This document shows positions 1 to 64,000 of a stretch of DNA of 64,000 nt, one piece after another. This stretch comes from an uncultured Verrucomicrobiae bacterium (GTDB lineage Bacteria; Verrucomicrobiota; Verrucomicrobiia; Chthoniobacterales; UBA10450). The stretch lies in NCBI GenBank assembly GCA_963756875.1, contig CAVWPA010000001.1, positions 512,001 through 576,000 of the forward strand. Reading direction: 5' to 3'. The translations under genes and the position numbers were made by a program. Positions within the stretch are counted from its first letter, which is position 1. Every line of letters begins with the position of its first letter. The notes beneath the pieces are model-generated. The model saw nothing but the letters and a program-made list of their open reading frames with translations, was not told where the DNA came from and made no database searches.

Positions 1-2
1 TC

Positions 3-1685
3 GGCGGCGGTGTGTGGGAGCTGTTTTTACCGGGTGTGGGCGAAGGCGCGCATTACAAATTCGAAATTCGCACGCCAGCCGGCGCGCTGTTGCTGAAAAG
101 CGACCCGTTTGCGCTTTTCAATCAGCACGGAATATCGACCTCATCGCTCGTTTATAATCTGGAGCGGTACAAATGGAGCGACGCGGAATGGATGAATCAT
201 CGGCGCGCGCGCGATTGGCCAAAGAGCCCGATTAGCATTTACGAAGTGCACCTTGGTTCATGGCGTCGCAAAGCCGACGAGGACAACCGGTTTCTCAGCT
301 ACGTCGAACTCGCCGAGACGCTGCTGCCGTACGTGCTCGAAATGGGATACACGCACATCGAGCTGATGCCGATTGCCGAGCATCCGTTCGAAGGTTCCTG
401 GGGTTATCAGGTCACAAATTACTACGCGCCGACCAGCCGCTACGGAACGCCCGACGAGCTGCGCCATTTCATCGACAAATGCCACCAGGCCGGCATCGGT
501 GTCATTATCGACTGGGTCCCGGCGCATTTTCCGAAGGACGCGCATGCGCTTGCGGAGTTCGACGGGACCGATCTTTACGAGCACATGGATCCGCGCCAGG
601 GCGAGCACCAGGATTGGGGCACGCTTATTTTCAACTTCGGTCGCAACGAGGTGCGCAATTTTCTGATCGGCAACGCGCTTTTCTGGCTGGAGAAATATCA
701 TATCGACGGGCTGCGCGTGGATGCCGTGGCGTCGATGTTGTACCTCGATTATTCGCGCAAGGAAGGGCAATGGATCCCGAACGTCTTTGGCGGCCGCGAG
801 AATCTCGACGCCATTTATTTTCTGAAACGCTTCAACGAGGTTTGTTACGAGCGTTTTCCCGGCATCATGACCATCGCCGAGGAATCAACCGACTGGCCCG
901 GTGTGTCCCGTCCGACTTATCTGGGCGGTCTCGGTTTCGGATTCAAATGGAACATGGGCTGGATGCACGACTTTCTCGAATATATGTCGCAGGACCCGAT
1001 TTACCGGCGTTTCCATCATGGCAACATCACGTTTTCATTGCTGTACGCCTTTCAGGAAAATTTTATTCTGGTGTTGAGCCACGATGAAGTTGTTCACGGC
1101 AAACGATCGTTGCTTTCGAAGATGCCGGGTGACGAATGGCAGAAATTTGCGAATCTGCGGATGTTCTTTGCGTGGATGTACGGTCAGCCCGGTAAAAAGC
1201 TTTTGTTTATGGGCGGGGAGTTCGGGCAGTGGAAGGAATGGAACCACGACCAGAGTCTCGACTGGCATTTGACGGAGTTGCCGCGGCACGACGGTCTGCG
1301 CCGGCTGGTGCAACATTTAAATTACATTTACAAAAACGAACCGGCGCTCTGGCAGCAGGACGACACCCCCGAAGGGTTCGAGTGGATCGATTTCCACGAC
1401 GCGGACAACAGTGTGGTTTCATTTCTCAGGCGTTCGCGCGATGGGGAGATCGTTGTTTTTGTAATTAACGCCACACCCGTGGTGCGGCACGATTACCGGC
1501 TGGGCGTGCCTGAGCCTGGATTTTATCGCGAGGTCATCAACACCGATGCGGAAACGTACGGGGGAAGCAATGTTGGGAATTACGGCGGCATGAAAAGCGA
1601 TACGCAACATTGGATGGGTCGCGAGAATTCCATTCTCATCCAGTTACCGCCGCTGGCGACCGTGGCATTCAAGCTGGAGCGCTGA
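3..1685 (+). CDS. glgB: 1,4-alpha-glucan branching enzyme (5' truncated by window edge)
   Basis: GH13 motifs [48 protein letters not shown]; frame open to the window start. Confidence 0.97.
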
Positions 1686-1694
1686 TTTCCTTCC

Positions 1695-1832
1695 GGGGAG
1701 CGCACGCGCCTCGCGTGCACATTTCGGCGCCTCGCCGAAATGCCTCGATGGCTAGGCCGATTAGCTTTAGCAGGGGAAGATTGGCGATCGCGGGGGCGCG
1801 ATCGCCAGCACGCGAGGGCGCGTGCGCTCCCC
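1695..1832. repeat. REP/REPIN-like palindromic element, family GGGGAGCGCACGCGCCTCGCGTGC (copy A)
   Basis: Terminal inverted arms ggggagcgcacgcgcctcgcgtgc ... gcacgcgagggcgcgtgcgctcccc, directly after the glgB stop. Confidence 0.9.
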
Positions 1833-1907
1833 AGAGAATGATTACCCTGATCTCTGCTTGACCATTTACGCGTTTCTCGCAATTATTGCCTCCTTCATCC
1901 CGACCCC

Positions 1908-2606
1908 ATGACCAAGAAAAACTCCGCTGCCTTCACTCTTATTGAAATGCTCGTCGTCATCGCGATCATCGCGACCATTGCGGCATTCGCAGTTCCCGCC
2001 CTGACCAACGCGCTGACCAAAGGTCAGATGACGGGAACCATGAACAACGCTCGGCAATTGTATCTGGCCGGTTACCAAATGGCGTTGGATGGGTCGAGCA
2101 ACTCAGACGCGAACCTGGCGTGGCCCGGCGATTATGCGACCGGTACGCTCGCCAAGCTACAAGACTACTGTAACAAGCTTGTGCAAAACGACTATCTCAA
2201 GGCCAGCGATCTTCCGAAGATCTTGAGCGCCCCAGGTGCGAGTTGCACCGTTACAAGCACGACGGATAGCTCCGGTGTAACGACGGTCACTCTGGCCGGG
2301 ACAAAAGCCGCACTGAAAGTCTATCCCGTTAGGGATTCGGATCCTTCCAACACGATCTTTACCGTGAGTTCGAACTACACGTATGACACCGCATTTCCAG
2401 CGCCTGCCCCAAACCCTTACGGTGACAAGGGTTTCATAGTTATACATAAAGGCGGTGACGGCGCCGTTTTGCGGAAGAGCAACGCGGTGGCCACCAGTGG
2501 CGGTACCTCAGCGTTCGAGTCAACTGTGGGCAAAAAGCCCAGCGAAGCCGAGGGGACTGTGACGCCAGGCGACCCTACAAACCCGCCAACGTTAACGTAT
2601 CCTTAA
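1908..2606 (+). CDS. Prepilin-type N-terminal cleavage/methylation domain protein (pseudopilin-like)
   Basis: N-terminal AFTLIEMLVVIAII type IV prepilin motif. Confidence 0.88.
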   Translation: MTKKNSAAFTLIEMLVVIAIIATIAAFAVPALTNALTKGQMTGTMNNARQLYLAGYQMALDGSSNSDANLAWPGDYATGTLAKLQDYCNKLVQNDYLKASDLPKILSAPGASCTVTSTTDSSGVTTVTLAGTKAALKVYPVRDSDPSNTIFTVSSNYTYDTAFPAPAPNPYGDKGFIVIHKGGDGAVLRKSNAVATSGGTSAFESTVGKKPSEAEGTVTPGDPTNPPTLTYP

Positions 2607-3895
2607 GGCTCCACTTCCGATCCAAACTCGCCGTCGCTGACCCGCGTTCGAATTCTCATTTTCGGACGAACTGCGGAAACGGTTCGAATTAATTTGCCGG
2701 CTTCATCCGTGGTAATGCTGTAGCCGCGGCGAAGCGTTGCCTCGGGGCCGAGTACCCGCAGGATTCCCTCTGTCTCACGAAAACGGTGCCGCGCATTCTC
2801 CAGGATTCGCAGCGGCAACTCCACGAAACGCCGGCGAAGATCGACCAGCCGGTTGCGCCGAAGAACTAACTCCCCCGAAAGCTTTCGGGGCTGCAGCGCC
2901 GCCGCGATGTGAGCAAGCCCGCGCCTGTAACCGTCGATCTTGTGAGCGAGACAACGATGCAGCGTTTCACGCGCGTGATCGAGCCGCTGCTGCCCATCGC
3001 GCATCCGGCTTAGCAATTCGCGTCCCAGTCCGCGCACGCACGCGTCGATGTGCCGGCGAAGATCGACAATGTCGGGCACGATCAATTCCGCCGCCGCGCT
3101 CGGTGTCGGCGCCCGAAGATCGGCGACGAAATCGGCAATGGTGAAATCGATCTCGTGCCCGACAGCAGAGACAATGGGGACTTCGACATCGGCGATCGTG
3201 CGCGCCACGATCTCTTCGTTGAATTCCCAAAGGTCTTCAATGCTTCCTCCGCCGCGAGTGACCACGATGAGATCGAGAGGCGGCCACTTTTCGTTAGATG
3301 TTGCCAGTTCGCGAATGGCGACTGCAATTTCCTGCGCGGCTCCCGTTCCCTGGACGCGCACAGGATTAATCAGGATTTGCAGCCACGGGGCACGCCGGCG
3401 CAAAACATTCAACATATCGCGAACCGCCGCCCCGCTAGGCGAGGTGACGATCCCGATTCTTCTCGGAAATTTCGGCAGCGGACGTTTTCGATCGATTGCA
3501 AACAAGCCCTCGGCATCGAGTTTGCGTTTGAGTGCTTCGAATTTCGCCTGCAAAACGCCGAGACCGCGTGGCTGGAGGATTTGCACGCTCAGCTGGTATT
3601 GTCCCCGTGCTTCGAAAACCGAGACATTGCCATAAACCTGCACCTGAGTTCCATCCACCAGCGGCTGCCGGAAAAGCGGTATGGTGTTGCGAAAGATGAC
3701 GCAGTTGATCTGGGCGCGTTGGTCCTTGAGCGTGAAATATTGGTGGCCGCTCGGATGCAGTTTGTAGTTTGAAATTTCGCCCTGCACCCAGACCGCACCG
3801 AACTTGGTTTCGAGCGTGCCGCGAATTTGTCGAGTCAACTCCGCGACGGTGAACACCTTGGAGGTTTGGGGGAAGAGGTCGCCGGAGAGTTGCAT
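2603..3895 (-). CDS. xseA: Exodeoxyribonuclease VII large subunit
   Basis: VWVQGEISN, SGHQYFTLKD, VTSPSGAA, RGGGSIEDLWEFNEE, SAVGHEIDFTIADFVADLRAPTPSAAAE. Confidence 0.97.
   Translation of the reverse strand: MQLSGDLFPQTSKVFTVAELTRQIRGTLETKFGAVWVQGEISNYKLHPSGHQYFTLKDQRAQINCVIFRNTIPLFRQPLVDGTQVQVYGNVSVFEARGQYQLSVQILQPRGLGVLQAKFEALKRKLDAEGLFAIDRKRPLPKFPRRIGIVTSPSGAAVRDMLNVLRRRAPWLQILINPVRVQGTGAAQEIAVAIRELATSNEKWPPLDLIVVTRGGGSIEDLWEFNEEIVARTIADVEVPIVSAVGHEIDFTIADFVADLRAPTPSAAAELIVPDIVDLRRHIDACVRGLGRELLSRMRDGQQRLDHARETLHRCLAHKIDGYRRGLAHIAAALQPRKLSGELVLRRNRLVDLRRRFVELPLRILENARHRFRETEGILRVLGPEATLRRGYSITTDEAGKLIRTVSAVRPKMRIRTRVSDGEFGSEVEP
2873..2890. repeat. 18-bp perfect palindrome CCCCGAAAGCTTTCGGGG inside xseA
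   Basis: Identical to the hairpins at 29473-29490 and 29782-29799. Confidence 0.85.
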
Positions 3896-3906
3896 GATTC
3901 TTCTTG

Positions 3907-4044
3907 CCCGCGAATAACGCCAATATACGCGAATTAAGAAACGTCAGAAGTTTGAACGGAAGACGACAAAGGGAACAAGAACCTTGATTGTGTTCGTTTT
4001 CTTCTGTGGATTTTAAATTCGCGTCTATTCGCGTGATTCGCGGG
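3907..4044. repeat. Short-period inverted repeat pair (CGCGAAT / ATTCGCG units)
   Basis: cccgcgaataacgccaatatacgcgaat ... attcgcgtctattcgcgtgattcgcggg. Confidence 0.75.
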
Positions 4045-4048
4045 TTGA

Positions 4049-5068
4049 TTACAACAATTCAGCCTGCGCGCCGGCAGGTGGTTTGAGGCCGAGCTTTTTG
4101 TACACGTTCACGGTGGCGACGCGTCCTTGCGGCGTGCGTTTAATGTAGCCTTCCATGATCAAGTAAGGCTCGTTTACTTCTTCGAGCGTCCCTGCTTCTT
4201 CGCCGATGGCCACCGCGAGCGAATTCAGGCCGACCGGGCCGCCGTTGAATTTATGGATTAACGTTTCGATGATGCGTTTGTCCCACTGATCGAATCCGTC
4301 GCGATCGATCTCCAGCATGGCGAGGGCGCGATCGGCCAGCTCTGCGGTAATTTTGCCTTCCGCTTTCACCTGCACGTAATCGCGAACCCAGCGCAACAGA
4401 TTGTTCGCCGTCCGCGGCGTGCCACGGGTTCGCGTGGCGATCTCAACCGCGCCTGCCTGATCGATCTCGACACCGAGAAGGCGGGCGCTGCGCAGGATGA
4501 TCTTTTGCATTTCCTCCGCGTTGTAATAATCGAGGCGCGCGGTCATGCCGAAGCGCGAACGAAGCGGCGCGCTCACCATTCCGGCGCGCGTCGTTGCCCC
4601 GACCAAAGTGAATTTCGGCAATTGCAAACGAAGACTGCGTGCCTGCGGGCCCTGGTCGATGATAATATCGAGCCGGTAATCTTCCATGGCAGGATAGAGA
4701 TATTCCTCGATTGTCGGTTGCAGCCGATGGATCTCGTCGATGAAAAGAACGTCGCCCTTTTCGAGACTGGTGAGCAATCCGGCGAGTTCGCCGGCTTTTT
4801 CGATGACCGGGCCGCTGGTATTTTTGATGTTCACGCCCATCGCGTTGGCGATGATGTAAGCGAGAGTCGTTTTTCCCAGGCCGGGCGGGCCGCTTAACAA
4901 AATATGTTCGAGCACGTCGCCGCGCCGTTTGGCCGCTTCCACCATCAACTCGATCCGCTCGCGCACTTTCACCTGGCCGGTGAACTCGCTGAACGCCGGC
5001 GGCCGCAGCGAGATTTCGAATGCAGCATCTGGTTCGGGCGGTTTCATGGCGGTCGGCGCAGATTTCAT
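4049..5068 (-). CDS. ruvB: Holliday junction branch migration helicase RuvB
   Basis: [13 protein letters not shown] Walker [28 protein letters not shown]; start codon uncertain (5068 or 5047). Confidence 0.97.
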
Positions 5069-5142
5069 AACATTAGCGAGAAGCTTGTGCACGGCATGAT
5101 TTTAACGCGCAAAATGCGTGGGAATACGCTGGAGAAAAATCC

Positions 5143-5288
5143 GGGGAGCGCACGCGCCCCCGCGTGCCCGTTTCGGCGCCCTCGCCGAAACGCGCCTTTG
5201 ATAGTGCTTACTCGACGAACTTGCGTGCCCCGAAAAGTCCGCGATCGCGAGGGCGCGATCGCCAGCACGCGAGGCGCGTGCGCTCCCC
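5143..5288. repeat. REP/REPIN-like palindromic element (copy B)
   Basis: Same terminal arms as copy A, with inner hairpins tttcggcgccctcgccgaaa and gcgatcgcgagggcgcgatcgc. Confidence 0.9.
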
Positions 5289-5310
5289 GAAGCCTGTGTC
5301 CTCTCCTTCG

Positions 5311-5712
5311 TTATTCCAAGTTCTTCGTGAGCACGAGCTCCGTGCCGCGGGGTTTCAAGATATAATCCACTTTGTCGAATGCGTTTCGGATCAGATTCAA
5401 ACCAAGGCCGCCGGGCCTGAGCTCGGTGTGCGGGCGGCCCTTCATCGCGTGCATCGGCGTTTTCCTGCCGTAATCGCGCAATCGCACCCGGACCGATCCG
5501 CGCAGCCCTTCCATGGACAAGGTAATCACCGCGTCGTCACGCAGCTCGTAGGCGTAACGAATGATATTGGTGCAGGCTTCATCCACGCCGAGCACCATGA
5601 GGAGGCGCTCTTTTTCAGAAAAGGGATAGTCGTCGAGAAATTTTCTCACGTATTTGCGCATCAAAGCGAGATTCGCGGTGTGACTGCTGAACTCGAGCCT
5701 CCTTTTTTTCAT
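5311..5712 (-). CDS. Anti-sigma factor Ser/Thr kinase, RsbW/SpoIIAB-like (HATPase_c_2)
   Basis: DEACTNIIRYAY N-box, RDYG, GGLGLNLI G-box, 133 aa. Confidence 0.88.
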   Translation of the reverse strand: MKKRRLEFSSHTANLALMRKYVRKFLDDYPFSEKERLLMVLGVDEACTNIIRYAYELRDDAVITLSMEGLRGSVRVRLRDYGRKTPMHAMKGRPHTELRPGGLGLNLIRNAFDKVDYILKPRGTELVLTKNLE

Positions 5713-5930
5713 TCAGGAAAGGGAATGCTGAGCCCGGTCCGGTGCTCATTCAAGGGCGCGAGACGGAAAAGATTTCGGATCGAGCAGACATGTCCCCGCC
5801 TTGAAAAGCGATTTGGCGGCGGCGGAATTGCCGCATGCCGGTCAGAAAGCGGTATGTCATTGATCACCATTCGCAAAACCGATGGACAGTAGCCGAAACC
5901 GGTTGTTCAGTTTTAGCATGGGAAAAATAG

Positions 5931-6202
5931 TAGAACGCATCTCACAAATAGAGAACGGGTGCGTTGCCGGAGATTTGGTGCTGCGGCAAGGCGCGAGGAG
6001 GGAGAATATCCCTTTGACCGAGGAGCAACGCGGCCGCAGCGGCAAAGATCGGCAACCCTTCGGGCCAGACTCTGGCCCCGACGCGTCGGGAGCGACGTTG
6101 CTCCTCAGTCACAGAGCGCTTCGGCTATGCTCCTTTGTCGCGCCTTGCCAGCAGCCCGCCAGAGTCTGGCGCACCCATTTCCTATTTGTGAGATGGGTTC
6201 TA
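5931..6202. mobile_element. ~272-bp MITE-like element with ~33-bp terminal inverted repeats (copy 1)
   Basis: tagaacgcatctcacaaatagagaacgggtgcg ... cgcacccatttcctatttgtgagatgggttcta; interior homologous to 12553-12830. Confidence 0.8.
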
Positions 6203-6922
6203 GTAGCGCTGCTGCTTTTTGCAACGCCGGTGCTGGCACAGGACAATGCCACAGCCTATGAAGCTTTGCGCACGGTCGGAGCACACTTCAATCGCGATTC
6301 TCTGAATCACGTAATCTCTGTGACCGGCGTGGACGGTAGTCCTCGGCCGGCGAGATGGAAAATCCTGTTCGAAGACCCGCATGCGCGCGGCGGCGTGCAC
6401 GAGGTCGAAGTCGCAAACGATCGCATCGTTTCGGAACGCACTCCGGTGCGTCCGGTCGTTGGATCGGCGGAAGGTTCGACGATTAACACGTCGCGGTTGA
6501 ATCTCGATTCGAGCGGGGCCTATGCGGTAGCCAGTCACACCGCCGAAAAGTCCCACACAGCGTTTTCGACCGTTAGTTACACGCTACGAACAGACGAGCA
6601 CGGCGATCCTCTTTGGATCGTGACTCTGGAAAATCAATCGCGCCGGCCGGTCGGCACAATTTATATCGGAGCAAACAGCGGCAATGTTACTCGGACAGAG
6701 GGGATGTTTGCCGGCGCCAGCATGCAGGACGTGCAGGTAGCGCGCGATGAGCAGCAGGGCGACAACGACAATGACAACGGCAACGGAGATGACGAAGATC
6801 GCGGCATCTTCAGCGGGCCGAAAGCGCGCATCAAGGACGCGTTTCATCGCACCCAGGATGAGGCGCGCGGCATGTTTCAGCGCGTGCGCCGCTCCTTTTC
6901 CGATTTTATCAACCGGGGCTGA
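6188..6922 (+). CDS. Secreted hypothetical protein
   Basis: GTG start followed by signal peptide RWVLVALLLFATPVLA-Q; the upstream ORF extension from 5882 is repeat-derived. Confidence 0.7.
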   Translation: MRWVLVALLLFATPVLAQDNATAYEALRTVGAHFNRDSLNHVISVTGVDGSPRPARWKILFEDPHARGGVHEVEVANDRIVSERTPVRPVVGSAEGSTINTSRLNLDSSGAYAVASHTAEKSHTAFSTVSYTLRTDEHGDPLWIVTLENQSRRPVGTIYIGANSGNVTRTEGMFAGASMQDVQVARDEQQGDNDNDNGNGDDEDRGIFSGPKARIKDAFHRTQDEARGMFQRVRRSFSDFINRG

Positions 6923-6957
6923 AGCTCACGCCCGGATCAAGGAACCGGCCTGGTCTC

Positions 6958-7911
6958 ATGGAGGATAAGACAAGGGAGCAATTCTGGCCGGCGCTCTCAT
7001 TTGCCGATTGGGGAGAGACCTGCGCAACGCTGCACATGTGGACGCAGATCGTCGGCAAGATCCGGCTGGTGCAGACTCCATGGATAAATCATTCCTGGCA
7101 CGTCACGCTTTATCTCACATCACGTGGCCTAACGACTTCCCCGATACCACACGGCCTCCAGGTTTTCGAGATCCGTTTCGATTTTATTGATCACGAGTTG
7201 CGCATTCTGAAAAGCGACGGAAACACGCGAAAAATAAAACTGCAGCCGCAGTCCGTTGCGAAATTCCTTATGATGGTAATGGAAGCGCTGCGCGAATTGG
7301 AATTGCCGGTCGAGATCGAAATGTTGCCCAACGAGATCGAAAATCCGATTCCGTTTGACCGCGACGAAGAGCATCGCAGCTACGACGGCGCATACGCAAA
7401 TCGGTTCTGGCGTGTGTTGCTCCAGGCGGACCGCGTTTTTAAAGGATTTCGATCGCGTTTCTGTGGCAAATGCAGCCCGGTCCATTTTTTCTGGGGCAGT
7501 TTTGATCTTGCCGTGACGCGCTTCTCGGGGCGTGCCGCGCCACCGCATCCGGGCGGCATCCCGCATCTTCCGGATGCGGTCACGCGCGAAGCCTACTCAC
7601 AGGAGGTGAGCAGTCTCGGTTTCTGGCCGGGTAACGCCGCTGTGCCCACGCCGCTTTTTTATTCTTACGCGTATCCCGAACCGCCGGGGTTTGCGCAGGC
7701 AAAGATCGAGCCGCAGACGGCTGCGTATAACGCCAAAATGCGCGAGTTTACACTCTCGTATGACGAAGTCCGCAACGCTGCATCACCCGATGAGACTTTG
7801 CTCGCATTTGCGCAAAGCACGTACGACGCAGCATCCAAGCTTGCCAAGTGGGACCGCGCTGCGCTGGAAGAAGTGAAACCGTCCTTGCATTTTCCGCGGC
7901 ACCGCCCCTAG
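6958..7911 (+). CDS. DUF5996-like conserved protein
   Basis: TLHMWTQIVGKIRL, NHSWHV, SPVHFFWGSFDLAVTRFSG, EAYSQEVSSLGFWPG, FYSYAYPEP. Confidence 0.8.
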   Translation: MEDKTREQFWPALSFADWGETCATLHMWTQIVGKIRLVQTPWINHSWHVTLYLTSRGLTTSPIPHGLQVFEIRFDFIDHELRILKSDGNTRKIKLQPQSVAKFLMMVMEALRELELPVEIEMLPNEIENPIPFDRDEEHRSYDGAYANRFWRVLLQADRVFKGFRSRFCGKCSPVHFFWGSFDLAVTRFSGRAAPPHPGGIPHLPDAVTREAYSQEVSSLGFWPGNAAVPTPLFYSYAYPEPPGFAQAKIEPQTAAYNAKMREFTLSYDEVRNAASPDETLLAFAQSTYDAASKLAKWDRAALEEVKPSLHFPRHRP

Positions 7912-7922
7912 TTTACACGACA

Positions 7923-8861
7923 ATGATCTCGAAAAACGCAACGCTTGGCGAGCGAGGTGCGTGGCGCGATGTGCAGGACGGATGGCGGCCTCTTTATGGG
8001 GACGTGGACGATCTTGGAGTCAGCGTGGAGTGGCACGATTTTCAGATCGAGCGTTCGCTGGACTGGGGGCTAAGTTTTCATCCGCGCAGCGTCGAGTTTT
8101 GTCTAAATCTCGACGGCCGCGGAGCCGTCGGCGCCCGGTCAAAACGCGATTATCTTCCGGGCACATCGGGCTTTTATTCTCTGGCTGACGCTCCTTTGAG
8201 CGCATCGCGTCGGGCGAACGATCATCATCAATTCGTGACCCTCGAGTTTTCTCGAAAACATTTGCAACAAGAGCTGGAGCAATGCGAAGGAGACCTCGAT
8301 CCTCAAGTCCGCGAGGCGGTGTTCCCGGAGAAGGACGAAACGATCGTCTCGATCCCGCAACCAATCACGGTGGAGCAGCGCAACGTGATTGGGACATTGT
8401 TACAGCCGCCCGTTCCGAAAGCAGCCCAGGCACTCTGGTACCGGAGTAAAGCGCTTGAACTGATGGCGCATTTTCTCTTCGCGCCCAAGGACCCTGAGTT
8501 TTTCTGCATGCGCCAGAAGCGAGTCGCCCGCGAAAGGGTGGAGAGAGTAAAGGAATTGCTCGCGCGCGACCTGGCCAATCCGCCCACACTTGAAATGCTA
8601 GGACAGGATGTCGGTTGCAGCCCGTTTTATCTAAGCCGGATTTTTTCGCGAGAAGTGGGCTTCACCATTCCACAATACCTGCGAAACCTGCGGATGGAAC
8701 GCGCGGCCGAGTTGCTGCGCACCGGTCGCTACAATGTGACCGAAGCGGCCACCGAAGTCGGTTATTCGAGTCTGAGCCATTTCAGCAAGGCATTTTGCGA
8801 AACGATTGGCTGTTGTCCGGTCCTTTATCCCGCAGCCAGGAATGTCATCCTGGATCGCTGA
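7923..8861 (+). CDS. AraC-family transcriptional regulator
   Basis: C-terminal double HTH: LSRIFSREVG..YLRNLRMERAAELL..NVTEAATEVGYSSLSHFSKAF. Confidence 0.92.
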   Translation: MISKNATLGERGAWRDVQDGWRPLYGDVDDLGVSVEWHDFQIERSLDWGLSFHPRSVEFCLNLDGRGAVGARSKRDYLPGTSGFYSLADAPLSASRRANDHHQFVTLEFSRKHLQQELEQCEGDLDPQVREAVFPEKDETIVSIPQPITVEQRNVIGTLLQPPVPKAAQALWYRSKALELMAHFLFAPKDPEFFCMRQKRVARERVERVKELLARDLANPPTLEMLGQDVGCSPFYLSRIFSREVGFTIPQYLRNLRMERAAELLRTGRYNVTEAATEVGYSSLSHFSKAFCETIGCCPVLYPAARNVILDR

Positions 8862-8870
8862 CGCGATCCG

Positions 8871-8940
8871 GTTACAACGTTAAAAGAGTTACATTGTTAC
8901 AACGTTTTCCTTTTTGACTTTGTAACCCTTGTAACCTTTT
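8871..8940. repeat. Short-period inverted repeats (GTTACA / TGTAAC units)
   Basis: gttacaacgttaaaagagttacattgttacaac ... tgtaacccttgtaacc upstream of purH. Confidence 0.7.
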
Positions 8941-8950
8941 CACCCGCCCA

Positions 8951-10474
8951 ATGAAAATCACGCGCGCACTCATCTCTGTTTCCGATAAAAGCGGTGTCGC
9001 CGCGTTCGCGCGCGCGCTGGAGCGCCAGGGCGTGGACATCATTTCGACCGGTGGCACCGCCGAATTGCTGCGCAAGGAGAAGATCCCGGTGCGCGAGATT
9101 TCCAGTTTCACCGGATTTCCAGAAGTCCTGGAGGGCCGGGTCAAGACCTTGCATCCGCGCGTGCATGGCGGTCTGCTTTTCAAACGCGGCAACCCGAAGC
9201 ACGAAGCAGAAGCGAAGGAATGCGGGTTCGAACCGATCGATCTCGTGGTGGTGAACCTTTACCCTTTCGAGGCCACGGTCGCAAAACCGAACGTCACGCT
9301 GGCTGAAGCGATCGAGAACATCGACATCGGCGGGCCATCCATGATCCGCAGCGCGGCGAAAAATTATGAGTCGGTGACGGTGGTTGTAGATCCGGCGGAT
9401 TACGATGCCGTGCTGGAAAACATGCGGGACAACGATGGTGAGACCTCGCTGAAATTGCGCGAGCACCTTGCCATCAAAGCGTTCATCAAAACCTCGGATT
9501 ACGATCGCGCCATCGGCAATTTCCTGAACAAAGAGCAAATTACGGACACTTCATTTTCACTCTCGCTTCCGCTTGTAACGCGTCTGCGTTACGGAGAAAA
9601 CCCGCATCAAACCGCCGCGCTGTACGGCGATTTCGAAAAATATTTTGAAAAGCTTCACGGAAAAGAGCTCTCCTTTAACAACATTCTCGACATCAGCGCT
9701 GCGACCAACCTGATTGCGGAATTTAACGAGCCGACGGTGGCAATTTTGAAACACACCAATCCGTGTGGCGTCGGTTCCGATTCCAACCTGGTCGAGGCCT
9801 GGGGGAAAGCCTTTGCCACGGATAAACAGGCGCCGTTCGGCGGAATTATCATTTGCAACCGGTCGATCGACGAACCGTTGGCCAAGACGATCAGTGAGAT
9901 TTTTTCCGAAGTGATTATCGCGCCCAATTTCGAGGCGGAGGCGCGTGCCGTTTTGCAAAAGAAGAAAAACCTGCGGCTGATTCGCCTGGCTGCTCCGGCG
10001 GCGGATGCGAGATCGAAAACCGACATCCGCTCGGTTTGCGGGAGTGTGCTCGTGCAAGACTCAGATATGGCAAGCGAGCATCCGCGGAATGTTGTTACAA
10101 AACGGCAGCCGACCAAAAAAGAGCTGGCGGCGATGGTTTTCGGTTGGCGCGTGGTCAAGCACGTCAAGTCGAATGCGATTGTTTACGCCGCACCGGATCG
10201 CACAATGGGAATTGGCGCCGGTCAAATGTCGCGTATCGATGCTTCACGCATTGCCATTTGGAAGGCGGAGGAGGCCGGGCTTTCGCTCAAAGGAAGCGCA
10301 GTCGCGAGCGACGCCTTTTTTCCGTTTCCCGATGGTCTCATTGCCGCCGCGGATGCCGGCGCGACATGCGCCATTCAACCCGGCGGATCGGTTCGCGATG
10401 AGGAAGTGATTGCCGCCGCGAATGAGCGCAAGTTGGCGATGATTTTCACCGGCGTGCGCCATTTTCGGCACTAA
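8951..10474 (+). CDS. purH: Bifunctional AICAR transformylase/IMP cyclohydrolase
   Basis: [57 protein letters not shown]. Confidence 0.98.
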
Positions 10475-10507
10475 AAACAATAGTTGAGCCGGCGAGGCGG
10501 CCTTTCA

Positions 10508-11671
10508 TTACCGTGTCCGGAACGTCATCGGAACGATCAATCTCCATTTCCTGCCCGGTTCCGCTCTCCATCGCCGCAGTGCTTCCAGAGCTGCCTGGTC
10601 GAGAACGGGTTGGCCCGTCGATTTGACAACTTGCACATCGATTGCCCGGCCGCTGGAATCAAAAGCAACGCGATAACGCCCCGAACCTCCCAAGCGCCGC
10701 CCAAACATGGCTCCAGAAGGAAACTGGGGCGCCGGAGTGTAAACCAACTTGCCTCTCCGGTTCTCCTCTGGTTTCGGCGAAGGCTCCGCAGTCGGAATGG
10801 GGGAGAGTGAAGAGGAGGGCGACGGAGACCCTGTGGCCGCAGCGGCCGCCCAACGAGCTTCGGAGCTCGATTTGGCATCGGCCAATAATTTTTCGAAAGC
10901 AGCGGCCGGGCGCACAACCGTCTGGCCTGGTTCACGCCCTGAAGCCACGATGCCCACGACGTCGCCGCTTTCGTCGACAACAGGCGCGCCGCTCGCGCTG
11001 GCCGCAATTGGACTTGAGGTTTCAAGCCGTTCTCCCTGAGGGCTGGATTGCGGCGCGGTGATTGTCTCGGTCGCGAGCGGTTCCGCGTGGACGGTCAGCA
11101 AGCTCCCCACGACTGCGACTTGCGTGTTGTTTGGCGGTTCGGAAGCTTTGCTCAGAGAAAGGAACGGGACCCCTGTCGTCGTTTCGGCTCGCAGTAAGGC
11201 AAGATCGAGTTCGATCGAAGACGCTAAAATACCGGGGATGTTGCGGATCTTGCCGTCTGAGGATTTTGCCACAGCGTGGGCGCCACCTTCCACAACATGC
11301 CAGTTGGTGATGAGTCGACCATCCCGGGCAACGAAGAAGCCAGTGCCAGCGCGAAGCAGAGCACCGGAGGAATCAAAGACACTGATCAGAATCACTGCGG
11401 GCTCGGCTTTGCGGGTGGCTTTTCGAAGATTTACCGAAGGAGCCAGAGTCGGTGCCGGCGTGGCGGAGGCCTGAGCCAATGTTGCGGATGGAGACGCGCT
11501 CGGTGTGGAAACTGGCTTTGCAGTTGCGAGCGGCGAAGGCGTTTGAGTAGGAGTTGAAGCCGAAGGTTGAATCGGACTCACTTTGGTCTTCGGTGGCCGC
11601 CCGCACCACGAGACCGCAAGGATTACCAAAAGTATCAGGCCGGAAATGAGCGCGAGATGTGACTGTTTCAT
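10508..11671 (-). CDS. Membrane-anchored trypsin-like peptidase domain fused to a TonB C-terminal domain
   Basis: N-terminal TM, Pro/Ser linker, GTGFF/TNWHVV/DLALL/SGAPVV, C-terminal VVKSTGQPVLDQAALEALRRW. Confidence 0.8.
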   Translation of the reverse strand: MKQSHLALISGLILLVILAVSWCGRPPKTKVSPIQPSASTPTQTPSPLATAKPVSTPSASPSATLAQASATPAPTLAPSVNLRKATRKAEPAVILISVFDSSGALLRAGTGFFVARDGRLITNWHVVEGGAHAVAKSSDGKIRNIPGILASSIELDLALLRAETTTGVPFLSLSKASEPPNNTQVAVVGSLLTVHAEPLATETITAPQSSPQGERLETSSPIAASASGAPVVDESGDVVGIVASGREPGQTVVRPAAAFEKLLADAKSSSEARWAAAAATGSPSPSSSLSPIPTAEPSPKPEENRRGKLVYTPAPQFPSGAMFGRRLGGSGRYRVAFDSSGRAIDVQVVKSTGQPVLDQAALEALRRWRAEPGRKWRLIVPMTFRTR

Positions 11672-11722
11672 TTTCGACTCGCCGCCATGATAATATCGAA
11701 TGTCGGCCGCCTTAAAAGCTGG

Positions 11723-11923
11723 TCATCGGCCGCCGCCGGCCAGTCGCCACATCCAAATGCAGAGCACGCAGGCGACGACAAGGGCCACCCAGCTCACTCC
11801 CATTGGGATCGAATGAGTCGCTACGACTACCTTGGCCCGGGTGAAAAGCCGGATCGCATGGCCCAGTGCAAAAATTGCGAGAATCAGCGCCGCCACATAC
11901 AGTCCAGTTTGTTGTGAGTTCAT
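11723..11923 (-). CDS. Small two-TM membrane protein
   Basis: 66 aa with two hydrophobic helices. Confidence 0.6.
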   Translation of the reverse strand: MNSQQTGLYVAALILAIFALGHAIRLFTRAKVVVATHSIPMGVSWVALVVACVLCIWMWRLAGGGR

Positions 11924-12019
11924 GATTGCATTTTTGATGTCGATCTTTGTTTTGTCATTAAAAATGCGTCTCCGGTAACCAGTAGGGGAGGAGGCAGTCG
12001 TCTCCTTTTTCTCTATTCG

Positions 12020-12541
12020 TCAGACCGCGCGCCGGTCCCGCATGATTGCTCCCTGGACGATGATGCCAACAGCGGCGAGGACAATAAACAGAATGGTGCT
12101 TCCCGATGGAGGGAGCGCGATTGCGCCTTGCACCAGATGTGCGCCGACTACCGATGATAGAATAATTAGCGCCCAATCGAACAAACTCAGCAAAAGCAAC
12201 GCGCCAACAATTCCGCCGATCAAAAACGTGATACCAAAGTAGCTGGCATGTTGCACGAAGAACGCTGCTGCGATTGCAGTCGCCAGCTTGCCCCCCGTCA
12301 AGAACCCGACAACTCCGATAGCGACCTTTTGTAAAAACATGGCAAGCAATGCCCCGGCAAATCCAAGGAACAGCGCAAGCATCAGAACAAAAAGAGTTGA
12401 TGAATTGTGAACCAGATGCGGGGCGACTTCCAAACCTGCCGCAAATCCGACGGCGGCGACGCACAACCAAAATAGTTTGCGACCGAAAAACAGAATGATC
12501 ACGCCCAGGAGAGCGCTTGCAACGGGGATGGAGAAATTCAT
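12020..12541 (-). CDS. DUF4203-like multi-pass membrane protein
   Basis: LFFGRKLFWL..GF motif, about 6 TM segments; start at MNFSIP. Confidence 0.75.
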   Translation of the reverse strand: MNFSIPVASALLGVIILFFGRKLFWLCVAAVGFAAGLEVAPHLVHNSSTLFVLMLALFLGFAGALLAMFLQKVAIGVVGFLTGGKLATAIAAAFFVQHASYFGITFLIGGIVGALLLLSLFDWALIILSSVVGAHLVQGAIALPPSGSTILFIVLAAVGIIVQGAIMRDRRAV

Positions 12542-12552
12542 GCGATTGCCTT

Positions 12553-12830
12553 TAGAAGCCATCTCATAAATAGGGGTTGGCCGCGCAAGAGCAATTTAGG
12601 GCGGATGGCAAGGCGCGAGCGACGAACATACCCGTTGCGGTCTGTAAGGAGCCGAGCAACGCTGCCAGACGCCCTAAAGGGCTCTTGCCCTTTGGGTGGC
12701 GTCGCTTTTCGGTTTGAACCGCGTTGCTTCTCGGTCACAGATCCATTCGGATATGCTTCCTCGTCGCGCCTTGTTCAAACCAAAAATTCAACAGCCACGC
12801 GGCTATCCCCTATTTATGAGATGGCTTGTA
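12553..12830. mobile_element. ~278-bp MITE-like element (copy 2)
   Basis: tagaagccatctcataaatagggg ... cccctatttatgagatggcttgta; internal arms gcaaggcgcgag..gagcaacgc / gcgttgct..gtcgcgccttg shared with copy 1. Confidence 0.8.
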
Positions 12831-12945
12831 CACTTTGTGGTTCTTTCTCTTCACAATATTTGATATCGGTTGTGGCCGCTGGATGCAATGCTTCGCAAGG
12901 TGGGCGTGGCTGTTTCGCAGCGACGGCGACAGAGAGCGCCCTGCT

Positions 12946-13851
12946 TTGAATCAGAATCCTTCCAGCTCAAATCCGGCCGCGCCTGTCGTAATCGGTGGTG
13001 TCGGTGGCAGCGGCACCCGCCTTTTTGCCCGGATTTTCGTGCAAGCTGGACTCTTCCTCGGTTCCGACTTGAACCTGGAGAACGATAATCTCTGGTTTAC
13101 GCTCCTGTTCAGAAGGCCCCGTTGGTACCGGAAGCTCGCGGCCCAAAAGGAACGCCGCATTTTTACCGGACTGAACCTTTTAACCAAGGCAATGCTGGGC
13201 GCGGAAGGGGTGACTCTGGACGAGCTCGCATTCCTAACGAGGGCTGCGTTCGAAATGAGCGTCAATTTTCAAGTATCCAACAAAACGATGCGTGGCATTT
13301 GGCCGTTCGAGCGAGCGCGTAACATGCTGCGCGCCGCGAAGACGTCGCTCCCGGGAAATTATCGTGGCTGGGGTTGGAAGGAGCCAAACTCGCACATCTA
13401 TCTTCCCTATTTGTTCCGGCATTTTCCGGCATTGAAATACGTCCACGTGATTCGAAACGGGCTGGATTTAGCCTTCAGCATTAACCAGGTGCAACTTCAT
13501 AACTGGTCGTTTCTGTTTGGAATGGAGCGCCCGAAGTCAAAATCCAGCATTCCGGCTGCATCCCTGAAATACTGGGTGCGCGCCAACCAGCGCGCCGTCG
13601 AACTCGGCAAAAGTTTCCCGGACCGATTTCTCTCTGTAAATTTTGATGAGCTCTGTCGTTCGCCGGCGCAAGAGACCCGGCGCATTTTTGACTTTGCCGG
13701 TGTAGAAATTTCGGCGGATGAATTTGCGCGCCTTTGCGAGCTCCCCCAAAAACAAGCGTCCTCCGGGCGTTACTTACAGCGCGATTGCAGCGTGTTCGAC
13801 CCGGAAGATGTCGAAGCGGTGCGTCGATTTGGCTTTGAAGTGAAAATTTAG
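12946..13851 (+). CDS. Sulfotransferase family protein
   Basis: IGGVGGSGTRL 5'-PSB loop, WGWKEP, HVIRNGLD 3'-PB motif; start approximate. Confidence 0.85.
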   Translation: MNQNPSSSNPAAPVVIGGVGGSGTRLFARIFVQAGLFLGSDLNLENDNLWFTLLFRRPRWYRKLAAQKERRIFTGLNLLTKAMLGAEGVTLDELAFLTRAAFEMSVNFQVSNKTMRGIWPFERARNMLRAAKTSLPGNYRGWGWKEPNSHIYLPYLFRHFPALKYVHVIRNGLDLAFSINQVQLHNWSFLFGMERPKSKSSIPAASLKYWVRANQRAVELGKSFPDRFLSVNFDELCRSPAQETRRIFDFAGVEISADEFARLCELPQKQASSGRYLQRDCSVFDPEDVEAVRRFGFEVKI

Positions 13852-13858
13852 CGGAGCC

Positions 13859-14818
13859 TCACTCCATATAACCAAGTTCGGCAAGCAATGGCCCCGCGAT
13901 TTTTTCAAACTGCTCGCGGTTGGCTGCGGACATCTCGGTTTTCCAGCGGCCGATGCGGCTCGTCTCTGGCGGCTTTTTTGTCAAAGCATGAATGCTCAGA
14001 CGCTGCTCGGCTGTCGCCCACAGGTTTCCCTCGGGACTGTGGATATCGCGCGATATCTCGGAAAGCCGCTCCTCCGCGCTCTGATGATATTGGAGTAACC
14101 GCGGTTCCCACGGCAAATCGATAAACTCCAGGATCCTCCTTAATATCGGCTCGGTATCGCGCACCAGGTCCTCATATCGAACCTCCGTATAATTGGCCAA
14201 CTCAGTGGACTGCTTGCGCGCAGACCGAATGCGCCCGACCCAGGTCTCCGCTGCCTCGGCGATGGAGCGCGGCCCGAACCAAAGATCCTTGATCGAGAGG
14301 GCGACATCACGGCCGTCTCGGATCAGGTGAATGAAGCACGCCTCGGGAAGGAATTCTGCGATCAGTTGCACTTGCGTGAGGTAGGTGGGCGTTTTGTCGC
14401 CCCAGCGTGTTTTCCCGAATCGCTCGGCGTAAAGCCGGTAAAAAGCTCGCAAAGCCGGGCCGATCTCAAATGGCGCGAGCGCATTGATCCGTTTTCGAAA
14501 TTCGTCAGCATCGAGCTGAAAATCCGTCCACCAGCGGCTCGAAAGGAGCACGTGGATAAATGCCGCGCGCGAGTCTTCTCCTGGTTTGCGGCAAGCATTC
14601 GCAACTTCAGGGATGAAATGCGTTTCGGGCGGGATGGCCAGTTGCGGGTGCGCATCCAGCATCATCCGCAGTAGTGTTGTGCCCGAGCGGCCGACTCCAA
14701 CGATGAACGGAGCCGCTGTCTGGTCGCCAACGATCTCCTTCCGTTTCGACATCAGCATAGAATTCGCTTGCTCATGCGCCTGTAGTGCCGGCCGGATCAA
14801 TTTGCCACCAAAGCGCAT
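13859..14818 (-). CDS. Sulfotransferase family protein
   Basis: FIVGVGRSGTTLLRMMLDAHP, WGDKTP, HLIRDGRDVALS, RYEDLV; true start probably about 14757. Confidence 0.92.
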   Translation of the reverse strand: MRFGGKLIRPALQAHEQANSMLMSKRKEIVGDQTAAPFIVGVGRSGTTLLRMMLDAHPQLAIPPETHFIPEVANACRKPGEDSRAAFIHVLLSSRWWTDFQLDADEFRKRINALAPFEIGPALRAFYRLYAERFGKTRWGDKTPTYLTQVQLIAEFLPEACFIHLIRDGRDVALSIKDLWFGPRSIAEAAETWVGRIRSARKQSTELANYTEVRYEDLVRDTEPILRRILEFIDLPWEPRLLQYHQSAEERLSEISRDIHSPEGNLWATAEQRLSIHALTKKPPETSRIGRWKTEMSAANREQFEKIAGPLLAELGYME

Positions 14819-15572
14819 CCGTCGCCGCGCGGATCTTCTTTATTTCCCGCTTATTCAGCATCGACGACCAGCGCCCGACGCTCTCCCCGTGAATTCCTGT
14901 CGTGGCTGCGATTTTGCGATCTTCCAGGCCGTGATCGGACGCCCTCTCCTTGTTAAAATCGAGCTGACCGGCTTCAAATTCCTCACCAAGCCACGTCATC
15001 AATTCTCGCAATGCGGATTCGGGCGAGCTCACCAGCTTTTCGTAAGTCAGGCGGTAGTAGCGCTCGCGATTTGTTTTTCCGAAATCGAGCCCCGCCCTTG
15101 TGTACTGCTGGTAGAACTCGATGCGACCATCGAGCGTTTCTGGCAACGACAGAGGAAAGCTTGCCTCTTTCATCGAAGCCAGCGTGTCGAGCGGGTTGCG
15201 CATTACGTGAATCATCAGCCATTCATTGCCAAGCAGCCGCTGCCATTGCGGAAGATAAAGGACATTTTCGGGGTTCTTGTCCGCCCACCGCGCTTTGCCG
15301 GCCAGCGCGGCAGCACTCTCGTGCAGTGCGATGAATGCCTTGCCGAAAATGCCCAGTAGCTCTTCCTCGGAGAGGAGGGCGCGCGCGGTGTTAAAAAAGC
15401 GAAGGTGTCTGATCGGGTCCTCTTTGTAATTTGCGTAAAAGTCGCGAAAAAACTTTACCTCAGGCCCGCAAAAAATTCGTGAATGCGCGTTCAAGAGGCG
15501 CCGGACCAGCGAAGTGCCCGATCGATGGCATCCGCCGACAACGATCGGCCAGGAGCTACGCAGCGTGCTCAT
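14772..15572 (-). CDS. Sulfotransferase family protein
   Basis: GGCHRSGTSLVRRLLNAH, WADKNP, MRNPLD, TYEKLV. Confidence 0.92.
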   Translation of the reverse strand: MSTLRSSWPIVVGGCHRSGTSLVRRLLNAHSRIFCGPEVKFFRDFYANYKEDPIRHLRFFNTARALLSEEELLGIFGKAFIALHESAAALAGKARWADKNPENVLYLPQWQRLLGNEWLMIHVMRNPLDTLASMKEASFPLSLPETLDGRIEFYQQYTRAGLDFGKTNRERYYRLTYEKLVSSPESALRELMTWLGEEFEAGQLDFNKERASDHGLEDRKIAATTGIHGESVGRWSSMLNKREIKKIRAATDALWWQIDPAGTTGA

Positions 15573-16392
15573 CGGCTTTTTGTTGCTGCGCTGCGGCCCA
15601 GATTTCTGCGAGGTAATGCCGTTTGCGTGGCTCTGATGGATCGAGTCGATCGTCGGAAATATAAACGCGCAGTTCCTTTTCCGAAGGGAGCTTCAACATT
15701 TCTTCGGTCAATCTCGAGCGCCAGCGATGCCATCCTTTTTTGACTTCGTCGGGATCGTATTTTCGAGTCAGGAACTTTTCCATTGCGTGCGGAATCGAGA
15801 GAAACAAATAGTGCCGCATCGGAAAAGACTGCGGATACATCTTCAATTTCCGGAACTGGACGACGTGGCCGCCGGAACTTGCAAGATCGACGCGGCGCGG
15901 CTGCCGTTTCCACGCGTTCAGGCGATGCGGGAAAGAAGGCAACATCGGGTAATACCAGCGCATCGTTTTCTGAAAATCCGGATGATCGTGGTCCGGCGAT
16001 TCCTGCGTGGGCACAAAAGCAAACTCCATGAAATTGACGGCATTGTAGCCTTTGGCATCGGCGTCCGCCAACGCCTGTTGCAACGTCGTGCCCGAGTGCG
16101 GCGGCAACCGGATCTCATCCGCATCGATATGGATAAACCAGTCGGCGTCCAGGGTAGCGGCCAGTTCCTCTTTGCGCCGGCATTGTTCCGTGAGGGAGAA
16201 AAAACCGGGCCGCCGATATTTCTCGATATCGACCAAACCGCGGCCGCGGTAGCCCTCGGCAATTTCCACCGTGCGGTCGGTCGATGAATCGTCGAGCAGA
16301 TACGTTTCGACGCCTTGTCGCGCCAGATGCTCAATGCAGCCGCCGATGAAACGCTCCTCATTATAAGTGGCCACTAACGCGATTACGCGCAT
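15556..16392 (-). CDS. Glycosyltransferase family 2
   Basis: ATYNEERFI, DDSSTDRT, HIDADE DxD motif. Confidence 0.9.
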   Translation of the reverse strand: MRVIALVATYNEERFIGGCIEHLARQGVETYLLDDSSTDRTVEIAEGYRGRGLVDIEKYRRPGFFSLTEQCRRKEELAATLDADWFIHIDADEIRLPPHSGTTLQQALADADAKGYNAVNFMEFAFVPTQESPDHDHPDFQKTMRWYYPMLPSFPHRLNAWKRQPRRVDLASSGGHVVQFRKLKMYPQSFPMRHYLFLSIPHAMEKFLTRKYDPDEVKKGWHRWRSRLTEEMLKLPSEKELRVYISDDRLDPSEPRKRHYLAEIWAAAQQQKADEHAA

Positions 16393-16441
16393 CGGGATGA
16401 AAGCTCTATTCGCGTAAGTGCGAAATCGAAAAGGAGTCTCC

Positions 16442-16792
16442 TCATTTCCTCATCATCGCGTCCCGCCGGGCTTTTCGCGTAAAAGGCTGCGCCTCACGCG
16501 ACTCGTTAAAAGGCTCCGGGCCTTTAGTTCGGAGGGGATATTTCGCGAAATAATTCCGCAGTTGCGAGCGCAAGAATCTTCGACTTCCACCGCTTTCTAA
16601 GTATCGCTCGCGACCAAATGCATCAGCTTCTTCGGTATAGGCCTCATAATGGATCAGATTCCATGGACCTCGAAAGCTCGTAGCCTGCACTGCTCCGCTT
16701 TTATGTTCGTTCAGCCGTCGTCGCAAGTCGGTCGAGAATCCGATGTACAGTCCCGCATCTCGTGCTGAATGAAGCAAGTAGACGTAAAACAT
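16442..16792 (-). CDS. Stand-alone GIY-YIG nuclease
   Basis: FYVYLL..LYIGFSTDLRRRLNEH..T..RGPW..YEAY..A..RERYLESG. Confidence 0.92.
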   Translation of the reverse strand: MFYVYLLHSARDAGLYIGFSTDLRRRLNEHKSGAVQATSFRGPWNLIHYEAYTEEADAFGRERYLESGGSRRFLRSQLRNYFAKYPLRTKGPEPFNESREAQPFTRKARRDAMMRK

Positions 16793-16831
16793 TTTTCTTC
16801 AATCGCCGCGTGAGGTGGAGCCTTTTACGCG
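16476..16831. repeat. 25-bp inverted repeats (16476-16500 and 16807-16831) bracketing the GIY-YIG gene
   Basis: cgcgtaaaaggctgcgcctcacgcg versus the reverse complement of cgcgtgaggtggagccttttacgcg, 23/25 identical. Confidence 0.8.
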
Positions 16832-18463
16832 GAATTCGAAGCCCGGTTTCCACTCGGGAAATTTCTGGCCATTGGCGACCTCGTAGCCGACCTCGAACAA
16901 AAGATCCACGTCCTGCACCGCGCCCGTCAGGTCCCAGTCCGGTTTCACTTCATCGGTGACCTGGTGGTAGTCGTGCAGGTCGTACTCATCAGAACGCAGA
17001 GGTCCGTTAACAGGGCGTGAAACCAGATGTTCGTCCTTGTTGATGTAAAGCGATGGGATGCCTGCCTTCGAAAACTCGAAACTGTCGGCCCGGTAAATAG
17101 AACCTTTTTCCGGCCGACTGTTCGGGATCGTGGCACGGCCCCGCCGTTTTGCCGTCGCAACCAGCAGGTCGTCGAGTGTGGACATTCCGTAGCTCACGTC
17201 TTCGATGTCGCGCGCCTTTCCCCATACGTTCATGGTGTCGATATTGATGTCGGCGAGCGTTTTGTTCAGCGGATAAAGCGGATGCTCGACATAAAACCTG
17301 GCGCCGAGCAGTCCGGCCTCCTCCGCAGTCGTGCACATGAAGAGAATCGATCGTTTCGGCGGCGGATCGACTTTTGTGAACGCTCGCGCCAATTCGATGA
17401 CCGCAGCGTCGCCCGAAGCGTTGTCCACTGCGCCATTGAAAATCTGGTCGCCTTTCAACTCCGGGTGTCGCCCGAGATGGTCCCAGTGCGCCGTATAAAG
17501 CACATACTCGTCCTTCAATTTCGGGTCGCTCCCTTCAAATTTTCCAATGACGTTGTGCGATTTAAACGGGCGCAGCGTTTGCTTGATATAGAAATTCGCT
17601 TTCGCATTTAGTGCAACGGGCCGAAAATCCTTCGAAATCGCGGATTTCTTTAGTGCATCGAAGTTTTGGCCGCAGTCTGCGAGAAGCTTCTTCGCGGCGT
17701 CCAGCGTGATCCATGAGCTCGCCGCAACCACACCCATGTTTTTGTCCGGCGTATCGAGTTCGAAATTTTCCTTGGCCCAGCTCGATTTCACGACGGAATA
17801 GGGGTAAGCGGCCGGTCCGGTCTCGTGGATGATGATTGCTGCCGCGGCGCCTTTTTTCGCGGCGATTTCGTACTTGTAAGTCCAGCGCCCGTAATAAGTC
17901 ATCGCCTTTCCCTTGAACATTTTCTCATCGAGCTTCGACGGGTCCCCGGGATCGGGAATCGGCGGATCGTTGATCAGCATCAACAGGGTTTTGCCGCGGA
18001 CATCGACGTCTTTGTAATCGTCCCATCCGTACTCGGGCGCGACGATCCCGTAGCCGACAAAGACAATGCCGGAGTTGTTGACTTTGATTTCGCCTTTCAA
18101 TCGCGACGACCAGGCGACGAAGTCATCCGGGTATTTAAGGTCCGTCGTTTTTCCATTAACGATCAGCGACATGCTTGGCTGGCTGGTGATTCCCGCTAGA
18201 GGAACTTCCTGGGTGTAGGTGCCGTCCGGATTGCCAGGCTCCAGTCCGATTGTTTTGAATTGGTCGGAAATGTATTTAACCGAAAGATCTTCGCCCTCTG
18301 TCCCCGGCGACCGCCCCTGGAACGTATCCGCTGACAGAATTTTAATGTGAGCGAGTAGCCCGTCGGGCGTGATCGAATCCAGCGCCGGCTTGAGTTTCTG
18401 TTCCGGGGCCGCGGCAAAGAGCGACACCGCGCTTAGCGCCAAAACCACGAGGGTTGTTCTCAT
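16799..18463 (-). CDS. M28 family metallopeptidase with PA domain
   Basis: Signal peptide, FVGYGI, TAHWDHLG, GAVDNASG, AEEAGLLG, YHQVTDE. Confidence 0.92.
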   Translation of the reverse strand: MRTTLVVLALSAVSLFAAAPEQKLKPALDSITPDGLLAHIKILSADTFQGRSPGTEGEDLSVKYISDQFKTIGLEPGNPDGTYTQEVPLAGITSQPSMSLIVNGKTTDLKYPDDFVAWSSRLKGEIKVNNSGIVFVGYGIVAPEYGWDDYKDVDVRGKTLLMLINDPPIPDPGDPSKLDEKMFKGKAMTYYGRWTYKYEIAAKKGAAAAIIIHETGPAAYPYSVVKSSWAKENFELDTPDKNMGVVAASSWITLDAAKKLLADCGQNFDALKKSAISKDFRPVALNAKANFYIKQTLRPFKSHNVIGKFEGSDPKLKDEYVLYTAHWDHLGRHPELKGDQIFNGAVDNASGDAAVIELARAFTKVDPPPKRSILFMCTTAEEAGLLGARFYVEHPLYPLNKTLADINIDTMNVWGKARDIEDVSYGMSTLDDLLVATAKRRGRATIPNSRPEKGSIYRADSFEFSKAGIPSLYINKDEHLVSRPVNGPLRSDEYDLHDYHQVTDEVKPDWDLTGAVQDVDLLFEVGYEVANGQKFPEWKPGFEFRVKGSTSRGD

Positions 18464-18596
18464 TCTTCTTTTGTAAGGGCGCTCGGCGACCGCTGCAAAT
18501 GTTTGGAAGGGCCGGCGTTCGAGGCTGCGTGTTGCCACGCATCGGTTTCGGGCCGATGAGGACGCCCGCGACAGGGCACAAGCCAGGCGTAATAAT

Positions 18597-18746
18597 TCCG
18601 GGGAGCGCAGGCGCCTCGCGTGCGGGCGACGGCGCCCTCGCCGTTGCGAACCTTCATCATTCGAATGTTGCTGCTACGTCGAATACGCAAGATCGTTTGT
18701 CGCGAGGGCGCGACAAACGGCACGCGAGGCGCGTGCGCTCCCCGGA
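18597..18746. repeat. REP/REPIN-like palindromic element (copy C)
   Basis: tccggggagcgcaggcgcctcgcgtgc ... gcacgcgaggcgcgtgcgctccccgga. Confidence 0.9.
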
Positions 18747-18821
18747 CCAGGGAGGCCAAACTCTCGTCGATGCGCAGCCGGGCGAGATGTCCCTCGCTTC
18801 GTTTGCGGTGACCGCAAGTGG

Positions 18822-20966
18822 CTAGCCACCGGCATGGGACGGCCCGGCCGGCACTTTCTTTTTTGCCGCGGCCTCGATGCCGAGCCTTTTCAGAAATGGC
18901 TGGACCGATTGAGGACGGCCGAGGAATTTTTCGATCGACACCTTAACGTCGCGCGAGCTGCCCTGCGCATAAATCTCGCGGCGCAATTTCATGCCGGCCT
19001 GCTTATCGAGGTAACCATTCTTCGCTTTTTCGAAAACCGTTGCCATGTCGGCGGCGATCGCATCGGCCCAGGCGTAACCATAATACCCGGCATCGTAGCC
19101 ATTCAGGTGGCCAAAATAGGTGACGAACGTTGTGCTCGGATCGATCGGCAGAAAAACCTTTTCCAGAATTGGATTGGAAATGCCGACACAATCGTACGGC
19201 TGATTTTCAGGATGTTGATCGTGCAGCGCGAGGTCGAGCGCCGCGAATGCGAATTGCCGCCGATAAAAAACGCCAGCCGTCGCTTTCTTGGCATCGTTCA
19301 TTTTCTTGATTGTTTCCGCGGGAATTTTTTTGGATGGGTTGCGGTAATCCGCTGCAAAAGTGTCGAGCACCTTCTTGTTCCAGACCCAGTTTTGAAGCAT
19401 TTGCGACGGCGCTTCAACGAAGTCGCCGGGCACATTGGTTCCGGCGAAACGGGCGTACCTTGCGCGTGTAGTGATGGCATGGAGCGCGTGACCGAACTCA
19501 TGAAACAGCGTCTCCACATCGGTATGCGTCATCAATGACGGTTTGTCCGCGCTCGGCGGCGGGAAATTGCAAAGCAGAGCGACTGTCGGGCGTTGATATT
19601 TCCCGTCTGGAAGCACCTTGCCGCCGATAATATCGAACTCGGCGAAGTGATTAAACTTTCCTTCCCGGGGAAACATGTCGAGATAGAACATGCCCAGCGG
19701 CTCGCCGGTGACCGCGTCGGTCACCATGTAGAGCTGGAGATCATCGACCCATTTGTACGGCGCCGCGATTTTCTCAAACTTCAGGCCGAAAATGCTCTGA
19801 TAGATATTGAACATTCCCTCGAGCACTTTTTGGAACGGGAAGTAAACGCGGAGCGCTTCGGTATCGACGGCGTATTTTTGTTTCTTGAGCTCATTGGTGT
19901 AATAACGCCAGTCCCACCAGTCGACAATCGCCTTGGGATTGTGCGTATTCGCCGCCTTCATTTTTTGGAACTCGGAAACTTCGGCCGCGAATTTCGGCTG
20001 AATGCCGGAGATGAGGTTGTTGATATACGATTTCGCGCCGGCGCCGGTCTTGGCCAGTTTGATTTCGGTCTGGTAATCGTCCCACGATTTGTAACCGAGC
20101 AGGAGCGCGATCTTGTTGCGCAAGGCGAGCATTTGATTGAGCACGGAAACATTGGTGTCTTTGGCAAGACTGCTGCGCGCGACGTAAAGCTTTTTGCGCG
20201 TTTCTTCGTTCCTGGCGTTTTCCTCGACGGTGACGTATTGCCACGTGACGTTTGCGAGCACGGTGTAGGCATCGTCTCCGGTTTTGACTCCCGGCGCGGC
20301 GAGAAAGCTTTCCGGCACGCCATCCAGCTCCGCTTTGGTGAAAACGAGCGGCGCTTTGGCGTTGACTATATTGGTGTCGAAATCTGTCCCCAGCTTCGAC
20401 AGTTGCTTCCGTAATTCTTCGACTTGCTTGCGTTTGTCCGGCGGAAGTTCCAGACCCGCGCGCCGGTAATCGCGCATCGTTTCGTCGAATAATTTTTTGT
20501 CTTCGCCCGACAGTTTCGGATGCGTCTTGGCGAAAGCTTTGAGCGCCTTGTAAACATCTTCGCGATAATTGATGCCGACTGCCCAATCCTGGAACTCTTT
20601 CACCGCGTTCTCAGCCGCGGCGCGCATCTTTTCGTTCGTGTTGGTTTCCTTGATGATCGTCGCCTCATTTGCGGCGTTTCCAGCCTGGTATGTCAGGTCA
20701 TCCAGGGCGACGATTGTGCTCTTGAACGTGACTTTGGCCGCGTCCTGCGCACCGATCTGGTCGAGCGCCTTGTTCGCCTTCGCGATGGCGTTCTTCATCG
20801 CCGCATCCACGGCCTCCGGTGTCTGCTCCCACTCCGGAAGCGTCAGGACATCGTTTGCCTTTGCGCCTGCAGCCCGAAAATTGTCAACGGTCTTTAGATC
20901 TGCCGCGGACAACGACCAAACGGACGTGGAAAGAGCAATCGATAGAAAAACGAGTAAGGATTTCAT
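18822..20966 (-). CDS. M3A family metallopeptidase (thimet oligopeptidase/oligopeptidase A-like)
   Basis: Signal peptide, FYLDMFPREGK, FHEFGHALH, DFVEAPSQMLQNW, GYDAGYYGY. Confidence 0.93.
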   Translation of the reverse strand: MKSLLVFLSIALSTSVWSLSAADLKTVDNFRAAGAKANDVLTLPEWEQTPEAVDAAMKNAIAKANKALDQIGAQDAAKVTFKSTIVALDDLTYQAGNAANEATIIKETNTNEKMRAAAENAVKEFQDWAVGINYREDVYKALKAFAKTHPKLSGEDKKLFDETMRDYRRAGLELPPDKRKQVEELRKQLSKLGTDFDTNIVNAKAPLVFTKAELDGVPESFLAAPGVKTGDDAYTVLANVTWQYVTVEENARNEETRKKLYVARSSLAKDTNVSVLNQMLALRNKIALLLGYKSWDDYQTEIKLAKTGAGAKSYINNLISGIQPKFAAEVSEFQKMKAANTHNPKAIVDWWDWRYYTNELKKQKYAVDTEALRVYFPFQKVLEGMFNIYQSIFGLKFEKIAAPYKWVDDLQLYMVTDAVTGEPLGMFYLDMFPREGKFNHFAEFDIIGGKVLPDGKYQRPTVALLCNFPPPSADKPSLMTHTDVETLFHEFGHALHAITTRARYARFAGTNVPGDFVEAPSQMLQNWVWNKKVLDTFAADYRNPSKKIPAETIKKMNDAKKATAGVFYRRQFAFAALDLALHDQHPENQPYDCVGISNPILEKVFLPIDPSTTFVTYFGHLNGYDAGYYGYAWADAIAADMATVFEKAKNGYLDKQAGMKLRREIYAQGSSRDVKVSIEKFLGRPQSVQPFLKRLGIEAAAKKKVPAGPSHAGG

Positions 20967-20982
20967 GGCTGTGAAAAACGTG

Positions 20983-21061
20983 GCCACAGATTTGCACAGA
21001 TTCCCACAGATGACAGAAGGAATTTTGCTGAATCTGTGCTTAATCCGTGTTCATCTGTGGC
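20983..21061. repeat. Short-period inverted repeats (CACAGAT / ATCTGTG units)
   Basis: gccacagatttgcacagattcccacagat ... atctgtgcttaatccgtgttcatctgtggc. Confidence 0.75.
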
Positions 21062-21100
21062 AATAAAATGCAGGCTAAAAGCGTCTCTGTCGGAAAGCCA

Positions 21101-21208
21101 TGTCATTTCGAGCGGAGTCGAGGAATCTCTCATTGTTGTCGGTGGACCCGGGTAGCAGTAAGAGATGTCTCGGTCCGAGCCGGACTGGCATATTCGCTCG
21201 ACATGACA
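21101..21208. repeat. Palindromic element family TGTCATTTCGAGCG-AGTCGAG-AATCTC ... GAGAT-TCTCG..CGCTCGACATGACA, with a nested insert
   Basis: Inverted ends tgtcat/atgaca; a single arm of the same family at 52168-52197. Confidence 0.75.
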
Positions 21209-21256
21209 AAAAGCAGCCTTTCAACAGAACCAGTAAAAGCGTTGCCCTAAGATTCC

Positions 21257-21829
21257 GTGATCGAAAAATTTCTGCTCACGTTCATTCCGATTTTTGTCGC
21301 CATCGATCCGATCGGCCTGGTTGCGCTTTTCATGGGACTCGGAACCGGCGCTTCATCGGAACATCGCCAGCGACAGGCGTTTCTTGGGATACTGACCGGA
21401 TTGTGCGTTGCGGTCGGGTTCATATTTCTCGGGAAAATCATTTTTGCGGCGCTGGGGATCACCGTTGCCGACTTTCAGGTCGCCGGCGGGTTGATCTTGC
21501 TCGTCCTCGCCGTGCGCGAGCTGGTGGGGTTTGGTCCGCATGATCGTGGCGGCGGCGAGGAGTTTGGAGTTGTGCCGCTTGGAATGCCATTGATCGCCGG
21601 CCCGGCGTTGTTGACCGCGCTGCTGATCCTTGTCGATTCGGTGGGGCTGATTTACACGCTTGCGTCGCTTCTGGTGAATCTGGCGCTGGTGGCGATCGCC
21701 TTGTGCAATGCCGAGCGTTTCGCCCGCTGGATGGGAAAACAGGGTTTGCGTGGGGTTTCGAAGATTATCGCTCTTCTTCTGGCCGCAATCGCCGTAAGCC
21801 TGATCAGACGGGGATGGAAGGGAATGTAA
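21257..21829 (+). CDS. MarC family membrane protein
   Basis: FVAIDPIG, FQVAGGLIL, VVPLGMPLIAGP. Confidence 0.92.
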   Translation: MIEKFLLTFIPIFVAIDPIGLVALFMGLGTGASSEHRQRQAFLGILTGLCVAVGFIFLGKIIFAALGITVADFQVAGGLILLVLAVRELVGFGPHDRGGGEEFGVVPLGMPLIAGPALLTALLILVDSVGLIYTLASLLVNLALVAIALCNAERFARWMGKQGLRGVSKIIALLLAAIAVSLIRRGWKGM

Positions 21830-21911
21830 GGCAAAACCCGACCCTTGCGACAGGGTTGACTCGTATTGTATAAAGCTCTAGTACTCTCCTCACATCCTGA
21901 GGGGGCTCCTG

Positions 21912-21939
21912 TTGACACGTCCGAGACCCTCGTTACTAT
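21912..21939 (+). promoter_or_regulatory. Putative sigma70 promoter for hpnH
   Basis: TTGACA-N16-TACTAT, ending 10 bp before the ATG. Confidence 0.5.
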
Positions 21940-21949
21940 CGTCCGCTCT

Positions 21950-23254
21950 ATGAGATTTCCGCTCGCCCTAACGACGAAAATCGCCGGCTACCTGATCGGC
22001 CAGAAGCTTCGTGGCACGAAAAAGTTTGCCACGGTGCTGCAACTGGAGCCGCTCCACACCTGTAACCTCACGTGCACGGGGTGCGGGCGGATCCGGGAAT
22101 ACTCTACCTCGCTCAAAGACATGATGGATCTGGAAGATTGCCTGGGCGCCGCCGAGGAATGCAACGCGCCGATGGTCTCGATTTGCGGTGGCGAACCGCT
22201 CATTTATCCCCACATCGAAGCTCTGGTGAAGGGATTGCTCGAGCAGGGCCGGATTGTTTACATCTGCACGAATGCGATGTTTATGCGCAAAAAAATGCGG
22301 GAATGGCTCGCCAAAGAATTGCGGAATGCGGATCGCGAATCGCGGATCGATTTGGAAGGCAAGATCGACAAGCTGGTCGCCAACGGGCTCGTGAGCGAAA
22401 AAGACGCGGCGGCAATCCGCAATCCGCAATCACCAATCCGCGATTGCACGATTGGACCGAGTAGATGGATGTATTGGAACGTGCATTTGGATGGGCTGGA
22501 GCGAATCCACGATCTGATTGTCGAGCGTGAAGGCGTGTTTAAGGAATGTATTCTCTCCATCAAGATGGCGAAGATCCTCGGTTACCAGGTTGCGACGAAC
22601 ACGACCATTTACAAGGAAACCGACATGCAGGAGGTCGAGCAGATGTTCGATTATCTCTCCGATCTCGGCGTGGACGGGCACACCATTTCGCCCGGCTACG
22701 AATACGACGCCGCCAAGAAAGACATGATCAAGCGGCTGAATCTGCGCCCTGAAAATTTCTTTCTCACGCGCAAAATGACAGTCGAGAAATTCCGAAGGAT
22801 GGAAGATTGGATGAATCGCTACACATTCTTCGGGACGCCGATTTATTTTGAGTTTCTTGCCGGCAAACGCGATTTGACCTGTTCCGCCTGGGCGATTCCG
22901 ACGCGGAACATTCGTGGCTGGAAAGGTCCCTGCTATCTCATGACGGACGCCCATTATTCGAGTTACGCGGAATTGCTCGAGAAAGTGCAATGGGAAAAAT
23001 ATGGCGTGGTCGATGGGGTGGCCCGCGATGCACGTTGCGAAAATTGCATGGTGCATTGCGGCTACGAGCCGACTGCAACCCTTGGCTTGCAGGCGCAGCG
23101 CGGGGACACCTGGAAGAACATCAAATTCAATTTCGGAGCCAAACCGAAGCCGACCGGAAAAGGAAGCGAAACTGTCGCATTTAACGGCGTGAGCTGCGGC
23201 AACGGACACATTACGGGCAAGCGCGCCGAAGCCGCTGCCGCGCAAGCGTCCTAA
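21950..23254 (+). CDS. hpnH: Hopanoid-associated radical SAM protein (adenosyl-hopene transferase, HpnH-like)
   Basis: LEPLHTCNLTCTGC CxxxCxxC, GGEPL, C-terminal CENCMVHCGYE; adjacent to shc. Confidence 0.88.
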   Translation: MRFPLALTTKIAGYLIGQKLRGTKKFATVLQLEPLHTCNLTCTGCGRIREYSTSLKDMMDLEDCLGAAEECNAPMVSICGGEPLIYPHIEALVKGLLEQGRIVYICTNAMFMRKKMREWLAKELRNADRESRIDLEGKIDKLVANGLVSEKDAAAIRNPQSPIRDCTIGPSRWMYWNVHLDGLERIHDLIVEREGVFKECILSIKMAKILGYQVATNTTIYKETDMQEVEQMFDYLSDLGVDGHTISPGYEYDAAKKDMIKRLNLRPENFFLTRKMTVEKFRRMEDWMNRYTFFGTPIYFEFLAGKRDLTCSAWAIPTRNIRGWKGPCYLMTDAHYSSYAELLEKVQWEKYGVVDGVARDARCENCMVHCGYEPTATLGLQAQRGDTWKNIKFNFGAKPKPTGKGSETVAFNGVSCGNGHITGKRAEAAAAQAS

Positions 23255-23322
23255 GATCGATCCGCCTTCGTTATGACTACGGCGTGACAAGCAACCGTTA
23301 GTTCATTTATAAGATCGACATC

Positions 23323-25317
23323 ATGAGTTCGTCCAGAAACGTGATTGCACTGCCGGGCGCTATTCCCGACCGCGCCGAGTCCTATTCCATCGACGATGCG
23401 GAGGTTTTGCAGGCAATCACCCGCGCACAGGAGAATTTGCTGCGGCAACAGCGCCCCGACGGTCATTGGTGCGGCGAGCTTCTGGTGGATAGCACGCTCT
23501 GCTCCGATTTCGTGGTCTTCATGCATTGGCTGGGCGAGGTCGACCCCAACGTGCAGTTGCGGTGTGCGCGTCATATTTTGAAACGCCAGCTTCCCGATGG
23601 CGGTTGGAATGTCTATTACGGCGGCCCGAGCGAGATTAATGCGTCGGTGAAGGCCTACTTCGCGCTCAAACTGGCCGGCTATTCGGCCGATCTGCCGTTC
23701 ATGCGAGAGGCGCGCGCCAATATCCTGCGACTCGGAGGCATCCCCTGCATGAACACTTTCAGTAAGCTTTATCTCGCGTTGCTCGGCCAGTTCCCCTGGA
23801 AATATCTTCCGACAATTCCCGTGGAAATGATTCTGCTGCCGACCTGGGCGCCATTTCACATTTACAAAATGTCCTCCTGGAGCCGGGCCATGCTCGTCCC
23901 GCTTGCGATCATCAATCATTTCAAGCCGACTCGCGTTCTCCCGGGCGAAAAGCAGCTTCACGAGCTTTATCCGCTCGGCACCGAGTATCACGACTTTCGG
24001 CTTCCACGGGACGAGCGTTTTTTCACGTGGCGCAATTTTTTCCTTCGTGTCGATAATGCTCTGAAGTTTTTGCATCCGTTGCGGTTTCGCCCCATGCGCC
24101 AGCGGGCGTTGGAAGAAGCGGAGCGCTGGATACTTGAGCGGATCGGTGAGGGGAGCGACGGCTTGGCGACGGTTTTTCCAGCGATGCTCAATTGCCTGAT
24201 CGCACTGCGTGCCCTTGGTTACCCGAAGAATCACCGGGTTTATCAAAAAGCGACCAAAGATTTTGCCGGGCTCTTTGTAGATGATCCGGAAGATTTTCGC
24301 ATTCAACCCTGTTTGTCGCCTGTTTGGGATACGGCCATCAACGTGATCACGCTGGCCGAGTCCGGTCTTTCGCCGGAGCATCCTGCGTTGCAACGCGCCA
24401 CGGACTGGCTGGTGAGCAAGGAAGTGCGAATTCGCGGCGACTGGACAGTGAACAATACGCATCCGGAAGCGAGTGGCTGGGCATTCGAATACAACAATAT
24501 CTACTACCCGGACGTAGACGATACCGCGATGGTTCTCATGGCGTTGCGACTCGTTAGGCCGCGCGATCAACGCGCACTGAGCGAGGTATTCCGGCGAGCG
24601 CTTGGGTGGCAAATCAGTTTCCAATGCCGGGACGGCGGCTGGGCCGCATTCGACAAGGATGTGACCACGCCCTGGCTTGAAGACATGCCCTTCGCCGATC
24701 ACAACGCGATCCTCGATCCCACCTGCAGCGACCTAACCGCGCGCACGCTCGAATTGCTCGGTTACATCGGGTTCGATCCGAAAGCGCGCTGCGTACGCGA
24801 CGGCATCCAGTATTTGATCGATACCCAGGAGGACGATGGCTCCTGGTACGGGCGCTGGGGAGTCAATTATATCTATGGCACATGGCAGGTTCTGCGCGGT
24901 TTGCGCGCAATTGGCGACGACATGACTCAGGATTGGATTTTGCGAGGGCGCGATTGGCTGGAGAGCTGTCAGAACGATGACGGCGGCTGGGGCGAAACCT
25001 GCGCCACGTACGAAAATCCGTCTCTCAAAGGTATCGGCGAGAGCACCGCGTCGCAGACGGCCTGGGCCCTCATGGGAATTTGCGCTTGCGGCGATCTCGA
25101 CAGGCCGAGCATTCAACGCGGTCTGGGGTTTTTGCTCCAGTCGCAAAAAGCGAACGGCTCTTGGGATGAGCCGCAGATCACCGGCACCGGATTTCCCGGC
25201 GTTTTTTACCTGAAATACGACATGTACCGGCAGAACTTCCCACTGCTCGCCTTCGCCACATACGTGAATTACCGTCGGGGCGTGGTTTCTCCGGGGTTCT
25301 ATCGCTGCGACTCGTAG
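23323..25317 (+). CDS. shc: Squalene-hopene cyclase
   Basis: QW repeats (QRPDGHW, QLPDGGW, QEDDGSW), YPDVDDTA DxDD, GRWGVNY, GTGFPGVFYL. Confidence 0.96.
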   Translation: MSSSRNVIALPGAIPDRAESYSIDDAEVLQAITRAQENLLRQQRPDGHWCGELLVDSTLCSDFVVFMHWLGEVDPNVQLRCARHILKRQLPDGGWNVYYGGPSEINASVKAYFALKLAGYSADLPFMREARANILRLGGIPCMNTFSKLYLALLGQFPWKYLPTIPVEMILLPTWAPFHIYKMSSWSRAMLVPLAIINHFKPTRVLPGEKQLHELYPLGTEYHDFRLPRDERFFTWRNFFLRVDNALKFLHPLRFRPMRQRALEEAERWILERIGEGSDGLATVFPAMLNCLIALRALGYPKNHRVYQKATKDFAGLFVDDPEDFRIQPCLSPVWDTAINVITLAESGLSPEHPALQRATDWLVSKEVRIRGDWTVNNTHPEASGWAFEYNNIYYPDVDDTAMVLMALRLVRPRDQRALSEVFRRALGWQISFQCRDGGWAAFDKDVTTPWLEDMPFADHNAILDPTCSDLTARTLELLGYIGFDPKARCVRDGIQYLIDTQEDDGSWYGRWGVNYIYGTWQVLRGLRAIGDDMTQDWILRGRDWLESCQNDDGGWGETCATYENPSLKGIGESTASQTAWALMGICACGDLDRPSIQRGLGFLLQSQKANGSWDEPQITGTGFPGVFYLKYDMYRQNFPLLAFATYVNYRRGVVSPGFYRCDS

Positions 25318-25460
25318 AGCTGTCGTTTCGTAAAGGCGACGCCCCGCCGTCCGGCATCCGGGAGGGCACCTTGTAGCCACGGCGCTCTGTCGCCGTGTCT
25401 TCACTTCGGGCCTCCGCGATGCGCCCCGACAGAGCCCGTTCGACTTCGCTCAGGGCAGGC
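25314..25460. repeat. Cluster of short REP-like motifs after shc
   Basis: gtagccacggcgctctgtcgccgtg (GTAG plus hairpin) and ttcgacttcgctcagggcaggct. Confidence 0.55.
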
Positions 25461-25536
25461 TTATTTGGCGGCTGCACTGTTTAACGCAAAAAATAAAACC
25501 TGCCGGCAAACGGAATTCGATCTAACAGTAGAGATT

Positions 25537-26136
25537 ATGGCTTACGAACTACCAAAACTACCCTATCCATACGAAGCGCTGGAACCGCATATCGATGCGC
25601 GAACGATGGAAATCCATTACACCAAGCATCACCAGGCTTACGTCAACAACGTCAACAACGCGATCAAAGGCAAACCCGACCTGGAGAAAAAATCGGTCGA
25701 GGAGCTGATCAGCGATCTCAAGTCGGTGCCGGAAGATATTCGCACCGTTGTCCGCAACAATGGGGGCGGCCACGCCAACCATTCCTTCTTCTGGAAAATC
25801 ATGGGCCCGAACGCGGGTGGCGAGCCAAAGGGCAAACTGGCTGACGACATCAAGTCGACATTCGGCGACTTTAACGCCTTCAAGGAAAAGTTTGCAGCCG
25901 CGGCGGGCGGCCGTTTCGGAAGCGGCTGGGCGTGGCTGATAAAGAACAAAGGCGGCAAGCTGGAGATTGTTTCGACACCGAACCAGGACAGTCCGTTAAT
26001 GGACGGCAACAGACCTGTGATTGGTCTCGATGTCTGGGAACACGCTTATTATCTGAAATATCAGAACCGGCGGCCCGACTACGTCAAAGCCTGGTGGAAC
26101 GTTGTGAATTGGGACGCCGTCGCCAAAAACTACTAA
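25537..26136 (+). CDS. sodA: Mn/Fe superoxide dismutase
   Basis: [44 protein letters not shown]; the NGGGH and NQD signatures favour the Mn type. Confidence 0.93.
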
Positions 26137-26138
26137 GA

Positions 26139-26214
26139 ATGGAGAAATGGAGTATTGGAGTAGGGGAGTAATGGTCTTTCCATTTCTCCTTCACTCCATG
26201 ACTCCAACACTCTA
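26139..26214. repeat. Short-period inverted repeats (TGGAGTA / ACTCCA 8-mers)
   Basis: atggagaaatggagtattggagtaggggagta ... cactccatgactccaacactc. Confidence 0.75.
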
Positions 26215-26254
26215 TTCCTGATGGCGTGTCTTAAATTGCTGGCGGCGCTTCTTT

Positions 26255-26322
26255 CTGTAGCGGCGGTCTATGACCGTCGCTAGATTCGCTCGTGTTCCGG
26301 CGGTCGCAGACCGCCGCTACAG
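26255..26322. repeat. GTAG-type REP doublet
   Basis: ctgtagcggcggtctatgaccgtcg ... cggcggtcgcagaccgccgctacag. Confidence 0.8.
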
Positions 26323-26325
26323 GTG

Positions 26326-27561
26326 ATGGCGTATCTAAACGAAAATTATCTCAAGCTTCAGGCGGGATATCTCTTCCCTGAAATCGCGCGGCGCGTGCGC
26401 GAGTTTTGCGATGCGGATCCAGAAGGAGCCGGAAGACTAATCCGTTGCGGAATCGGGGATGTGACAGAGCCGTTGCCGCGCGCGGCAATCGAGGCGATGA
26501 AACGCGCCATCGAAGAACTCGGACATCGCGAAACATTTCGAGGATATGGTCCGGAACAGGGCTACGAGTTTCTCCGGTCGACCATCGCGCAGAAAGACTA
26601 TCGCGATCGCAAAATCGATGTCGCAGACGACGAAATTTTCGTTTCTGACGGGTCGAAATGCGATTTTGGCTACATTCTCGACATTCTCGGCGACCAGAAC
26701 AAGGTCGCGATCACCGATCCGGTTTATCCGGTCTATGTGGATACAAATGTGATGACCGGGCATACCGGTCCGGCTCGAAAAGATGGCAGCTACGAAGGAA
26801 TCGTCTATCTGCCGTGCACCGCGGAAAACAATTTTGTTCCCGAACCGCCCAGGGAACATGTCGATCTCATTTACCTTTGTTTTCCGAATAATCCGACGGG
26901 CGCCGTGGCATCGCGTGAGCAGCTTGCGCGCTGGGTCCATTATGCGCATGAGCACGATGCGTTGATTCTCTTTGACGCGGCCTACGAGGCGTACATTTCG
27001 GAACCGGAGATTCCGCATTCCATTTTCGAGATTCCCGGCGCCCGGGAATGTGCGATTGAGCTGCGCAGTTTCTCCAAGAACGGCGGGTTCACCGGCGTGC
27101 GTTGCGGCTTCACCGTCGTGCCGAAAACGCTGCTCGGCCGCACAGAGTCAGGGAAAAAATTGCCGTTGCATCCGCTCTGGAATCGGCGCTGGAGCACAAA
27201 AGCGAACAGTGTGAGTTATCCCGTTCAGCGCGGAGCGGAAGCATTGTATTCTCCGGAAGGCCGCCAACAGGTGCGCGGACTGATCGACCATTACATGGGG
27301 AACGCGAAAATCCTCCGTGAAGCTTGCGCCGAAACCGGCATGCTTGTTTTCGGCGGGGTAAACGCGCCTTACATATGGGTGAAAACCCCGAGTGGCCGCA
27401 CCAGTTGGCAGGTATTCGACCAAATGTTACGCGAGCTGAATGTAGTCGTTACTCCGGGAAGCGGATTTGGCGCGCAAGGAGAAGGGTATTTTCGCGTCTC
27501 CGCCTTCAACAGCCGAAGTAATGCCGAAGAAGTAGCGCGGCGGCTTCGAGCGCTGGCGTAA
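26326..27561 (+). CDS. dapL: LL-diaminopimelate aminotransferase
   Basis: [55 protein letters not shown]. Confidence 0.95.
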
Positions 27562-27569
27562 TTGTAATC

Positions 27570-27632
27570 AGGAGCAAGAGCAAGAGCATGAGCATGAGCA
27601 TGAGAAGGGTTTTCCTCCTCCTCCTGCTCATG
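27570..27632. repeat. Hexamer tandem repeats (GAGCAW) with a partial inverted partner
   Basis: gagcaagagcaagagcatgagcatgagcatgag ... ctcctcctgctcatg. Confidence 0.7.
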
Positions 27633-27714
27633 ATCGACGGAGGGTCCGACCGACATCTCCCCTTGCGCTACAGGCTCGGTAGGTAACATTCCCCTTTTTG
27701 GGAAAGAAGTCAGC

Positions 27715-28194
27715 GTGTCCGAATCGAAGCAAAATCTCCTCCAGCTCTATCGCTTTTGTTTTTTGATGCTGGCCGACGCGAGCAAGGCGGAGGAGGTTTT
27801 TCACGCTACGCTGCGACAAGCCGCACAGAATTCAGCGGCGGGCGAACCTCCTCGCGATCGCCTGTGGTTTTTCCGCGATGCCCGCTGGCGATGTCTGGAA
27901 GCTGGCGAACAAGGTCTGCAGGCTGAAGATGTCGAACTGGAGGAGGAGCAGATCGCTCCCTCGGCGTCGGCGCAAATCGAAAAACTTGAGCCGGCACAAC
28001 TCGCGATCTGGATTGCCGCTGCCTCGGATCCCCAGCGAACAGCGCTGGCCCTGTTCTATCTCGATGAATTCAATGACGCGGAATTGCTTTCGGTCTGCGA
28101 ACTGAAACCGGTGGAGCTGGCAAAATTGCTCTCGGAAGGACGCCATCAATTTCAAGCCTGGCTCAATGCGACAATGCCCGTTACCGAGACATGA
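27715..28194 (+). CDS. Divergent ECF sigma-factor-like protein
   Basis: LYRFCFLML..AEEVF (region 2-like), QRTALALFYLDEF (region 4-like); coupled to a downstream TM protein. Confidence 0.6.
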   Translation: MSESKQNLLQLYRFCFLMLADASKAEEVFHATLRQAAQNSAAGEPPRDRLWFFRDARWRCLEAGEQGLQAEDVELEEEQIAPSASAQIEKLEPAQLAIWIAAASDPQRTALALFYLDEFNDAELLSVCELKPVELAKLLSEGRHQFQAWLNATMPVTET

Positions 28195-28958
28195 TTGCCT
28201 TGTCCCGCCGCCACCGTTTGTTTCTCCAATTCGCCCCGATCAGTGAGGAGCGGGTGCGGGATCGCCGCATGCGAGTTGCGTTGCACCGCGCGCGCAAGGA
28301 CGAAGGATTTGCCGCGCAACAGAATTTCGATCGCGCGGTTGCGGCGCTCGTTCGCGCGATTCCGATCCCTCAGCCAATCACAGATTGGGTTCCGGAAGAG
28401 ACGCTCATTTCGGCGCCACAACGCCCATGGAAAAAATACGCGCAACACCCGGCGATTGTCGCCACCGCGATCGCCGTTGCGGTGATTGCCGGTGTCTTCG
28501 TGTTTCATGTGATCGACAATCTGAATGATTTTCCAAACGAAGATACCGCGCGAAAGTTGCTGGGAGTGGCAAGCTCGACACGGTCACTGGTTCTTGATCC
28601 GGTGAAGACGGATGCCGGAGAACTCGGCGATCTCTTCTTCATGAAATATCGGCTGGAACATTATGATGTGCCGCCCGAGTTCGCCGACTTTCGGACATTG
28701 GGTTACCGCGTTTTTCCCGATGAGGAAGCGCAGCGGGTCGCCCAGATCTGGGTAGTCGAGAAGCGCATGCAGTTTTTTATTTTTCGAGCCGAGAAAGACC
28801 CCAAAACAGGCGCGCCGCGGGAATTTTCAGGCTGGCGTTATGTGGAGCAGGAAGGATGGGCCGGCGTGATCGAAGAGCGCAACGGCATTTGTTTTATGGC
28901 GGCCATGCGCGGGCGGGAAAAAGATCTGGCGCCGTATATCGCGAAAAAAAGCGATTAG
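28191..28958 (+). CDS. Single-TM putative anti-sigma factor
   Basis: ATGA overlap with the upstream sigma-like gene, cytoplasmic N-terminus, one TM, C-terminal domain. Confidence 0.55.
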   Translation: MIALSRRHRLFLQFAPISEERVRDRRMRVALHRARKDEGFAAQQNFDRAVAALVRAIPIPQPITDWVPEETLISAPQRPWKKYAQHPAIVATAIAVAVIAGVFVFHVIDNLNDFPNEDTARKLLGVASSTRSLVLDPVKTDAGELGDLFFMKYRLEHYDVPPEFADFRTLGYRVFPDEEAQRVAQIWVVEKRMQFFIFRAEKDPKTGAPREFSGWRYVEQEGWAGVIEERNGICFMAAMRGREKDLAPYIAKKSD

Positions 28959-29030
28959 ATTCGGCTTTGGGAAAGCCGTGCAGGGCCAACGTTGACTCTT
29001 CGTCATAGGCCATTCAACTTTGTGCCGCCT

Positions 29031-29122
29031 GCCAGGGTGGCTCAGCGGCCTGCTCGCGAAGACTTTCGGAGTAGAGCAGCCCGAAAGTATTCGGGGTTGG
29101 TCGCGCGGAGTTTTGCCTGGTA
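29031..29122 (+). pseudogene. Degenerate copy of the adjacent tRNA carrying two hairpin insertions
   Basis: gccagggtggctcagcgg[cctgctcgcgaagactttcgga]gtagagcag[cccgaaagtattcgggg]ttggtcg...cctggta. Confidence 0.75.
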
Positions 29123-29141
29123 TTCTTTGAACGAAATTGTT

Positions 29142-29213
29142 GCCAGGGTAGCTCAGCGGTAGAGCAGGGGACTCATAAGCCCTTGGTCGGGAGTTCAATT
29201 CTCCCCCCTGGCA
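29142..29213 (+). tRNA. tRNA with CAT anticodon (probably Ile2/lysidine type; elongator Met not excluded)
   Basis: Acceptor stem GCCAGGG/CCCTGGC+A, D arm GCTC-AGCGGTA-GAGC, loop CTCATAA, T arm GGGAG-TTCAATT-CTCCC. Confidence 0.92.
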
Positions 29214-29224
29214 CTTTTTACGCA

Positions 29225-29467
29225 ATGGCTTGGGTTTACATTATTCGCGGTTCGTCAGGCCGACACTACATTGGTTCCACAGTCGATCTCGACGCGCGAT
29301 TCGCCCAGCATTTACGTGGTCATACTGCCACAACCAAGCGACTCGGCGAGATGCTTGAGATCGTCGCAAAAAAAGAATTTCCAACTTTGGCTGAAGCTCG
29401 AAAAATCGAGCGCTCATTGAAACGAAAAAGGAATCCAAAGCTCGCAATTTATCACTTGCGGCAGTAG
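29225..29467 (+). CDS. Minimal GIY-YIG nuclease, array copy 1 (80 aa)
   Basis: WVYII..HYIGST..RFAQH..ARKIERSLK; the TAG stop is part of the tRNA-derived GTAGAGCAG. Confidence 0.9.
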   Translation: MAWVYIIRGSSGRHYIGSTVDLDARFAQHLRGHTATTKRLGEMLEIVAKKEFPTLAEARKIERSLKRKRNPKLAIYHLRQ

Positions 29468-29521
29468 AGCAGCCCCGAAAGCTTTCGGGGTTGGTCGGGA
29501 GTTCAATTCTCCCCCCTGGCA
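29464..29521 (+). repeat. tRNA 3' two-thirds copy with anticodon arm replaced by CCCCGAAAGCTTTCGGGG (repeat 1)
   Basis: gtagagcag-[hairpin]-ttggtcgggagttcaattctcccccctggca, identical to the tRNA outside the hairpin. Confidence 0.92.
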
Positions 29522-29533
29522 GGTTTTTGAATA

Positions 29534-29776
29534 ATGGCCTGGGTTTATATTCTCCGCGGCTCCTTAGGCAGACACTACATCGGTTCCACGGTCGATCTCG
29601 ACGCACGGTTTGCGCAACATTTACGCGGTCATACTGCAACAACCAAGCGACTCGGTGGAAAGCTTGAAATAGTTGCCAAAAAAGAAGTTTCAACGCTGGC
29701 TGAAGCTCGAAAAATCGAGCGCTCATTGAAACGAAAAAGGAATCCAAAGCTCGCAATTTATCACTTGCGCCAGTAG
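29534..29776 (+). CDS. Minimal GIY-YIG nuclease, array copy 2 (80 aa)
   Basis: 74/80 aa identical to copy 1. Confidence 0.9.
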   Translation: MAWVYILRGSLGRHYIGSTVDLDARFAQHLRGHTATTKRLGGKLEIVAKKEVSTLAEARKIERSLKRKRNPKLAIYHLRQ

Positions 29777-29830
29777 AGCAGCCCCGAAAGCTTTCGGGGT
29801 TGGTCGGGAGTTCAATTCTCCCCCCTGGCA
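29773..29830 (+). repeat. tRNA 3' copy with palindrome-replaced anticodon arm (repeat 2)
   Basis: Identical to repeat 1, 309 bp downstream. Confidence 0.92.
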
Positions 29831-29843
29831 CTTTTTTCGAACA

Positions 29844-29867
29844 ATGGCCTGGGTCGATATTCTTCGC
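29844..29867 (+). pseudogene. 5' remnant of a third GIY-YIG copy (MAWVDILR)
   Basis: atggcctgggtcgatattcttcgc at the same offset after the tRNA repeat, then homology is lost. Confidence 0.7.
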
Positions 29868-29984
29868 TTTCGGAGTTCTCCTACCGGGGCTCTTATTGCG
29901 GATCGGCGAGTGTGGATTGCGGATTGCTTTCGGAATTCTCCCCGGTGATTTTTTAATTGGAGCATTCAAAAATAGAACGCGACG

Positions 29985-30012
29985 TTGACAGAGTTCGCAG
30001 CGATCCTATACT
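29985..30012 (+). promoter_or_regulatory. Putative sigma70 promoter for rplI-dnaB
   Basis: TTGACA-N16-TATACT. Confidence 0.6.
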
Positions 30013-30065
30013 CGTGACCCTGCGGCCGGCCCCTTAACCAACCGGTTTTTTGCGCGGAAACGATC

Positions 30066-30614
30066 ATGTCTTCGACTGAAATTATTTTAACTGAGAACAT
30101 CCCCGGACTTGGTGCGGAAGCCGATCTGGTAAAGGTGCGCCGTGGCTATGCCCGAAATTATCTGTTGCCGCAGGGCAAAGGTTACGAAGTAACGCCGGCC
30201 AGCCTGCGAGAACTGGACAACCTGAAAAAGAAGCGGGCCGAGCGTGAAGCGCGGGAGCTCAACGACGCCGAAGAATTAAACAGGCGAATCGGGAAATTGC
30301 GGGTGACGTTCACACTGGAAACTGGCGAGACGGGCAAGGCATTCGGTTCGATCACGGCGCAGGATATTGTAACGCGCATTAAGCAGGAGATCGGCCAGGA
30401 CATTGACCGGCACAAAGTTGCGCTGGAGCGGCCGATCAAGGATACCGGCGAGCATGAGGTCGCAATCAAGCTTCATCACGAGGTCACTGCGCAATTTAAG
30501 TTCGATGTGAAATCGGCGGAGGAACCCCGCAACCGGGGAACCGAAGAAGCCGAGGACGAACCGTCTGAAAAGAAGCACCGTTCGTTTTTCCGGAGAAAGA
30601 AAGAAACAAAATAA
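30066..30614 (+). CDS. rplI: 50S ribosomal protein L9
   Basis: LG..DLVKVRRGYARNYLLPQG, GKAFGSIT, PIKDTGEH. Confidence 0.96.
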   Translation: MSSTEIILTENIPGLGAEADLVKVRRGYARNYLLPQGKGYEVTPASLRELDNLKKKRAEREARELNDAEELNRRIGKLRVTFTLETGETGKAFGSITAQDIVTRIKQEIGQDIDRHKVALERPIKDTGEHEVAIKLHHEVTAQFKFDVKSAEEPRNRGTEEAEDEPSEKKHRSFFRRKKETK

Positions 30615-32120
30615 ATGGCGACTCAACCATCGTCCCCGTGGACGGGTGAGAAGCCTCGTAAAGCAGCTGGAAATGGCGCTGGCCGAGGTTCGGCGCCGCG
30701 AAGCGACGGAAAAGTTCTTCCCAATTCGCCAACAGGTTCTGCGCAGGATATTCACCGCGCGCCGCCGAACAGTGTCGAAGCCGAGCAGGGCGTCCTTGGC
30801 TCGATGCTCATCTCACCGCGGGAGGCGATCGCTGAGTGCGTGGAAAAGATTACCGGCGACTACTTCTATGTTCCCGCGCACCAGACCATCTATGATGTCC
30901 TAGTCGATCTCTGGAATGCAGGGCAAGCGATCGATCTGATTACGTTCACCCAGGTCCTGCGCGACCGGAATTTGCTGGAGGGCGTGGGGGGGCCGGCGTT
31001 TGTCACCAGCCTGTTCACCTTTGTTCCGACAGCCGCGAATGTCGGCTACTACCTCGATATCGTTCGAGATAAATACATTTTGCGCTCCATTATCGCTGCC
31101 GCCACCGAGAGTGTGCGGCGCGCTTACGAAGAGCAGGATGAAGTGAGCAGCCTGCTCGATGAGGTGGAGCAGAAGATCTTTGCCGTGGGAGAAGAGCGCT
31201 TCAAAGGCCAACTCCCGACGATCAAGGAACTCGTCATGGGAACCCTGGAATCGATGGAGAAGCTTTACGAAACCAAGGGCGCGCTCACCGGAATCTCAAC
31301 GGGACTACGCGATTTCGATCGACTGACGAGTGGATTGCACGCGGGAGAAATGATTGTGATCGCCGCCCGGCCCAGCATGGGTAAGACCGCCCTTGCAATG
31401 AACATTGCAGAACACGTTGCGATCAATGAAAAGCTCCCTGTCGCTGTGTTCAGTCTGGAGATGAGCAGCCAGCAGCTTGTACAGCGTCTGCTTTGTTCCC
31501 GGGCGCGCGTAAACCTTTCCAAGACACGGGACGGCTTCCTGAGTCAGCAGGATTTTCCGAAATTGACGCACGCGGCAGCCAAGCTTGCGGAAGCGCAAAT
31601 CTTCATAGACGACTCCGCGGGACTGGACATCCTGCAACTGCGGGCAAAGGCGCGCCGATTAAAGTCCCAGGAAAAGATTCGGTTAATCGTAGTGGACTAC
31701 CTGCAGTTGGTGCGGTCTTTGTCGCGCCGTGCGCAGGACAATCGGCAGCTGGAAATTTCCGAGATTTCGGCTGGCCTGAAGGGTTTGGCGAAGGAATTGA
31801 ACATTCCGATCATCGTAGTTGCGCAGTTGAATCGAAACCCGGAGACCCGCACCGGAAGCGGCAAGGGCGTTCCGCGGCTTGCGGACTTGCGCGAATCCGG
31901 GTCCATCGAGCAGGATGCCGACGTTGTTGGATTGCTGGTGCGCGAGGAATATTATGCCGACACTCCCGAGGAGAAGGAGGATCTGAAAGGCAAAGCCGAG
32001 TTGATTATCGCCAAGCAGCGCAACGGCCCGATCGGGGAGATCAAGCTCACCTTCCTTCACGAGTTCACTCGGTTTGAAGACCGGGCTGAGGATCTTCCGG
32101 AGCCGGAAGAAGCATTTTAG
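30615..32120 (+). CDS. dnaB: Replicative DNA helicase DnaB
   Basis: PPNSVEAEQ, AARPSMGKT, FSLEMS, VDYLQL, AQLNR, DLRESGSIEQDAD, KQRNGP; no intein. Confidence 0.98.
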   Translation: MATQPSSPWTGEKPRKAAGNGAGRGSAPRSDGKVLPNSPTGSAQDIHRAPPNSVEAEQGVLGSMLISPREAIAECVEKITGDYFYVPAHQTIYDVLVDLWNAGQAIDLITFTQVLRDRNLLEGVGGPAFVTSLFTFVPTAANVGYYLDIVRDKYILRSIIAAATESVRRAYEEQDEVSSLLDEVEQKIFAVGEERFKGQLPTIKELVMGTLESMEKLYETKGALTGISTGLRDFDRLTSGLHAGEMIVIAARPSMGKTALAMNIAEHVAINEKLPVAVFSLEMSSQQLVQRLLCSRARVNLSKTRDGFLSQQDFPKLTHAAAKLAEAQIFIDDSAGLDILQLRAKARRLKSQEKIRLIVVDYLQLVRSLSRRAQDNRQLEISEISAGLKGLAKELNIPIIVVAQLNRNPETRTGSGKGVPRLADLRESGSIEQDADVVGLLVREEYYADTPEEKEDLKGKAELIIAKQRNGPIGEIKLTFLHEFTRFEDRAEDLPEPEEAF

Positions 32121-32122
32121 TT

Positions 32123-32295
32123 TCCGGGGAGCGCACGCGCCTCGCGTGCAAATGCCTGTCCGGCCCGGACTTTCGGCACCCTCGCCGAAACGCTCTGTGC
32201 ATTATCAGCGAGAGAGATCCCAGACACTTTTAAAAGTTCGCGCCCCCGAAAGCGTTCGGGGTCGCTAGCACGCGAGGGCGCGTGCGCTCCCCGGA
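32123..32295. repeat. REP/REPIN-like palindromic element (copy D) with two nested mini-hairpins
   Basis: Family arms plus atgcctgtccggcccggac and cccccgaaagcgttcgggg inserts. Confidence 0.88.
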
Positions 32296-32395
32296 TCAGA
32301 GACTTGGATGACGATGCTACTGCCTAAAAGCTCCAGGTGAAGCTGCCACCGCGGGCGTTGTGTTAAACACTGCGTTGGTTTCTAATGGATTCTTT

Positions 32396-33469
32396 ATGAT
32401 TTTTACCTGGCTGTTGTTTTTGGTCCCGTTGTCGCTCGCGCTTTCGTATTTCTTTCACGCCGGACCAGCCCTCGTTTTCGTTGCGTCGATTCTTGCCATC
32501 GTGCCGTTGGCGGAATGGATCCGTCGCGCGACAGAACAAGTGGCCATTCGCGCATCGCCGGCCGTTGGCGGCTTGCTGAATGTGACCTTTGGCAATACGG
32601 CCGAGTTCGTCCTGGCGCTCTTTGTTCTTGGCGCCGGTCACGCCGAGGTCGTCAAAGGCCAGATCACCGGTTCCATCATCGGCAATAGCCTTCTCGGGCT
32701 TGGCCTGGCGATCGTGGTGGGAAATTGGGGGCGCGAACGCCAATGTTTCCGGCGCGAACGCGCCGGTCTGCTTTCCAGTCTTCTGATGCTGGCAATGATC
32801 GGACTCCTGGTGCCTGCTCTCTTCGATTATACCGAACGCGGCCTTCTCAATTCGTCGGATGTGAGTCGTTTGGATGAGGGATTAAGTCTCGCGGTCGCCG
32901 TCGTCCTGATCTTTGTTTACGCCGCCAATTTGATCTACACGCTGGTGACACATCGCGAAGTGTTTGCCTTCGAACAAACGGACGAGAAATCCGGGCGCTC
33001 GCCGTGGCCGATCTGGCAATCGCTGACCGTCCTGCTGGTCGGGACCGCGTTGACGGCGTGGGAAGCCGAATTGATCTCAGGGGCCATGGATACGACGGCC
33101 GCTCAACTCGGGCTCTCCCGTTTCTTTCTCGGCGTGGTTGTGCTGGCTCTCGTGGGCAATGCCGCCGAATACGTCGCCGCGGTTTATTTTGCCCGGCGTG
33201 ACCGGATGGACCTGGTGATGAGCATCACGGTGGGTTCGACCATCCAGGTGGCGTTGCTGGTCGCGCCTCTGCTCGTAATCGTTTCCTACTTTATGGGAAA
33301 GCCGATGAACCTGGTATTCGAGAACCCACTCGAACTGATCGCCATTGCCGGAGTCACATTTGCCGTGAACGCGATCGCCGCAGATGGCGAGACCACCTGG
33401 TTTGAAGGTGTGCTGTTGCTCGCAGCCTACGTCATTCTGGCAATGGCCTTCTTCTTCGTCCAACCGTAG
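32396..33469 (+). CDS. Calcium/proton exchanger (CaCA family)
   Basis: GGLLNVTFGNTAE and GNAAEY alpha repeats, GSTIQVAL; start approximate. Confidence 0.92.
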   Translation: MIFTWLLFLVPLSLALSYFFHAGPALVFVASILAIVPLAEWIRRATEQVAIRASPAVGGLLNVTFGNTAEFVLALFVLGAGHAEVVKGQITGSIIGNSLLGLGLAIVVGNWGRERQCFRRERAGLLSSLLMLAMIGLLVPALFDYTERGLLNSSDVSRLDEGLSLAVAVVLIFVYAANLIYTLVTHREVFAFEQTDEKSGRSPWPIWQSLTVLLVGTALTAWEAELISGAMDTTAAQLGLSRFFLGVVVLALVGNAAEYVAAVYFARRDRMDLVMSITVGSTIQVALLVAPLLVIVSYFMGKPMNLVFENPLELIAIAGVTFAVNAIAADGETTWFEGVLLLAAYVILAMAFFFVQP

Positions 33470-33540
33470 GAAATACAAGGCTCTTTGTTGGCTAGGAATT
33501 GCACGACGGTCAACCAGCCGGAAAGCGCATTCTGCAGTTT

Positions 33541-33660
33541 CCGGAGAGCGCACGCGCCTCGCGAGCTGGCGACGACGAGGCGTCGTCGCGATCTTAATGT
33601 CTCAAAGATTGTTTTGGCGAGGGCGCCAAAACGGGCACGCGAGGCGCGTGCGCTCCCCGG
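33541..33660. repeat. REP/REPIN-like palindromic element (copy E)
   Basis: ccggagagcgcacgcgcctcgcg ... gcacgcgaggcgcgtgcgctccccgg between convergent genes. Confidence 0.88.
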
Positions 33661-33661
33661 A

Positions 33662-35647
33662 TCAGAGGCTTTTCGCGGCTTCGATGACGTGCTTGGCGTC
33701 GATGCCGCGTTCCTTCATTACCTCGGCGCCGGGAGCGCTCAGGCCGAATTCATGCAGACCGACTACTTTGCCGTCCAGTCCCACATACTGATACCAGGTA
33801 TCGGGCACACCGGCTTCGATCGCCACACGTTTCCGGCATGATTTCGGCAAAACCTCATCCCGATATTTTTCCGGTTGCCGATTGAAACGTTCGAAACAGG
33901 GGAGCGAAACCACGCGCGCTCCCTCGCCGAGCTCCTTCGCCGCCGCCAACGCGTGCTGCAACTCGCTTCCGCACGACATGATGATGAGGGCGAGCTTTCC
34001 TTTTTCCTTTTTCGCAATGTATCCGCCGCGTAACACGCCTTCGCGGCGCAGTTTTACATCGATGTCGTTCAGGATTGGCACAGTCTGGCGCGTCAGGGAA
34101 AGCAGCGTTGGCCCGTCTGTCCGCTGCATGGCGGCAACGAACGCCGCTGCAGTCTCCTCCGGGTCAGCGGGCCGAATGACATCGATATTGGGCATCACCC
34201 GAACCGAGCTCACCGTCTCCACAGGCTCATGGGTGGGGCCGTCCTCGCCCACGCCGATCGAGTCGTGAGTAAAAATGTAAACGTTCGGCAGGCCTGCGAG
34301 GGCAGCGAGTCGAATGGAGGGGCGACAATAATCGGTGAACACCATAAACGTCGCGCCCGACGCCCGAAACATGCCGTGATAGGAGATCCCATTGAGGATC
34401 GCGCACATCCCGTGCTCGCGAATTCCGAACCGGATGTTTCGGCCGCCCGGATTGTCGCGCGTGAAATCGCCGCCGTCCTTGATGTAGTTCAGCGTGGAGC
34501 CGTACAGATCGGCGCTTCCGCCCATGAGCAACGGCATCGCTTGCGCGATCGGTTGCAACGCTTCGCTGCCGGCTTTGCGCGTGGCCAGCTTGGCGTCCTT
34601 CGGAAACTCCGGAATTTTTGCCGAGAGATCGGATGGAACGTTTCGCGCGATCCCGTCCTCGAGTATTTTCGCCTTATCGGGGTTCTTCTTCCGCCAGTCG
34701 TTGTACGTTTTTTCCCAGCGGTCGTAATCGGTCAGGAGCTTCTTTTTGTGCGCGGCAAAGTAATCGTACACATCCTGCGAGACGAAAAAACGCTCGTCCG
34801 GCAACCCCAGAGCTTTGCGCGCGGCGTCCACATATTTGACGCCGGCTTCGCCGTGGGCGTTGTGGGTGCCGGCTACTTCCGGGATGCCTTTGCCGATGAG
34901 CGTGTGGGCGATGATGAGCTGCGGTTTCCCGTTGTTGCGCTCTTTCGCAATATTCAGCGCGTCGAGGAATTGCTGCATGTCCTGTCCGTTGATTTCCTGA
35001 ACATTGAAACCGTAAGCTCTGAAACGTTCTCCGGTATCTTCGCTTTGTGTTTCCTTTCCTGCGGCGTCGAGCGTGACCGCGTTTGAGTCGTAAATCAGGA
35101 TCAGATTATCGAGGCCAAAATGAGCTGCGAACGCGCTGGCTTCTGAAGCGACGCCTTCCTGCATGCAACCGTCGCCTGCCAGACAAATCACGTGCTGATC
35201 GAAGATTCTGTGCTCGTCCGTGTTGAAACGCGCGGCAGCCATTTTACACGCGACTGCGATGCCTGTGGCGTTGCCGACGCCCTGGCCCAGCGGTCCGGTG
35301 GTGCATTCCACGCCCGGAGTCTCGCCAAATTCCGGATGCCCGGGTGTTTTTGAGTGTAATTGGCGGAACCGCTTGATTTCCGACATCGGCAGATCGTACC
35401 CGCTCATATGCAGCCAGGCGTAGAGAAACATGCTGCCATGACCGGCCGAGAGAACGAAATAATCGCGATTAATCCAGCGCGGCTTGTCGGGATTATATTT
35501 CAGTGCCTGCCCCCAGAGCACCGCGCCCATTTCCGCGCAGCCAAGCGGAAGGCCCAGGTGACCCGATTTTGCCGCCTGTACCGCATCCATGCACAGGCCG
35601 CGCGCCTGAGTCGCTGCTTTTGAAAGAATTTCGACGTTCAGACTCAT
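33662..35647 (-). CDS. tkt: Transketolase
   Basis: [54 protein letters not shown]. Confidence 0.98.
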
Positions 35648-35735
35648 GCGAGGTTATTAAACCGACGAACAGATAAAAACAAAGTAGATTTCCGATTGCG
35701 GCAGGGCGGCCGCAGAAGAACAATTCCCGAATCCA

Positions 35736-36899
35736 GTGAACCAACATTTATTCCTTCACATCGTCGAGCGGCTCGAAGGTCTACTCGGCAAACTGCCGGC
35801 TGCGATTCAAAAGCCGATCCTGGCCGAGCTGACGCCATTGAAAGAGCTGTTCCTCCAACAGCGGCCCCCGCGCTTTGTCTTTGTCGGTTCGATTAAAAAG
35901 CCTGCCTCGGAGCTGGTGAAGGAATTTTTTGGGCAGGTCGAGACAAGCGGGTTCACGTCAGTCTTCCGTTGGGAGGAGTTAAATGCCGGCGGGCATGGGA
36001 CCATCTGCATTCTGGACGCGCGTGGCGCCGGCGATTCTTCTGCTGCGCAGGTGCAGGAGGAACTCAAGCGGCAGCCTGCAGACGCGATTTTCTTTCTGGA
36101 TGAACCCGGTGCTGCGCGCCGCGGGCGCAAGTCGGAACTTCAAAACCTGATCGATTGTCTTCGTTGGAGCGATCCCGCGAAACCGAAAGTGGTGGGCATT
36201 GAGTTCTTATCAACCACCACCTCCGCAAAACATTTCCGCCGCCACGATAAGGAAACGGCTGACGAAGCGCTGGCATCGCACCTTGGCGAAGTTCTGAAGG
36301 ATAGGAATCAATTGCTTCACGTCTTCACATTCGGTCCGAGCGAAACTTCTGCGCGTCAGGCGGAGAAGTTGATGTCGGTCCTGGCGCATGAACTGCCAAA
36401 CGAAGCGCGGATCGAAATGATTCGAATATCGCGCGACCGCGACGCGCAACGCGAGGTGGCGCAGGTGCTGGTTAAATCAACGAGCGCAATCTGCACCGCA
36501 ATTGGCGCGCAGCCGATTCCGCTGGCCGATTTACCGGTTTTGACCACGCTTCAGCTCGTCATGGTTTCGGGGATCATGTATCTGAGCGGCCGGGAGCGGA
36601 GCCTGCGCGCCGCGACGGAATTCGTCGGAGCGATCGGCGCTAATGTCGGTGTGGGCATGCTCTTCCGTGAAGGGGCTCGCGCGCTGCTCAAGTTCCTCCC
36701 GGGCTGGGGCAACGTCATTTGCGGCATGGTCGCCGGCGCCGGCACCTACGCAATTGGCCGTGCGGCTATCGCCTTCTTCCTGGAAGGCGTTTCCCTAAAG
36801 GAAGCGCGTCGGACCTATCTCACGTCCCGGAAAAAGCGAAATCAGGCTGCTCCGCCGGTTTTGGAGCAGCCAAAGCGAAAGCGGTCGAAAGCGAAATGA
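35736..36899 (+). CDS. YcjF/DUF697-like protein with a degenerate GTPase-like N-terminal region
   Basis: C-terminal AIGAQPIPLADLPVLTTLQLVMV and LKFLPGWG..AGAGTYAIG; N-terminal RFVFVG and ILDARG resemble eroded G1/G3. Confidence 0.65.
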   Translation: MNQHLFLHIVERLEGLLGKLPAAIQKPILAELTPLKELFLQQRPPRFVFVGSIKKPASELVKEFFGQVETSGFTSVFRWEELNAGGHGTICILDARGAGDSSAAQVQEELKRQPADAIFFLDEPGAARRGRKSELQNLIDCLRWSDPAKPKVVGIEFLSTTTSAKHFRRHDKETADEALASHLGEVLKDRNQLLHVFTFGPSETSARQAEKLMSVLAHELPNEARIEMIRISRDRDAQREVAQVLVKSTSAICTAIGAQPIPLADLPVLTTLQLVMVSGIMYLSGRERSLRAATEFVGAIGANVGVGMLFREGARALLKFLPGWGNVICGMVAGAGTYAIGRAAIAFFLEGVSLKEARRTYLTSRKKRNQAAPPVLEQPKRKRSKAK

Positions 36900-37036
36900 T
36901 GTTTTCCCGGGCGGCCTTAGGCGCACTATGAATAACTTGTGAATAACCTCAGCCCTTCGGAGCGCTTTGTTCACACCCTTTTTGTGAACAAATCTCTGAT
37001 TTTTGCAGGATCTCCGGCCTAATTGCCGGTCCTGGC

Positions 37037-38398
37037 ATGAAGCTCTCGGAAATCAGTGCGACGCTGCGCGATATCGGCGTCTCCCCCGTCAAGACACTCG
37101 GGCAAAATTTTCTGCACGATCACAACCTCGCACATTGGATTGTAGAGCACGCCCAACTGACTCCGGAAGATTACGTTGTGGAAATCGGGCCGGGCCTTGG
37201 CGCGCTTACGGAATTAGCGTTGGCGAAAGGAGTGCGTCTTCTTGCCATCGAGAAGGATGCGCGGCTGGCAAATTTTCTCCGCGAAAAATTTCAACACGAG
37301 CGATTGGAAATTCTGCATGCCGATGCGCTTAAGTTTGACGTTCGCAGCCTGTATGCGAAGCGACGTGTAAAGCTGCTGGGAAATCTTCCTTACTACATTG
37401 CGAGTCAGCTGCTGCTGAAATTCATTCTCTATCCAAGTCCTATATCATTGTCGTTGTTGATGTTACAAAAAGAGATGGCCCGCCGTCTCTCGGCAGTTCC
37501 ATCCACCAGCGATTACGGCGCGTTGACCTTGCAAGTGCAGTTGCACTATCGCGTGGAATTCCTGCGCACTGTTTCGGCCACTGTTTTTATTCCGCGGCCT
37601 GAAGTCGATTCCGCGCTGGTGCGAATGACACCACGCGACCCGCGCGAGCTGCCGTACTGTGATTATGAGATGTTTGAGAAATTAGTACGCCGCGGTTTTT
37701 CCCAGCGCCGGAAACAACTGCGCAAACTCATTGCGCCGCAACTCCCTTCGTGGGACGAAGCGGCGATCTCGCTCAACCTGAATCCGAAAGCGCGCGCCGA
37801 GGAATTATCGTTGCAGCAGTGGATCGCCCTGACAAACCGGGCCTCGCCGGGCCCTTCAACGGAAGCGCAATCGCCTGAAGAGGAAGAGTTCTCGGTGGTC
37901 GACCCGGGCGACCGTGCCGTAGGGCATGCGTCCCGGGCTGAAGTGCATGGGAATAACTTGCTCCATCGTGCCGTCCACATCCTCATTTTCAATGGGAGGG
38001 GCGAGGTTTACCTGCAAAAGCGATCACGCACCAAGGACCGGCACCCCCTTCTATGGGACTCCAGCGCCGCAGGTCATGTTGCGGCAGATGAAGAATACGA
38101 CAATGCTGCCAGACGCGAGCTGCGCGAGGAGCTCGGGATCGATGTGTCGCTGGAGAGAGTGGTAAAATTACCCGCCTCGGAAAGGACCGGTTTTGAGTTT
38201 ATCTGGCTCTATTGCGGACGCTCCGAGGGCAGTCCCAAGCCAGACAGCCGCGAGATCGAGTACGGCGGTTTTTTCCCGGTGGCGATCGTAGATGGCTGGA
38301 TTGCGGCCCGGCCTGATGAATTTGCGCCGGGCTTTATAGAATGCTGGAAAGCCTGGCAGACAAAACGATCCGGGAATTCATCTCCCGGCGGGTTCTAG
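37037..38398 (+). CDS. rsmA: 16S rRNA dimethyladenosine transferase RsmA/KsgA fused to a NUDIX (IPP isomerase-like) domain
   Basis: LGQNFL, EIGPGLG, GNLPYYI, QKEMA, PRPEVDS, QRRKQL; then LLHRAVH..QKRS..SAAGHV..ARRELREELGI. Confidence 0.93.
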   Translation: MKLSEISATLRDIGVSPVKTLGQNFLHDHNLAHWIVEHAQLTPEDYVVEIGPGLGALTELALAKGVRLLAIEKDARLANFLREKFQHERLEILHADALKFDVRSLYAKRRVKLLGNLPYYIASQLLLKFILYPSPISLSLLMLQKEMARRLSAVPSTSDYGALTLQVQLHYRVEFLRTVSATVFIPRPEVDSALVRMTPRDPRELPYCDYEMFEKLVRRGFSQRRKQLRKLIAPQLPSWDEAAISLNLNPKARAEELSLQQWIALTNRASPGPSTEAQSPEEEEFSVVDPGDRAVGHASRAEVHGNNLLHRAVHILIFNGRGEVYLQKRSRTKDRHPLLWDSSAAGHVAADEEYDNAARRELREELGIDVSLERVVKLPASERTGFEFIWLYCGRSEGSPKPDSREIEYGGFFPVAIVDGWIAARPDEFAPGFIECWKAWQTKRSGNSSPGGF

Positions 38399-38652
38399 CG
38401 CTTTCGCCTTCGCGAAGCTGTTCTTCTCGAGCCGCGTTTCGGAAGTCGCCCGAGGGTCGTGCGCTTGAACTTCCTGGCGGCACGAAGAGCCGCTTTCTTC
38501 CCCCCGTAAAGGGAATCGCTGAACATCTTGGTCACTGTGTTGTTTCCGCGCAGAAAATGCACTTGGAAACCGTGGGTTTGTTTTCGCGCGCGCGCCTTGG
38601 TGTCGATGCGCCGGATGTTAGGTTCTGAAGCAGGATTACGCCGTTTTCGCAT
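38395..38652 (-). CDS. Small basic protein, AP2-like DNA-binding domain
   Basis: IRRID..HGFQV..TKMFSDSLYGGKKAALRAA pattern, very Arg/Lys rich. Confidence 0.6.
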   Translation of the reverse strand: MRKRRNPASEPNIRRIDTKARARKQTHGFQVHFLRGNNTVTKMFSDSLYGGKKAALRAARKFKRTTLGRLPKRGSRRTASRRRKR

Positions 38653-38701
38653 GAGTGTCTGCCTAACCGATAGCTGAAACCTCGCGAGAATCAACGAACG
38701 G

Positions 38702-39487
38702 TTAGTGATTTAATTTATCAGGGGCATGTGCGGCCTTGTCCGCCTTCGGCAAGTCCCAGGCGCGCCATTTCTGTTCGTACTCGCTAACCGGCAGGAGCGC
38801 GTAGCAGGGGTGACGCGCAGCACGCAGCCAGGCAACGATCCTCACCAGGTTGGATTTCGCCATCGTCGTGCAACCGGTCGTGGGATGATTGATTCCCCGC
38901 CGGACATGAAAAAAAATCGCGCTCCCGGCTCCGGGGATTGGCGGATCGGAATTATGCCGAATCTCGATGAGCCAGTGATATGCAAAGTCGCCGGAGCGCA
39001 TCTTTTCGTGTGTGTAATTGTCCGGGGGATGCTTCGGATCGATCACGATGTGCCGGTTGTAATCCGGCGATCGCGGATCGTCGCTCCAAACGTCCGCTTC
39101 GGTCACTTGATGATATGGATAATCGCCTTCGGGCGGCAATTTGGCCTCGTATCCGAAAACTTCGCCGATTTCGAAAATTCCCGCGGGGGCGCGACCGTCT
39201 CGCTCCTTCTTGTGCAGTCCGCTCTCATTTTGTCCGGCGCGGCCAATTCCCCAGGCGAGGCCGTTCTTCCCGAACAAGACAGGAAATGAAGGAGTTATCG
39301 CGACCCAGTCTGCGTCGCGCGTCCGCTCGAATAATTGCAACTGCCCGTGCATTGAGTTCCAACCAGGCGCGAGACCCAGAAGGAGTTGTGTGCAATTGTG
39401 CGGTACGCCATCGGCACGGGCATTGCTCGTGATGAGAATGAGTGCGCCGCATAAAATTCCGCGAGAGATCGACATAAACATTTTCAA
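38702..39487 (-). CDS. L,D-transpeptidase (YkuD-like) family protein
   Basis: Signal peptide, KERDGRAPAG, GSAIFFHV..TTGC catalytic His/Cys. Confidence 0.85.
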   Translation of the reverse strand: MKMFMSISRGILCGALILITSNARADGVPHNCTQLLLGLAPGWNSMHGQLQLFERTRDADWVAITPSFPVLFGKNGLAWGIGRAGQNESGLHKKERDGRAPAGIFEIGEVFGYEAKLPPEGDYPYHQVTEADVWSDDPRSPDYNRHIVIDPKHPPDNYTHEKMRSGDFAYHWLIEIRHNSDPPIPGAGSAIFFHVRRGINHPTTGCTTMAKSNLVRIVAWLRAARHPCYALLPVSEYEQKWRAWDLPKADKAAHAPDKLNH

Positions 39488-39531
39488 ACCTAGACGCGCA
39501 CTTTATTGGTTCTGTCCAACTCGATTTTTTC

Positions 39532-41361
39532 GTGAAGAAAAATTTTTCCGCGCTTCTGCTTCTGATTGTTGTCTGTGTCGTTTACGCTCCGGCTGTCCGT
39601 GACGGGTTCGTTTGGGACGACACGGCGCTGATTTTACGCGATCCCCTTATCCGAAGCTGGCGGCTAATTCCGGAAGGCTTCAATCATTTTTTGTTTGTCG
39701 ACGCGACCCCATCGGATTTTTACCGGCCGCTTCAGCGCCTCAGTTACACGATTGATTACGCGGCATTTGTATTCCGGCCCGGGCCTTACCACGCCGTGAG
39801 CGTTCTTTGGCATGTGGCTGCCGCAGTCGCGTTGTTTTTTTTCGCCGCGGAATTTCTCCGGGCCTGCGGTGTTCAAGAACGAACGCGGCGCTGGGTTGCG
39901 TTCCTGGCTGGCCTCGTCTGGGCGATTCACCCGGTGCAAAGCGCTGCCGTGGTTTACATTTCCGGCCTGGCCGATCCGCTCGCTGCAACGTTTGGTTTCC
40001 TAGGTTTGTATTTCAGCGTTCGAAGTCTGCGCGCGAACGGTCGAGGCAAACTGGTCTTTTTGATTGCCGGAGGCGTTGCATTTCTATTGAGCGCTTTGAG
40101 CAAAGAAAGCGGCCTCATTTTCCCGGTAATAGCGATCGTGTTTTTCGCGCTTAGAAAAAACTGGATCGACATCTGGAAGTCCATCGCCGTGGCAGCCTTT
40201 GTGTGCGCCATTTACTTTAGTTTGCGCGCGGGTGCCGAACAGTTTCCCACCCCCCGGTTCAACCCGTCGCCGCCACTTCTCGTCAAGCCGGTTATCATGG
40301 CGCGCGCGGCCGCCGAGTACGCCGGTTTGATTTTGCTGCCACTTCACCTGCACATGGACCGGGATGTAGAAACTCATCCCAGCGGGTTCTCGAAAGCGAG
40401 CATGAGCGGAGCCTCCTGGCGGGAACTGCAAACGCTTTTGGGGATTCTGCTCGTAGCGGCGGTCATTTATTGGATGGTGCGAACACGCAAACGTAGCCCC
40501 GCGGTGTTCGCATGTTTGTTGTTTGCAGTGATTAGCTATTTGCCGATCAGCGGCATTGTCGCGTTGAACGCCACCGTGGCAGAACATTGGATTTATCTGC
40601 CGAGCGCATTTTTCTTTCTGGCGGTGGCGATTGAAGCCGGCGCATTTTTTGAAAACTCCCGGTGGCGACGAAGACCAGCCATGGTGCTCGTGGCGTCGCT
40701 TTTATTCGCGGCATGGCTTGTGTTTCTTGGAGCGCGTACATTCATTCGGAACTTTGATTGGAAAAATCAACGGACGTTTCTTGAGCAGACCATTGCCAGC
40801 GGCGGTGACTCGGCGCGGATGCTAATCAACCTGGGCACCCTGGAGGTGAATGAAGGCAAATGGGAAGATGCCGCCGTGCACTGGCACGCAGCTCTTCAAA
40901 AGCAGCCAGACCAGCCGCTGGCCGTGCTTGATTTGGGCCTTCTCGCGTTAAAGCAAAACGATTTCAAGCTGGCCCGTCAGCTTCTGACACGCGCAACCCA
41001 AATGCCGCTGATAGACGCCCATGCAGAGGAACTTCTCGCGATTCTGGAATACAAGGAAAGCGGACATGTCGATCTGATACGGCTCCGGCTTGCAGCGCGG
41101 ACTGGTCCGCCGGATTGGTCAATCGAGAAGCGTTACATCGAAGTTCTGGATGAAAGCGGCGCCACGACGGCGGCGATCAAGGAGTTGTTTCACTGCTTGC
41201 AATCGCAATGGTATCGCGCCGAAAGCTGGCAACTCCTGAGTAAACTGTTTGCCAAACAAGGGCATCCGGACCGGGCGGCGGGCGCGCTGGCTCAGGCGCG
41301 CGCTTACGATGTTCATTTGGGCGCGCACGATGTTACCGGCGTGCACGGCACCGTTCCCTAG
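39532..41361 (+). CDS. GT-C-like (TMTC-type) membrane glycosyltransferase with C-terminal TPRs
   Basis: FVWDD, FYRPL, AIHPVQ, LSKE, AEHWIYLPS, TPR-like tail. Confidence 0.8.
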   Translation: MKKNFSALLLLIVVCVVYAPAVRDGFVWDDTALILRDPLIRSWRLIPEGFNHFLFVDATPSDFYRPLQRLSYTIDYAAFVFRPGPYHAVSVLWHVAAAVALFFFAAEFLRACGVQERTRRWVAFLAGLVWAIHPVQSAAVVYISGLADPLAATFGFLGLYFSVRSLRANGRGKLVFLIAGGVAFLLSALSKESGLIFPVIAIVFFALRKNWIDIWKSIAVAAFVCAIYFSLRAGAEQFPTPRFNPSPPLLVKPVIMARAAAEYAGLILLPLHLHMDRDVETHPSGFSKASMSGASWRELQTLLGILLVAAVIYWMVRTRKRSPAVFACLLFAVISYLPISGIVALNATVAEHWIYLPSAFFFLAVAIEAGAFFENSRWRRRPAMVLVASLLFAAWLVFLGARTFIRNFDWKNQRTFLEQTIASGGDSARMLINLGTLEVNEGKWEDAAVHWHAALQKQPDQPLAVLDLGLLALKQNDFKLARQLLTRATQMPLIDAHAEELLAILEYKESGHVDLIRLRLAARTGPPDWSIEKRYIEVLDESGATTAAIKELFHCLQSQWYRAESWQLLSKLFAKQGHPDRAAGALAQARAYDVHLGAHDVTGVHGTVP

Positions 41362-42626
41362 TCGTACACTATCCTTTGCGCAGTGGCCATCTCTATGGCG
41401 GCCGTGTCCGCCGGAAGGTATTTCATTCCGATGAGCCAAAGGACGCCTGCAACCATCATGGCTGCCGTGACCACGAGAAATGCAACATTCATGTTGGTGC
41501 GATCCGCTACCGCCCCTATGAGTGGCGGTGCGGCCGCGTCGCCCAAAAAGTGAATAATCAAAATGTTTAACGCGAAGGCGGTCGCGCGCACGGATGGATG
41601 AGTAACGTTTGCCAGCGCCGTGTTAGCCGGGCCGGTGTTAAAGAACAGGAAAAAGAGCGCTACAAACATCATTACCCACGCCAAAGGGAATGGCACCAGG
41701 ACCACCGCGGCGGAAAATGGGAATGCGATCATTACTGCAATTCCCGACACCAGAAAATAACTGCCTGCAAAGCGTTTGCGGAGCAGGTCGCCGGTGATCC
41801 CTCCGAGGAGAGTGGCCGTCAAACCGGCACTGACAAGCAGTGCGCCGAATATGATGCGACTCCCCGGAGGCAGGCCGCGATATTGCAGGTAACCGGGGAC
41901 CCAGAACGCCAGACCGCCCATCGCGAATGTGAGCGCAGTCATCGCGGCGGTGTTCCAGACGTATGACTTGATTCGTACGAGGCCGATGTAGTCGCGCAGA
42001 GTCGCGCGCCGTTTTGGTTTTGATTTTTCTGCGCGGTCGCGCGGATCGCGTCGCCAAAAGCAGGCCAGACCTAGCAGGATTCCCGGAGGTGCAACCGCGA
42101 AGAAGGCCGTTTGCCAACCCCAATGGGAGGTGATAAAACCGCCCAGCGCGTAGCCCAACGCGCTTCCCACCGGCAGCGCGACGTAAAAATACGAAAGCAC
42201 CCGCCCACGCAGCTCCAGAGGGAACAAATCGGAAATGATTGTCGGCGCAGCGGGCCCGTAACCGCCTTCGCCCACGCCCACGAGAAGGCGCATCATTAAC
42301 AATACTGCGAATGTGGCGGCGAGACCTGATGCCGCCGTCGCGCCGCTCCAGAGAATCACGCCAATGCCGATGAGTACCCAGCGAGAGGTCCGGTCCGCGA
42401 GCCATCCGAAAATTAGCGCCGATATCGTGTAGCTGGCGAGAAAAGCGGTCCCGAGAACACCGGTCCAAAAATGTGCGTTTGGAGCCCCAGGTGCAAAGAA
42501 GTGGGCTCGAATTTCCGGCTCGACAGAGACGAGCACATACCGATCGATGTAATTAAAAAGATTGATCGCGAAGAGAAGACACAACGCCGTTCGGCTACCA
42601 GGGACAGGACGCGCATTAGTTTCCAT
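41358..42626 (-). CDS. MFS transporter, Spinster-like
   Basis: INLFNYIDR, GWLADR, RLLVGVGEG..APTIISDLFP, IHFLGDA. Confidence 0.9.
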   Translation of the reverse strand: METNARPVPGSRTALCLLFAINLFNYIDRYVLVSVEPEIRAHFFAPGAPNAHFWTGVLGTAFLASYTISALIFGWLADRTSRWVLIGIGVILWSGATAASGLAATFAVLLMMRLLVGVGEGGYGPAAPTIISDLFPLELRGRVLSYFYVALPVGSALGYALGGFITSHWGWQTAFFAVAPPGILLGLACFWRRDPRDRAEKSKPKRRATLRDYIGLVRIKSYVWNTAAMTALTFAMGGLAFWVPGYLQYRGLPPGSRIIFGALLVSAGLTATLLGGITGDLLRKRFAGSYFLVSGIAVMIAFPFSAAVVLVPFPLAWVMMFVALFFLFFNTGPANTALANVTHPSVRATAFALNILIIHFLGDAAAPPLIGAVADRTNMNVAFLVVTAAMMVAGVLWLIGMKYLPADTAAIEMATAQRIVYD

Positions 42627-42676
42627 CGATAATTGTCGATTGCAGATGGCCGGCCGATGAATGTAAACCATAAACG

Positions 42677-44878
42677 ATGCCATCGATGTCAGTTGCCGAG
42701 CGAATACTCCATTTGTTGGGCCGGCCGTTGGTGCGCTGCTTTTACCGCCTTACCGCGCTCGGGCGCGAAAATTTGCCGAGCGGCGGATTTCTTCTCCTGC
42801 CCAACCACATCACATGGATCGATGCCATTGTGCTCCAGCTCGCCTGTCGCCGACCCATCCGCTACGTTGTCGACCAGGAATTTTATCGTAAACCATTCCT
42901 GCGTCCGTTCCTGTGGCTTGTGCGCTGCATTCCGATCGATATCCGTCATTCACTCCCGGCAGTACGCGCCGCCACCGAAAAAATCACTGAGGGTGAGATT
43001 GTTTGCCTTTTTCCGGAAGGGCAGCTCGAGCGCGCCGGAACGTTGTTGCGACTGCACCGTGGCTACGAACTGATCGCACGTCACGCCGATGCGGAGGTCG
43101 TTCCGGTCTGGCTGGACCAGCTGTGGGGTTCGATTTTTTCGTTCCGGGGCGGCAAATTTTTCAGAAAATGGCCGAAACGAATCCGGTATCCCGTCACAGT
43201 TGCCTTTGGAAAACCGCTCGAAGCGAAGGCTGCGGATGTCGCCACCGTGCGCGAGCAGATGCTCAAACTCGGCGAATTTTGTTATAGCCGCAGGCCGTCG
43301 CTGGATCGCCATCTTGCGGAAGAATGCCTGCGCGGTTTGAAGCGGCGCCGATTCTCAACCGCCGTGATCGATGGGATTGATCAAAGCAAACTGAGTCGCG
43401 CACAATTACTCGGCGCGGCCGCAGCGTTAAGCCGATATCTTCGAAGCAAGTTCGCGGATGAGCGGATCGCGGTTGTTTTGCCCGCGAGCAAGGGATCGTT
43501 GGTTGCGAATCTGGCGGTGATGCTTGCAGGAAAGGTTCCGGTGGACCTCAACTTTACGATGGGAAGAGCGGCGAACGAGTCCTGCTGCAGGCGCGCCAAC
43601 CTGCGAGTCGCCATTTCGGCGGGCCCATTCATCGAGCGATTGAAGAATTTTCCCTGGCCGGAGAACATCTTGAAATTGGACATGCTCATGCCTGGCATGA
43701 AACTGCAAATCTTCTTCTGGTGGATCGCGTCGATCCTCCTCCCGACGCCGTTACTTTTGCATCTTTTGCGGGTTCCCAAAAAAGGCGGCCACTTGGAAGC
43801 GACGTTGCTTTTTACAAGCGGGAGCACGGGCGAACCCAAAGGGGTCGTACTCAGTCATCGGAATATTCTCGGGAACGTTTCGCAATTTACCGAGCTACTT
43901 GACGCTAAAAAGGACGATGCAATTCTTGCGGCGCTCCCATTTTTTCACAGTTTCGGCGCGACGGTGACGCTGTGGTATCCGCTGGTCGAAGGTGTGCGAA
44001 TTGTTACCTATCCAAATCCTCTGGAAGCGATGAAGAACGCGGCCTTGATCGAGCGATACAAGCTGACGCTTTTGCTGGCGACGCCGACTTTCCTGCGCGG
44101 TTACCTGCGAAAAGTGGAGCCGGACCAGCTCCGCAGCCTGCGGCTGGTCATAACCGGAGCCGAAAAGCTTCCTCTCGATCTTGCCAAACATTTCGAGGAG
44201 CGCTTTAAACAAAGGGTGTTTGAGGGGTACGGGCTCACCGAGACGTCGCCGGTAGTGAGTGTGAACCTGCCGGAACCGTTTCCCAAAAAGCCAGGGACGC
44301 AAGTGCAACCATCGAGTCGATTGGGTTCGGTCGGGAAGATGGCCCCGGGAATCGCGGCTGAAATTCGTGAGCCGGAAACGGACCGCAAGCTTTCGTTGCA
44401 CGAAACCGGAATGCTCTGGTTGCGCGGAGCAAATATCTTCGAAGGGTATCTGGACGATCCGGAGCGGACAGCCGAAGTTCTGCGCGAGGGCTGGCTAAAG
44501 ACGGGCGACATAGGCCGGTTCGACGAGGACGGATTTCTTTACATCGAGGGACGGCTCTCGCGTTTTTCGAAAATCGGCGGTGAAATGGTTCCACACGAAG
44601 CGATCGAGCATAAAATTCTCACTGCGCTCGATCTTGCTGGAACGGAGCAGCGCCCGATTGCTATTGTGGGTGTTCAGGATGAAGCGAAAGGCGAAGCGCT
44701 GGTGCTGCTCAGCGCAATCGACATCGATCTTGCCGATTTGCGTGCCAGACTTCACGAAGCCGGCGTTCCCAATCTCTGGATTCCGAAACAGGTCGAGCGC
44801 GTGGAATCGATTCCCGTCCTCGCGTCCGGCAAGTTGGACCTGTCTCGGTGCGTTGAACTGGCGAAGGCAGCCCGGTGA
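42677..44878 (+). CDS. aas: Aas-like 2-acyl-GPE acyltransferase/acyl-ACP synthetase
   Basis: PNHITWID and FPEG PlsC motifs, then adenylation motifs FTSGSTGEPKG, GYGLTETSP, TGD, RFSKIGGEMV. Confidence 0.88.
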   Translation: MPSMSVAERILHLLGRPLVRCFYRLTALGRENLPSGGFLLLPNHITWIDAIVLQLACRRPIRYVVDQEFYRKPFLRPFLWLVRCIPIDIRHSLPAVRAATEKITEGEIVCLFPEGQLERAGTLLRLHRGYELIARHADAEVVPVWLDQLWGSIFSFRGGKFFRKWPKRIRYPVTVAFGKPLEAKAADVATVREQMLKLGEFCYSRRPSLDRHLAEECLRGLKRRRFSTAVIDGIDQSKLSRAQLLGAAAALSRYLRSKFADERIAVVLPASKGSLVANLAVMLAGKVPVDLNFTMGRAANESCCRRANLRVAISAGPFIERLKNFPWPENILKLDMLMPGMKLQIFFWWIASILLPTPLLLHLLRVPKKGGHLEATLLFTSGSTGEPKGVVLSHRNILGNVSQFTELLDAKKDDAILAALPFFHSFGATVTLWYPLVEGVRIVTYPNPLEAMKNAALIERYKLTLLLATPTFLRGYLRKVEPDQLRSLRLVITGAEKLPLDLAKHFEERFKQRVFEGYGLTETSPVVSVNLPEPFPKKPGTQVQPSSRLGSVGKMAPGIAAEIREPETDRKLSLHETGMLWLRGANIFEGYLDDPERTAEVLREGWLKTGDIGRFDEDGFLYIEGRLSRFSKIGGEMVPHEAIEHKILTALDLAGTEQRPIAIVGVQDEAKGEALVLLSAIDIDLADLRARLHEAGVPNLWIPKQVERVESIPVLASGKLDLSRCVELAKAAR

Positions 44879-46422
44879 TGCAGGTTTCTAAACTCAAGTC
44901 CGCGCGATTCGTCGATCTTTTGTGCGCGGCGCTCCTGCTTTCGTTTGCCCTTGCGGTCGCAGCTCCCCGGTGGCGCGCCCGGGTCGATTGGCGTGACGAG
45001 GGCTTTCTCGCCTATGGCGCGGTGCGCGTGCTAAACGGCGAAATTCCGCAGCGCGATTTCGTTAGTCTGCAACCGCCTCTCTCTTTTTACTCAGCCGCCG
45101 CGGTTTTCAAGCTTTGCGGAACATCGCTCGCTTCGCTTCGCATGTTCGGCGTGGCACTTTTTCTCCTTCTACCGCTTCTTATTTACGGGATCGCTCGCAA
45201 CTTCACTGGTTCCATTCTCTCTTTGGCGGCTGCCGCTCCCGCGTGCATTCTCGGTCTTCCATATTTCAGCTTTGTGCCGCTCGCAGCCTGGCAGGGGATC
45301 ACCGCTTCATTCGTCGCCGCATTTTTTTTCGTCCCGGCAACATTATCGAAGAGGCAATGGCCCGCCTTCGTTGGCGGATTGTTCACAGCTCTCTCGATTT
45401 TTCTACGGCACGATCAGGCCGTGTATACCGTTCTGTCGATTTTCGTCCTGGTGATCGCGTTGAGGTTTGCCCGGGACGCATCCGCTTCGAGAATCAATCT
45501 GAAACGCGCGTTGCTGTTGTGGCTGGCCGGGATCGCCGTCGTCTCAATTCCATTGATCCTTTTCTGGTGGAAAATTGGGGCGCTGCCCGAGATGTTTCAG
45601 CAGCTGGTGGTGTTTCCGCTCACCACTTATCGAAAGACCAGTTCGCTGCCGTTTCCGAAATTCATTCTACACGGATCCATTCAGAACACTGCTGTCGTAA
45701 TTCTGTTCTACATTTCCCCGTTTGTTCAAGCGATCGGCGCGCTCTACCTCGTCTATGCCGTGGTCCGCAGCCGTTTTCGCCGGCGCGAAGCATTCCTTGC
45801 ATTTCTTGTCGCCTGGTCGGCGCTGTTTTATCTCCAGGCCTCGGTCCGATCGGACCAGACGCACCTTATGTTCGCGCTGCCGCCGTTTTTTCTTCTTACC
45901 GCCTTCGAGTGGTCGATTGTGCGCGAAGCAGTCGCCAACCATCGCAAAGTGGAGATGGCGCTCTCAACGGCGTTCGCGATCCTGGTCGGTTCGTTTCTCT
46001 GGATCCTCAGGCCAATCGAATTGCCCGATGTAACGCGGGATACCCAGATGGTGACACTCGAGCGCGGCGGCGTGCGCATCGAACGAGCGGACGTGGTCGT
46101 CGATTTCGTTCGCCGCCTGCAGGCCTTCGTTCCGCCGACGCGATCGATTCTGGTGCTACCGTACGAGCCGATGTTTTATTTCCTCTGCGAGCGCCGAAAC
46201 CCGACACGCTGGAACTACTTGTGGCCGGGAGATCAGACCTCACGGGATTACGAGCGCTTGATCGAAGAGGCGGAACGCGATCCGCCTGCGGTGGTATTGC
46301 TCTCGCAGCAGCGCGAAGTTACCAAATATGCGCCTGCCATTGTCGAATACGTTCAGGCGCACTACATTCACACTGATGATGTCGGTGATATTGCTATCTA
46401 CGTTCGTCCCAAGACCGACTGA
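44875..46422 (+). CDS. Polytopic membrane protein, GT-C/ArnT-like glycosyltransferase
   Basis: DEG..YG..RVLNGEIPQRDF..QPPL motif after the first TM, many TMs. Confidence 0.7.
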   Translation: MMQVSKLKSARFVDLLCAALLLSFALAVAAPRWRARVDWRDEGFLAYGAVRVLNGEIPQRDFVSLQPPLSFYSAAAVFKLCGTSLASLRMFGVALFLLLPLLIYGIARNFTGSILSLAAAAPACILGLPYFSFVPLAAWQGITASFVAAFFFVPATLSKRQWPAFVGGLFTALSIFLRHDQAVYTVLSIFVLVIALRFARDASASRINLKRALLLWLAGIAVVSIPLILFWWKIGALPEMFQQLVVFPLTTYRKTSSLPFPKFILHGSIQNTAVVILFYISPFVQAIGALYLVYAVVRSRFRRREAFLAFLVAWSALFYLQASVRSDQTHLMFALPPFFLLTAFEWSIVREAVANHRKVEMALSTAFAILVGSFLWILRPIELPDVTRDTQMVTLERGGVRIERADVVVDFVRRLQAFVPPTRSILVLPYEPMFYFLCERRNPTRWNYLWPGDQTSRDYERLIEEAERDPPAVVLLSQQREVTKYAPAIVEYVQAHYIHTDDVGDIAIYVRPKTD

Positions 46423-46481
46423 TTTTGTGCCGCGGCCGCGCGCAATGGCACTTGATTCTGGATCGATAACGCAGATCAGCG

Positions 46482-47009
46482 GTGAATTCTCCCGACGAAC
46501 AGATCTCGCAATTGCGCGCGGCCATCGCTGCGCAAGAAGCAATGCGAGGCACTCTTGGCGATGCGACTGTCGAGTTAGGCCTCAAACCTCTTCGCAACCT
46601 GCTTGATTCGCTTCTGGCCGAGCAAGCGACCCGGGCCAGTGAATCCTTGCGGGACGAACTGCTCGCGCAATTGCAGAGTTACATTCCCCAACAGCTTGCC
46701 AATAAGATCCGGGCAAGCGGCCATGTCGAAGGTGAGCGGCGTCCGGTCACCGTTGTATTCGCCGATGTCTTCGGCTTCACTGCTCTGTCGGAAAAACTCG
46801 ATCCGGAAGACGTTGCATCGCTGATGAACGATTGCCTCAAGGAACTGGTCGACGCCGTTTATCAATACGAGGGGATGGTCGACAAATTCATCGGCGATTG
46901 CATCATGGCCGTGTTTGGCGCTCCCATCGCGCTGGAAGATGATGCCGAGCGGGCGTTACGTGCTGCGTTCTCGTGGGTACTGCGCAGAACCCCCGTTATG
47001 GTAGTCTGA
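46482..47009 (+). pseudogene. Truncated class III adenylate/guanylate cyclase
   Basis: GERRPVTVVFADV.GFT, KFIGDCIMAVFGAP..EDDAERA, then ends before the GxxxG and GDxVNxAAR half. Confidence 0.75.
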
Positions 47010-47052
47010 AAACTTCGTCTGACGATAAAACAACGCAAGGTCATCTAATCCG

Positions 47053-48876
47053 ATGAGTTTTGAGGTTCATTCCGTCGCTAATCGGGCTGCCGCGCTTTTG
47101 ATGAAGCTGCTGTTCGGTTCCCTCGGACATGTCCGCGTGTTGCGCCGCGAAAACGCAGATCATTCGGGCGGGTTTCTGCTCGCGGCGAATCATATCAGCC
47201 ATTTTGACCCGTTTATTATCTCTTCGGTGATTCGACGGAAAATCGATTGGATGGCAATGGATGAGTTTTTTCCGGTACCCGTCGTTGGTTTTCTACTGCG
47301 TGCCGTAGACGCCTTTCCTGCGAATCGGTACCGCGCTGATCGCGCCACGATCCGAACCGCGATCAATCGACTAAAAGAGGGACATATCGTCGGTCTTTTT
47401 CCCGAGGGCGGTATTCGCGACGGCACGCGCTCGCTGTTGGAAGGCGCGCCTCTGCGGCCAGGCGCAGCGACACTGGCCCACATCGCGAAAGTACCGATCG
47501 TGCCGTGCGTCATTGTCGGCAGCGATCGCCTTTACTCGAAAAAAAGCTGGCTGCCACTTCGGCGAACGCCGCTCTGGATCGCATTCGGTAATCCGATCCC
47601 GCATTTTTCGGATCTTGAAAAATCCGCGGCTCGCGAGTCTATCGAGCGCGAACTTGTCGGTGCGTTCAAGGCACTCTATGCGGAATTGCGCGAGAAGTTT
47701 TCACTGACAGCTGATGATCTGCCGCACTCGCCACGAGAGCGAATAGGGCATTGTAGGACAAGCGCATCGCCTGCCACCCGCGCAACCGGTGACCGGAGCG
47801 GTCGCCCTACAATTCCACGCGGCAAAGGAGGGCATCTGTTGCGGCGTTTGGCGGCGACCGGAATGGATGGACTCATGTGTGCGTCGATGAACTTGCTCCA
47901 GTCCCGCCACCGTCTGCATGCGCGAAGCCTGGATGAGATGGAACGCTACGTAAGCGAATGTGAAAAGCTTACACCGCGCGATTATTATGCCGTCCAGCAG
48001 AGCGCCGATCTTGCCAGCGCCCTCGGAAACGGTCCCTTCGTTAAGTGGCAGAGCCCGATAAAGACGGCATTCCCGGCGAACAATATTGCGCGAGCGGATT
48101 TTTTTCCATGCGCAAACGGTTGGAGCGCGCCGACCGTGCTGATGCTGCATGCGCTCATGTCGGCCACTCATATTGGTTATCGCCGTTGGGCGGCACACTT
48201 CAACGAGCTCGGCTGGAATGCGTGCTTTGTGCATTTGCCGTATCATTACTCGCGAGTGCCGCGCGGCTACTGGAACGGCGAACTTGCCATTACTGCAGAT
48301 CTTGTTCGCAACGCTGAGGGGCTGCGCCAGGGTGTCGTGGAAGTTCGGCAATTGATGGCGGCGATGCGTGAGCGCGGATGCCGGGAGTTTGGCGTGCTCG
48401 GGACGAGTTATGGCGGCTGGATCGGCGCGCTTCTCGCGATGGTGGAACGCGATTTTCGCTTCGTCGCATTAATGACACCCATTGTGAACGTCGAACATGC
48501 AATCTGGCAAAGTCCCGCCGCAGCCTTCATGCGGCGCGAGCTCGCTCGGGCGAAGATCGAGCCGTCGATGGTTGCGCGGCATTTTCATCTCAGTTCGCCC
48601 ACGTATAATCAGCCGCTGTGCAGCGCGGATCGTGTGTTGTTTGTAGCGGGCGAATTCGACCTGATCGCGCGACCGGAAGATGTCGAAGCCATTCATCAAA
48701 GATGGCGCGGCTCGGAACTGCTTCGCGTGCCCCAGGGGCATTTCGGCTATCGCGTGATGCGTGAAACGATCGCCCGTTTGAAAGAGCGCGAAATGGGAAT
48801 CCCGATTCTGCAGCCAATCAGGCGGCCTCAGTTTGAGCGGCAGGATCAGCCGAAGGCTTCACAGCTGGCCGATTGA
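47053..48876 (+). CDS. PlsC-type acyltransferase fused to an alpha/beta hydrolase
   Basis: NHISHFD, FPEGG; C-terminal GTSYGG nucleophile elbow, GEFD, GH. Confidence 0.85.
   Translation: MSFEVHSVANRAAALLMKLLFGSLGHVRVLRRENADHSGGFLLAANHISHFDPFIISSVIRRKIDWMAMDEFFPVPVVGFLLRAVDAFPANRYRADRATIRTAINRLKEGHIVGLFPEGGIRDGTRSLLEGAPLRPGAATLAHIAKVPIVPCVIVGSDRLYSKKSWLPLRRTPLWIAFGNPIPHFSDLEKSAARESIERELVGAFKALYAELREKFSLTADDLPHSPRERIGHCRTSASPATRATGDRSGRPTIPRGKGGHLLRRLAATGMDGLMCASMNLLQSRHRLHARSLDEMERYVSECEKLTPRDYYAVQQSADLASALGNGPFVKWQSPIKTAFPANNIARADFFPCANGWSAPTVLMLHALMSATHIGYRRWAAHFNELGWNACFVHLPYHYSRVPRGYWNGELAITADLVRNAEGLRQGVVEVRQLMAAMRERGCREFGVLGTSYGGWIGALLAMVERDFRFVALMTPIVNVEHAIWQSPAAAFMRRELARAKIEPSMVARHFHLSSPTYNQPLCSADRVLFVAGEFDLIARPEDVEAIHQRWRGSELLRVPQGHFGYRVMRETIARLKEREMGIPILQPIRRPQFERQDQPKASQLAD
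47751..47812. repeat. GTAG-type REP doublet inside the interdomain linker
   Basis: ttgtaggacaagcgcatcgcctgcc ... gaccggagcggtcgccctacaa. Confidence 0.65.
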
Positions 48877-49885
48877 GTCCGAGAAATTCCAAACTCGGAC
48901 CGAGGGCGGTGAACGCCGCCGCTGCGAGGACGTTGTGCCCTTCCACGGATGCATGCCATCCATCAACCTCGTGAAGTAATTCCACGCGACTTAGATCGGC
49001 CGTGGCCAGTGCATCGGAGTATTGCAGCTGCACGTTCGGGATCCTCGCGATCTCCAGATTGAGATCGTTGACTGTCGAACGTAGCGCGTCGTTCATCATG
49101 CGCGCCATGCGAATCAAATTACGGCGATAAGACGGCCTGAAAGACGTGAAATATTCGTAGGTCGTTTCCAGATGCGGGTACAACGCCGGGTCCTCTGCTC
49201 GCAGGCGCTCTGCCGTTTCACGGGCCGCAAAGTATCGCTCGAAGTTTACCAGGCCGTAAACCACGATCGCAATGCGGCGACGCTGCTCGCGCGCATGTGC
49301 GATGAGGCTGCGCGTATGTCGGGCGAAGTTTTCGCAAAAACGCCTGCTCTGCCGCTGCAACCGGTTCTCTGGTTGCCCGAGCTCGTCCGGCGGGCATCGC
49401 CATGCCCAATCGACGTTGTTGTGTCCGATCGAGATCAGGATCAGGTCCGGAAATCGTTTCGCCGCGATCAACTGAGCGATCTGCCCGGAAAAATTACGGG
49501 TCCCCAGAATACGGCGAAAAAAAGTTTCCTGTTCGCACCGGTCGTTAACAAGAGCACCTATTCCGGCATATTCTCTCGCGACAAAAGGAGTGACCTCCTC
49601 CAACCTCTTGGCCACACTGCACACAACTGGGGGCGACGGATCGCGATCGAGGAACCAGTTCTTTCCCCGGCGGGTTCGCGCGCGCCAGAATGTGTTCCAG
49701 GCAGATGAGATATACATATCCATGCAAACGCTGTCGCCGATCATGGCGACACGAGGCAGTCGCTCAATCAATTCGGCTCGCGTAATCTTTCCACTCTGGA
49801 AAGCCAGATAGTCAGAGTGAAAAGGTGACGTTGGTTCGGCTATTCGTTGCCAGAAGTTTGTGCTGATGAAGGGGGGCGCCGTCAT
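48818..49885 (-). CDS. SGNH/GDSL hydrolase
   Basis: MIGDS block I, IGHNN block III, DGWHAS.EGH block V. Confidence 0.8.
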   Translation of the reverse strand: MTAPPFISTNFWQRIAEPTSPFHSDYLAFQSGKITRAELIERLPRVAMIGDSVCMDMYISSAWNTFWRARTRRGKNWFLDRDPSPPVVCSVAKRLEEVTPFVAREYAGIGALVNDRCEQETFFRRILGTRNFSGQIAQLIAAKRFPDLILISIGHNNVDWAWRCPPDELGQPENRLQRQSRRFCENFARHTRSLIAHAREQRRRIAIVVYGLVNFERYFAARETAERLRAEDPALYPHLETTYEYFTSFRPSYRRNLIRMARMMNDALRSTVNDLNLEIARIPNVQLQYSDALATADLSRVELLHEVDGWHASVEGHNVLAAAAFTALGPSLEFLGLNRPAVKPSADPAAQTEAA

Positions 49886-49908
49886 AAGCAGCGGTTCTTT
49901 CTTGTTTT

Positions 49909-51432
49909 CTAATAGTCCAACCAATTCATTGCCCCGAGCAAGCGGCGAAAGTCGGCGTCGTCGGTTGAGAGCGCGGGAAGCCATTCACCGATCGGTTGCC
50001 GCTTCCACCAGGCCGGGTCGCCGATCGGCGCGAAGCGATAACGATAGAGCCGCGCACGAATGTAGTGCGGCGGCGCCTTCGGAAACGGATTATTGGCGAG
50101 AAGCGAGAGCGTTTCGGGATCGTTGTGCAGGAGTTTCCAGACGAAATGAAATGTCCATGGATATTCTGCCGGCGACGCCATGGCGGCGAACCAGATTTGC
50201 CAGTCAATCCGCGGTTGATACGGCGCGATGAACAGTGGCCGGCGGTTGGGATCGCCCGGTTTTGCCTTGAATTCATATTCTTTCCACTTGGTCTCGGCGG
50301 TGATCAATGTGTCGTCCGTCCCTTCGAAGATAATCTCGTAACGTTCGCGCCCGACCGTGCCAAACGCGCCATACGTATTCACGAGGTCCAGCGGGTCGTA
50401 GGAGTAATTCATTAACTGCCTGCCGGACGCCATGTTCAGGACGGGCGCGACGCTCAGCCAGGCTACCAGGATGGTCAACGCAATCGCCACCCTGTTGTAA
50501 ACAGGCGATGGTTCCGACTCCTTTCCCGCCCGCTCCGCCAGCCTAACGAGTGATTTCGGAAGCAAGTGTCGAAGAAACGTGTCGTCAAAGCAGGCGAGAA
50601 ACGGAATGATGGTCAGGTAATTCAGGAACGAAAGGTTGCCGCTAATGATGAGAAAGATTTGAAAAGTAACGAGCAGCACGCCGGCGATGTGACGAACCGT
50701 TCGCGGCCCGAATGAAAACCACGGCACCACCAATTCGACGAAGTGGTTCCAGGCCACTTCGAACTTGAGTAACCAGTGCGGCGAAAAATTCAGATAACGG
50801 CTGATCGGGTTCGGGATCGGCTGCGTTTCGTAGTGGTAATAAAGGCAGGTGAGATTGCGCCAGCAGGGGTCGCCGCGCAGCTTGATGAGACCCGCACCGA
50901 CCATGATGCGAAAGCCGAGCCAGCGAAACAGCCAGATGACAAGAACTGGCGGCGGAGTTTTTGGAAACGGCCGGCCGTCGAGCAAGGGGCAAAGAAAAAT
51001 CGCCAGGAATCCGGTTTCCAGCAGCTGAATTTCCCAACCGTAGCCATACCAGATTTGACCGACGTGAACGATCGACATGTACATTCCCCAAAGCACGGTG
51101 AGGATGATGGCGTTGGCGTAGCCGGCAAGAACGACAAGGGAGAGGGCAAATCCGATCCAGGCAAAGATGGTCATTCCGTGATCCGAGATGCCGAACCAGA
51201 ATAAAGTCGGAATATGCAGCATCCCTTCCGTGCGGGAGCCGAGCTGCGCATGGACCGCGGACAAGAATTGCCACGCCGGAGTTAAACCCCTGCTTCCGAT
51301 CAGCGGCACCAACTGTTCAGCCGCGACCAGAAATGCGACCGCATAAACAAAACCGAGCAGCCGCAGGATGACGAAACGGGTCAGCCAATACGAATTTCCC
51401 GCGGCAAAGAGCTTTTTGAGAGCATCATTCAT
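49909..51432 (-). CDS. Lipase maturation factor family protein
   Basis: YGWEIQLLETGF, RWLGFRIM..GLIKLRGD, HYETQPIPNP, NTYGAFG, APYQPRIDWQIWFAA. Confidence 0.92.
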   Translation of the reverse strand: MNDALKKLFAAGNSYWLTRFVILRLLGFVYAVAFLVAAEQLVPLIGSRGLTPAWQFLSAVHAQLGSRTEGMLHIPTLFWFGISDHGMTIFAWIGFALSLVVLAGYANAIILTVLWGMYMSIVHVGQIWYGYGWEIQLLETGFLAIFLCPLLDGRPFPKTPPPVLVIWLFRWLGFRIMVGAGLIKLRGDPCWRNLTCLYYHYETQPIPNPISRYLNFSPHWLLKFEVAWNHFVELVVPWFSFGPRTVRHIAGVLLVTFQIFLIISGNLSFLNYLTIIPFLACFDDTFLRHLLPKSLVRLAERAGKESEPSPVYNRVAIALTILVAWLSVAPVLNMASGRQLMNYSYDPLDLVNTYGAFGTVGRERYEIIFEGTDDTLITAETKWKEYEFKAKPGDPNRRPLFIAPYQPRIDWQIWFAAMASPAEYPWTFHFVWKLLHNDPETLSLLANNPFPKAPPHYIRARLYRYRFAPIGDPAWWKRQPIGEWLPALSTDDADFRRLLGAMNWLDY

Positions 51433-51602
51433 CGATCTGTCCGGACAGAGTTAACAGAATTTCGAGCGAATTAGAAGAGAGTCGCCGCTGCGGGCAACCT
51501 CTTTCGTCCAGACAATTCGGTTGGATTCGACTCAAAAGCGAGCGCAACGCGCGAATTCGCCGAGCGGCCGCCTTGCCGATTTACCGCGGCGCGGCCGCGA
51601 AT

Positions 51603-52160
51603 TTAAATCATTCCGAGCTTCATTCGCCCTGCTTCGCTGATCATTCCCTGGTTCCAGGGAGGGTCCCAGACGAGCTGGACATCGGCTTCGTCTATCCCGT
51701 CGATCGAGAGAATTTTACTTTGCGCGTCATGCGCAATGGCGGGTCCCATGCCGCACCCCGGCGCGGTTAAAGTCATTTTCACTTCCACCCGGGTGCCGCC
51801 GCCATCTTTCTTGATCAGCCGGCAGTCGTACACCAGCCCAAGATCGACGATGTTCACCGGGATTTCCGGATCGTAACACTGCCGAAGCTGGTTCCAGACG
51901 TTCTCCTCGGAGACGTCGCCGTTCGTTGCAGGCGCCGCGGTTTTTGATTCGGTCTTTGGGGCCGGCTTTTCAACACCGAACGCGTCGAAGTCTTTTTCGG
52001 CGATACGGGAAAGTCCGTGTGGTGTCGCGACTGTGTAACTTCCGCCAAGAGCCTGGGTGATAACGCCCTGCGTTCCTGCTTCCAGTGTAAATTTTTGTCC
52101 GCTCGGGATCAGGATCACTTCGCAATCGCGGCTCAACGTAAATTCAGTGTTGGTTTGCAT
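51603..52160 (-). CDS. sufT: Putative Fe-S cluster assembly protein SufT (DUF59)
   Basis: ITQALGGSYT, YDPEIPVNIVDLGLVY, MTLTAPGCGMG, WDPPW. Confidence 0.9.
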   Translation of the reverse strand: MQTNTEFTLSRDCEVILIPSGQKFTLEAGTQGVITQALGGSYTVATPHGLSRIAEKDFDAFGVEKPAPKTESKTAAPATNGDVSEENVWNQLRQCYDPEIPVNIVDLGLVYDCRLIKKDGGGTRVEVKMTLTAPGCGMGPAIAHDAQSKILSIDGIDEADVQLVWDPPWNQGMISEAGRMKLGMI

Positions 52161-52264
52161 AAGATTTGTCATTCCGAGCGGAGTCGAGGAATCCTTCAAT
52201 CAGCATCGACATCGGCACCCGTAGTCAAAACAATAGATTCCGACAGCGTGGGTCGCAAGCGGTT

Positions 52265-52414
52265 TGGGTAGCGCACGCGTCTCGCGTGCTGGCGAAGCCG
52301 TCTCGGGTTCGCGGACTTTTGTAGAGGTTCCCTTCCGGGGGTGCAGATGAATTTAAGGAAAAGTTCGTTGCGGCGGGACACCGCAACCGGCACGCGAGGC
52401 GCGTGCGCTCCCCA
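52265..52414. repeat. REP/REPIN-like palindromic element (copy F)
   Basis: tgggtagcgcacgcgtctcgcgtgc ... gcacgcgaggcgcgtgcgctcccca. Confidence 0.88.
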
Positions 52415-52416
52415 GA

Positions 52417-53640
52417 TTAAAGCTTCTCCGGATCTTCGAGCAACTCGATAACGCGCTTGAGCAGGCGGCCGGCGCCCCCGCCGTCGAGGCTGCGATGATC
52501 AAAGCTCAACGTGATCTGGGCTTCCGTCTCGGGAACAAATTCGTTTTTCGCCTCATCCCACGAAGGAACTTTTTTGCCGACTCCAAGGCCGAGCAGCACT
52601 GTCTGGTCTGGCAGTGGAATTGGAGTGCCCCATTCAACCCCGAAGGTTCCGAAATTTGAAACCGCGGCGATGCCGCCGGCCTGCATGTCGGGCGAAATTC
52701 GCCGTTTGCGGGCGAGATCGACAAGTTCCTGGTATTTGCCGGTCAACTCGGCCAGCGAAGTTTTGTCCGCGTTGCGAATGATCGGCACCATGATGCCGTC
52801 TTCGGCTTCCACGGCGACACCGACGTCGATGGAACTTGATTGCACGACCCGGTTGCCAACCAATTTGGCCGCAGCGGCCGGATTCTCCGCCAGCGCCAGC
52901 GCGAGCGCGCGAACCGCATAAAGAGCGGGACCCGGTTTCGGATCGCGTTGCTTTCGATTCTCCAATACCGGATCTAGATTCACGGACGACCCGATTGTTG
53001 CCAGCGGGCGTGACCAGCTGCGCCGCATCGCGTCGGCAACGCCGGTACGAAGCGCGGAGGCTTCCTGCGCCGATTGGCTATCGACCTTTTGCAAAAAGTT
53101 CTCCAAATCTTTGATCGTCACCCGGTTGCCGGCTCCGGTTCCGGTGATCCCGGACAGATCTGCTTTCGTTAACTGCAATTCGGCCATGCGCGCGCGTACT
53201 CGCGGCGAAAGAAAACTGGCGCCTTTGAGCGTTGCCGGCACCGGTAAGCCCCCGGTTTCAACACCGTTGCCACCGCCCGCCGCCGCTTTTTTCTGACGCG
53301 CAGGCGCAACTTCCTGGTCGGCGCGTGCGGGAATTTCCTCGGCGACTTCGCCTTCCGGTTGAGCGGGGCTTTGCCTGGCGAATCTTCCGGCATCGGCTTC
53401 GCTCGCCTCGACGTAACCCAGGACTGCGCCGACCGGATATGTTTCTTTCACCTGCGCGACAATTTTATCGATCTTGCCTTTGCACGGCGTAGTCACACCC
53501 ATGACCGCCTTGTTTGTCTCCACCTCGATGATCTCCTGATCGGCCACGACATCGTCGCCGGGTTTCACCTTCACATCGACGATCGTCGCCTCGGCGATCG
53601 ATTCGCCCAACTGCGGCATAATGATTGGAACTTGGGCCAT
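52417..53640 (-). CDS. 2-oxoacid dehydrogenase E2 (dihydrolipoamide acyltransferase)
   Basis: Lipoyl domain MPQLGES..VETNKA, binding domain GTGAGNRVT, catalytic FDHRSLDG. Confidence 0.93.
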   Translation of the reverse strand: MAQVPIIMPQLGESIAEATIVDVKVKPGDDVVADQEIIEVETNKAVMGVTTPCKGKIDKIVAQVKETYPVGAVLGYVEASEADAGRFARQSPAQPEGEVAEEIPARADQEVAPARQKKAAAGGGNGVETGGLPVPATLKGASFLSPRVRARMAELQLTKADLSGITGTGAGNRVTIKDLENFLQKVDSQSAQEASALRTGVADAMRRSWSRPLATIGSSVNLDPVLENRKQRDPKPGPALYAVRALALALAENPAAAAKLVGNRVVQSSSIDVGVAVEAEDGIMVPIIRNADKTSLAELTGKYQELVDLARKRRISPDMQAGGIAAVSNFGTFGVEWGTPIPLPDQTVLLGLGVGKKVPSWDEAKNEFVPETEAQITLSFDHRSLDGGGAGRLLKRVIELLEDPEKL

Positions 53641-53643
53641 AGA

Positions 53644-54612
53644 TTATTCTTTAAGGAGTTGTCTCGCTTTTTTTGCAATCGCTTTTGCGTTCGGGCGATG
53701 CGCGCCCCAGAGATTTGGATGATATGGGATCGGCGTGTCTTTCGCATTGATGCGCTGCGGCGCCGCATCCAGAAGGTGAAAACCTTCGCTTGCGACGCGC
53801 GCGAGCACTTCCGCCGTCGCGCCGCCCCACGGAAACGATTCGCCGGCGCAAAGCAGCCGGCCGGTGCGCGCGACGGATGCGAGGACGGTATCGGTATCAA
53901 GCGGTTTGACCGTGCGAAGATCGACGACTTCGATTTCGAAACCTTCGGTCGCAAGCTCAGCAGCCGCCGCCAACGCTTCCTGTACCATCACGCTGTAAGC
54001 GACGATCGTGAGATCGCGACCGGCGCGCGCGATTCGCGCCTGACCGACCGGTGGTCCTTCGGTTGGAAGCTTGTCGGCTTTAAGATGGTAATAGAGATAC
54101 TTGTGCTCGCAGTAAACCACCGGGTCATCAATCGCGACGGCGTCGATCAACATGGTATAGGCGTCCTCCACCGTGGCCGGCGTCATCACAATGAGCCCGG
54201 GATAATGCGCGTAAATCGATTCCATGCTCTGGCTGTGGAAAGGCCCGCTGCCTTTGGTTCCGCCCGACGGAAGCCGCACCGTGATCGGAACGGGAACATT
54301 TGTTCGCCAATAATGCGTTCCGGCGTTGTTTAGGATTTGGTTCAGCGCAATGCTCGAAAAATCGGCAAACTGCATTTCAACGATTGGCCGCATCCCTTGC
54401 AGCGCCGCGCCGATCGCGGTGCCGGCAATTGCGTCTTCGCTAATTGGCGCGTTCAGGACGCGCCCGGGAAATTCTTTCGCCAGCCCTTTCGTGGCTTTGA
54501 ACGCGCCACCGAACGTGCCGCCCACGTCCTGGCCGTAAATGAAAACGCGGTCGTCGTCGCGCAACAGTTTCGCCTGCGCCTCACGGATCGCTTCGAGGTA
54601 GGTGATGCTCAT
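53644..54612 (-). CDS. 2-oxoacid dehydrogenase E1 beta subunit
   Basis: GQDVG..FGGAF, PISE, EMQFADF, GPFHSQ, DLRTVKPLD. Confidence 0.94.
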   Translation of the reverse strand: MSITYLEAIREAQAKLLRDDDRVFIYGQDVGGTFGGAFKATKGLAKEFPGRVLNAPISEDAIAGTAIGAALQGMRPIVEMQFADFSSIALNQILNNAGTHYWRTNVPVPITVRLPSGGTKGSGPFHSQSMESIYAHYPGLIVMTPATVEDAYTMLIDAVAIDDPVVYCEHKYLYYHLKADKLPTEGPPVGQARIARAGRDLTIVAYSVMVQEALAAAAELATEGFEIEVVDLRTVKPLDTDTVLASVARTGRLLCAGESFPWGGATAEVLARVASEGFHLLDAAPQRINAKDTPIPYHPNLWGAHRPNAKAIAKKARQLLKE

Positions 54613-54616
54613 GAAA

Positions 54617-54762
54617 AGAATGACGAAGCACGAATGGCGAATGACGAATGAATCATGAAGCACCAATGACGAAGCGCGAATGTCGAGTTTGTCCAGAGGC
54701 CCAGCCCGGCGATTTGATCATTCGTCATGTTGATTTTATTCGTCATCAGACATTCGTCATTG
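54617..54762. repeat. Heptamer inverted repeat element (AATGACG / TTCGTCA)
   Basis: gaatgacgaagcacgaatggcgaatgacgaa ... attcgtcatgttgattttattcgtcatcagacattcgtcatt. Confidence 0.8.
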
Positions 54763-55797
54763 ATCCTGTTCCGCGTGATCGGCTAATTCGCGTTGCGATA
54801 AGGCGCACCAGTCCTCCGTGGCACCGTCGGGCGCCGGATCCTTTTGTGCCGCAGTGATCGCTTCCTCGACCTGCGCGGCCGCGTCATCGCGCCACGATTG
54901 CAAAGTCTCACCATCGACGAGTTTCAGATCGACAATCAATTTTTCCGCGCATTTCAAACAATCCTGCGCAAACGGCTCGCGCTTGATTTCGGCGGTCACA
55001 TAGCTGGCATCGTCATGTTCGCCGTGACCGGAGAGGCGCAACACCGAGGCGACTACCAATTGCGGCGGGCGGCCGGCTCGGGCCCGTTTCACCGCACTGC
55101 CGATCACTTTGAGACACGCCGTGAGGTCGGTTCCATCAAGACTATAACCCTCAAATCCATAGCCCTTCGCGCGGTCGACAAGGTCGTGGCAGGCAAACTC
55201 TCGCTCGTTAGGCGTGGAGTAGGCGTAATGGTTGTTCGTCGCGACGATTACCAGCGGCACCTGCTCGACGGCGGCGATGTTCATCCCTTCATGGAAGGAG
55301 CCGGTTTGCATGCCGCCTTCGCCGATGCAGGCCAGGCCGACAAAATTCTTTTCCCCTTTCCATCGTTTTGCAAGCAGGCCGCCCACCGTCACCGAGACCA
55401 TCGCGCCGAGATGGCTGACCATGGCCAACTGGCCGTCTAGGGGGCGCCCTCGATGGATGTTGCCATCGCGTCCTCTCATGGGGCCTTTCACAGAACCGAG
55501 ATAGGTCCGGGTAACATCGATCAGCGGCTCACCGAATGCCGAGCGCCCAGCCTGATCCCGAATGAGCGGAGCGAAAATGTCTCCCTTTTGCAGAAACAGA
55601 CCACAGGCCACGCTGACGGCTTCCTGGCCTTTGCCGATGTAAACGCCTCCGGTGATGTGTCCGCCGCGATACAGGCTGACGAGCTTCTCCTCAAGCGTTC
55701 GCGTCAGCAGCATCCATCGGAACGCCTCGAGAAATCGCTCATGTGGCAGCGCTTTCTTTGATGTCGATTTCCTGCCGCGCTGCGCCGTTTCAAGCAT
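54757..55797 (-). CDS. 2-oxoacid dehydrogenase E1 alpha subunit
   Basis: GQEA, TPP motif GEGG..NN, RLSGHGEHD. Confidence 0.93.
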   Translation of the reverse strand: MLETAQRGRKSTSKKALPHERFLEAFRWMLLTRTLEEKLVSLYRGGHITGGVYIGKGQEAVSVACGLFLQKGDIFAPLIRDQAGRSAFGEPLIDVTRTYLGSVKGPMRGRDGNIHRGRPLDGQLAMVSHLGAMVSVTVGGLLAKRWKGEKNFVGLACIGEGGMQTGSFHEGMNIAAVEQVPLVIVATNNHYAYSTPNEREFACHDLVDRAKGYGFEGYSLDGTDLTACLKVIGSAVKRARAGRPPQLVVASVLRLSGHGEHDDASYVTAEIKREPFAQDCLKCAEKLIVDLKLVDGETLQSWRDDAAAQVEEAITAAQKDPAPDGATEDWCALSQRELADHAEQDQ

Positions 55798-55860
55798 TTC
55801 AAGATTTTACGCAGGATCGACAAGTGCGCGCAAAATTTTTTTACATGCGCGATTTTTTAA

Positions 55861-56006
55861 TCTGGGGAGCGCAGGCTGCCAGCCTGCAGTCGTCGGCAGC
55901 TTGCCGACGACACGCCAAAGGGTCACAAAGGATATAATGTGAAACCTTGGAAGAGCTTTTCGGCAGGCTGCCGAAAACAACAGGCTGGCAGCCTGTGGTC
56001 CCCAGA
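55861..56006. repeat. REPIN-like element, related family GGGGAGCGCAGGCTGCCAGCCTG
   Basis: tctggggagcgcaggctgccagcctg ... caggctggcagcctgtggtccccaga. Confidence 0.85.
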
Positions 56007-56007
56007 T

Positions 56008-59000
56008 TTATCGCGCGACGAGCGTAAAGTTACGCTGGGTAGCGGCTTCCTGGTGGCCGTTCCCGTTGGCGGGTTGCTGGGCGGCTGTTTCCGGTGCCGT
56101 CAATTTCATTCCGACCAGTTTGCTTACGCCGCGTTCTTCCATGGTGACACCATAAAGCACGCCCGCTTTGGCAATGGTGCGCTTGTTATGTGTGATGATG
56201 ACGAACTGGCTTTGGCCGATAAAGCGGTCGAGCACCTTGATAAAGCGATTGATGTTGCTCTCATCGAGCGGCGCATCCATTTCGTCGAGCACGCAAAACG
56301 GGCTCGGCCGCACCATGTAAATCGCGAAAAGAAGCGCAACGGCCGTCATGGCGCGCTCACCTCCACTGAGCAATGAAACACTTTGCAGTTGTTTGCCCGG
56401 CGGTTTCGCCGCGATCTCGATCCCGCAATTCAGCGGATCGCTTTCATCCATCAACGACAGGTCGGCACGTCCGCCGCCGAACAGCTCGGCAAACATTTCG
56501 CGAAAGTTCACTCGTACCTGCGCGAACGTGTCGGCGAATAGTTGTTTTGTTGTCGAGTTAATTTGCGAGATGACTTCGAGCAATTCGCGGCGCGAATTCG
56601 TCAGATCGTTGTTTTGGGTTTCAAGAAACTTGTAACGATCTTCCAGTTCATCGTACTCCTGAACGGCATCCAGGTTGACCGGGCCCATGTTGTCCAGCTG
56701 TCGCGTCAGATCGGCGATCAATTTTTGGAGATCCGCCTCGGCGAGATTGACTTCTGGGGAGCGCACGGGCCCTCGCGTGCCGAGTTTGGCGCCCTCGCCG
56801 AACTCCTGTGCGCGTGCACGATCTCGTGCATCATCTTCAAGTGCGGATTGGCCTTCCGGAGAGTTTTCGGCGGGGTCGCCGACAACAGCACGCGAGGCGC
56901 GTGCGCTCCCCAGATCACTCGTGTCCGCGCGTTTCCTTAATTGAACGCGCAGGGTTTTTTCGAATGCTCCCTGGTCCGGGTTGAACGCCCGCAGATCGGC
57001 GTGGTAACGCCGCTCCACGGTGTCGATCAGATTATCGATCTGCATTTGCATTTGTGATTCGCGGACCTGTGCGTGTCCACGACGTTCCTGCAATTCGCTG
57101 AGAGAATTGCGCAGCACGCGGACCTTCGTCTCGCGATCGGCGATGGCAGCAACCCGTCCCACTCGTTGCTCCGCGATTTTGGCAACGCTCTCCTCCCTTC
57201 GCTGGTGCTCGACGGTTTGATTCTCGATCGCGGCTTCGGAATCGCGCGATTCCTGCGCCTGACTCGCGAGTTTGCTCTCATACATCGAAATGTCGGCATG
57301 CCGCCCGGCGATCAGTTCGGCCAATTCCGTCTCGCGCTCGGCCATTGGCTGACGCCGCGCTTCCAAGTTTTCATGACGCTGCTTTTCCGTTGCAATTGCC
57401 AGTCGCAGCTCGTTGAGTTTTTCTGTCGTCCTGGCTTCATCCGCATTCGCTGATTTTTCTGCTGCGCCCGCGGCTGCCTGTTCGGTTTCCCGCGCAGCCA
57501 GTTGCGAGCGCGCCTCGTTCAGCTCTGCCTCCATCTCTGCAATGGACTCGTCGGCTGTGGCAATCTGCTGTTCGAGAGTAGCTCTTTCGGATTGCAGATT
57601 CTCGATTTTGCGCGCGAGATCGTCGCGTTCGCGTTCGCGCAACGAAATGTGCCCGCTCGCAGTTGAGTGCGAAAGGTGAGCGGCGTGATGGCGCTCCCGG
57701 GACTGATTCACCTTTTGCGACGCAGCCATCAATGCCGCTTTCGCTTCGTCGCGTTTTGTGGAAAGACCCTCCCGTTCCTGGATGAGTGAGGCTTCTTCCT
57801 TCTCCAGGTCCGCGATTTCCGCTTTTCGCTCCAGCAACGAATCCGATTTGATCGTGGTGCTTCCGCCAAAAACGATGCCTTCGGCAGAAACAAATTCGCC
57901 ATTTAGCGTCGCCGCGGCCAGTGTCGGGTCGTTTTTCTTGCACTCCAGCGCCTGCTCCAGCTTCGAAAAAATCACAACGTTGCCGAGCAACTGGCGGATG
58001 AGCGGTTCGAGTTGCCTCGGTGCCACCACCTTGTCTACCGCCCAGGCAATTGCTCCCTGGGGGAGCATCTTGCGCACGGATTGCGGGACGGCCCCGCCGA
58101 GCTGCGGGATGAGAAGCGCCGCCTTTCCGAGTTTTTTGCGTGTTACCCTGTGGATAATTTCTTCGGCGAGGTTCGCATCCCGCAAGATCACCGCATGCAA
58201 ACTGCGGCCTAGCGCGGCCTCGACGGCCGCGATGAATTTCGGATCAACATCAAGTTGTGACGCGAGCGGACCGGCAATGGCGGCACGAAACCGGTCGTCC
58301 ATCGCATTGAGGACTGCCTGGGAGCCTTCTGCCAATCCCCGCCCTTCCTGATTAAACTGGCGTAAGACTCCGAGACGCGACGTCTTTTCCGCCATTGAGC
58401 GCTCGAAATCTGCAAGGTTTTTCTCCGATTGCGCAAGCAGGTCCTGGTGATTATGCAGATTTTCTTCGGCTCGATGCGTCTCGGCGAGCAAATCGGCGAC
58501 TTGCTTTTCCTCGTTGCCGGCAGCGGCGAGCGCGGCCGCGATCTCCCCTGCTGTGTTCTGAAGTGCCTTTGTCGCTTCCCCGATTTCGGTCTCGAGTCTC
58601 TGAATTTGCGCGGCAGTGGCTTCGCTGCGGGCAACCATGCCCGACAATTCGTCCTCGAGAGCCGAGATCCGGCCCTGCGATTTAGTCAGCGCCATTTGCA
58701 GCTCTTGTGCTTCTGTCGCGAATTTCGCGCGTTGCGACCGGGCCCGTGACAACGCTTCGGTAAGCTTCGCGAGTTCGGCCGCTTGCTCCTGCAGAAGATG
58801 TTTGCTCTTTTCGAGCGACGCATCGGCCTCCCGCATTTGCGTGGCCTGCTCGTTCCGCTTGGCCTCCGCTGCGGAGATTTCGTTTCGAGCTCGCTCGATC
58901 AGCTCATTTAATTCCTGGGCGCGTTGCCGGTTAAATTCGATCCGGCTGCGATGCGTGGCGATTTCGCTCCGCAACTGCTGAACCTCTGCGCGCGCTTCCG

Positions 59001-59851
59001 CCACCTGTACGTCGATCTTATCCAGTGCAACTCGTTCTTCCCGGATCTCATTTTCGCCAGTGTCAATTTTATCCCGCGCCAGCTTTTTCCGAATTGCTGA
59101 ACTCCGCGATCTCCGTCCGTGAGGCGGAAAGGTCGCACTCCAGAGCGTCGAGTTGTTTGCGCGAATAATGCGTATCCAGAACGCGCAAATCCGCATGTAA
59201 TGCCTGGTAGCGCCGCGCTTTTCCGGCCTGGCGTTGCAGCGAACCAATTTGCCGTTTCACCTCCTTGATCACGTCGCCAATGCGCAAAAGATTGGCTTCG
59301 GTTGCCTCAAGTTTGCGCAGCGCTTCGCGTTTTTGCGTTTTGTACCTGGTGATTCCAGCAGCTTCTTCAAAAACCGCGCGCCGATCTTCCGGACGCGAGC
59401 TCAAGATCATGTCGATCTTTCCCTGCTCCATCATCGAGTAAGCGGACCGCGCGACTCCGGTATCGGCGAAAAGGCTCTGGATGTCGCGCAACCGGCATGC
59501 CGTATTGTTCAGCAGATATTCCGAATTGCCGTCGCGATAAATGCGGCGCGTCACCCGGACGTCGTGCCAATCGACGCCGAGCTCGGTGGCGCAATTTGTG
59601 AAAGTGAGAGAAACCTCGGCGAATCCAATCGGTTTGCGCGAATCGGTTCCGTTGAAAATAACGTCGGCCATTTCGCCGCCACGAAGCGACTTGGCAGATT
59701 GCTCGCCGAGCACCCAACGAATGGCGTCGAGGACATTGGACTTGCCGCAGCCATTCGGTCCAACAATGGCGGTGACGCCTTCGTGGAAGTTGAAGATCGT
59801 TTTATCGGCGAACGATTTGAAACCGAAGAGTTCGAGCGATTGAAGATGCAT
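56008..59851 (-). CDS. smc: Chromosome segregation protein SMC, split by a frameshift at about 59085
   Basis: N-part FKSF, GPNGCGKSN (59069-59851); C-part hinge, GPVN, LLSGGE, LDEMDAPLD, ITH (56008-59085). Confidence 0.93.
56753..56914. repeat. REP/REPIN-like palindromic element (copy G), in frame within smc
   Basis: tctggggagcgcacgggccctcgcgtgc ... gcacgcgaggcgcgtgcgctccccaga, 162 bp. Confidence 0.9.
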
Positions 59852-59993
59852 GGACAGGCCGCATTTCCGGCCTCGAAGGGTCAATATAATGAGTTAACCG
59901 GCGTTACAAGACCAAAATCACACAATTTGCGGGGGAGGGGGCGGGCTCCGACCGCTAGATACTGTGTTCGGCGGCCAAAACGACCAGTGAGCA

Positions 59994-60076
59994 ACGAGGA
60001 ATGATGAATGACGAAGGAATAACCAAACGATCTAATCCCCAAACCGCCAAATGTATTGAGTTCGTCATTCCTCATT
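59994..60076. repeat. Heptamer inverted repeat element (AATGACG family)
   Basis: gaggaatgatgaatgacgaa ... ttcgtcattcctcatt. Confidence 0.75.
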
Positions 60077-60137
60077 TACCGAGTTGCTCGTGCGGAAAAA
60101 TTTGTTCCTGAAGGGATTTCGGCGATAAGGTGAACGC

Positions 60138-61472
60138 ATGCGTGACAATTATCTTCAGGATTTTTATTCATTTCTTCGGTTTCCCAGCGTTTCGACTGAC
60201 GATCAATTTGCCGGCCGGGTGAAAGAATGCGCGAACTGGCTCGTAAAGAAACTTCAGACGATCGGGTTGCAGGCGGAACTTGTTCCGACCGCGGGTCACC
60301 CGATTGTTTGGGCGCGGAATAAACATCGGCAGGATCGGCGCACGGTTCTAATCTATGGGCATTACGACGTTCAGCCACCGGATCCGCTGGAGCTGTGGGA
60401 TTCGCCGCCATTCGAGCCCGTTTTGAAAAATGGCTATGTTTTTGCCCGCGGCGCGACGGACAACAAGGGCCAGATTCTCTCCCATATCCTCGGCATGCAG
60501 GAAACGATCGAAAAGGAGGGCGATCTGCCGGTCAACGTCGATCTTGTCATCGAAGGTGAAGAAGAGATCGGCAGTGTGCATCTCCCAAAATTTCTACGTG
60601 AAAATCGAGACGCGTTGAAATGCGGTGTGGTGGTCGTCTCGGATACGGGAATGATCGCGCCACGGACGCCGACGTTGAGTTACGGACTTCGCGGGGTGGC
60701 GGCCCTGGAATTGAAAGTGACCGGTCCGAAGATGGACCTTCATTCCGGCATTTTCGGCGGCGCGGTGGCGAACCCCGCGACGGCTCTGGCGCAATTGCTG
60801 GCCACTCTGCACAATCGCGAAGGCCACGTTGCCATCCCCGGGTTTTACGACGACGTCGCGCCGATCCAGGATTGGGAACGCGAGGCCTGGAAAAAGTTAC
60901 CGCTTGATCCGGACGCGGAAATGTTGAAGGAAACAGGAGCGCCGTTGCTTTTCGGCGAAGCCGGTTACAGCACGCTCGAACGCATCTGGGCGCGGCCGAC
61001 CGCGGAGGTCAACGGGATTGGAGGTGGCTATCAAGGGCAGGGGACGAAGACCGTTCTTCCAAGTCATGCCATGGCAAAACTGACATTTCGTCTCGTTCCC
61101 AATCAGAAGGCCGATGTGATTATCGACCTTGCCATGAAACATCTGCAAAAGAATTTGCCGGCCGGCGTGACGCTGGAAATGGCAAGCGGCCATCACGGTC
61201 CGTGGTACCTGACCGATCCGCATAATAAATTTGGTGAGGCGGCGCAGCGCGCCCTCCGGAAAGCGTTTAACAAGGAGGTAGCGCTGATTCGCGAAGGGGG
61301 CAGCATTCCCATCGTGTCCGATTTTCGAGAAATTCTCGGTGCGGAAACGTTGCTACTGGGCCTCGCGCTGCAGGACTGTCGCGCTCATTCTCCGAACGAA
61401 AACTTTCCGCTGGAGAATCTAGAGGCCGGCATTCGAATGAACCAGGTTGTGCTTCAGGAGCTGGCTGTCTGA
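60138..61472 (+). CDS. M20 family dipeptidase
   Basis: YGHYDVQP, ARGATDNKGQ, EGEEEIGS, DLHSG, GGSIP, HSPNE. Confidence 0.93.
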   Translation: MRDNYLQDFYSFLRFPSVSTDDQFAGRVKECANWLVKKLQTIGLQAELVPTAGHPIVWARNKHRQDRRTVLIYGHYDVQPPDPLELWDSPPFEPVLKNGYVFARGATDNKGQILSHILGMQETIEKEGDLPVNVDLVIEGEEEIGSVHLPKFLRENRDALKCGVVVVSDTGMIAPRTPTLSYGLRGVAALELKVTGPKMDLHSGIFGGAVANPATALAQLLATLHNREGHVAIPGFYDDVAPIQDWEREAWKKLPLDPDAEMLKETGAPLLFGEAGYSTLERIWARPTAEVNGIGGGYQGQGTKTVLPSHAMAKLTFRLVPNQKADVIIDLAMKHLQKNLPAGVTLEMASGHHGPWYLTDPHNKFGEAAQRALRKAFNKEVALIREGGSIPIVSDFREILGAETLLLGLALQDCRAHSPNENFPLENLEAGIRMNQVVLQELAV

Positions 61473-61490
61473 ACCGGAAGAGACGCTCTG

Positions 61491-62460
61491 GTGAAAAATA
61501 AACTGGGCACTTTGCTTGTGATCGCGATGGCCGCGGCCATGGTCTCTGGCGTCCAGGCGCGCGACATTTCCGCACACGAGTCGTTAGGCGAAAAAATCAA
61601 GAGATTTATCGTCGGACCAACTCCGACCCCCGGTCCGAGTCCACACAAGAAGCGGAAGAAAGCCCAGCCAAGCTGCAAAAAAGGAAACGTCCAAACCCTC
61701 GCCGTCCCGATTACGGCGGAATCGTCGGAGGAAAATGCGCCGCGAGCAGCCAAGCGAACCTCTGAATACTTTGAGCCGGTTCGTCCGATCACTCCCCGGC
61801 CGCAACGCAGAGTTCGAGAGCATGCATCCCCCGCCTGCTGAAGAGACTCCGTCTCGCAAAGCGCCCGCATCCCCCGAAGGGTCGCGGACGCCGAGTCCGA
61901 CCGTGTCAGCGGCTGAGATCGCCGACTACGAGAGTTATACTCCCGAAGTCCGGAAGATTCTCGACTCGGCGCTGAGCCTGACGAGTCGGGATCTTCGTTA
62001 CAAATACGGCTCGGCCGATCCGGCAAAAGGGGGAATGGATTCCTCCGGTTTCGTTTTTTACGTCCTTTCGACCAACGGGATCAAGGACGTGCCGCGTGAC
62101 GCCCGCGCGCAATACGTCTGGGTGCGCAAAGCCGGGAATTTCCGGGCTGTGCTTGCGCAAACTAACGACACTTTCGAGCTCGACGAATTAAAGCCCGGCG
62201 ACCTTCTTTTTTGGGCCGGCGCCTACAGCATCAGTCGCGAACCCAATATCACGCAGACCATGATTTATCTCGGACGCGACAAAGGGACGAACCAGCGTCT
62301 GATGGTGGGGGCCAGTGACGGCGGCACGTACAAAGGCGAATCGCGCAACGGCGTGCGCGTTTTTGATTTCAAGGTCGGGCGTCTCCGGTCGAAATCCGGG
62401 AACGAACCCGGGGCAATGTTCGTGGGCTACGGGCGTCCGCCCGGGCTGTCCGGGCAATAA
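61491..62460 (+). CDS. Secreted NlpC/P60-fold protein, frameshifted at about 61828, catalytic residues substituted
   Basis: Signal peptide ORF 61491-61841 continues in the +1 frame into YKYGSADP..GMDSSG..LKPGDLLFW..ITQTMIYLG. Confidence 0.8.
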
Positions 62461-62465
62461 TCGAC

Positions 62466-62696
62466 CTAAGGCGACTCGCTTCCGTCGATTTCCCCTTCCG
62501 AAGGAGTGGCAGACGGCGTGACGCTGACCTCGGCCGCTGTTGATTGTGCAGAGATGGTCTGGGTCCGTTGATCTCGATAGCGTTTTGCAACTGCACCTGC
62601 GACCAGGGCGATCATGATCAAAATCACGGCGCGTTGCTCGCGCCTCGTCAGCTCGAAAAGATTCTTCCCCGGGAAAGCTGCCTTTTTAACCGCCAT
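62466..62696 (-). CDS. Small single-TM hypothetical protein
   Basis: FELTRREQRAVILIMIALVAG; 76 aa. Confidence 0.55.
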   Translation of the reverse strand: MAVKKAAFPGKNLFELTRREQRAVILIMIALVAGAVAKRYRDQRTQTISAQSTAAEVSVTPSATPSEGEIDGSESP

Positions 62697-63071
62697 GGCA
62701 ACTTATATACAGAAAGCAATTTGAAAACGTCGTCTAGACGACGACTGAGCATCTGCGCTTGGCCCGAATTCGATTTTCTCGATCGCAGGTGACAAATTAG
62801 CGACAAAAGCAGAAAAATCTTGACGCTGATGTCGTAGCCCAGTCTACTCCGCGCTGCTCCGATTCCCCCAGACGTGTCTCGGAGAATTGATGCAAATCTC
62901 CAACCCCTCACTTCCCCCGAATATGAATAATACCATCTCCGTACCCTCCGACGTAACGCACGATTTCCATGTCAAACGCGCGCCAGGACTAAAGTCGGGC
63001 GTACGTGGCCTATAAAAAGCGCAAAGGAAATTCGTTCGCCCGAAAATGCTCTACGATCCGCTCCAAAGTCC

Positions 63072-64000
63072 TTGGAATTGAACCCCCTGGATGCCTGTAA
63101 TGATGTGGGCGGCCAATTTTTCGCTGAAACAGTTTACTGGGACATATGGGGCGATATGCCGCCCACGCCTACCCCGACGCCGAATCCTTATACAAAACCA
63201 AACGACAAAAAAACGTGCCCGCTTTCGCCTGCTCCGATGGCCCAGGCCAGGGCCCATTTATTGATGGCTAGTCTCAACATTGAAGACACGCCGATTCGTT
63301 ATGCTCCTCCTCTCGGGCCAGCGATCAATTTTACGGTCACCTATAATCAAAGAGAAGCCCAGCAGCCGTCAACGCTCACGTTTTCAAATCTAGGATCGAA
63401 ATGGACTTTCAATTGGCTTTCCTATGTAAGTGATAACGCAGGTAATACTCCAGCAGGATGCTACAGTTTATGTTCCTGGTGGCGGCGCAGAGTTCTACTC
63501 GTTCGATCCCGGAACGCAAAGCTATTTGCCCGATCCGCAGAGCCATGCTGTCCTCGTTTGGACCTCCAGCTCAAGCTACGAAAAGGACTTTCCGGATGGT
63601 TCTAAACAGATCTTTGATCTGCCAGATGATTCGGTGTATCCACGCAGAATTTTCATGACCCAGTAGAAAGATTCGACAGGCAATAAGGTAACTCTTAATT
63701 ACGATTCCTCTTTTCGCCTAACGCAAATCATCGATGCGCTGGATCAAGTAACGAACCTTTCGTATGAACTCCCCGATGATCCGCTAAAAATAACTAAAGT
63801 AACGGAACCATTCCCAACGGGGCGTTACGCCACATTTACTTATACCGGCGGACAGCTGACCAAGATTACCGACGAAATTGGAATTCAATCGCAGTTCCAG
63901 TACACAACCGGAACGGATTTTATCGATTCGATGACCACTCCGTACAGCACGAGCTCGTTCTCGACGGGACAAAATGGTACCAATCTATGGATTGAGATGA
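63072..64000 (+). pseudogene. Disrupted Rhs/YD-repeat protein gene (continues beyond window)
   Basis: FTVTYNQR..LGSKWTFNW (DUF6531-like), frameshift at about 63448, in-frame TAG at 63664, then DSTGNKVTLNYDSSFRLTQIIDALDQ and TYTGGQLTKITDEIG YD-like repeats. Confidence 0.8.

Follow-up and report, generated by a model that had tools for sequence, protein, structure and literature searches.

The Ssn family (cd10448) comprises single-domain GIY-YIG nucleases that act site-specifically on single-stranded DNA (ssDNA) and are accompanied by hairpin repeats, NTS/SRM (Chenal et al., 2025, PMC11893778). An Ssn nuclease binds its hairpin in ssDNA and cuts just upstream of it, and the dispersed hairpins also flank the nuclease's own gene in the order NTS-ssnA-NTS (PMC11893778). 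For Chthoniobacter flavus, which belongs to the same order as the genome treated here, Supplementary Data 4 of that article lists a cd10448 homologue, while the SRM as published is not enriched there (0.96-fold). The 2025 description left open, in its main text, how the hairpin repeats multiply and what role the family has outside Neisseria, and neither "tRNA" nor "Verrucomicrob" occurs in that main text (PMC11893778). GTAG-tagged REPs were described by Di Nocera et al. (2013, PMC3733652), and some REPs sit within other small palindromes. A GIY-YIG gene among tRNA genes is known from phage T4, where SegB is a free-standing GIY-YIG homing endonuclease encoded in the tRNA gene cluster (PMC2330249).

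A sequence-only reading of a 64,000-nucleotide stretch of DNA (the window) had proposed that a dispersed palindrome of 18 bp overwrites other hairpins. This palindrome, here called HP, is CCCCGAA-N4-TTCGGGG (18 bases). Its conserved part is the 7-bp stem CCCCGAA/TTCGGGG, and the 4-nt loop is mostly AGCN or NGCT. It was verified that HP is a dispersed repeat: with up to three mismatches allowed, five matches were observed in the window compared with 0.09 expected, and none of 100 shuffles gave five. The matches at 2873-2890, 29473-29490 and 29782-29799 are exact, that at 32244-32261 has one mismatch and that at 29079-29096 has three; the sites had been recognized correctly, with positions that were off by 0-1 base. 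The window belongs to a 2.69-Mb Udaeobacter-like genome (G000), in which a genome-wide count yielded 10 exact copies of the 18-mer, 37 copies with at most one mismatch and 61 with at most three. HP is the top hairpin with a 7-bp stem and a 4-nt loop in G000 (37 of the 428 hairpins with that geometry; the runner-up has 25), and the genome-wide count thus showed the enrichment that the earlier proposal implied. The first pair flanking HP is G..T in 25 of the 37 copies, compared with a background of 12.5%.

The matches between 29079 and 29799 belong to a tRNA locus with GIY-YIG genes, all features of which lie on the plus strand. At the original tRNA position, right behind the native promoter, a pseudo-tRNA-Met was found (29031..29122), which consists of the tRNA 5′ half, an insert in the D loop (29049-29071), the degenerate HP at 29079-29096, which stands in for the anticodon arm, and a 3′ portion that has decayed. 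The insert in the D loop had been taken for a variant of the 18-mer. It is indeed a repeat, but a distinct one, HP2 (CTCCGAAAGNNTTCGCGAGCAGG; 37 copies with at most four mismatches), which has only the core CCGAAAG..TTCG in common with HP. An intact tRNA-Met (CAT, 29142..29214) comes next, and the first GIY-YIG ORF (80 aa, 29225..29467) begins 10 nt past its 3′ end. The stop codon of this ORF falls within the copied 3′ strand of the D stem of a tRNA mimic (29464..29521), which is composed of GTAGAGCAG, HP (29473-29490), TTGG, the T arm and the 3′ strand of the acceptor. A second cassette follows in tandem, with an ORF of 80 aa that is 93% identical to the first (29534..29776) and a second tRNA mimic (29773..29830, HP at 29782-29799), and the truncated ORF start of a third cassette (ATGGCCTGGGTCGAT...) can be read directly from the sequence at 29844..29880. 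Behind each GIY-YIG ORF the 15 nt of the anticodon arm that stand between GAGCAG and TTGG in tRNA-Met are exchanged for HP. The cassette HPs fill exactly the span of the anticodon arm (nt 28-42), with retention of G27 and T43, a pair that is the same as the G..T pair preferred around the HP copies of G000. The view that HP stands in for the tRNA anticodon arm was thus correct.

The conservation of this architecture was surveyed at 30 cassette loci of the family, 19 at tRNA-Met and 11 at tRNA-Lys. The ORF begins 5-14 nt behind the tRNA-Met or tRNA-Lys in 26 of the 30 loci, HP lies immediately 3′ of the ORF in 26 of them, and an upstream pseudo-tRNA with a second HP is present in 17. A complete locus opens with the native promoter, behind which come the 5′ half of a tRNA, HP, a short segment of the tRNA 3′ half and a spacer. 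The intact tRNA, a gap of 5-14 nt and the 80-aa ORF are next, and the ORF is followed by (GT)AGAGCAG, HP, and TTGG together with the T arm and the 3′ strand of the acceptor. In the downstream tRNA copies the T arm agrees with the local tRNA at each locus. Cassette-free genomes of the family have a plain promoter-tRNA locus in five of five cases, and three of the five have the same upstream gene as G000, indicating that the pseudo-tRNA of G000 occupies the original tRNA position. The layout was also found in other families of the order, in some of them with the covarying stem CCCCGAC..GTCGGGG. At least 117 loci, mostly labelled Verrucomicrobiota, match GAGCAG-CCCCG-N8-CGGGG-TTGG, and HP is a fixed part of the cassette in many genera and several orders. 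The tRNA sites, which had been interpreted as overwriting, are therefore not fresh events in G000 but an ancient, conserved cassette architecture. Similarly, the description of the 18-mer as a tiny non-autonomous unit held with respect to its linkage to the GIY-YIG gene and failed with respect to a free-floating unit, HP being a fixed part of the cassette. The cassette is probably the source of HP.

As two HPs bracket the locus, the whole HP-tRNA-ORF-HP element could itself be mobile, insert into hairpins and collapse by HP/HP recombination, so that the dispersed HPs would be solo footprints. Solo units of pseudo-tRNA and HP as well as arrays of them exist (L031 has six units with a period of 78 nt), and tandem cassette arrays occur, which would be in line with such an element. 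However, no full element away from a tRNA was found among the clade ORFs of G000 and the 30 family loci, both G000 ORFs of the GIY clade and 29 of the 30 loci adjoining a tRNA. In addition, very efficient repeated insertion and collapse would be needed at one site in the gene xseA (see below), and this explanation is regarded as highly improbable.

The cassette protein is a single domain of 80 aa, with GIY-YIG extending over residues 1-72. The Pfam model GIY-YIG (PF01541) gave 52.6 and 48.7 bits for the two window ORFs, compared with a cut-off of 22.6 (E 5.6e-14). Residues Y5, Y15, R25, H29, E61 and N69 are conserved across 38 distinct cassette proteins; in an alignment of 29 rows Y5, Y15, R25, a Glu (E62) and an Asn (N70; both in alignment numbering) are invariant, and H29 is conserved to at least 90%. 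Among the 120 matches listed, the homologues are mostly 79-88 aa long, and about a dozen have 102-129 aa. The best relatives in the PDB are UPF0213 proteins, with a weak match (E 1e-4). The divergence of the cassette protein roughly follows that of the host (76-86%, compared with 78-82% for XseA).

The HP copy outside of tRNA contexts for which the replaced sequence could be followed through many alleles lies in xseA, which encodes the exonuclease VII large subunit (2603..3895, minus strand; Exonuc_VII_L at E 3.5e-91). At 2873..2890 the exact 18-mer lies in frame with this minus-strand ORF and encodes PRKLSG, and the copy that had been reported inside the gene is thus real. XseA was aligned with 15 orthologues. 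G000 has LQ[PRKLSG]EL and the five closest orthologues have LQ[xRSPAR]EL, without any indel; the remaining, more distant orthologues align poorly or show a gap at the HP site. The displaced, ancestral sequence is an 18-nt GC hairpin, GCGCGC-AGTCCN-GCGCGC (ARSPAR). Among 108 metagenome alleles, the site is occupied by GCGCGCAGTCCNGCGCGC-like hairpins in 83, by HP in 24 and by another sequence in one. The exchange is 18 nt for 18 nt, with no target duplication, no gain in length and unaltered flanks, and the 9 nt on either side show the same variation in HP and non-HP alleles. The site in xseA does not show the pattern of a MITE or IS-type insertion, which combines terminal inverted repeats and a target-site duplication with a net gain in length. 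In a tree of the flanks of 102 alleles, HP requires five changes, at least four of which are forced by well-supported branches, and a single HP clade was rejected by the AU test (p 5e-5; 5e-12 without G000). The tree thus indicates that the GC hairpin of xseA was replaced by HP several times independently, with at least four origins, a count that recombination inside xseA may have inflated.

Other palindromic repeats with in-frame copies in protein-coding genes include the Rickettsia palindromic elements (RPE), which are insertions of 100-150 bp, and the cyanobacterial HIP1, a palindrome of 8 bp with thousands of copies. For RPE and HIP1, no base-for-base replacement of a resident hairpin and no membership in a nuclease cassette are known.

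Palindromes are hot spots of template switching, and HP might have spread without any dedicated enzyme, by template switching or ectopic micro-conversion together with selection for a stable hairpin that serves as a terminator or mRNA stabilizer. HP would be well suited, as the predicted stability of the 20-mer is -12.5 kcal/mol as RNA and -7.4 kcal/mol as DNA, and the copy at C3:1600918 is a classic terminator with an extended stem and a T run. However, flanking homology for a conversion is lacking at xseA, a terminator role gives no reason for the recurrent in-frame replacement in this gene, the identical 7-bp stem with the G..T flank recurs in unrelated contexts, and 11 of 30 cassette-free relatives are devoid of HP despite many other hairpins. 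A spread of this kind is thus unlikely.

Hairpins were also found to be replaced in REP elements. In a composite REP copy (32233..32292, plus strand) the first inner hairpin is HP (32244-32261, loop AGCG), and it is followed by the GCACGCGAGGGCGCGTGC hairpin of the family. Another copy (5234..5271, plus strand) has the usual inner hairpin GATCGCGAGGGCGCGATC within the same flanks as 32233-32274, and a copy at 52283-52319 likewise has a non-HP inner hairpin within these flanks. The earlier comparison of REP copies with and without HP between the same flanks was correct. The pattern of the composite family matched 130 times over the two strands, part of the palindromic cores being matched on both, and HP is present in 3 of about 110 loci. 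In the GTAGCGG-[..]-TCGC REP family HP was found in about 10 of about 85 members, and one REPIN centre is replaced by HP in G000. In all, three REP/REPIN families have HP in the place of an inner hairpin. Furthermore, HP is in place of hairpin H1 of the repeat of a second GIY-YIG cassette, which is located at tRNA-Ala. In the REP, REPIN and tRNA contexts the inner hairpin is swapped for HP and the basal pairs are kept. The claim that stem-loops are overwritten without target duplication was therefore supported for xseA and for the REP/REPIN and tRNA contexts, but it does not extend to the many copies that lie in unique contexts in other genomes. For singleton HPs of two such genomes (G012, G076) no displaced hairpin was demonstrable, and the complementarity of their flanks was not above that of shuffled partners.

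The abundance of HP was compared in 60 genomes of the family, 30 with and 30 without the GIY clade; the genomes are related and thus not independent, and many are incomplete MAGs. The median was 9 HPs with the clade (none of the 30 has zero) and 1 without it (11 of the 30 have zero), each cassette contributing 1-3 HPs to the count of its genome. At least 10 copies are present in 15 of the 30 genomes with the clade and in one of the 30 without it, and the highest copy number is 52. The expectation that the abundance of the 18-mer tracks the GIY-YIG clade was thus borne out. A cassette does not imply dispersal, because in four genomes of two families (f13 and f12) a variant hairpin is confined to the cassette, and one genome with a cassette (G006) has only 4 HPs.

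The number of HPs is also correlated with the number of Y1_Tnp genes (Spearman 0.71 over the 60 genomes, 0.76 within those that are GIY-positive), and Y1 enzymes can cut ssDNA at the feet of hairpins and rejoin it (PMC11893778). HP could thus be a REP core that is moved and amplified by RAYT or IS200-like Y1 transposases, and its presence in the cassette would be secondary. G000 has six Y1_Tnp genes, and HP sits at the apex of REPs and REPINs with a GTAG tag in this genome. However, HP was found in the 250-nt flanks of none of the six genes, four of which are flanked on either side by REP-like repeats of their own that differ from HP. Within one family (f7), a genome with eight Y1 genes and no cassette has no HP (G030), while a genome with four Y1 genes and a cassette has 30 (G183). 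Across orders the cassette retains its HP, also where the hairpin has not spread through the genome. HP by itself also has no GTAG or CGTC tag: the GTAG tag is present where HP occupies GTAGCGG REPs (about 10 copies), and the cassette HPs, the xseA copy and the singletons have no GTAG or CGTC tag. Movement of HP by Y1 transposases is therefore improbable.

Taken together, we consider it rather probable that a single-domain GIY-YIG cassette at Verrucomicrobiota tRNA genes has HP as its cognate hairpin, which is copied outward from there by hairpin-for-hairpin replacement. The cassette HPs bracketing the nuclease gene would be the reservoir of the 18-nt hairpin. HP would be copied elsewhere, often as the 20-mer G-HP-T, by a non-homologous replacement of resident hairpins that spares the flanks and leaves no target duplication. 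The targets would include the inner hairpins of REPs and REPINs, which would then amplify as variant repeats. The GIY-YIG protein may bind or cut HP in ssDNA, and its cut may start the copying; a possible route is that copy-choice or gap repair skips the template hairpin and copies HP instead. The new element is the evidence that HP overwrites other hairpins. It is tempting to speculate, with considerable reserve, that Ssn-type GIY-YIG nucleases drive a hitherto undescribed "hairpin conversion", in which a cognate hairpin of 18-20 nt overwrites unrelated resident hairpins base for base, without homology or target duplication, on either strand and possibly in frame. The anticodon arms of tRNA copies would have been the primordial targets, and NTS/SRM-like repeats might expand in this way.

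The HP locus offers natural pairs of before and after states, as the hairpin of a conserved gene was swapped exactly and repeatedly for a nuclease-linked hairpin, and the same swap is found in REP elements and tRNA copies. Small hairpin repeats can thus rewrite short coding segments in frame, and tRNA-resident GIY-YIG cassettes are tied to a dispersed repeat of the host genome. The copying of HP, whose nuclease cassette lodges at tRNA genes of soil Verrucomicrobia, hints at how nuclease-associated repeats of this sort spread. Repeat spread becomes testable, namely by asking whether the 80-aa enzyme triggers hairpin replacement in ssDNA.

With REPs and REPINs HP shares that it is a short dispersed palindrome, mostly intergenic and sometimes within ORFs, including DNA-repair genes (PMC3733652). 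Some REPs nest inside other small palindromes (PMC3733652), whereas HP replaces hairpins. In contrast to REP/RAYT systems, HP has no GTAG or CGTC tag of its own and flanks no RAYT gene (0 of 6 in G000), and its home is the GIY-YIG cassette. SegB and the HP cassette have in common a GIY-YIG gene among tRNA genes and filled and empty tRNA loci among relatives (PMC2330249). However, the phage enzyme SegB is larger, comprises several domains and cuts double-stranded DNA (PMC2330249), while the cassette protein is a bare domain of 80 aa. Unlike SegB, the HP cassette keeps an intact tRNA copy, which argues against a simple homing model with destruction of the target by the insertion, diverges at a level near that of its host and has a dispersed hairpin attached.

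Among known systems, the Ssn/NTS pair (PMC11893778) comes closest to the HP cassette. In both, the GIY-YIG protein has about 80-94 aa and lacks further domains, and one hairpin brackets the gene (in the HP cassette downstream in 26 of 30 loci and also upstream in 17 of 30). Both hairpins are scattered over the genome, with copies numbering in the tens to hundreds and an abundance that goes with the presence of the gene. Both are also oriented by conserved flanking bases and co-vary with the nuclease lineage. The copy numbers of HP (up to 52) are below those of Ssn repeats, and HP departs from the SRM consensus as published, as none of the 37 HPs overlaps any of the 20 matches to the SRM regular expression in G000. 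Unlike the Ssn hairpins as published, HP lies exactly at the tRNA anticodon arm, and the gene is right behind the tRNA. The spread of the repeats, which the main text of the Ssn description leaves open (PMC11893778), is the point at which HP adds to this comparison, since it shows exact hairpin replacement.

The recurrence of the dispersed 18-bp palindrome described in the sequence-only reading was verified and lies far above chance. The window contains five matches with at most three mismatches, compared with 0.09 expected from window shuffles, and the genome-wide count suggested there revealed an enrichment in G000, the 2.69-Mb genome in which the window spans C1:512001-576000, with 10 exact copies, 37 with at most one mismatch and 61 with at most three. 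A reversed-pattern control gave no match in all 41 and all 61 genomes searched, and, together with the shuffles, it ruled out chance or convergence as the origin. In G000 the variation is confined to the two outer loop bases, and therefore the unit is a hairpin (HP), with the stem CCCCGAA/TTCGGGG and, in most copies, an AGCN or NGCT loop. Among the 428 G000 hairpins with a 7-bp stem and a 4-nt loop HP ranked first with 37 copies, and its folding energy including the flanking G and T was -12.5 kcal/mol for RNA and -7.4 for DNA. The perfect 18-mer (window 29473-29490 and all exact copies) has a central HindIII site (AAGCTT), which is lost in most variants through a change at one outer loop base.

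Within G000, the main GTAG-tagged REP family, whose usual form is CTGTAGCGG, followed by CGGTCTATGACCG or CGCTCTATGAGCG and then TCGC (about 70 copies), has HP at its apex in about 10 cases, with the inner hairpin swapped for HP and the GCGG/TCGC base retained. About eight copies lie centrally in GTAGGGCG...CGCCCTAC REPINs, where HP takes the place of the inner halves of both REPs and of the spacer, and about eight fall in a family related to HP2, a second, different hairpin repeat. In a composite REP family the segment (T)GGCGAGGGCGCC(A), which is framed by GCGA and TCGC, has given way to HP at three of roughly 110 loci (130 strand-wise pattern hits), one of them at window 32244-32261; a normal copy at window 5234-5271 was used as comparator. 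The remaining copies are singletons, including one textbook terminator and two in-frame copies, one in the exonuclease VII large subunit gene xseA and one in the linker of a gene for a lipoyl-domain acyltransferase (E2; sucB-like as read by eye). HP caps a longer hairpin only inside the REP families. The view that it always does so failed, because flank pairing in G000 was 3.68 of 8 positions versus 3.05 for shuffled partners, and two other genomes, G012 and G076, showed no excess over shuffled partners.

Distinct hairpin repeat families are unusually many in G000 for a genome of 2.7 Mb. HP2 (CTCCGAAAGNNTTCGCGAGCAGG) has 37 copies at four or fewer mismatches genome-wide and has a CCGAAAG..TTCG core in common with HP. 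Outside the window, at C3:1513730-1515805, a complete GTAGCGG-HP-TCGC REP and its partner lie in frame in a long ORF, which is yyaL-like as read by eye; the REP adds about 35 residues, much like the RPEs of Rickettsia. HP flanks none of the six Y1 (RAYT-like) transposase genes in G000. Four G000 RAYT-like genes of about 150-160 aa (C3:12137, C2:136900, C1:672335 and C3:1385666) each have their own REP type on both sides, one of them with long arrays (CTGTAGAGGCAGGCGTGTCGCCTGC...).

The proposal that HP overwrites a resident hairpin without duplication held for xseA, for which 15 orthologues from relatives were aligned. The G000 protein reads LQ-PRKLSG-EL versus LQ-(A/S/T)RSPAR-EL in the closest orthologues (genomes G008, G009, G010, G012 and G014), at equal length. 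The ancestral DNA, (T/G)CGCGC-AGTCCN-GCGCGC, is itself a hairpin, so that the displaced sequence is a hairpin and the event was not a simple insertion. Metagenome contigs were scanned for 18 unconstrained bases between the conserved flanks, a pattern that favours alleles with conserved flanks, and 108 alleles were retrieved, 83 with the GC hairpin, 24 with HP and one other. The nine bases on each side showed the same variation in the HP and non-HP classes, and identical flanks occurred with both states; therefore, the exchanged tract comprises 18 bases and nothing more. In the nearest HP/non-HP pair 28 of 600 flank positions differed, versus 10 of 18 in the tract. A maximum-likelihood tree was built from 2 x 250 flanking bases, treated as non-recombining, and rows with fewer than 200 nt on a side were dropped. 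The 21 HP alleles on this tree needed five changes, at least four of them forced by well-supported branches, and the AU test, for which the very long branch L163 was also removed, rejected a single HP clade (p 5e-5; 5e-12 without G000). These forced changes and the rejection indicate that HP took the place of the same resident hairpin, or reverted to it, on several occasions at this one site. A collapse of whole HP-bounded elements to solo HPs would be another route to dispersed copies, which we regard as very improbable.

In xseA of G012, which belongs to a different genus (locus L089), an HP-like TCCCGAAAGGCTTCGGGG, read SRKASG, lies in another variable loop, which is three residues longer than in most orthologues. 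Other in-frame HPs were found in genes of G012 and G076, the orthologues of which are only 41-70% identical.

HP is also part of a cassette that adjoins tRNA genes. In the window, 80-aa GIY-YIG ORFs are located at 29225-29467 (first cassette) and 29534-29776 (second cassette). Homologues of these proteins, which retain the GIY-YIG catalytic residues, were present in 35 of 60 genomes of the same family, mostly one genus each, at E ≤1e-5, and in 30 of them at E <1e-10. Source names put G000 itself in Chthoniobacterales, near Candidatus Udaeobacter. The architecture was scored in 30 loci of family genomes and is conserved. In 26 of the 30 the ORF starts 5-14 nt past tRNA-Met(CAT) or tRNA-Lys(TTT). 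The stop codon of the ORF overlaps with a duplicate of the D-stem 3' strand. Immediately 3' of the ORF, again in 26 of 30, comes HP as an exact substitute for nucleotides 28-42 of the anticodon arm, after which TTGG leads into the T arm and the 3' strand of the acceptor stem, matching whichever tRNA is upstream. An upstream pseudo-tRNA, made up of the 5' half of the tRNA, HP, the opening bases of the tRNA 3' half and a spacer of about 30 nt, is added in 17 loci. The tRNA copies had been taken for fresh targets of overwriting, which was not borne out: they belong to the conserved architecture of the cassette, and the HP copies at tRNAs are probably the source and not targets.

All five cassette-free relatives examined have a plain promoter-tRNA locus. 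Three of them have the upstream gene in common with G000, and therefore the window pseudo-tRNA (29031-29122) marks the original tRNA position, with both the working tRNA and the ORFs internal to the locus. Simple homing by nuclease cleavage of the empty tRNA is a poor fit, since an intact tRNA stays in the filled locus. An Rfam search of the window locus found the true tRNA alone, and the mimics failed to reach E 1 for any family. The pseudo-tRNA carries an HP2 copy in its D loop (29049-29071, minus strand). In two genomes of f7, another family of the order, an HP2-like hairpin is nested within the loop of the cassette HP (loci L211 and L212), so hairpin nesting occurs besides replacement. The distance of 5-14 nt was also observed behind mimic 3' ends (window 29215-29224 and 29522-29533; loci L016-L045). 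These spacers are T-rich and have no visible Shine-Dalgarno sequence, which suggests that the ORF may be co-transcribed with the tRNA and translated from a very short leader. Tandem arrays occur at L031, L038, L224 and L280: six pseudo-tRNA and HP units at a 78-nt period, three at about 87 nt, four at 87 nt and, in one genome labelled Verrucomicrobiales, five HP-bearing units at a 340-nt period, with four protein hits in the locus. This tandem layout appears reminiscent of the repeats arrayed upstream of type III toxin genes.

A G before and a T after HP (A and C when read from the opposite strand) were found at 25 of the 37 G000 copies, 8 of 16 sampled loci in G012 and 6 of 15 in G076, compared with a background of 12.5%, although copies within one repeat family are not independent. 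This flank equals the G27.T43 pair framing HP in the cassette; therefore, the copied unit is often a 20-mer, with the exception of xseA, where the change is confined to 18 bases.

Other small GIY-YIG subfamilies are located in G000 just 3' of tRNA-Met(2), tRNA-Ala, tRNA-Gly and tRNA-Gln, the last one broken (C1:661846, C1:157979, C1:355784 and C3:436872). Each of these genes is flanked by long direct repeats that comprise the 3' end of the tRNA together with trailer hairpins. At tRNA-Ala these repeats provide another, paralogous case of overwriting, in which the downstream direct-repeat copy has AG-HP-CT and the upstream copy a AGTCTACGCTC...GAGCGTAGACT hairpin. A further subfamily copy (window 16598-16792, minus strand) lies in a tRNA-free vicinity with 25-bp inverted repeats (CGCGTAAAAGGC...CACGCG).

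HP was detected in 49 of the 60 other family genomes with 1-52 copies; the unpublished genomes G007 and G014 are counted in the across-genome figures, and no claim depends on these two alone. The link of HP to the GIY-YIG gene, which the sequence-only reading had proposed, was recovered: genomes with the GIY clade had a median of nine HPs and none had zero, versus a median of one and zero in 11 of 30 without it, and at least 10 copies occurred in 15 of 30 versus 1 of 30, associations that, like those with Y1 genes, are inflated by kinship, MAG incompleteness and the one to three HPs of the cassette itself. The sole outlier without the clade, G076 with 44 HPs, contains a degenerate cassette. 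Enzyme-independent template switching together with selection could also spread HP, which seems unlikely to us. When the order was sampled with one genome per family, 15 of the 16 other families lacked HP, and f7 genomes with the cassette or a weaker match to its protein had 3-30 copies. The cassette layout has the same HP stem in f7 and in a further family, f11, and a covarying stem, CCCCGAC..GTCGGGG, in families f12 and f13. The pattern GAGCAG-CCCCG-N8-CGGGG-TTGG was matched at at least 117 loci, which, among the matches listed, are mostly labelled Verrucomicrobiota and cover several orders. The cassette is insufficient for dispersal, as four genomes of f12 and f13 hold the variant hairpin inside the cassette only.

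The HP number also tracked the number of Y1_Tnp genes (rho 0.71 overall, 0.76 within GIY-positive genomes), as would be expected if Y1 transposases catalyzed the spread. As a sufficient cause they are ruled out by a genome with eight Y1 genes and no HP (G030), and we consider them an improbable catalyst. With moderate confidence we favour that HP is the ssDNA site of the cassette nuclease, whose activity on ssDNA would trigger copy-choice or gap repair that skips a template hairpin and copies HP in instead. The REP machinery would afterwards amplify the HP-tipped REPs, and this would account for the correlation with Y1 genes.

The closest known system is Ssn, described by Chenal et al. 2025 (PMC11893778) as GIY-YIG enzymes of 94 aa with a single domain. 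They bind a hairpin repeat (NTS/SRM) exclusively in ssDNA and cleave a few bases upstream of it. Copies of this repeat typically bracket the ssn gene, and the dispersed copies can number in the hundreds; the route of expansion was left open in that paper. The idea of a homodimer on the HP palindrome was set aside; SsnA is called monomeric there. The HP cassette resembles this system in its bare GIY-YIG domain, the HP-bracketed gene, the dispersed HP, the conserved bases at its flanks and a hairpin that changes in step with the nuclease lineage. It is no more than a candidate for membership of the Ssn family (cd10448): none of 37 HPs matched the published SRM consensus, and the best solved relatives are UPF0213 proteins (E 1e-4). 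The main text of PMC11893778 contains neither "tRNA" nor "Verrucomicrob". In its Supplementary Data 4, Chthoniobacter flavus, from the same order as G000, is cd10448-positive but shows no enrichment of SRM (0.96-fold), which is consistent with an unrecognised cognate hairpin in that order. REPs nested in small palindromes and REPs inside DNA-repair genes are described in PMC3733652, but base-for-base replacement, as found for HP, is not among the behaviours described there. In titles and abstract openings of the literature on GIY-YIG and tRNA genes, YhbQ and Udaeobacter, neither a tRNA-resident cassette nor hairpin overwriting was found. HP and its cassette would work like the Ssn nuclease and its hairpin, and they form an Ssn-like pair of nuclease and hairpin whose mode of spread is unreported in these sources.

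Follow-up and report, generated by a model that had tools for sequence, protein, structure and literature searches.

Small GIY-YIG nuclease genes abut live tRNA genes in a family of uncultured bacteria, each trailed by a partial tRNA copy in which a hairpin stands in the place of the anticodon arm. We identified this organization in a window of 64,000 nucleotides (the whole stretch of DNA analysed here) from a soil Verrucomicrobium, where the unit occurs in tandem behind an intact tRNA-Met gene, and surveyed it across 92 non-redundant related loci. The observation as a whole is confirmed as real and far from chance. With slightly better than even confidence, we interpret the unit as a cassette of nuclease and hairpin, selfish or semi-domesticated, that resides in tRNA genes and is copied through homologous recombination triggered by DNA breaks. 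A previous sequence-only reading of the window had proposed a very small selfish element homing into a tRNA gene; its description of the locus holds throughout, and its interpretation overall is partly supported.

Organization of the tRNA-nuclease array

All elements previously described for the array, namely an intact tRNA(CAT), two 309-bp units and the first eight codons of a third nuclease gene, were recovered through ARAGORN, Rfam, open reading frame (ORF) calls and repeat searches (Table 1). The tRNA-Met(CAT) is the sole gene for that tRNA in the assembly, which contains 39 tRNA genes, two of them with a CAT anticodon; the second CAT gene differs in sequence. A direct repeat of 300 nt (89% identity) recurs at a spacing of 309 nt, with three copies each of the tRNA 3' part and of the ORF start. 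Both tRNA-derived tails run from GTAGAGCAG to the discriminator, and in each the 18-bp palindrome CCCCGAAAGCTTTCGGGG stands instead of GGGACTCATAAGCCC, the anticodon stem-loop, as first reported. In tail 1 the D-stem 3' strand is followed by the hairpin (29473-29490), variable loop, T arm and acceptor 3' strand, the last three being the same as in the live tRNA, and the corresponding DNA folds at -16.8 kcal/mol (z -3.98). The TAG stop codon of both nuclease ORFs falls within a tRNA-derived GTAG, again as first read. Replacement of the anticodon arm by the hairpin, at exactly the same position, leaves the partial copies unable to function as tRNAs; a single copy of the array still has the arm. 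Rfam placed the tails in no family, with the live tRNA alone passing. The hairpin pattern, allowing at most one mismatch, occurs five times in the window versus 0.04 expected.

Table 1. Features of the tRNA-nuclease array, in window coordinates
Feature	Position	Strand	Evidence and remarks
Promoter-like TTGACT-17 nt-CAACTT and leader	28993..29022	+	Read from sequence; leader similar to loci L032, L004 and L008
Decayed older unit (5' pseudo-tRNA)	29031..29122	+	Repeat family D6, 95%; hairpin with 1 mismatch; unit-end alignment
Intact tRNA-Met(CAT)	29142..29214	+	ARAGORN; Rfam tRNA 29142-29213, 67 bits, E 4.3e-14
GIY-YIG nuclease ORF copy 1, 80 aa	29225..29467	+	ORF call, Pfam; starts 10 nt past the tRNA
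Tail 1	29464..29521	+	Sequence reading, repeat and hairpin search, DNA fold
GIY-YIG nuclease ORF copy 2, 80 aa	29534..29776	+	ORF call, Pfam; 93% identical to copy 1
Tail 2	29773..29830	+	Equals tail 1 over 58 nt; hairpin 29782-29799
Stub of third nuclease ORF, 8 codons, same offset	29844..29867	+	ORF call; repeat family D3
Two decayed remnants (hairpin 3' half fused to T-arm piece)	29866-29881, 29926-29941	+	Repeat family D5; alignments, weak scores

Both ends of the array carry traces of older units. The 5' pseudo-tRNA opens with a tRNA 5' half (29031-29048; 18/19 nt), continues with approximately 22 nt similar to a nuclease ORF end and then GTAGAGCAG, and closes with a degenerate hairpin (29079-29096) followed by a partly deleted T arm and acceptor strand. 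An alignment to the unit end moderately supports the 22-nt piece as a putative remnant of the nuclease ORF, and a reverse-oriented look-alike of it lies within the hairpin loops of two related loci (L005 and L106). Equivalents of the 5' pseudo-tRNA were found in 46/86 related loci. At the distal end, the two remnants may represent the eroded end of the array, given their weakly scoring alignments. The promoter-like stretch upstream of the pseudo-tRNA is homologous to the promoter found directly 5' of tRNA-Met in empty and simple loci; a strict sigma-70 scan made no call there.

Tandem repeats are sometimes affected by misassembly, and an assembly artefact was a concern raised with the initial reading. 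We consider a repeat duplicated in assembly to be vanishingly improbable. The two tails are identical over 58 nt, yet 12.7% of ORF positions differ between the units, through 24 synonymous and 6 non-synonymous changes, so misassembly cannot have collapsed or duplicated the units. Furthermore, the genome is assembled in only 3 contigs, 14 other genomes possess two-copy arrays, and one contig from a public soil sequencing run, which may be the source sample, covers 29405-29636 across the unit junction without difference.

Direct repeats of the 3' part of a tRNA are also a classic sign of integrase-driven islands, and the array could in principle be the remnant of such an island or of a prophage, its tRNA 3' duplications corresponding to attL/attR-type repeats. 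This reading, which we regard as very improbable, is already contradicted by the content of the region. No integrase, recombinase or transposase domain was detected among the 23 ORFs of at least 110 aa across 13862-46419 (approximately 15 kb on each side), in agreement with the absence of such genes noted previously. An integrase-bearing island bounded by the repeat had been named as a result that would overturn the initial reading, and within these ORFs that check came out in its favour. The 309-bp unit carries the 80-aa nuclease ORF alone, with no tyrosine or serine recombinase inside the element; it recurs in the 92 loci without an island, and a foreign hairpin takes the place of the anticodon arm in its repeats.

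A single-domain GIY-YIG nuclease under purifying selection

The encoded protein is a member of the GIY-YIG superfamily by profile, core residues and fold. Both copies match the Pfam GIY-YIG family (PF01541; curated cut-off 22.6 bits) at 52.6 bits (E 5.6e-14) for copy 1 and 48.7 bits (E 9.7e-13) for copy 2, with the domain spanning residues 1-72 of 80 and nothing beyond the nuclease domain. The catalytic core of GIY-YIG enzymes is formed by the two tyrosines of GIY and YIG, an arginine, a histidine or tyrosine, and a glutamate; Y5, Y15, G17, R25, H29 and E62 are invariant across 20 sequences. An AlphaFold model (pLDDT 89.9) was compared to the PDB using Foldseek, for which the top ranks were all GIY-YIG proteins (1zg2, 1ywl, HIGLE, Slx1, the UvrC N-terminal domain and I-TevI) at TM-scores of 0.5-0.7 and weak E-values (2e-3 or worse), none of them reaching E <=0.001. 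The first two fold ranks, the UPF0213 proteins BH0048 (1zg2) and EF2693 (1ywl), are also the closest in sequence among solved structures (E 0.0022 and 0.17). They are alike in size and single-domain, with weak similarity (34% and 25% identity over approximately 70 residues), and their entries, as inspected, record neither a function nor a tRNA or hairpin context. Searches of NCBIfam yielded sub-threshold partial matches only (TIGR01453 at 25.1 bits versus a cut-off of 56.05, confined to the first 40 residues), with no Ssn (cd10448) model among them, and the PADLOC defence-system library matched with 0 families.

The two window copies display a dN/dS of 0.06 at a dS of 0.60, and nine other pairs range from 0.05 to 0.17, indicating that both nuclease copies are under purifying selection. 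Persistence since dS 0.6 is a long time for a duplicate that is purely selfish; it counts against our preferred reading and fits a host-useful gene too. We therefore weighed an alternative in which the protein is a domesticated, host-serving Ssn-like single-strand nuclease acting on dispersed hairpins, for example in restricting or shaping incoming DNA, with no homing. Its site behind a tRNA would then serve only for strong constitutive transcription, and the tails and arrays would be by-products of unequal crossing-over. Strong and long-lasting selection, together with the modulation of natural transformation in Neisseria by the nuclease SsnA (PMC11893778), lends weight to this alternative, which on balance we judge unlikely. 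Frameshifted and truncated copies in several genomes (L013, L018, L023, L024 and L025), besides the window stub and a comparable truncated last copy in L091, speak against it, as do several aspects of the genomic distribution described below.

Association with tRNA genes across related genomes

In 81 of the 92 related loci, an intact tRNA lies on the same strand within 25 nt upstream of the first nuclease ORF (gap 5-22 nt), and in a further seven the tRNA is found at 87-202 nt with additional tails in between. These loci derive from about ninety genomes that are not independent, so that genome counts overstate the association. The tRNA types involved are Met (54), Lys (32), Pro (1) and Asn (1). 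Within the genome of the window itself, six of the seven small GIY-YIG genes lie just 3' of a tRNA (Met, a second Met, Ala, Gln and Gly). Nuclease copy number also varies, 77 loci being single-copy, 14 two-copy and one three-copy, and in a quick tree of the nucleases tandem copies were mostly each other's nearest relatives. Linkage to tRNA genes, variable copy number and the existence of empty sites had each been put forward as checks of the initial reading, and all three are borne out. Searches of the literature returned no description of a tRNA-abutting layout of nuclease and hairpin-bearing pseudo-tRNA.

Empty sites were evident in all five gene-less genomes examined from the same family, in which a promoter, tRNA-Met and the next gene follow one another without a hairpin. 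The downstream gene of one empty locus (L032) is common to four occupied loci (L004, L007, L009 and L018) and its upstream gene is common to the window, and the downstream gene of another (L036) is common to occupied locus L008. The cassette is thus present or absent at conserved sites, in the manner of homing elements. Moreover, within the family only 23 of 36 genomes carry the nuclease gene, and elsewhere in the order it was found in one of 24. Such clean empty sites and patchy occurrence count against the domesticated alternative.

The tRNA-derived arms follow the local tRNA. Specifically, the local tRNA variant is strictly the nearest for 44/54 Met tails and 34/36 Lys tails. Met and Lys cassettes combine the same hairpin with local arms; the Pro and Asn cassettes, which belong to distant clades, possess other hairpins. 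Mapped onto the nuclease tree, tRNA type changes four times and is almost fixed, which suggests that jumps between tRNA species are rare. Nuclease distances correlate positively with those of adjacent host genes (Mantel r 0.30, reached by 27 of 5000 permutations), pointing to a distribution that is partly vertical. Both results favour the domesticated alternative and count against the cassette model. Conversely, nearest neighbours by nuclease and by host gene agree in only 4/29 loci, and host-gene distances of 0.07-0.09 are paired with nuclease distances of 0.23-0.28, both of which count against the domesticated alternative.

The hairpin as a dispersed, sequence-conserved repeat

Genome-wide searches with the hairpin pattern, allowing at most one mismatch, identified 56 copies in the window's genome versus one for a reversed control pattern (37 versus 0 for exact copies). 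Of these, 51 are far from any GIY-YIG gene, which lends further weight to a host-serving nuclease acting on dispersed hairpins. Some copies are nested inside longer palindromes, in which the apex is conserved. The initial reading had suggested that the replaced anticodon arm could make the repeat immune to re-cutting. The palindrome is, however, no scar peculiar to this array but the apex of this dispersed family, and both homing and immunity to re-cutting are putative. The hairpin also adjoins two GIY-YIG genes of other clades, at tRNA-Ala and tRNA-Gln, and at Met, Lys and Gln pseudo-tRNAs it lies precisely in the position of the anticodon arm. Ordinary duplication, as invoked by the domesticated alternative, does not explain this precision.

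Examination of 101 scored tails revealed arms of canonical sequence (CCCCGAA/TTCGGGG) in 81, enclosing a free loop for which 22 different sequences were found. Only one of eight arm variants is compensatory. Conservation of the arms in sequence points to sequence-specific recognition over structure alone. The hairpin was present in all 23 gene-bearing genomes, in 7 of 13 gene-less genomes of the family, and in none of 23 gene-less genomes of other families. Four of the gene-less family genomes (G007, G010, G034 and G036) hold 5-7 copies each. This persistence of the hairpin without the nuclease gene, like its occurrence beside GIY-YIG genes of other clades and far from any such gene, argues against our preferred reading, and the hairpin may be a general repeat merely captured by the cassette. 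Y1-transposase-like genes could mobilise such repeats; for the six Y1_Tnp matches in the genome, the nearest hairpins are 2.6-61.6 kb away.

Putative transcription of the array and potential roles at the RNA level

Among the 46 loci with a 5' pseudo-tRNA, 20 have a promoter-like motif upstream of the pseudo-tRNA and none has one in the spacer that precedes the live tRNA. With the ancestral promoter lying before the pseudo-tRNA and not before the live tRNA, an older tRNA copy must have been displaced. A promoter scan made no call inside the array, nor was an intrinsic-terminator-like site found in the region. Co-transcription of the nuclease genes from the tRNA promoter, as previously suggested, fits this anatomy. 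In public sequencing runs, the sampled words were recovered to at most 16%; the four runs compared (two RNA or possibly RNA) yielded only contigs matching the conserved tRNA and scattered pieces of relatives.

These features raise the question of whether the unit acts through RNA. In this scenario the tail would be a 3' end-forming or stabilising element of the nuclease mRNA, or a source of tRNA-like RNA, and the hairpin a REP-type mRNA stabiliser; linkage to tRNA genes would then reflect processing by RNases P, Z or E, and not DNA targeting. The strict same-strand order and narrow gap between tRNA and nuclease ORF, the location of the Met-type stop codon within the tail, and the lack of promoter-like motifs in spacers and of promoter calls within the array are all in keeping with such a role, as is one locus (L090) in which the tail forms a nearly complete cloverleaf, called by ARAGORN as a tRNA with a 4-nt loop. 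However, in nearly all loci the tail is missing the 5' strand of the acceptor stem and the greater part of the D arm, and so cannot form a substrate for RNase P or RNase Z. A processed tRNA-like RNA is accordingly unlikely as a conserved role, contrary to the earlier suggestion that the repeats yield tRNA-like RNAs. The conservation of the arms in sequence, with so few compensatory variants, and the absence of terminator-like sites further weaken the RNA-level scenario, which we consider improbable as the main explanation; it can nonetheless coexist with the cassette model.

A split tRNA was also considered, in which GCCTGGG at the ORF start would pair with the acceptor 3' strand. This candidate was rejected because Lys-type cassettes have the same codons with no match to the acceptor.

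A model for cassette maintenance in tRNA genes

In the cassette model, of which we infer every mechanistic step, the unit consists of the 80-residue single-domain gene and the conserved hairpin, the latter set between two pieces of host tRNA: the 3' strand of the D stem precedes it, and the variable loop, T arm and acceptor 3' strand follow. The single array copy with an anticodon arm serves the cell. The nuclease would bind the hairpin in single-stranded or extruded DNA, as Ssn nucleases do, and cut nearby. Homologous recombination through the tRNA-derived arms might then mend the break, either copying the cassette into an unoccupied allele or converting the arms to the local tRNA sequence, and unequal exchange could gain or lose units. 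The nuclease genes, lacking a promoter of their own, would most likely depend on transcription running through from the tRNA promoter, with tRNA 3' processing then releasing their transcripts. The cassette may be purely selfish, or may by now also have a use for its host, such as action on the hairpin repeats dispersed through the genome. A live tRNA gene remains uncut beside the nuclease genes, and a simple model in which the enzyme cuts the tRNA gene therefore needs an extra assumption.

A bolder version of this model, which we offer tentatively and regard as possible but doubtful, is that of a minimal mobile element of approximately 0.3-0.7 kb without transposase or integrase. Its Ssn-like nuclease would recognise the hairpin that substitutes for the anticodon arm, and the element would enter tRNA genes through conserved D-arm and variable-loop sequences (GTAGAGCAG ... 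TTGGT), flanks that are common to tRNA-Met and tRNA-Lys. It would keep one working tRNA copy, brought along or preserved, allowing the host to survive, amplify in tandem, and be the source of the REP-like hairpins found across the genome.

Should the cassette model hold, the tRNA genes of many uncultured bacteria would host a very small selfish module, consisting of an 80-residue nuclease and an 18-bp hairpin, whose persistence relies on exploiting genes that are the best conserved and most heavily transcribed in the cell. The module would also join two recent findings, the hairpin-specific single-strand nucleases of the Ssn type and the amplification of tRNA loci driven by phage SegB, and provide Ssn-like enzymes with a life cycle in natural genomes. 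Unusual tRNA fragments and 'tRNAs without anticodon' in annotated genomes would likewise find an explanation. The cassette may further account for the origin of a dispersed palindromic repeat family, and nuclease/hairpin pairs this small, with stems conserved in sequence, represent candidate site-specific tools for single-stranded DNA. If the nuclease is domesticated instead, our findings would point to an unrecognised host function linked to tRNA loci.

Comparison to known systems

SsnA is a 94-aa single-domain GIY-YIG protein that binds a hairpin on single-stranded DNA only and cuts a few nucleotides upstream, and its gene is flanked by its NTS/SRM hairpins, with the NTS possessing a sequence-conserved stem and a free loop (Chenal et al. 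2025, PMC11893778). The cassette resembles this system in its single GIY-YIG domain without a DNA-binding domain (80 aa here, close to the approximately 90 aa of Ssn, cd10448, proteins), in a gene bracketed by a hairpin repeat that is enriched and dispersed through the genome, in a stem kept in sequence around a free loop, and in the pairing of different nuclease clades with different hairpins. Supplementary Data 4 of the same study also names Chthoniobacter flavus, which belongs to the same order as the bacterium analysed here, as having a cd10448 homologue; the SRM motif is not enriched there. Among 25 loci of the present set (76.7 kb, both strands), the published SRM motif had 0 matches, and a different hairpin flanks the gene. 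In addition, the main text of PMC11893778 does not contain the word tRNA, whereas here the hairpin takes the place of an anticodon arm and the gene abuts a live tRNA.

Chenal et al. liken the Ssn/hairpin system to REP/RAYT and IS200/IS605 elements (PMC11893778). The present cassette shares with these elements dispersed palindromes with a conserved apex and a small nuclease gene with copies of its own hairpin on either side. It differs in its enzyme, which is a GIY-YIG and not an HUH/Y1 protein, and the repeat does not flank a Y1 transposase gene: no hairpin was found within 2.5 kb of the six Y1_Tnp matches in the genome. To our knowledge, GIY-YIG enzymes do not rejoin DNA.

SegB, a free-standing GIY-YIG homing endonuclease of the T4/T6 tRNA cluster, cuts inside tRNA genes, and tandem amplification of tRNA and segB requires both its catalytic residues and homologous recombination, with amplified copies that can be truncated (Chihara et al. 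2026, PMC13096335). Likewise, the cassette places a GIY-YIG gene beside a tRNA gene in tandem units of tRNA part and nuclease, of which the last copy is truncated. SegB is, however, a phage protein that cuts double-stranded DNA and lacks a hairpin-substituted pseudo-tRNA, whereas the cassette is chromosomal, with 80-aa units in arrays that are old (dS 0.6). Free-standing homing endonucleases of the Seg type typically join the nuclease domain to a separate DNA-binding domain, in contrast to the 80 aa of the cassette nuclease, which comprise the nuclease domain only. By analogy, Ssn hairpin nucleases and phage SegB thus appear to be the nearest known relatives of the cassette.

Organization of the tRNA-Met array

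As the sequence-only reading had described, the array was found to comprise a tRNA-Met(CAT), the sole tRNA predicted by ARAGORN in the 64-kb window, followed by two 80-aa GIY-YIG ORFs at an offset of 309 nt, each closed by a hairpin-bearing tail, and an 8-codon stub of a third ORF (see table). The first ORF starts 10 nt 3' of the tRNA, and a repeat search of the window recovered a 300-nt direct repeat (89% identity, 309-nt spacing), three occurrences each of the tRNA 3' part and of the ORF start, and a duplicate of the tRNA 5' end. The tails carry the tRNA from GTAGAGCAG through the discriminator, with the anticodon stem-loop swapped for CCCCGAAAGCTTTCGGGG, and the ORF stop codon TAG sits within the tRNA-derived GTAG. 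Two probable decayed hairpin/T-arm remnants were identified 3' of the stub (repeat search and alignment). The eroded older unit comprises, in order, the tRNA 5' half, ~22 nt aligning to the nuclease ORF end, GTAGAGCAG, a degenerate hairpin and a deleted T arm; it is immediately preceded by a promoter-like TTGACT-17-CAACTT and a leader homologous to that before tRNA-Met in cassette-less relatives.

The array is flanked by housekeeping genes, namely rplI, dnaB and the genes for an aminotransferase and a superoxide dismutase, and no integrase or transposase domain was detected in 23 ORFs across 13862-46419, in agreement with the earlier claim that none lies nearby. Given its own near-consensus promoter, rplI is independent of read-through from the array. 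Upstream of the tRNA are two overlapping ORFs, the longer of which is kept upstream of tRNA-Met in relatives.

Features of the window and of its genome (G000; C1 and C3 are contigs; L005 and L106 are relatives' loci)
Feature	Position	Strand	Evidence or remark
Exact hairpin core outside cassette	2873-2890		
Second small GIY-YIG gene, 116 aa	16445-16792	-	PF01541 E 1.5e-12
ORF, 159 aa	27715-28194	+	no Pfam match
ORF, 255 aa	28191-28958	+	no Pfam match
Duplicate of tRNA 5' end, 19 nt	29030-29048		repeat search
Eroded older unit	29031-29122	+	upstream of live tRNA; alignment
Piece resembling L005/L106 insert	29049-29070		reverse orientation
tRNA-Met(CAT)	29142-29214	+	ARAGORN; Rfam 67 bits
GIY-YIG ORF copy 1, 80 aa	29225-29467	+	Pfam GIY-YIG E 5.6e-14
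Tail 1, 58 nt	29464-29521	+	closes ORF copy 1
GIY-YIG ORF copy 2, 80 aa	29534-29776	+	Pfam GIY-YIG E 9.7e-13
Tail 2, 58 nt	29773-29830	+	closes ORF copy 2
Third ORF, ends after 8 codons	29844-29867	+	sequence
Near-consensus promoter TTGACA-16-TATACT	29985-30012	+	11 of 12; before rplI
Exact hairpin core outside cassette	32244-32261		between dnaB and next gene
tRNA-Lys(TTT)	G000 C3:999211-999283		
GIY-YIG cassette, other clade, tRNA-Ala(CGC)	G000 C1:157500-158900		
GIY-YIG cassette, other clade, tRNA-Gly(GCC)	G000 C1:355400-356300		
GIY-YIG cassette, other clade, second tRNA(CAT)	G000 C1:661500-662400		
GIY-YIG cassette, other clade, tRNA-Gln(TTG)	G000 C3:435700-437500		

tRNA linkage among relatives

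Within the window's genome (2.69 Mb, 3 contigs) the nuclease clade occurs at this locus only. Matches were identified in 25 of 61 genomes of the order, the window's own included (23/36 in the same family, 1/24 in other families; these counts take in the unpublished genomes G014 and G007). A species scan with one genome each found 260 relatives, from which the best 80 of 260 loci were kept, and removal of 13 loci whose first 240 ORF nucleotides duplicate another locus left 92 non-redundant loci; L010, from an unpublished genome, does not differ from the public L073 in the stretch that was compared. Consistent with the earlier proposal of an element that homes into tRNA genes and amplifies in tandem, an intact same-strand tRNA ends within 25 nt of the first ORF at 81 of the 92 loci (species scan limited to the best 80 of 260), and copy number varies, with one nuclease copy in 77, two in 14 and three in 1. 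At seven further loci the tRNA lies at 87-202 nt with nuclease-less tails in between, and at four there is no tRNA in the expected position: the ORF is upstream of the tRNA (L098), the tRNA 5' half is missing (L101), the tRNA is on the opposite strand (L106) or there is none (L109). The linked tRNAs are Met(CAT) in 54, Lys(TTT) in 32, and Pro(GGG) and Asn(GTT) in one each.

Met and Lys cassettes have a common hairpin, with a T arm and acceptor strand that are those of the local tRNA; the Pro and Asn cassettes, from two distant clades, carry other palindromes in the corresponding position. The tail of L090 forms a near-complete cloverleaf in which the hairpin serves as "anticodon arm". The hairpin of the Lys-linked L118 is another one and shorter (CCCCGCAACGCGGGG); between the tRNA and the ORF of this locus lie two additional units of spacer plus tail that lack the nuclease, and its protein falls on a long branch. 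Cassettes of the clade also occur on contigs labelled Candidatus Acidoferrum (Acidobacteriota; L091) and Nitrospirota (L103), reflecting either cross-phylum transfer or mis-binning. The tRNA-Lys(TTT) gene, occupied in 32 related loci, appears to be unoccupied in the window's genome, where it yielded no nuclease-clade match at E <=0.01.

Empty sites and the original place of the tRNA gene

Five of the 13 gene-less family genomes, chosen for few contigs, were examined for empty sites, a check that the sequence-only reading had proposed. All five showed promoter, tRNA-Met and next gene with the hairpin absent, and in four the upstream gene is the same as the window's. The downstream gene of empty L032 is common to occupied L004, L007, L009 and L018, and that of empty L036 to occupied L008; the sequence past an occupied locus's last tail is the continuation seen past the tRNA at an empty locus. 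A 5' pseudo-tRNA (tRNA 5' half, hairpin, TTGGTCG and an unrelated spacer) precedes the live tRNA at 46 of the 86 loci whose flank is long enough. At 20 of the 46, the 60 nt upstream of this pseudo-tRNA contain a promoter-like motif; at none of them does the spacer leading to the live tRNA contain one. Where a 5' pseudo-tRNA is lacking, the motif precedes the tRNA at 13 of 34 loci. Together, the empty-site and promoter-motif results show that the outermost tRNA halves mark the place of the original gene, and the loci show the live tRNA and nuclease gene sitting between two hairpins.

Selection, tail exchange and phylogeny

Between the window's two ORFs there are 24 synonymous and 6 non-synonymous differences (dS 0.60, dN 0.034, ratio 0.06). 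Ratios in nine other tandem pairs range from 0.05 to 0.17; among the remaining pairs one is identical, one has a ratio of 0.90 and one is saturated. The window's two tails show no difference, and over the last 31 nt they also match the live tRNA exactly; at 12.7% ORF divergence ~7 tail differences would be expected (0.873^58 ~ 4e-4). Across relatives, Met tails (n=54) are strictly nearest to the local tRNA variant in 44 cases, tie in 7 and are nearer another variant in 3 (26 identical to the local variant); of the Lys tails (n=36), 34 lie strictly nearest to the local variant and 29 are identical to it. Because the tails track the local variant, the tRNA-derived arms are kept like the live gene, either by gene conversion or by being copied anew each time. 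For the hairpin the live gene offers no template, and its maintenance must therefore come from selection on the cassette itself. Among 101 scored tails, 81 have both hairpin arms canonical, 8 a variant arm (one compensatory) and 12 no hairpin by pattern, the last including array ends, a nested variant and one alternative hairpin; 22 distinct loops were found. One explanation for such tails, a role at the RNA level, we regard as quite improbable.

A quick maximum-likelihood tree was computed from 88 intact copies; its alignment has few columns, and many of its forks are unresolved. A single branch (SH-aLRT 84) sets the 47 Met-linked proteins apart from the others, and the tRNA label changes 4 times vs 31 with shuffled labels. 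Most tandem copies are each other's sisters; L044 and L107 hold exceptions. Nuclease and adjacent host-gene distances correlate weakly across 29 Met loci (Mantel r 0.30, 27/5000 permutations), and the nearest neighbour by nuclease is that by host gene in 4 of the 29. This suggests vertical descent mixed with turnover, in a test that is noisy at 80 residues.

The hairpin as a dispersed repeat

Searches for CCCCGAANNNNTTCGGGG with at most one mismatch identified 56 copies in the window's genome vs 1 for the reversed control, and 5 in the window vs 0.04 expected. Most genomic copies form the apex of longer intergenic palindromic repeat families far from tRNAs, and none lies within 2.5 kb of any of the genome's six Y1-transposase-like matches. 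The exact hairpin was found in 23/23 genomes with a strong nuclease match (2-52 copies per genome), 1/2 with a weak match only (5 and 0 copies), 7/13 of the same family without a match (0-7 copies per genome) and 0/23 of other families without a match (0 copies), a co-occurrence that is a pattern and not a test, the genomes being related and not independent; the unpublished G014 and G007 are part of these counts as well. The two exact cores outside the cassette in the window belong to dispersed palindromic families, e.g. ...ctgtgaa-hairpin-ctgacacag... nested in a longer palindrome. A nested variant, in the 5' pseudo-tRNA of the Met locus L005 and the tail of the Lys locus L106, has ~27 nt (CTCCGAAAGC.TTCGC.AGCAGGAGC.) inserted in the canonical loop.

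Six of the seven small GIY-YIG genes of the window's genome lie just downstream of a same-strand tRNA. Both window ORFs have the hairpin at a distance of 9 nt. A different GIY-YIG gene, which follows tRNA-Ala, has it at 100 nt, and a broken GIY-YIG gene that follows tRNA-Gln has it at 888 nt; at this last locus the hairpin replaces the pseudo-tRNA's anticodon arm, as at the window array. The Ala, second CAT, Gln and Gly cassettes are each bracketed by 60-120 nt direct repeats or tRNA 3' pieces, and the Gln locus combines its hairpin-bearing pseudo-tRNA with a truncated second gene copy. The window's 116-aa GIY-YIG protein belongs to another clade and gave no BLASTP alignment with the 80-aa one; at its N-terminus it is similar to the broken gene behind tRNA-Gln, and no tRNA or hairpin is close by (nearest hairpin 12.3 kb).

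The sequence-only interpretation is hence supported in part: tRNA linkage, copy number and empty sites uphold it, whereas the hairpin proved to be a dispersed genomic repeat. That the protein is a domesticated hairpin nuclease is an explanation we hold to be unlikely; it and the RNA-level explanation are nevertheless live, and either may coexist with the reading that we modestly favour. On that reading, a cassette of nuclease plus hairpin resides in tRNA genes, owes its maintenance and amplification to break-induced homologous recombination and relies on the tRNA promoter for expression; all of the enzymatic steps we infer.

The nuclease family and comparison with known systems

Residues Y5, Y15, G17, R25, H29 and E62 are invariant in an alignment of 20 family members, and the AlphaFold model of the 80-aa protein is confident (pLDDT 89.9). 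By both sequence and fold, two small UPF0213 proteins (1zg2 and 1ywl) are the closest solved structures; next come HIGLE, Slx1, the UvrC N-terminal domain and I-TevI. All of these are GIY-YIG domains, and the E-values are weak, as is usual for a protein of 80 residues. PADLOC gave no match and NCBIfam sub-threshold partial matches only. A profile search of 1.84 billion representatives returned 1,748 proteins at E <=1e-10 and 18,164 at E <=1e-3; small GIY-YIG proteins thus form a large family, of which this protein is a member. Its close relatives, from Verrucomicrobiota, Chthoniobacterales and Candidatus Udaeobacter, are annotated at source solely as "predicted GIY-YIG superfamily endonuclease".

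Full-text searches of the freely accessible literature found no reports of small GIY-YIG genes abutting bacterial tRNA genes or of hairpin-substituted pseudo-tRNAs. Chenal et al. 2025 (PMC11893778) describe SsnA as a GIY-YIG protein of 94 aa with a single domain that binds its hairpin repeat solely as ssDNA and cuts a few nucleotides upstream, tolerating loop changes but not stem changes, and its gene lies between copies of its own repeat, an anatomy matching the window cassette. In contrast, the published SRM motif has no matches in loci of this cassette, and the main text of that paper makes no mention of tRNA; according to its Supplementary Data 4, Chthoniobacter flavus has a cd10448 homologue but no SRM enrichment. 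The phage GIY-YIG nuclease SegB, as presented by Chihara et al. (PMC13096335), provides a direct precedent for arrays of this kind.
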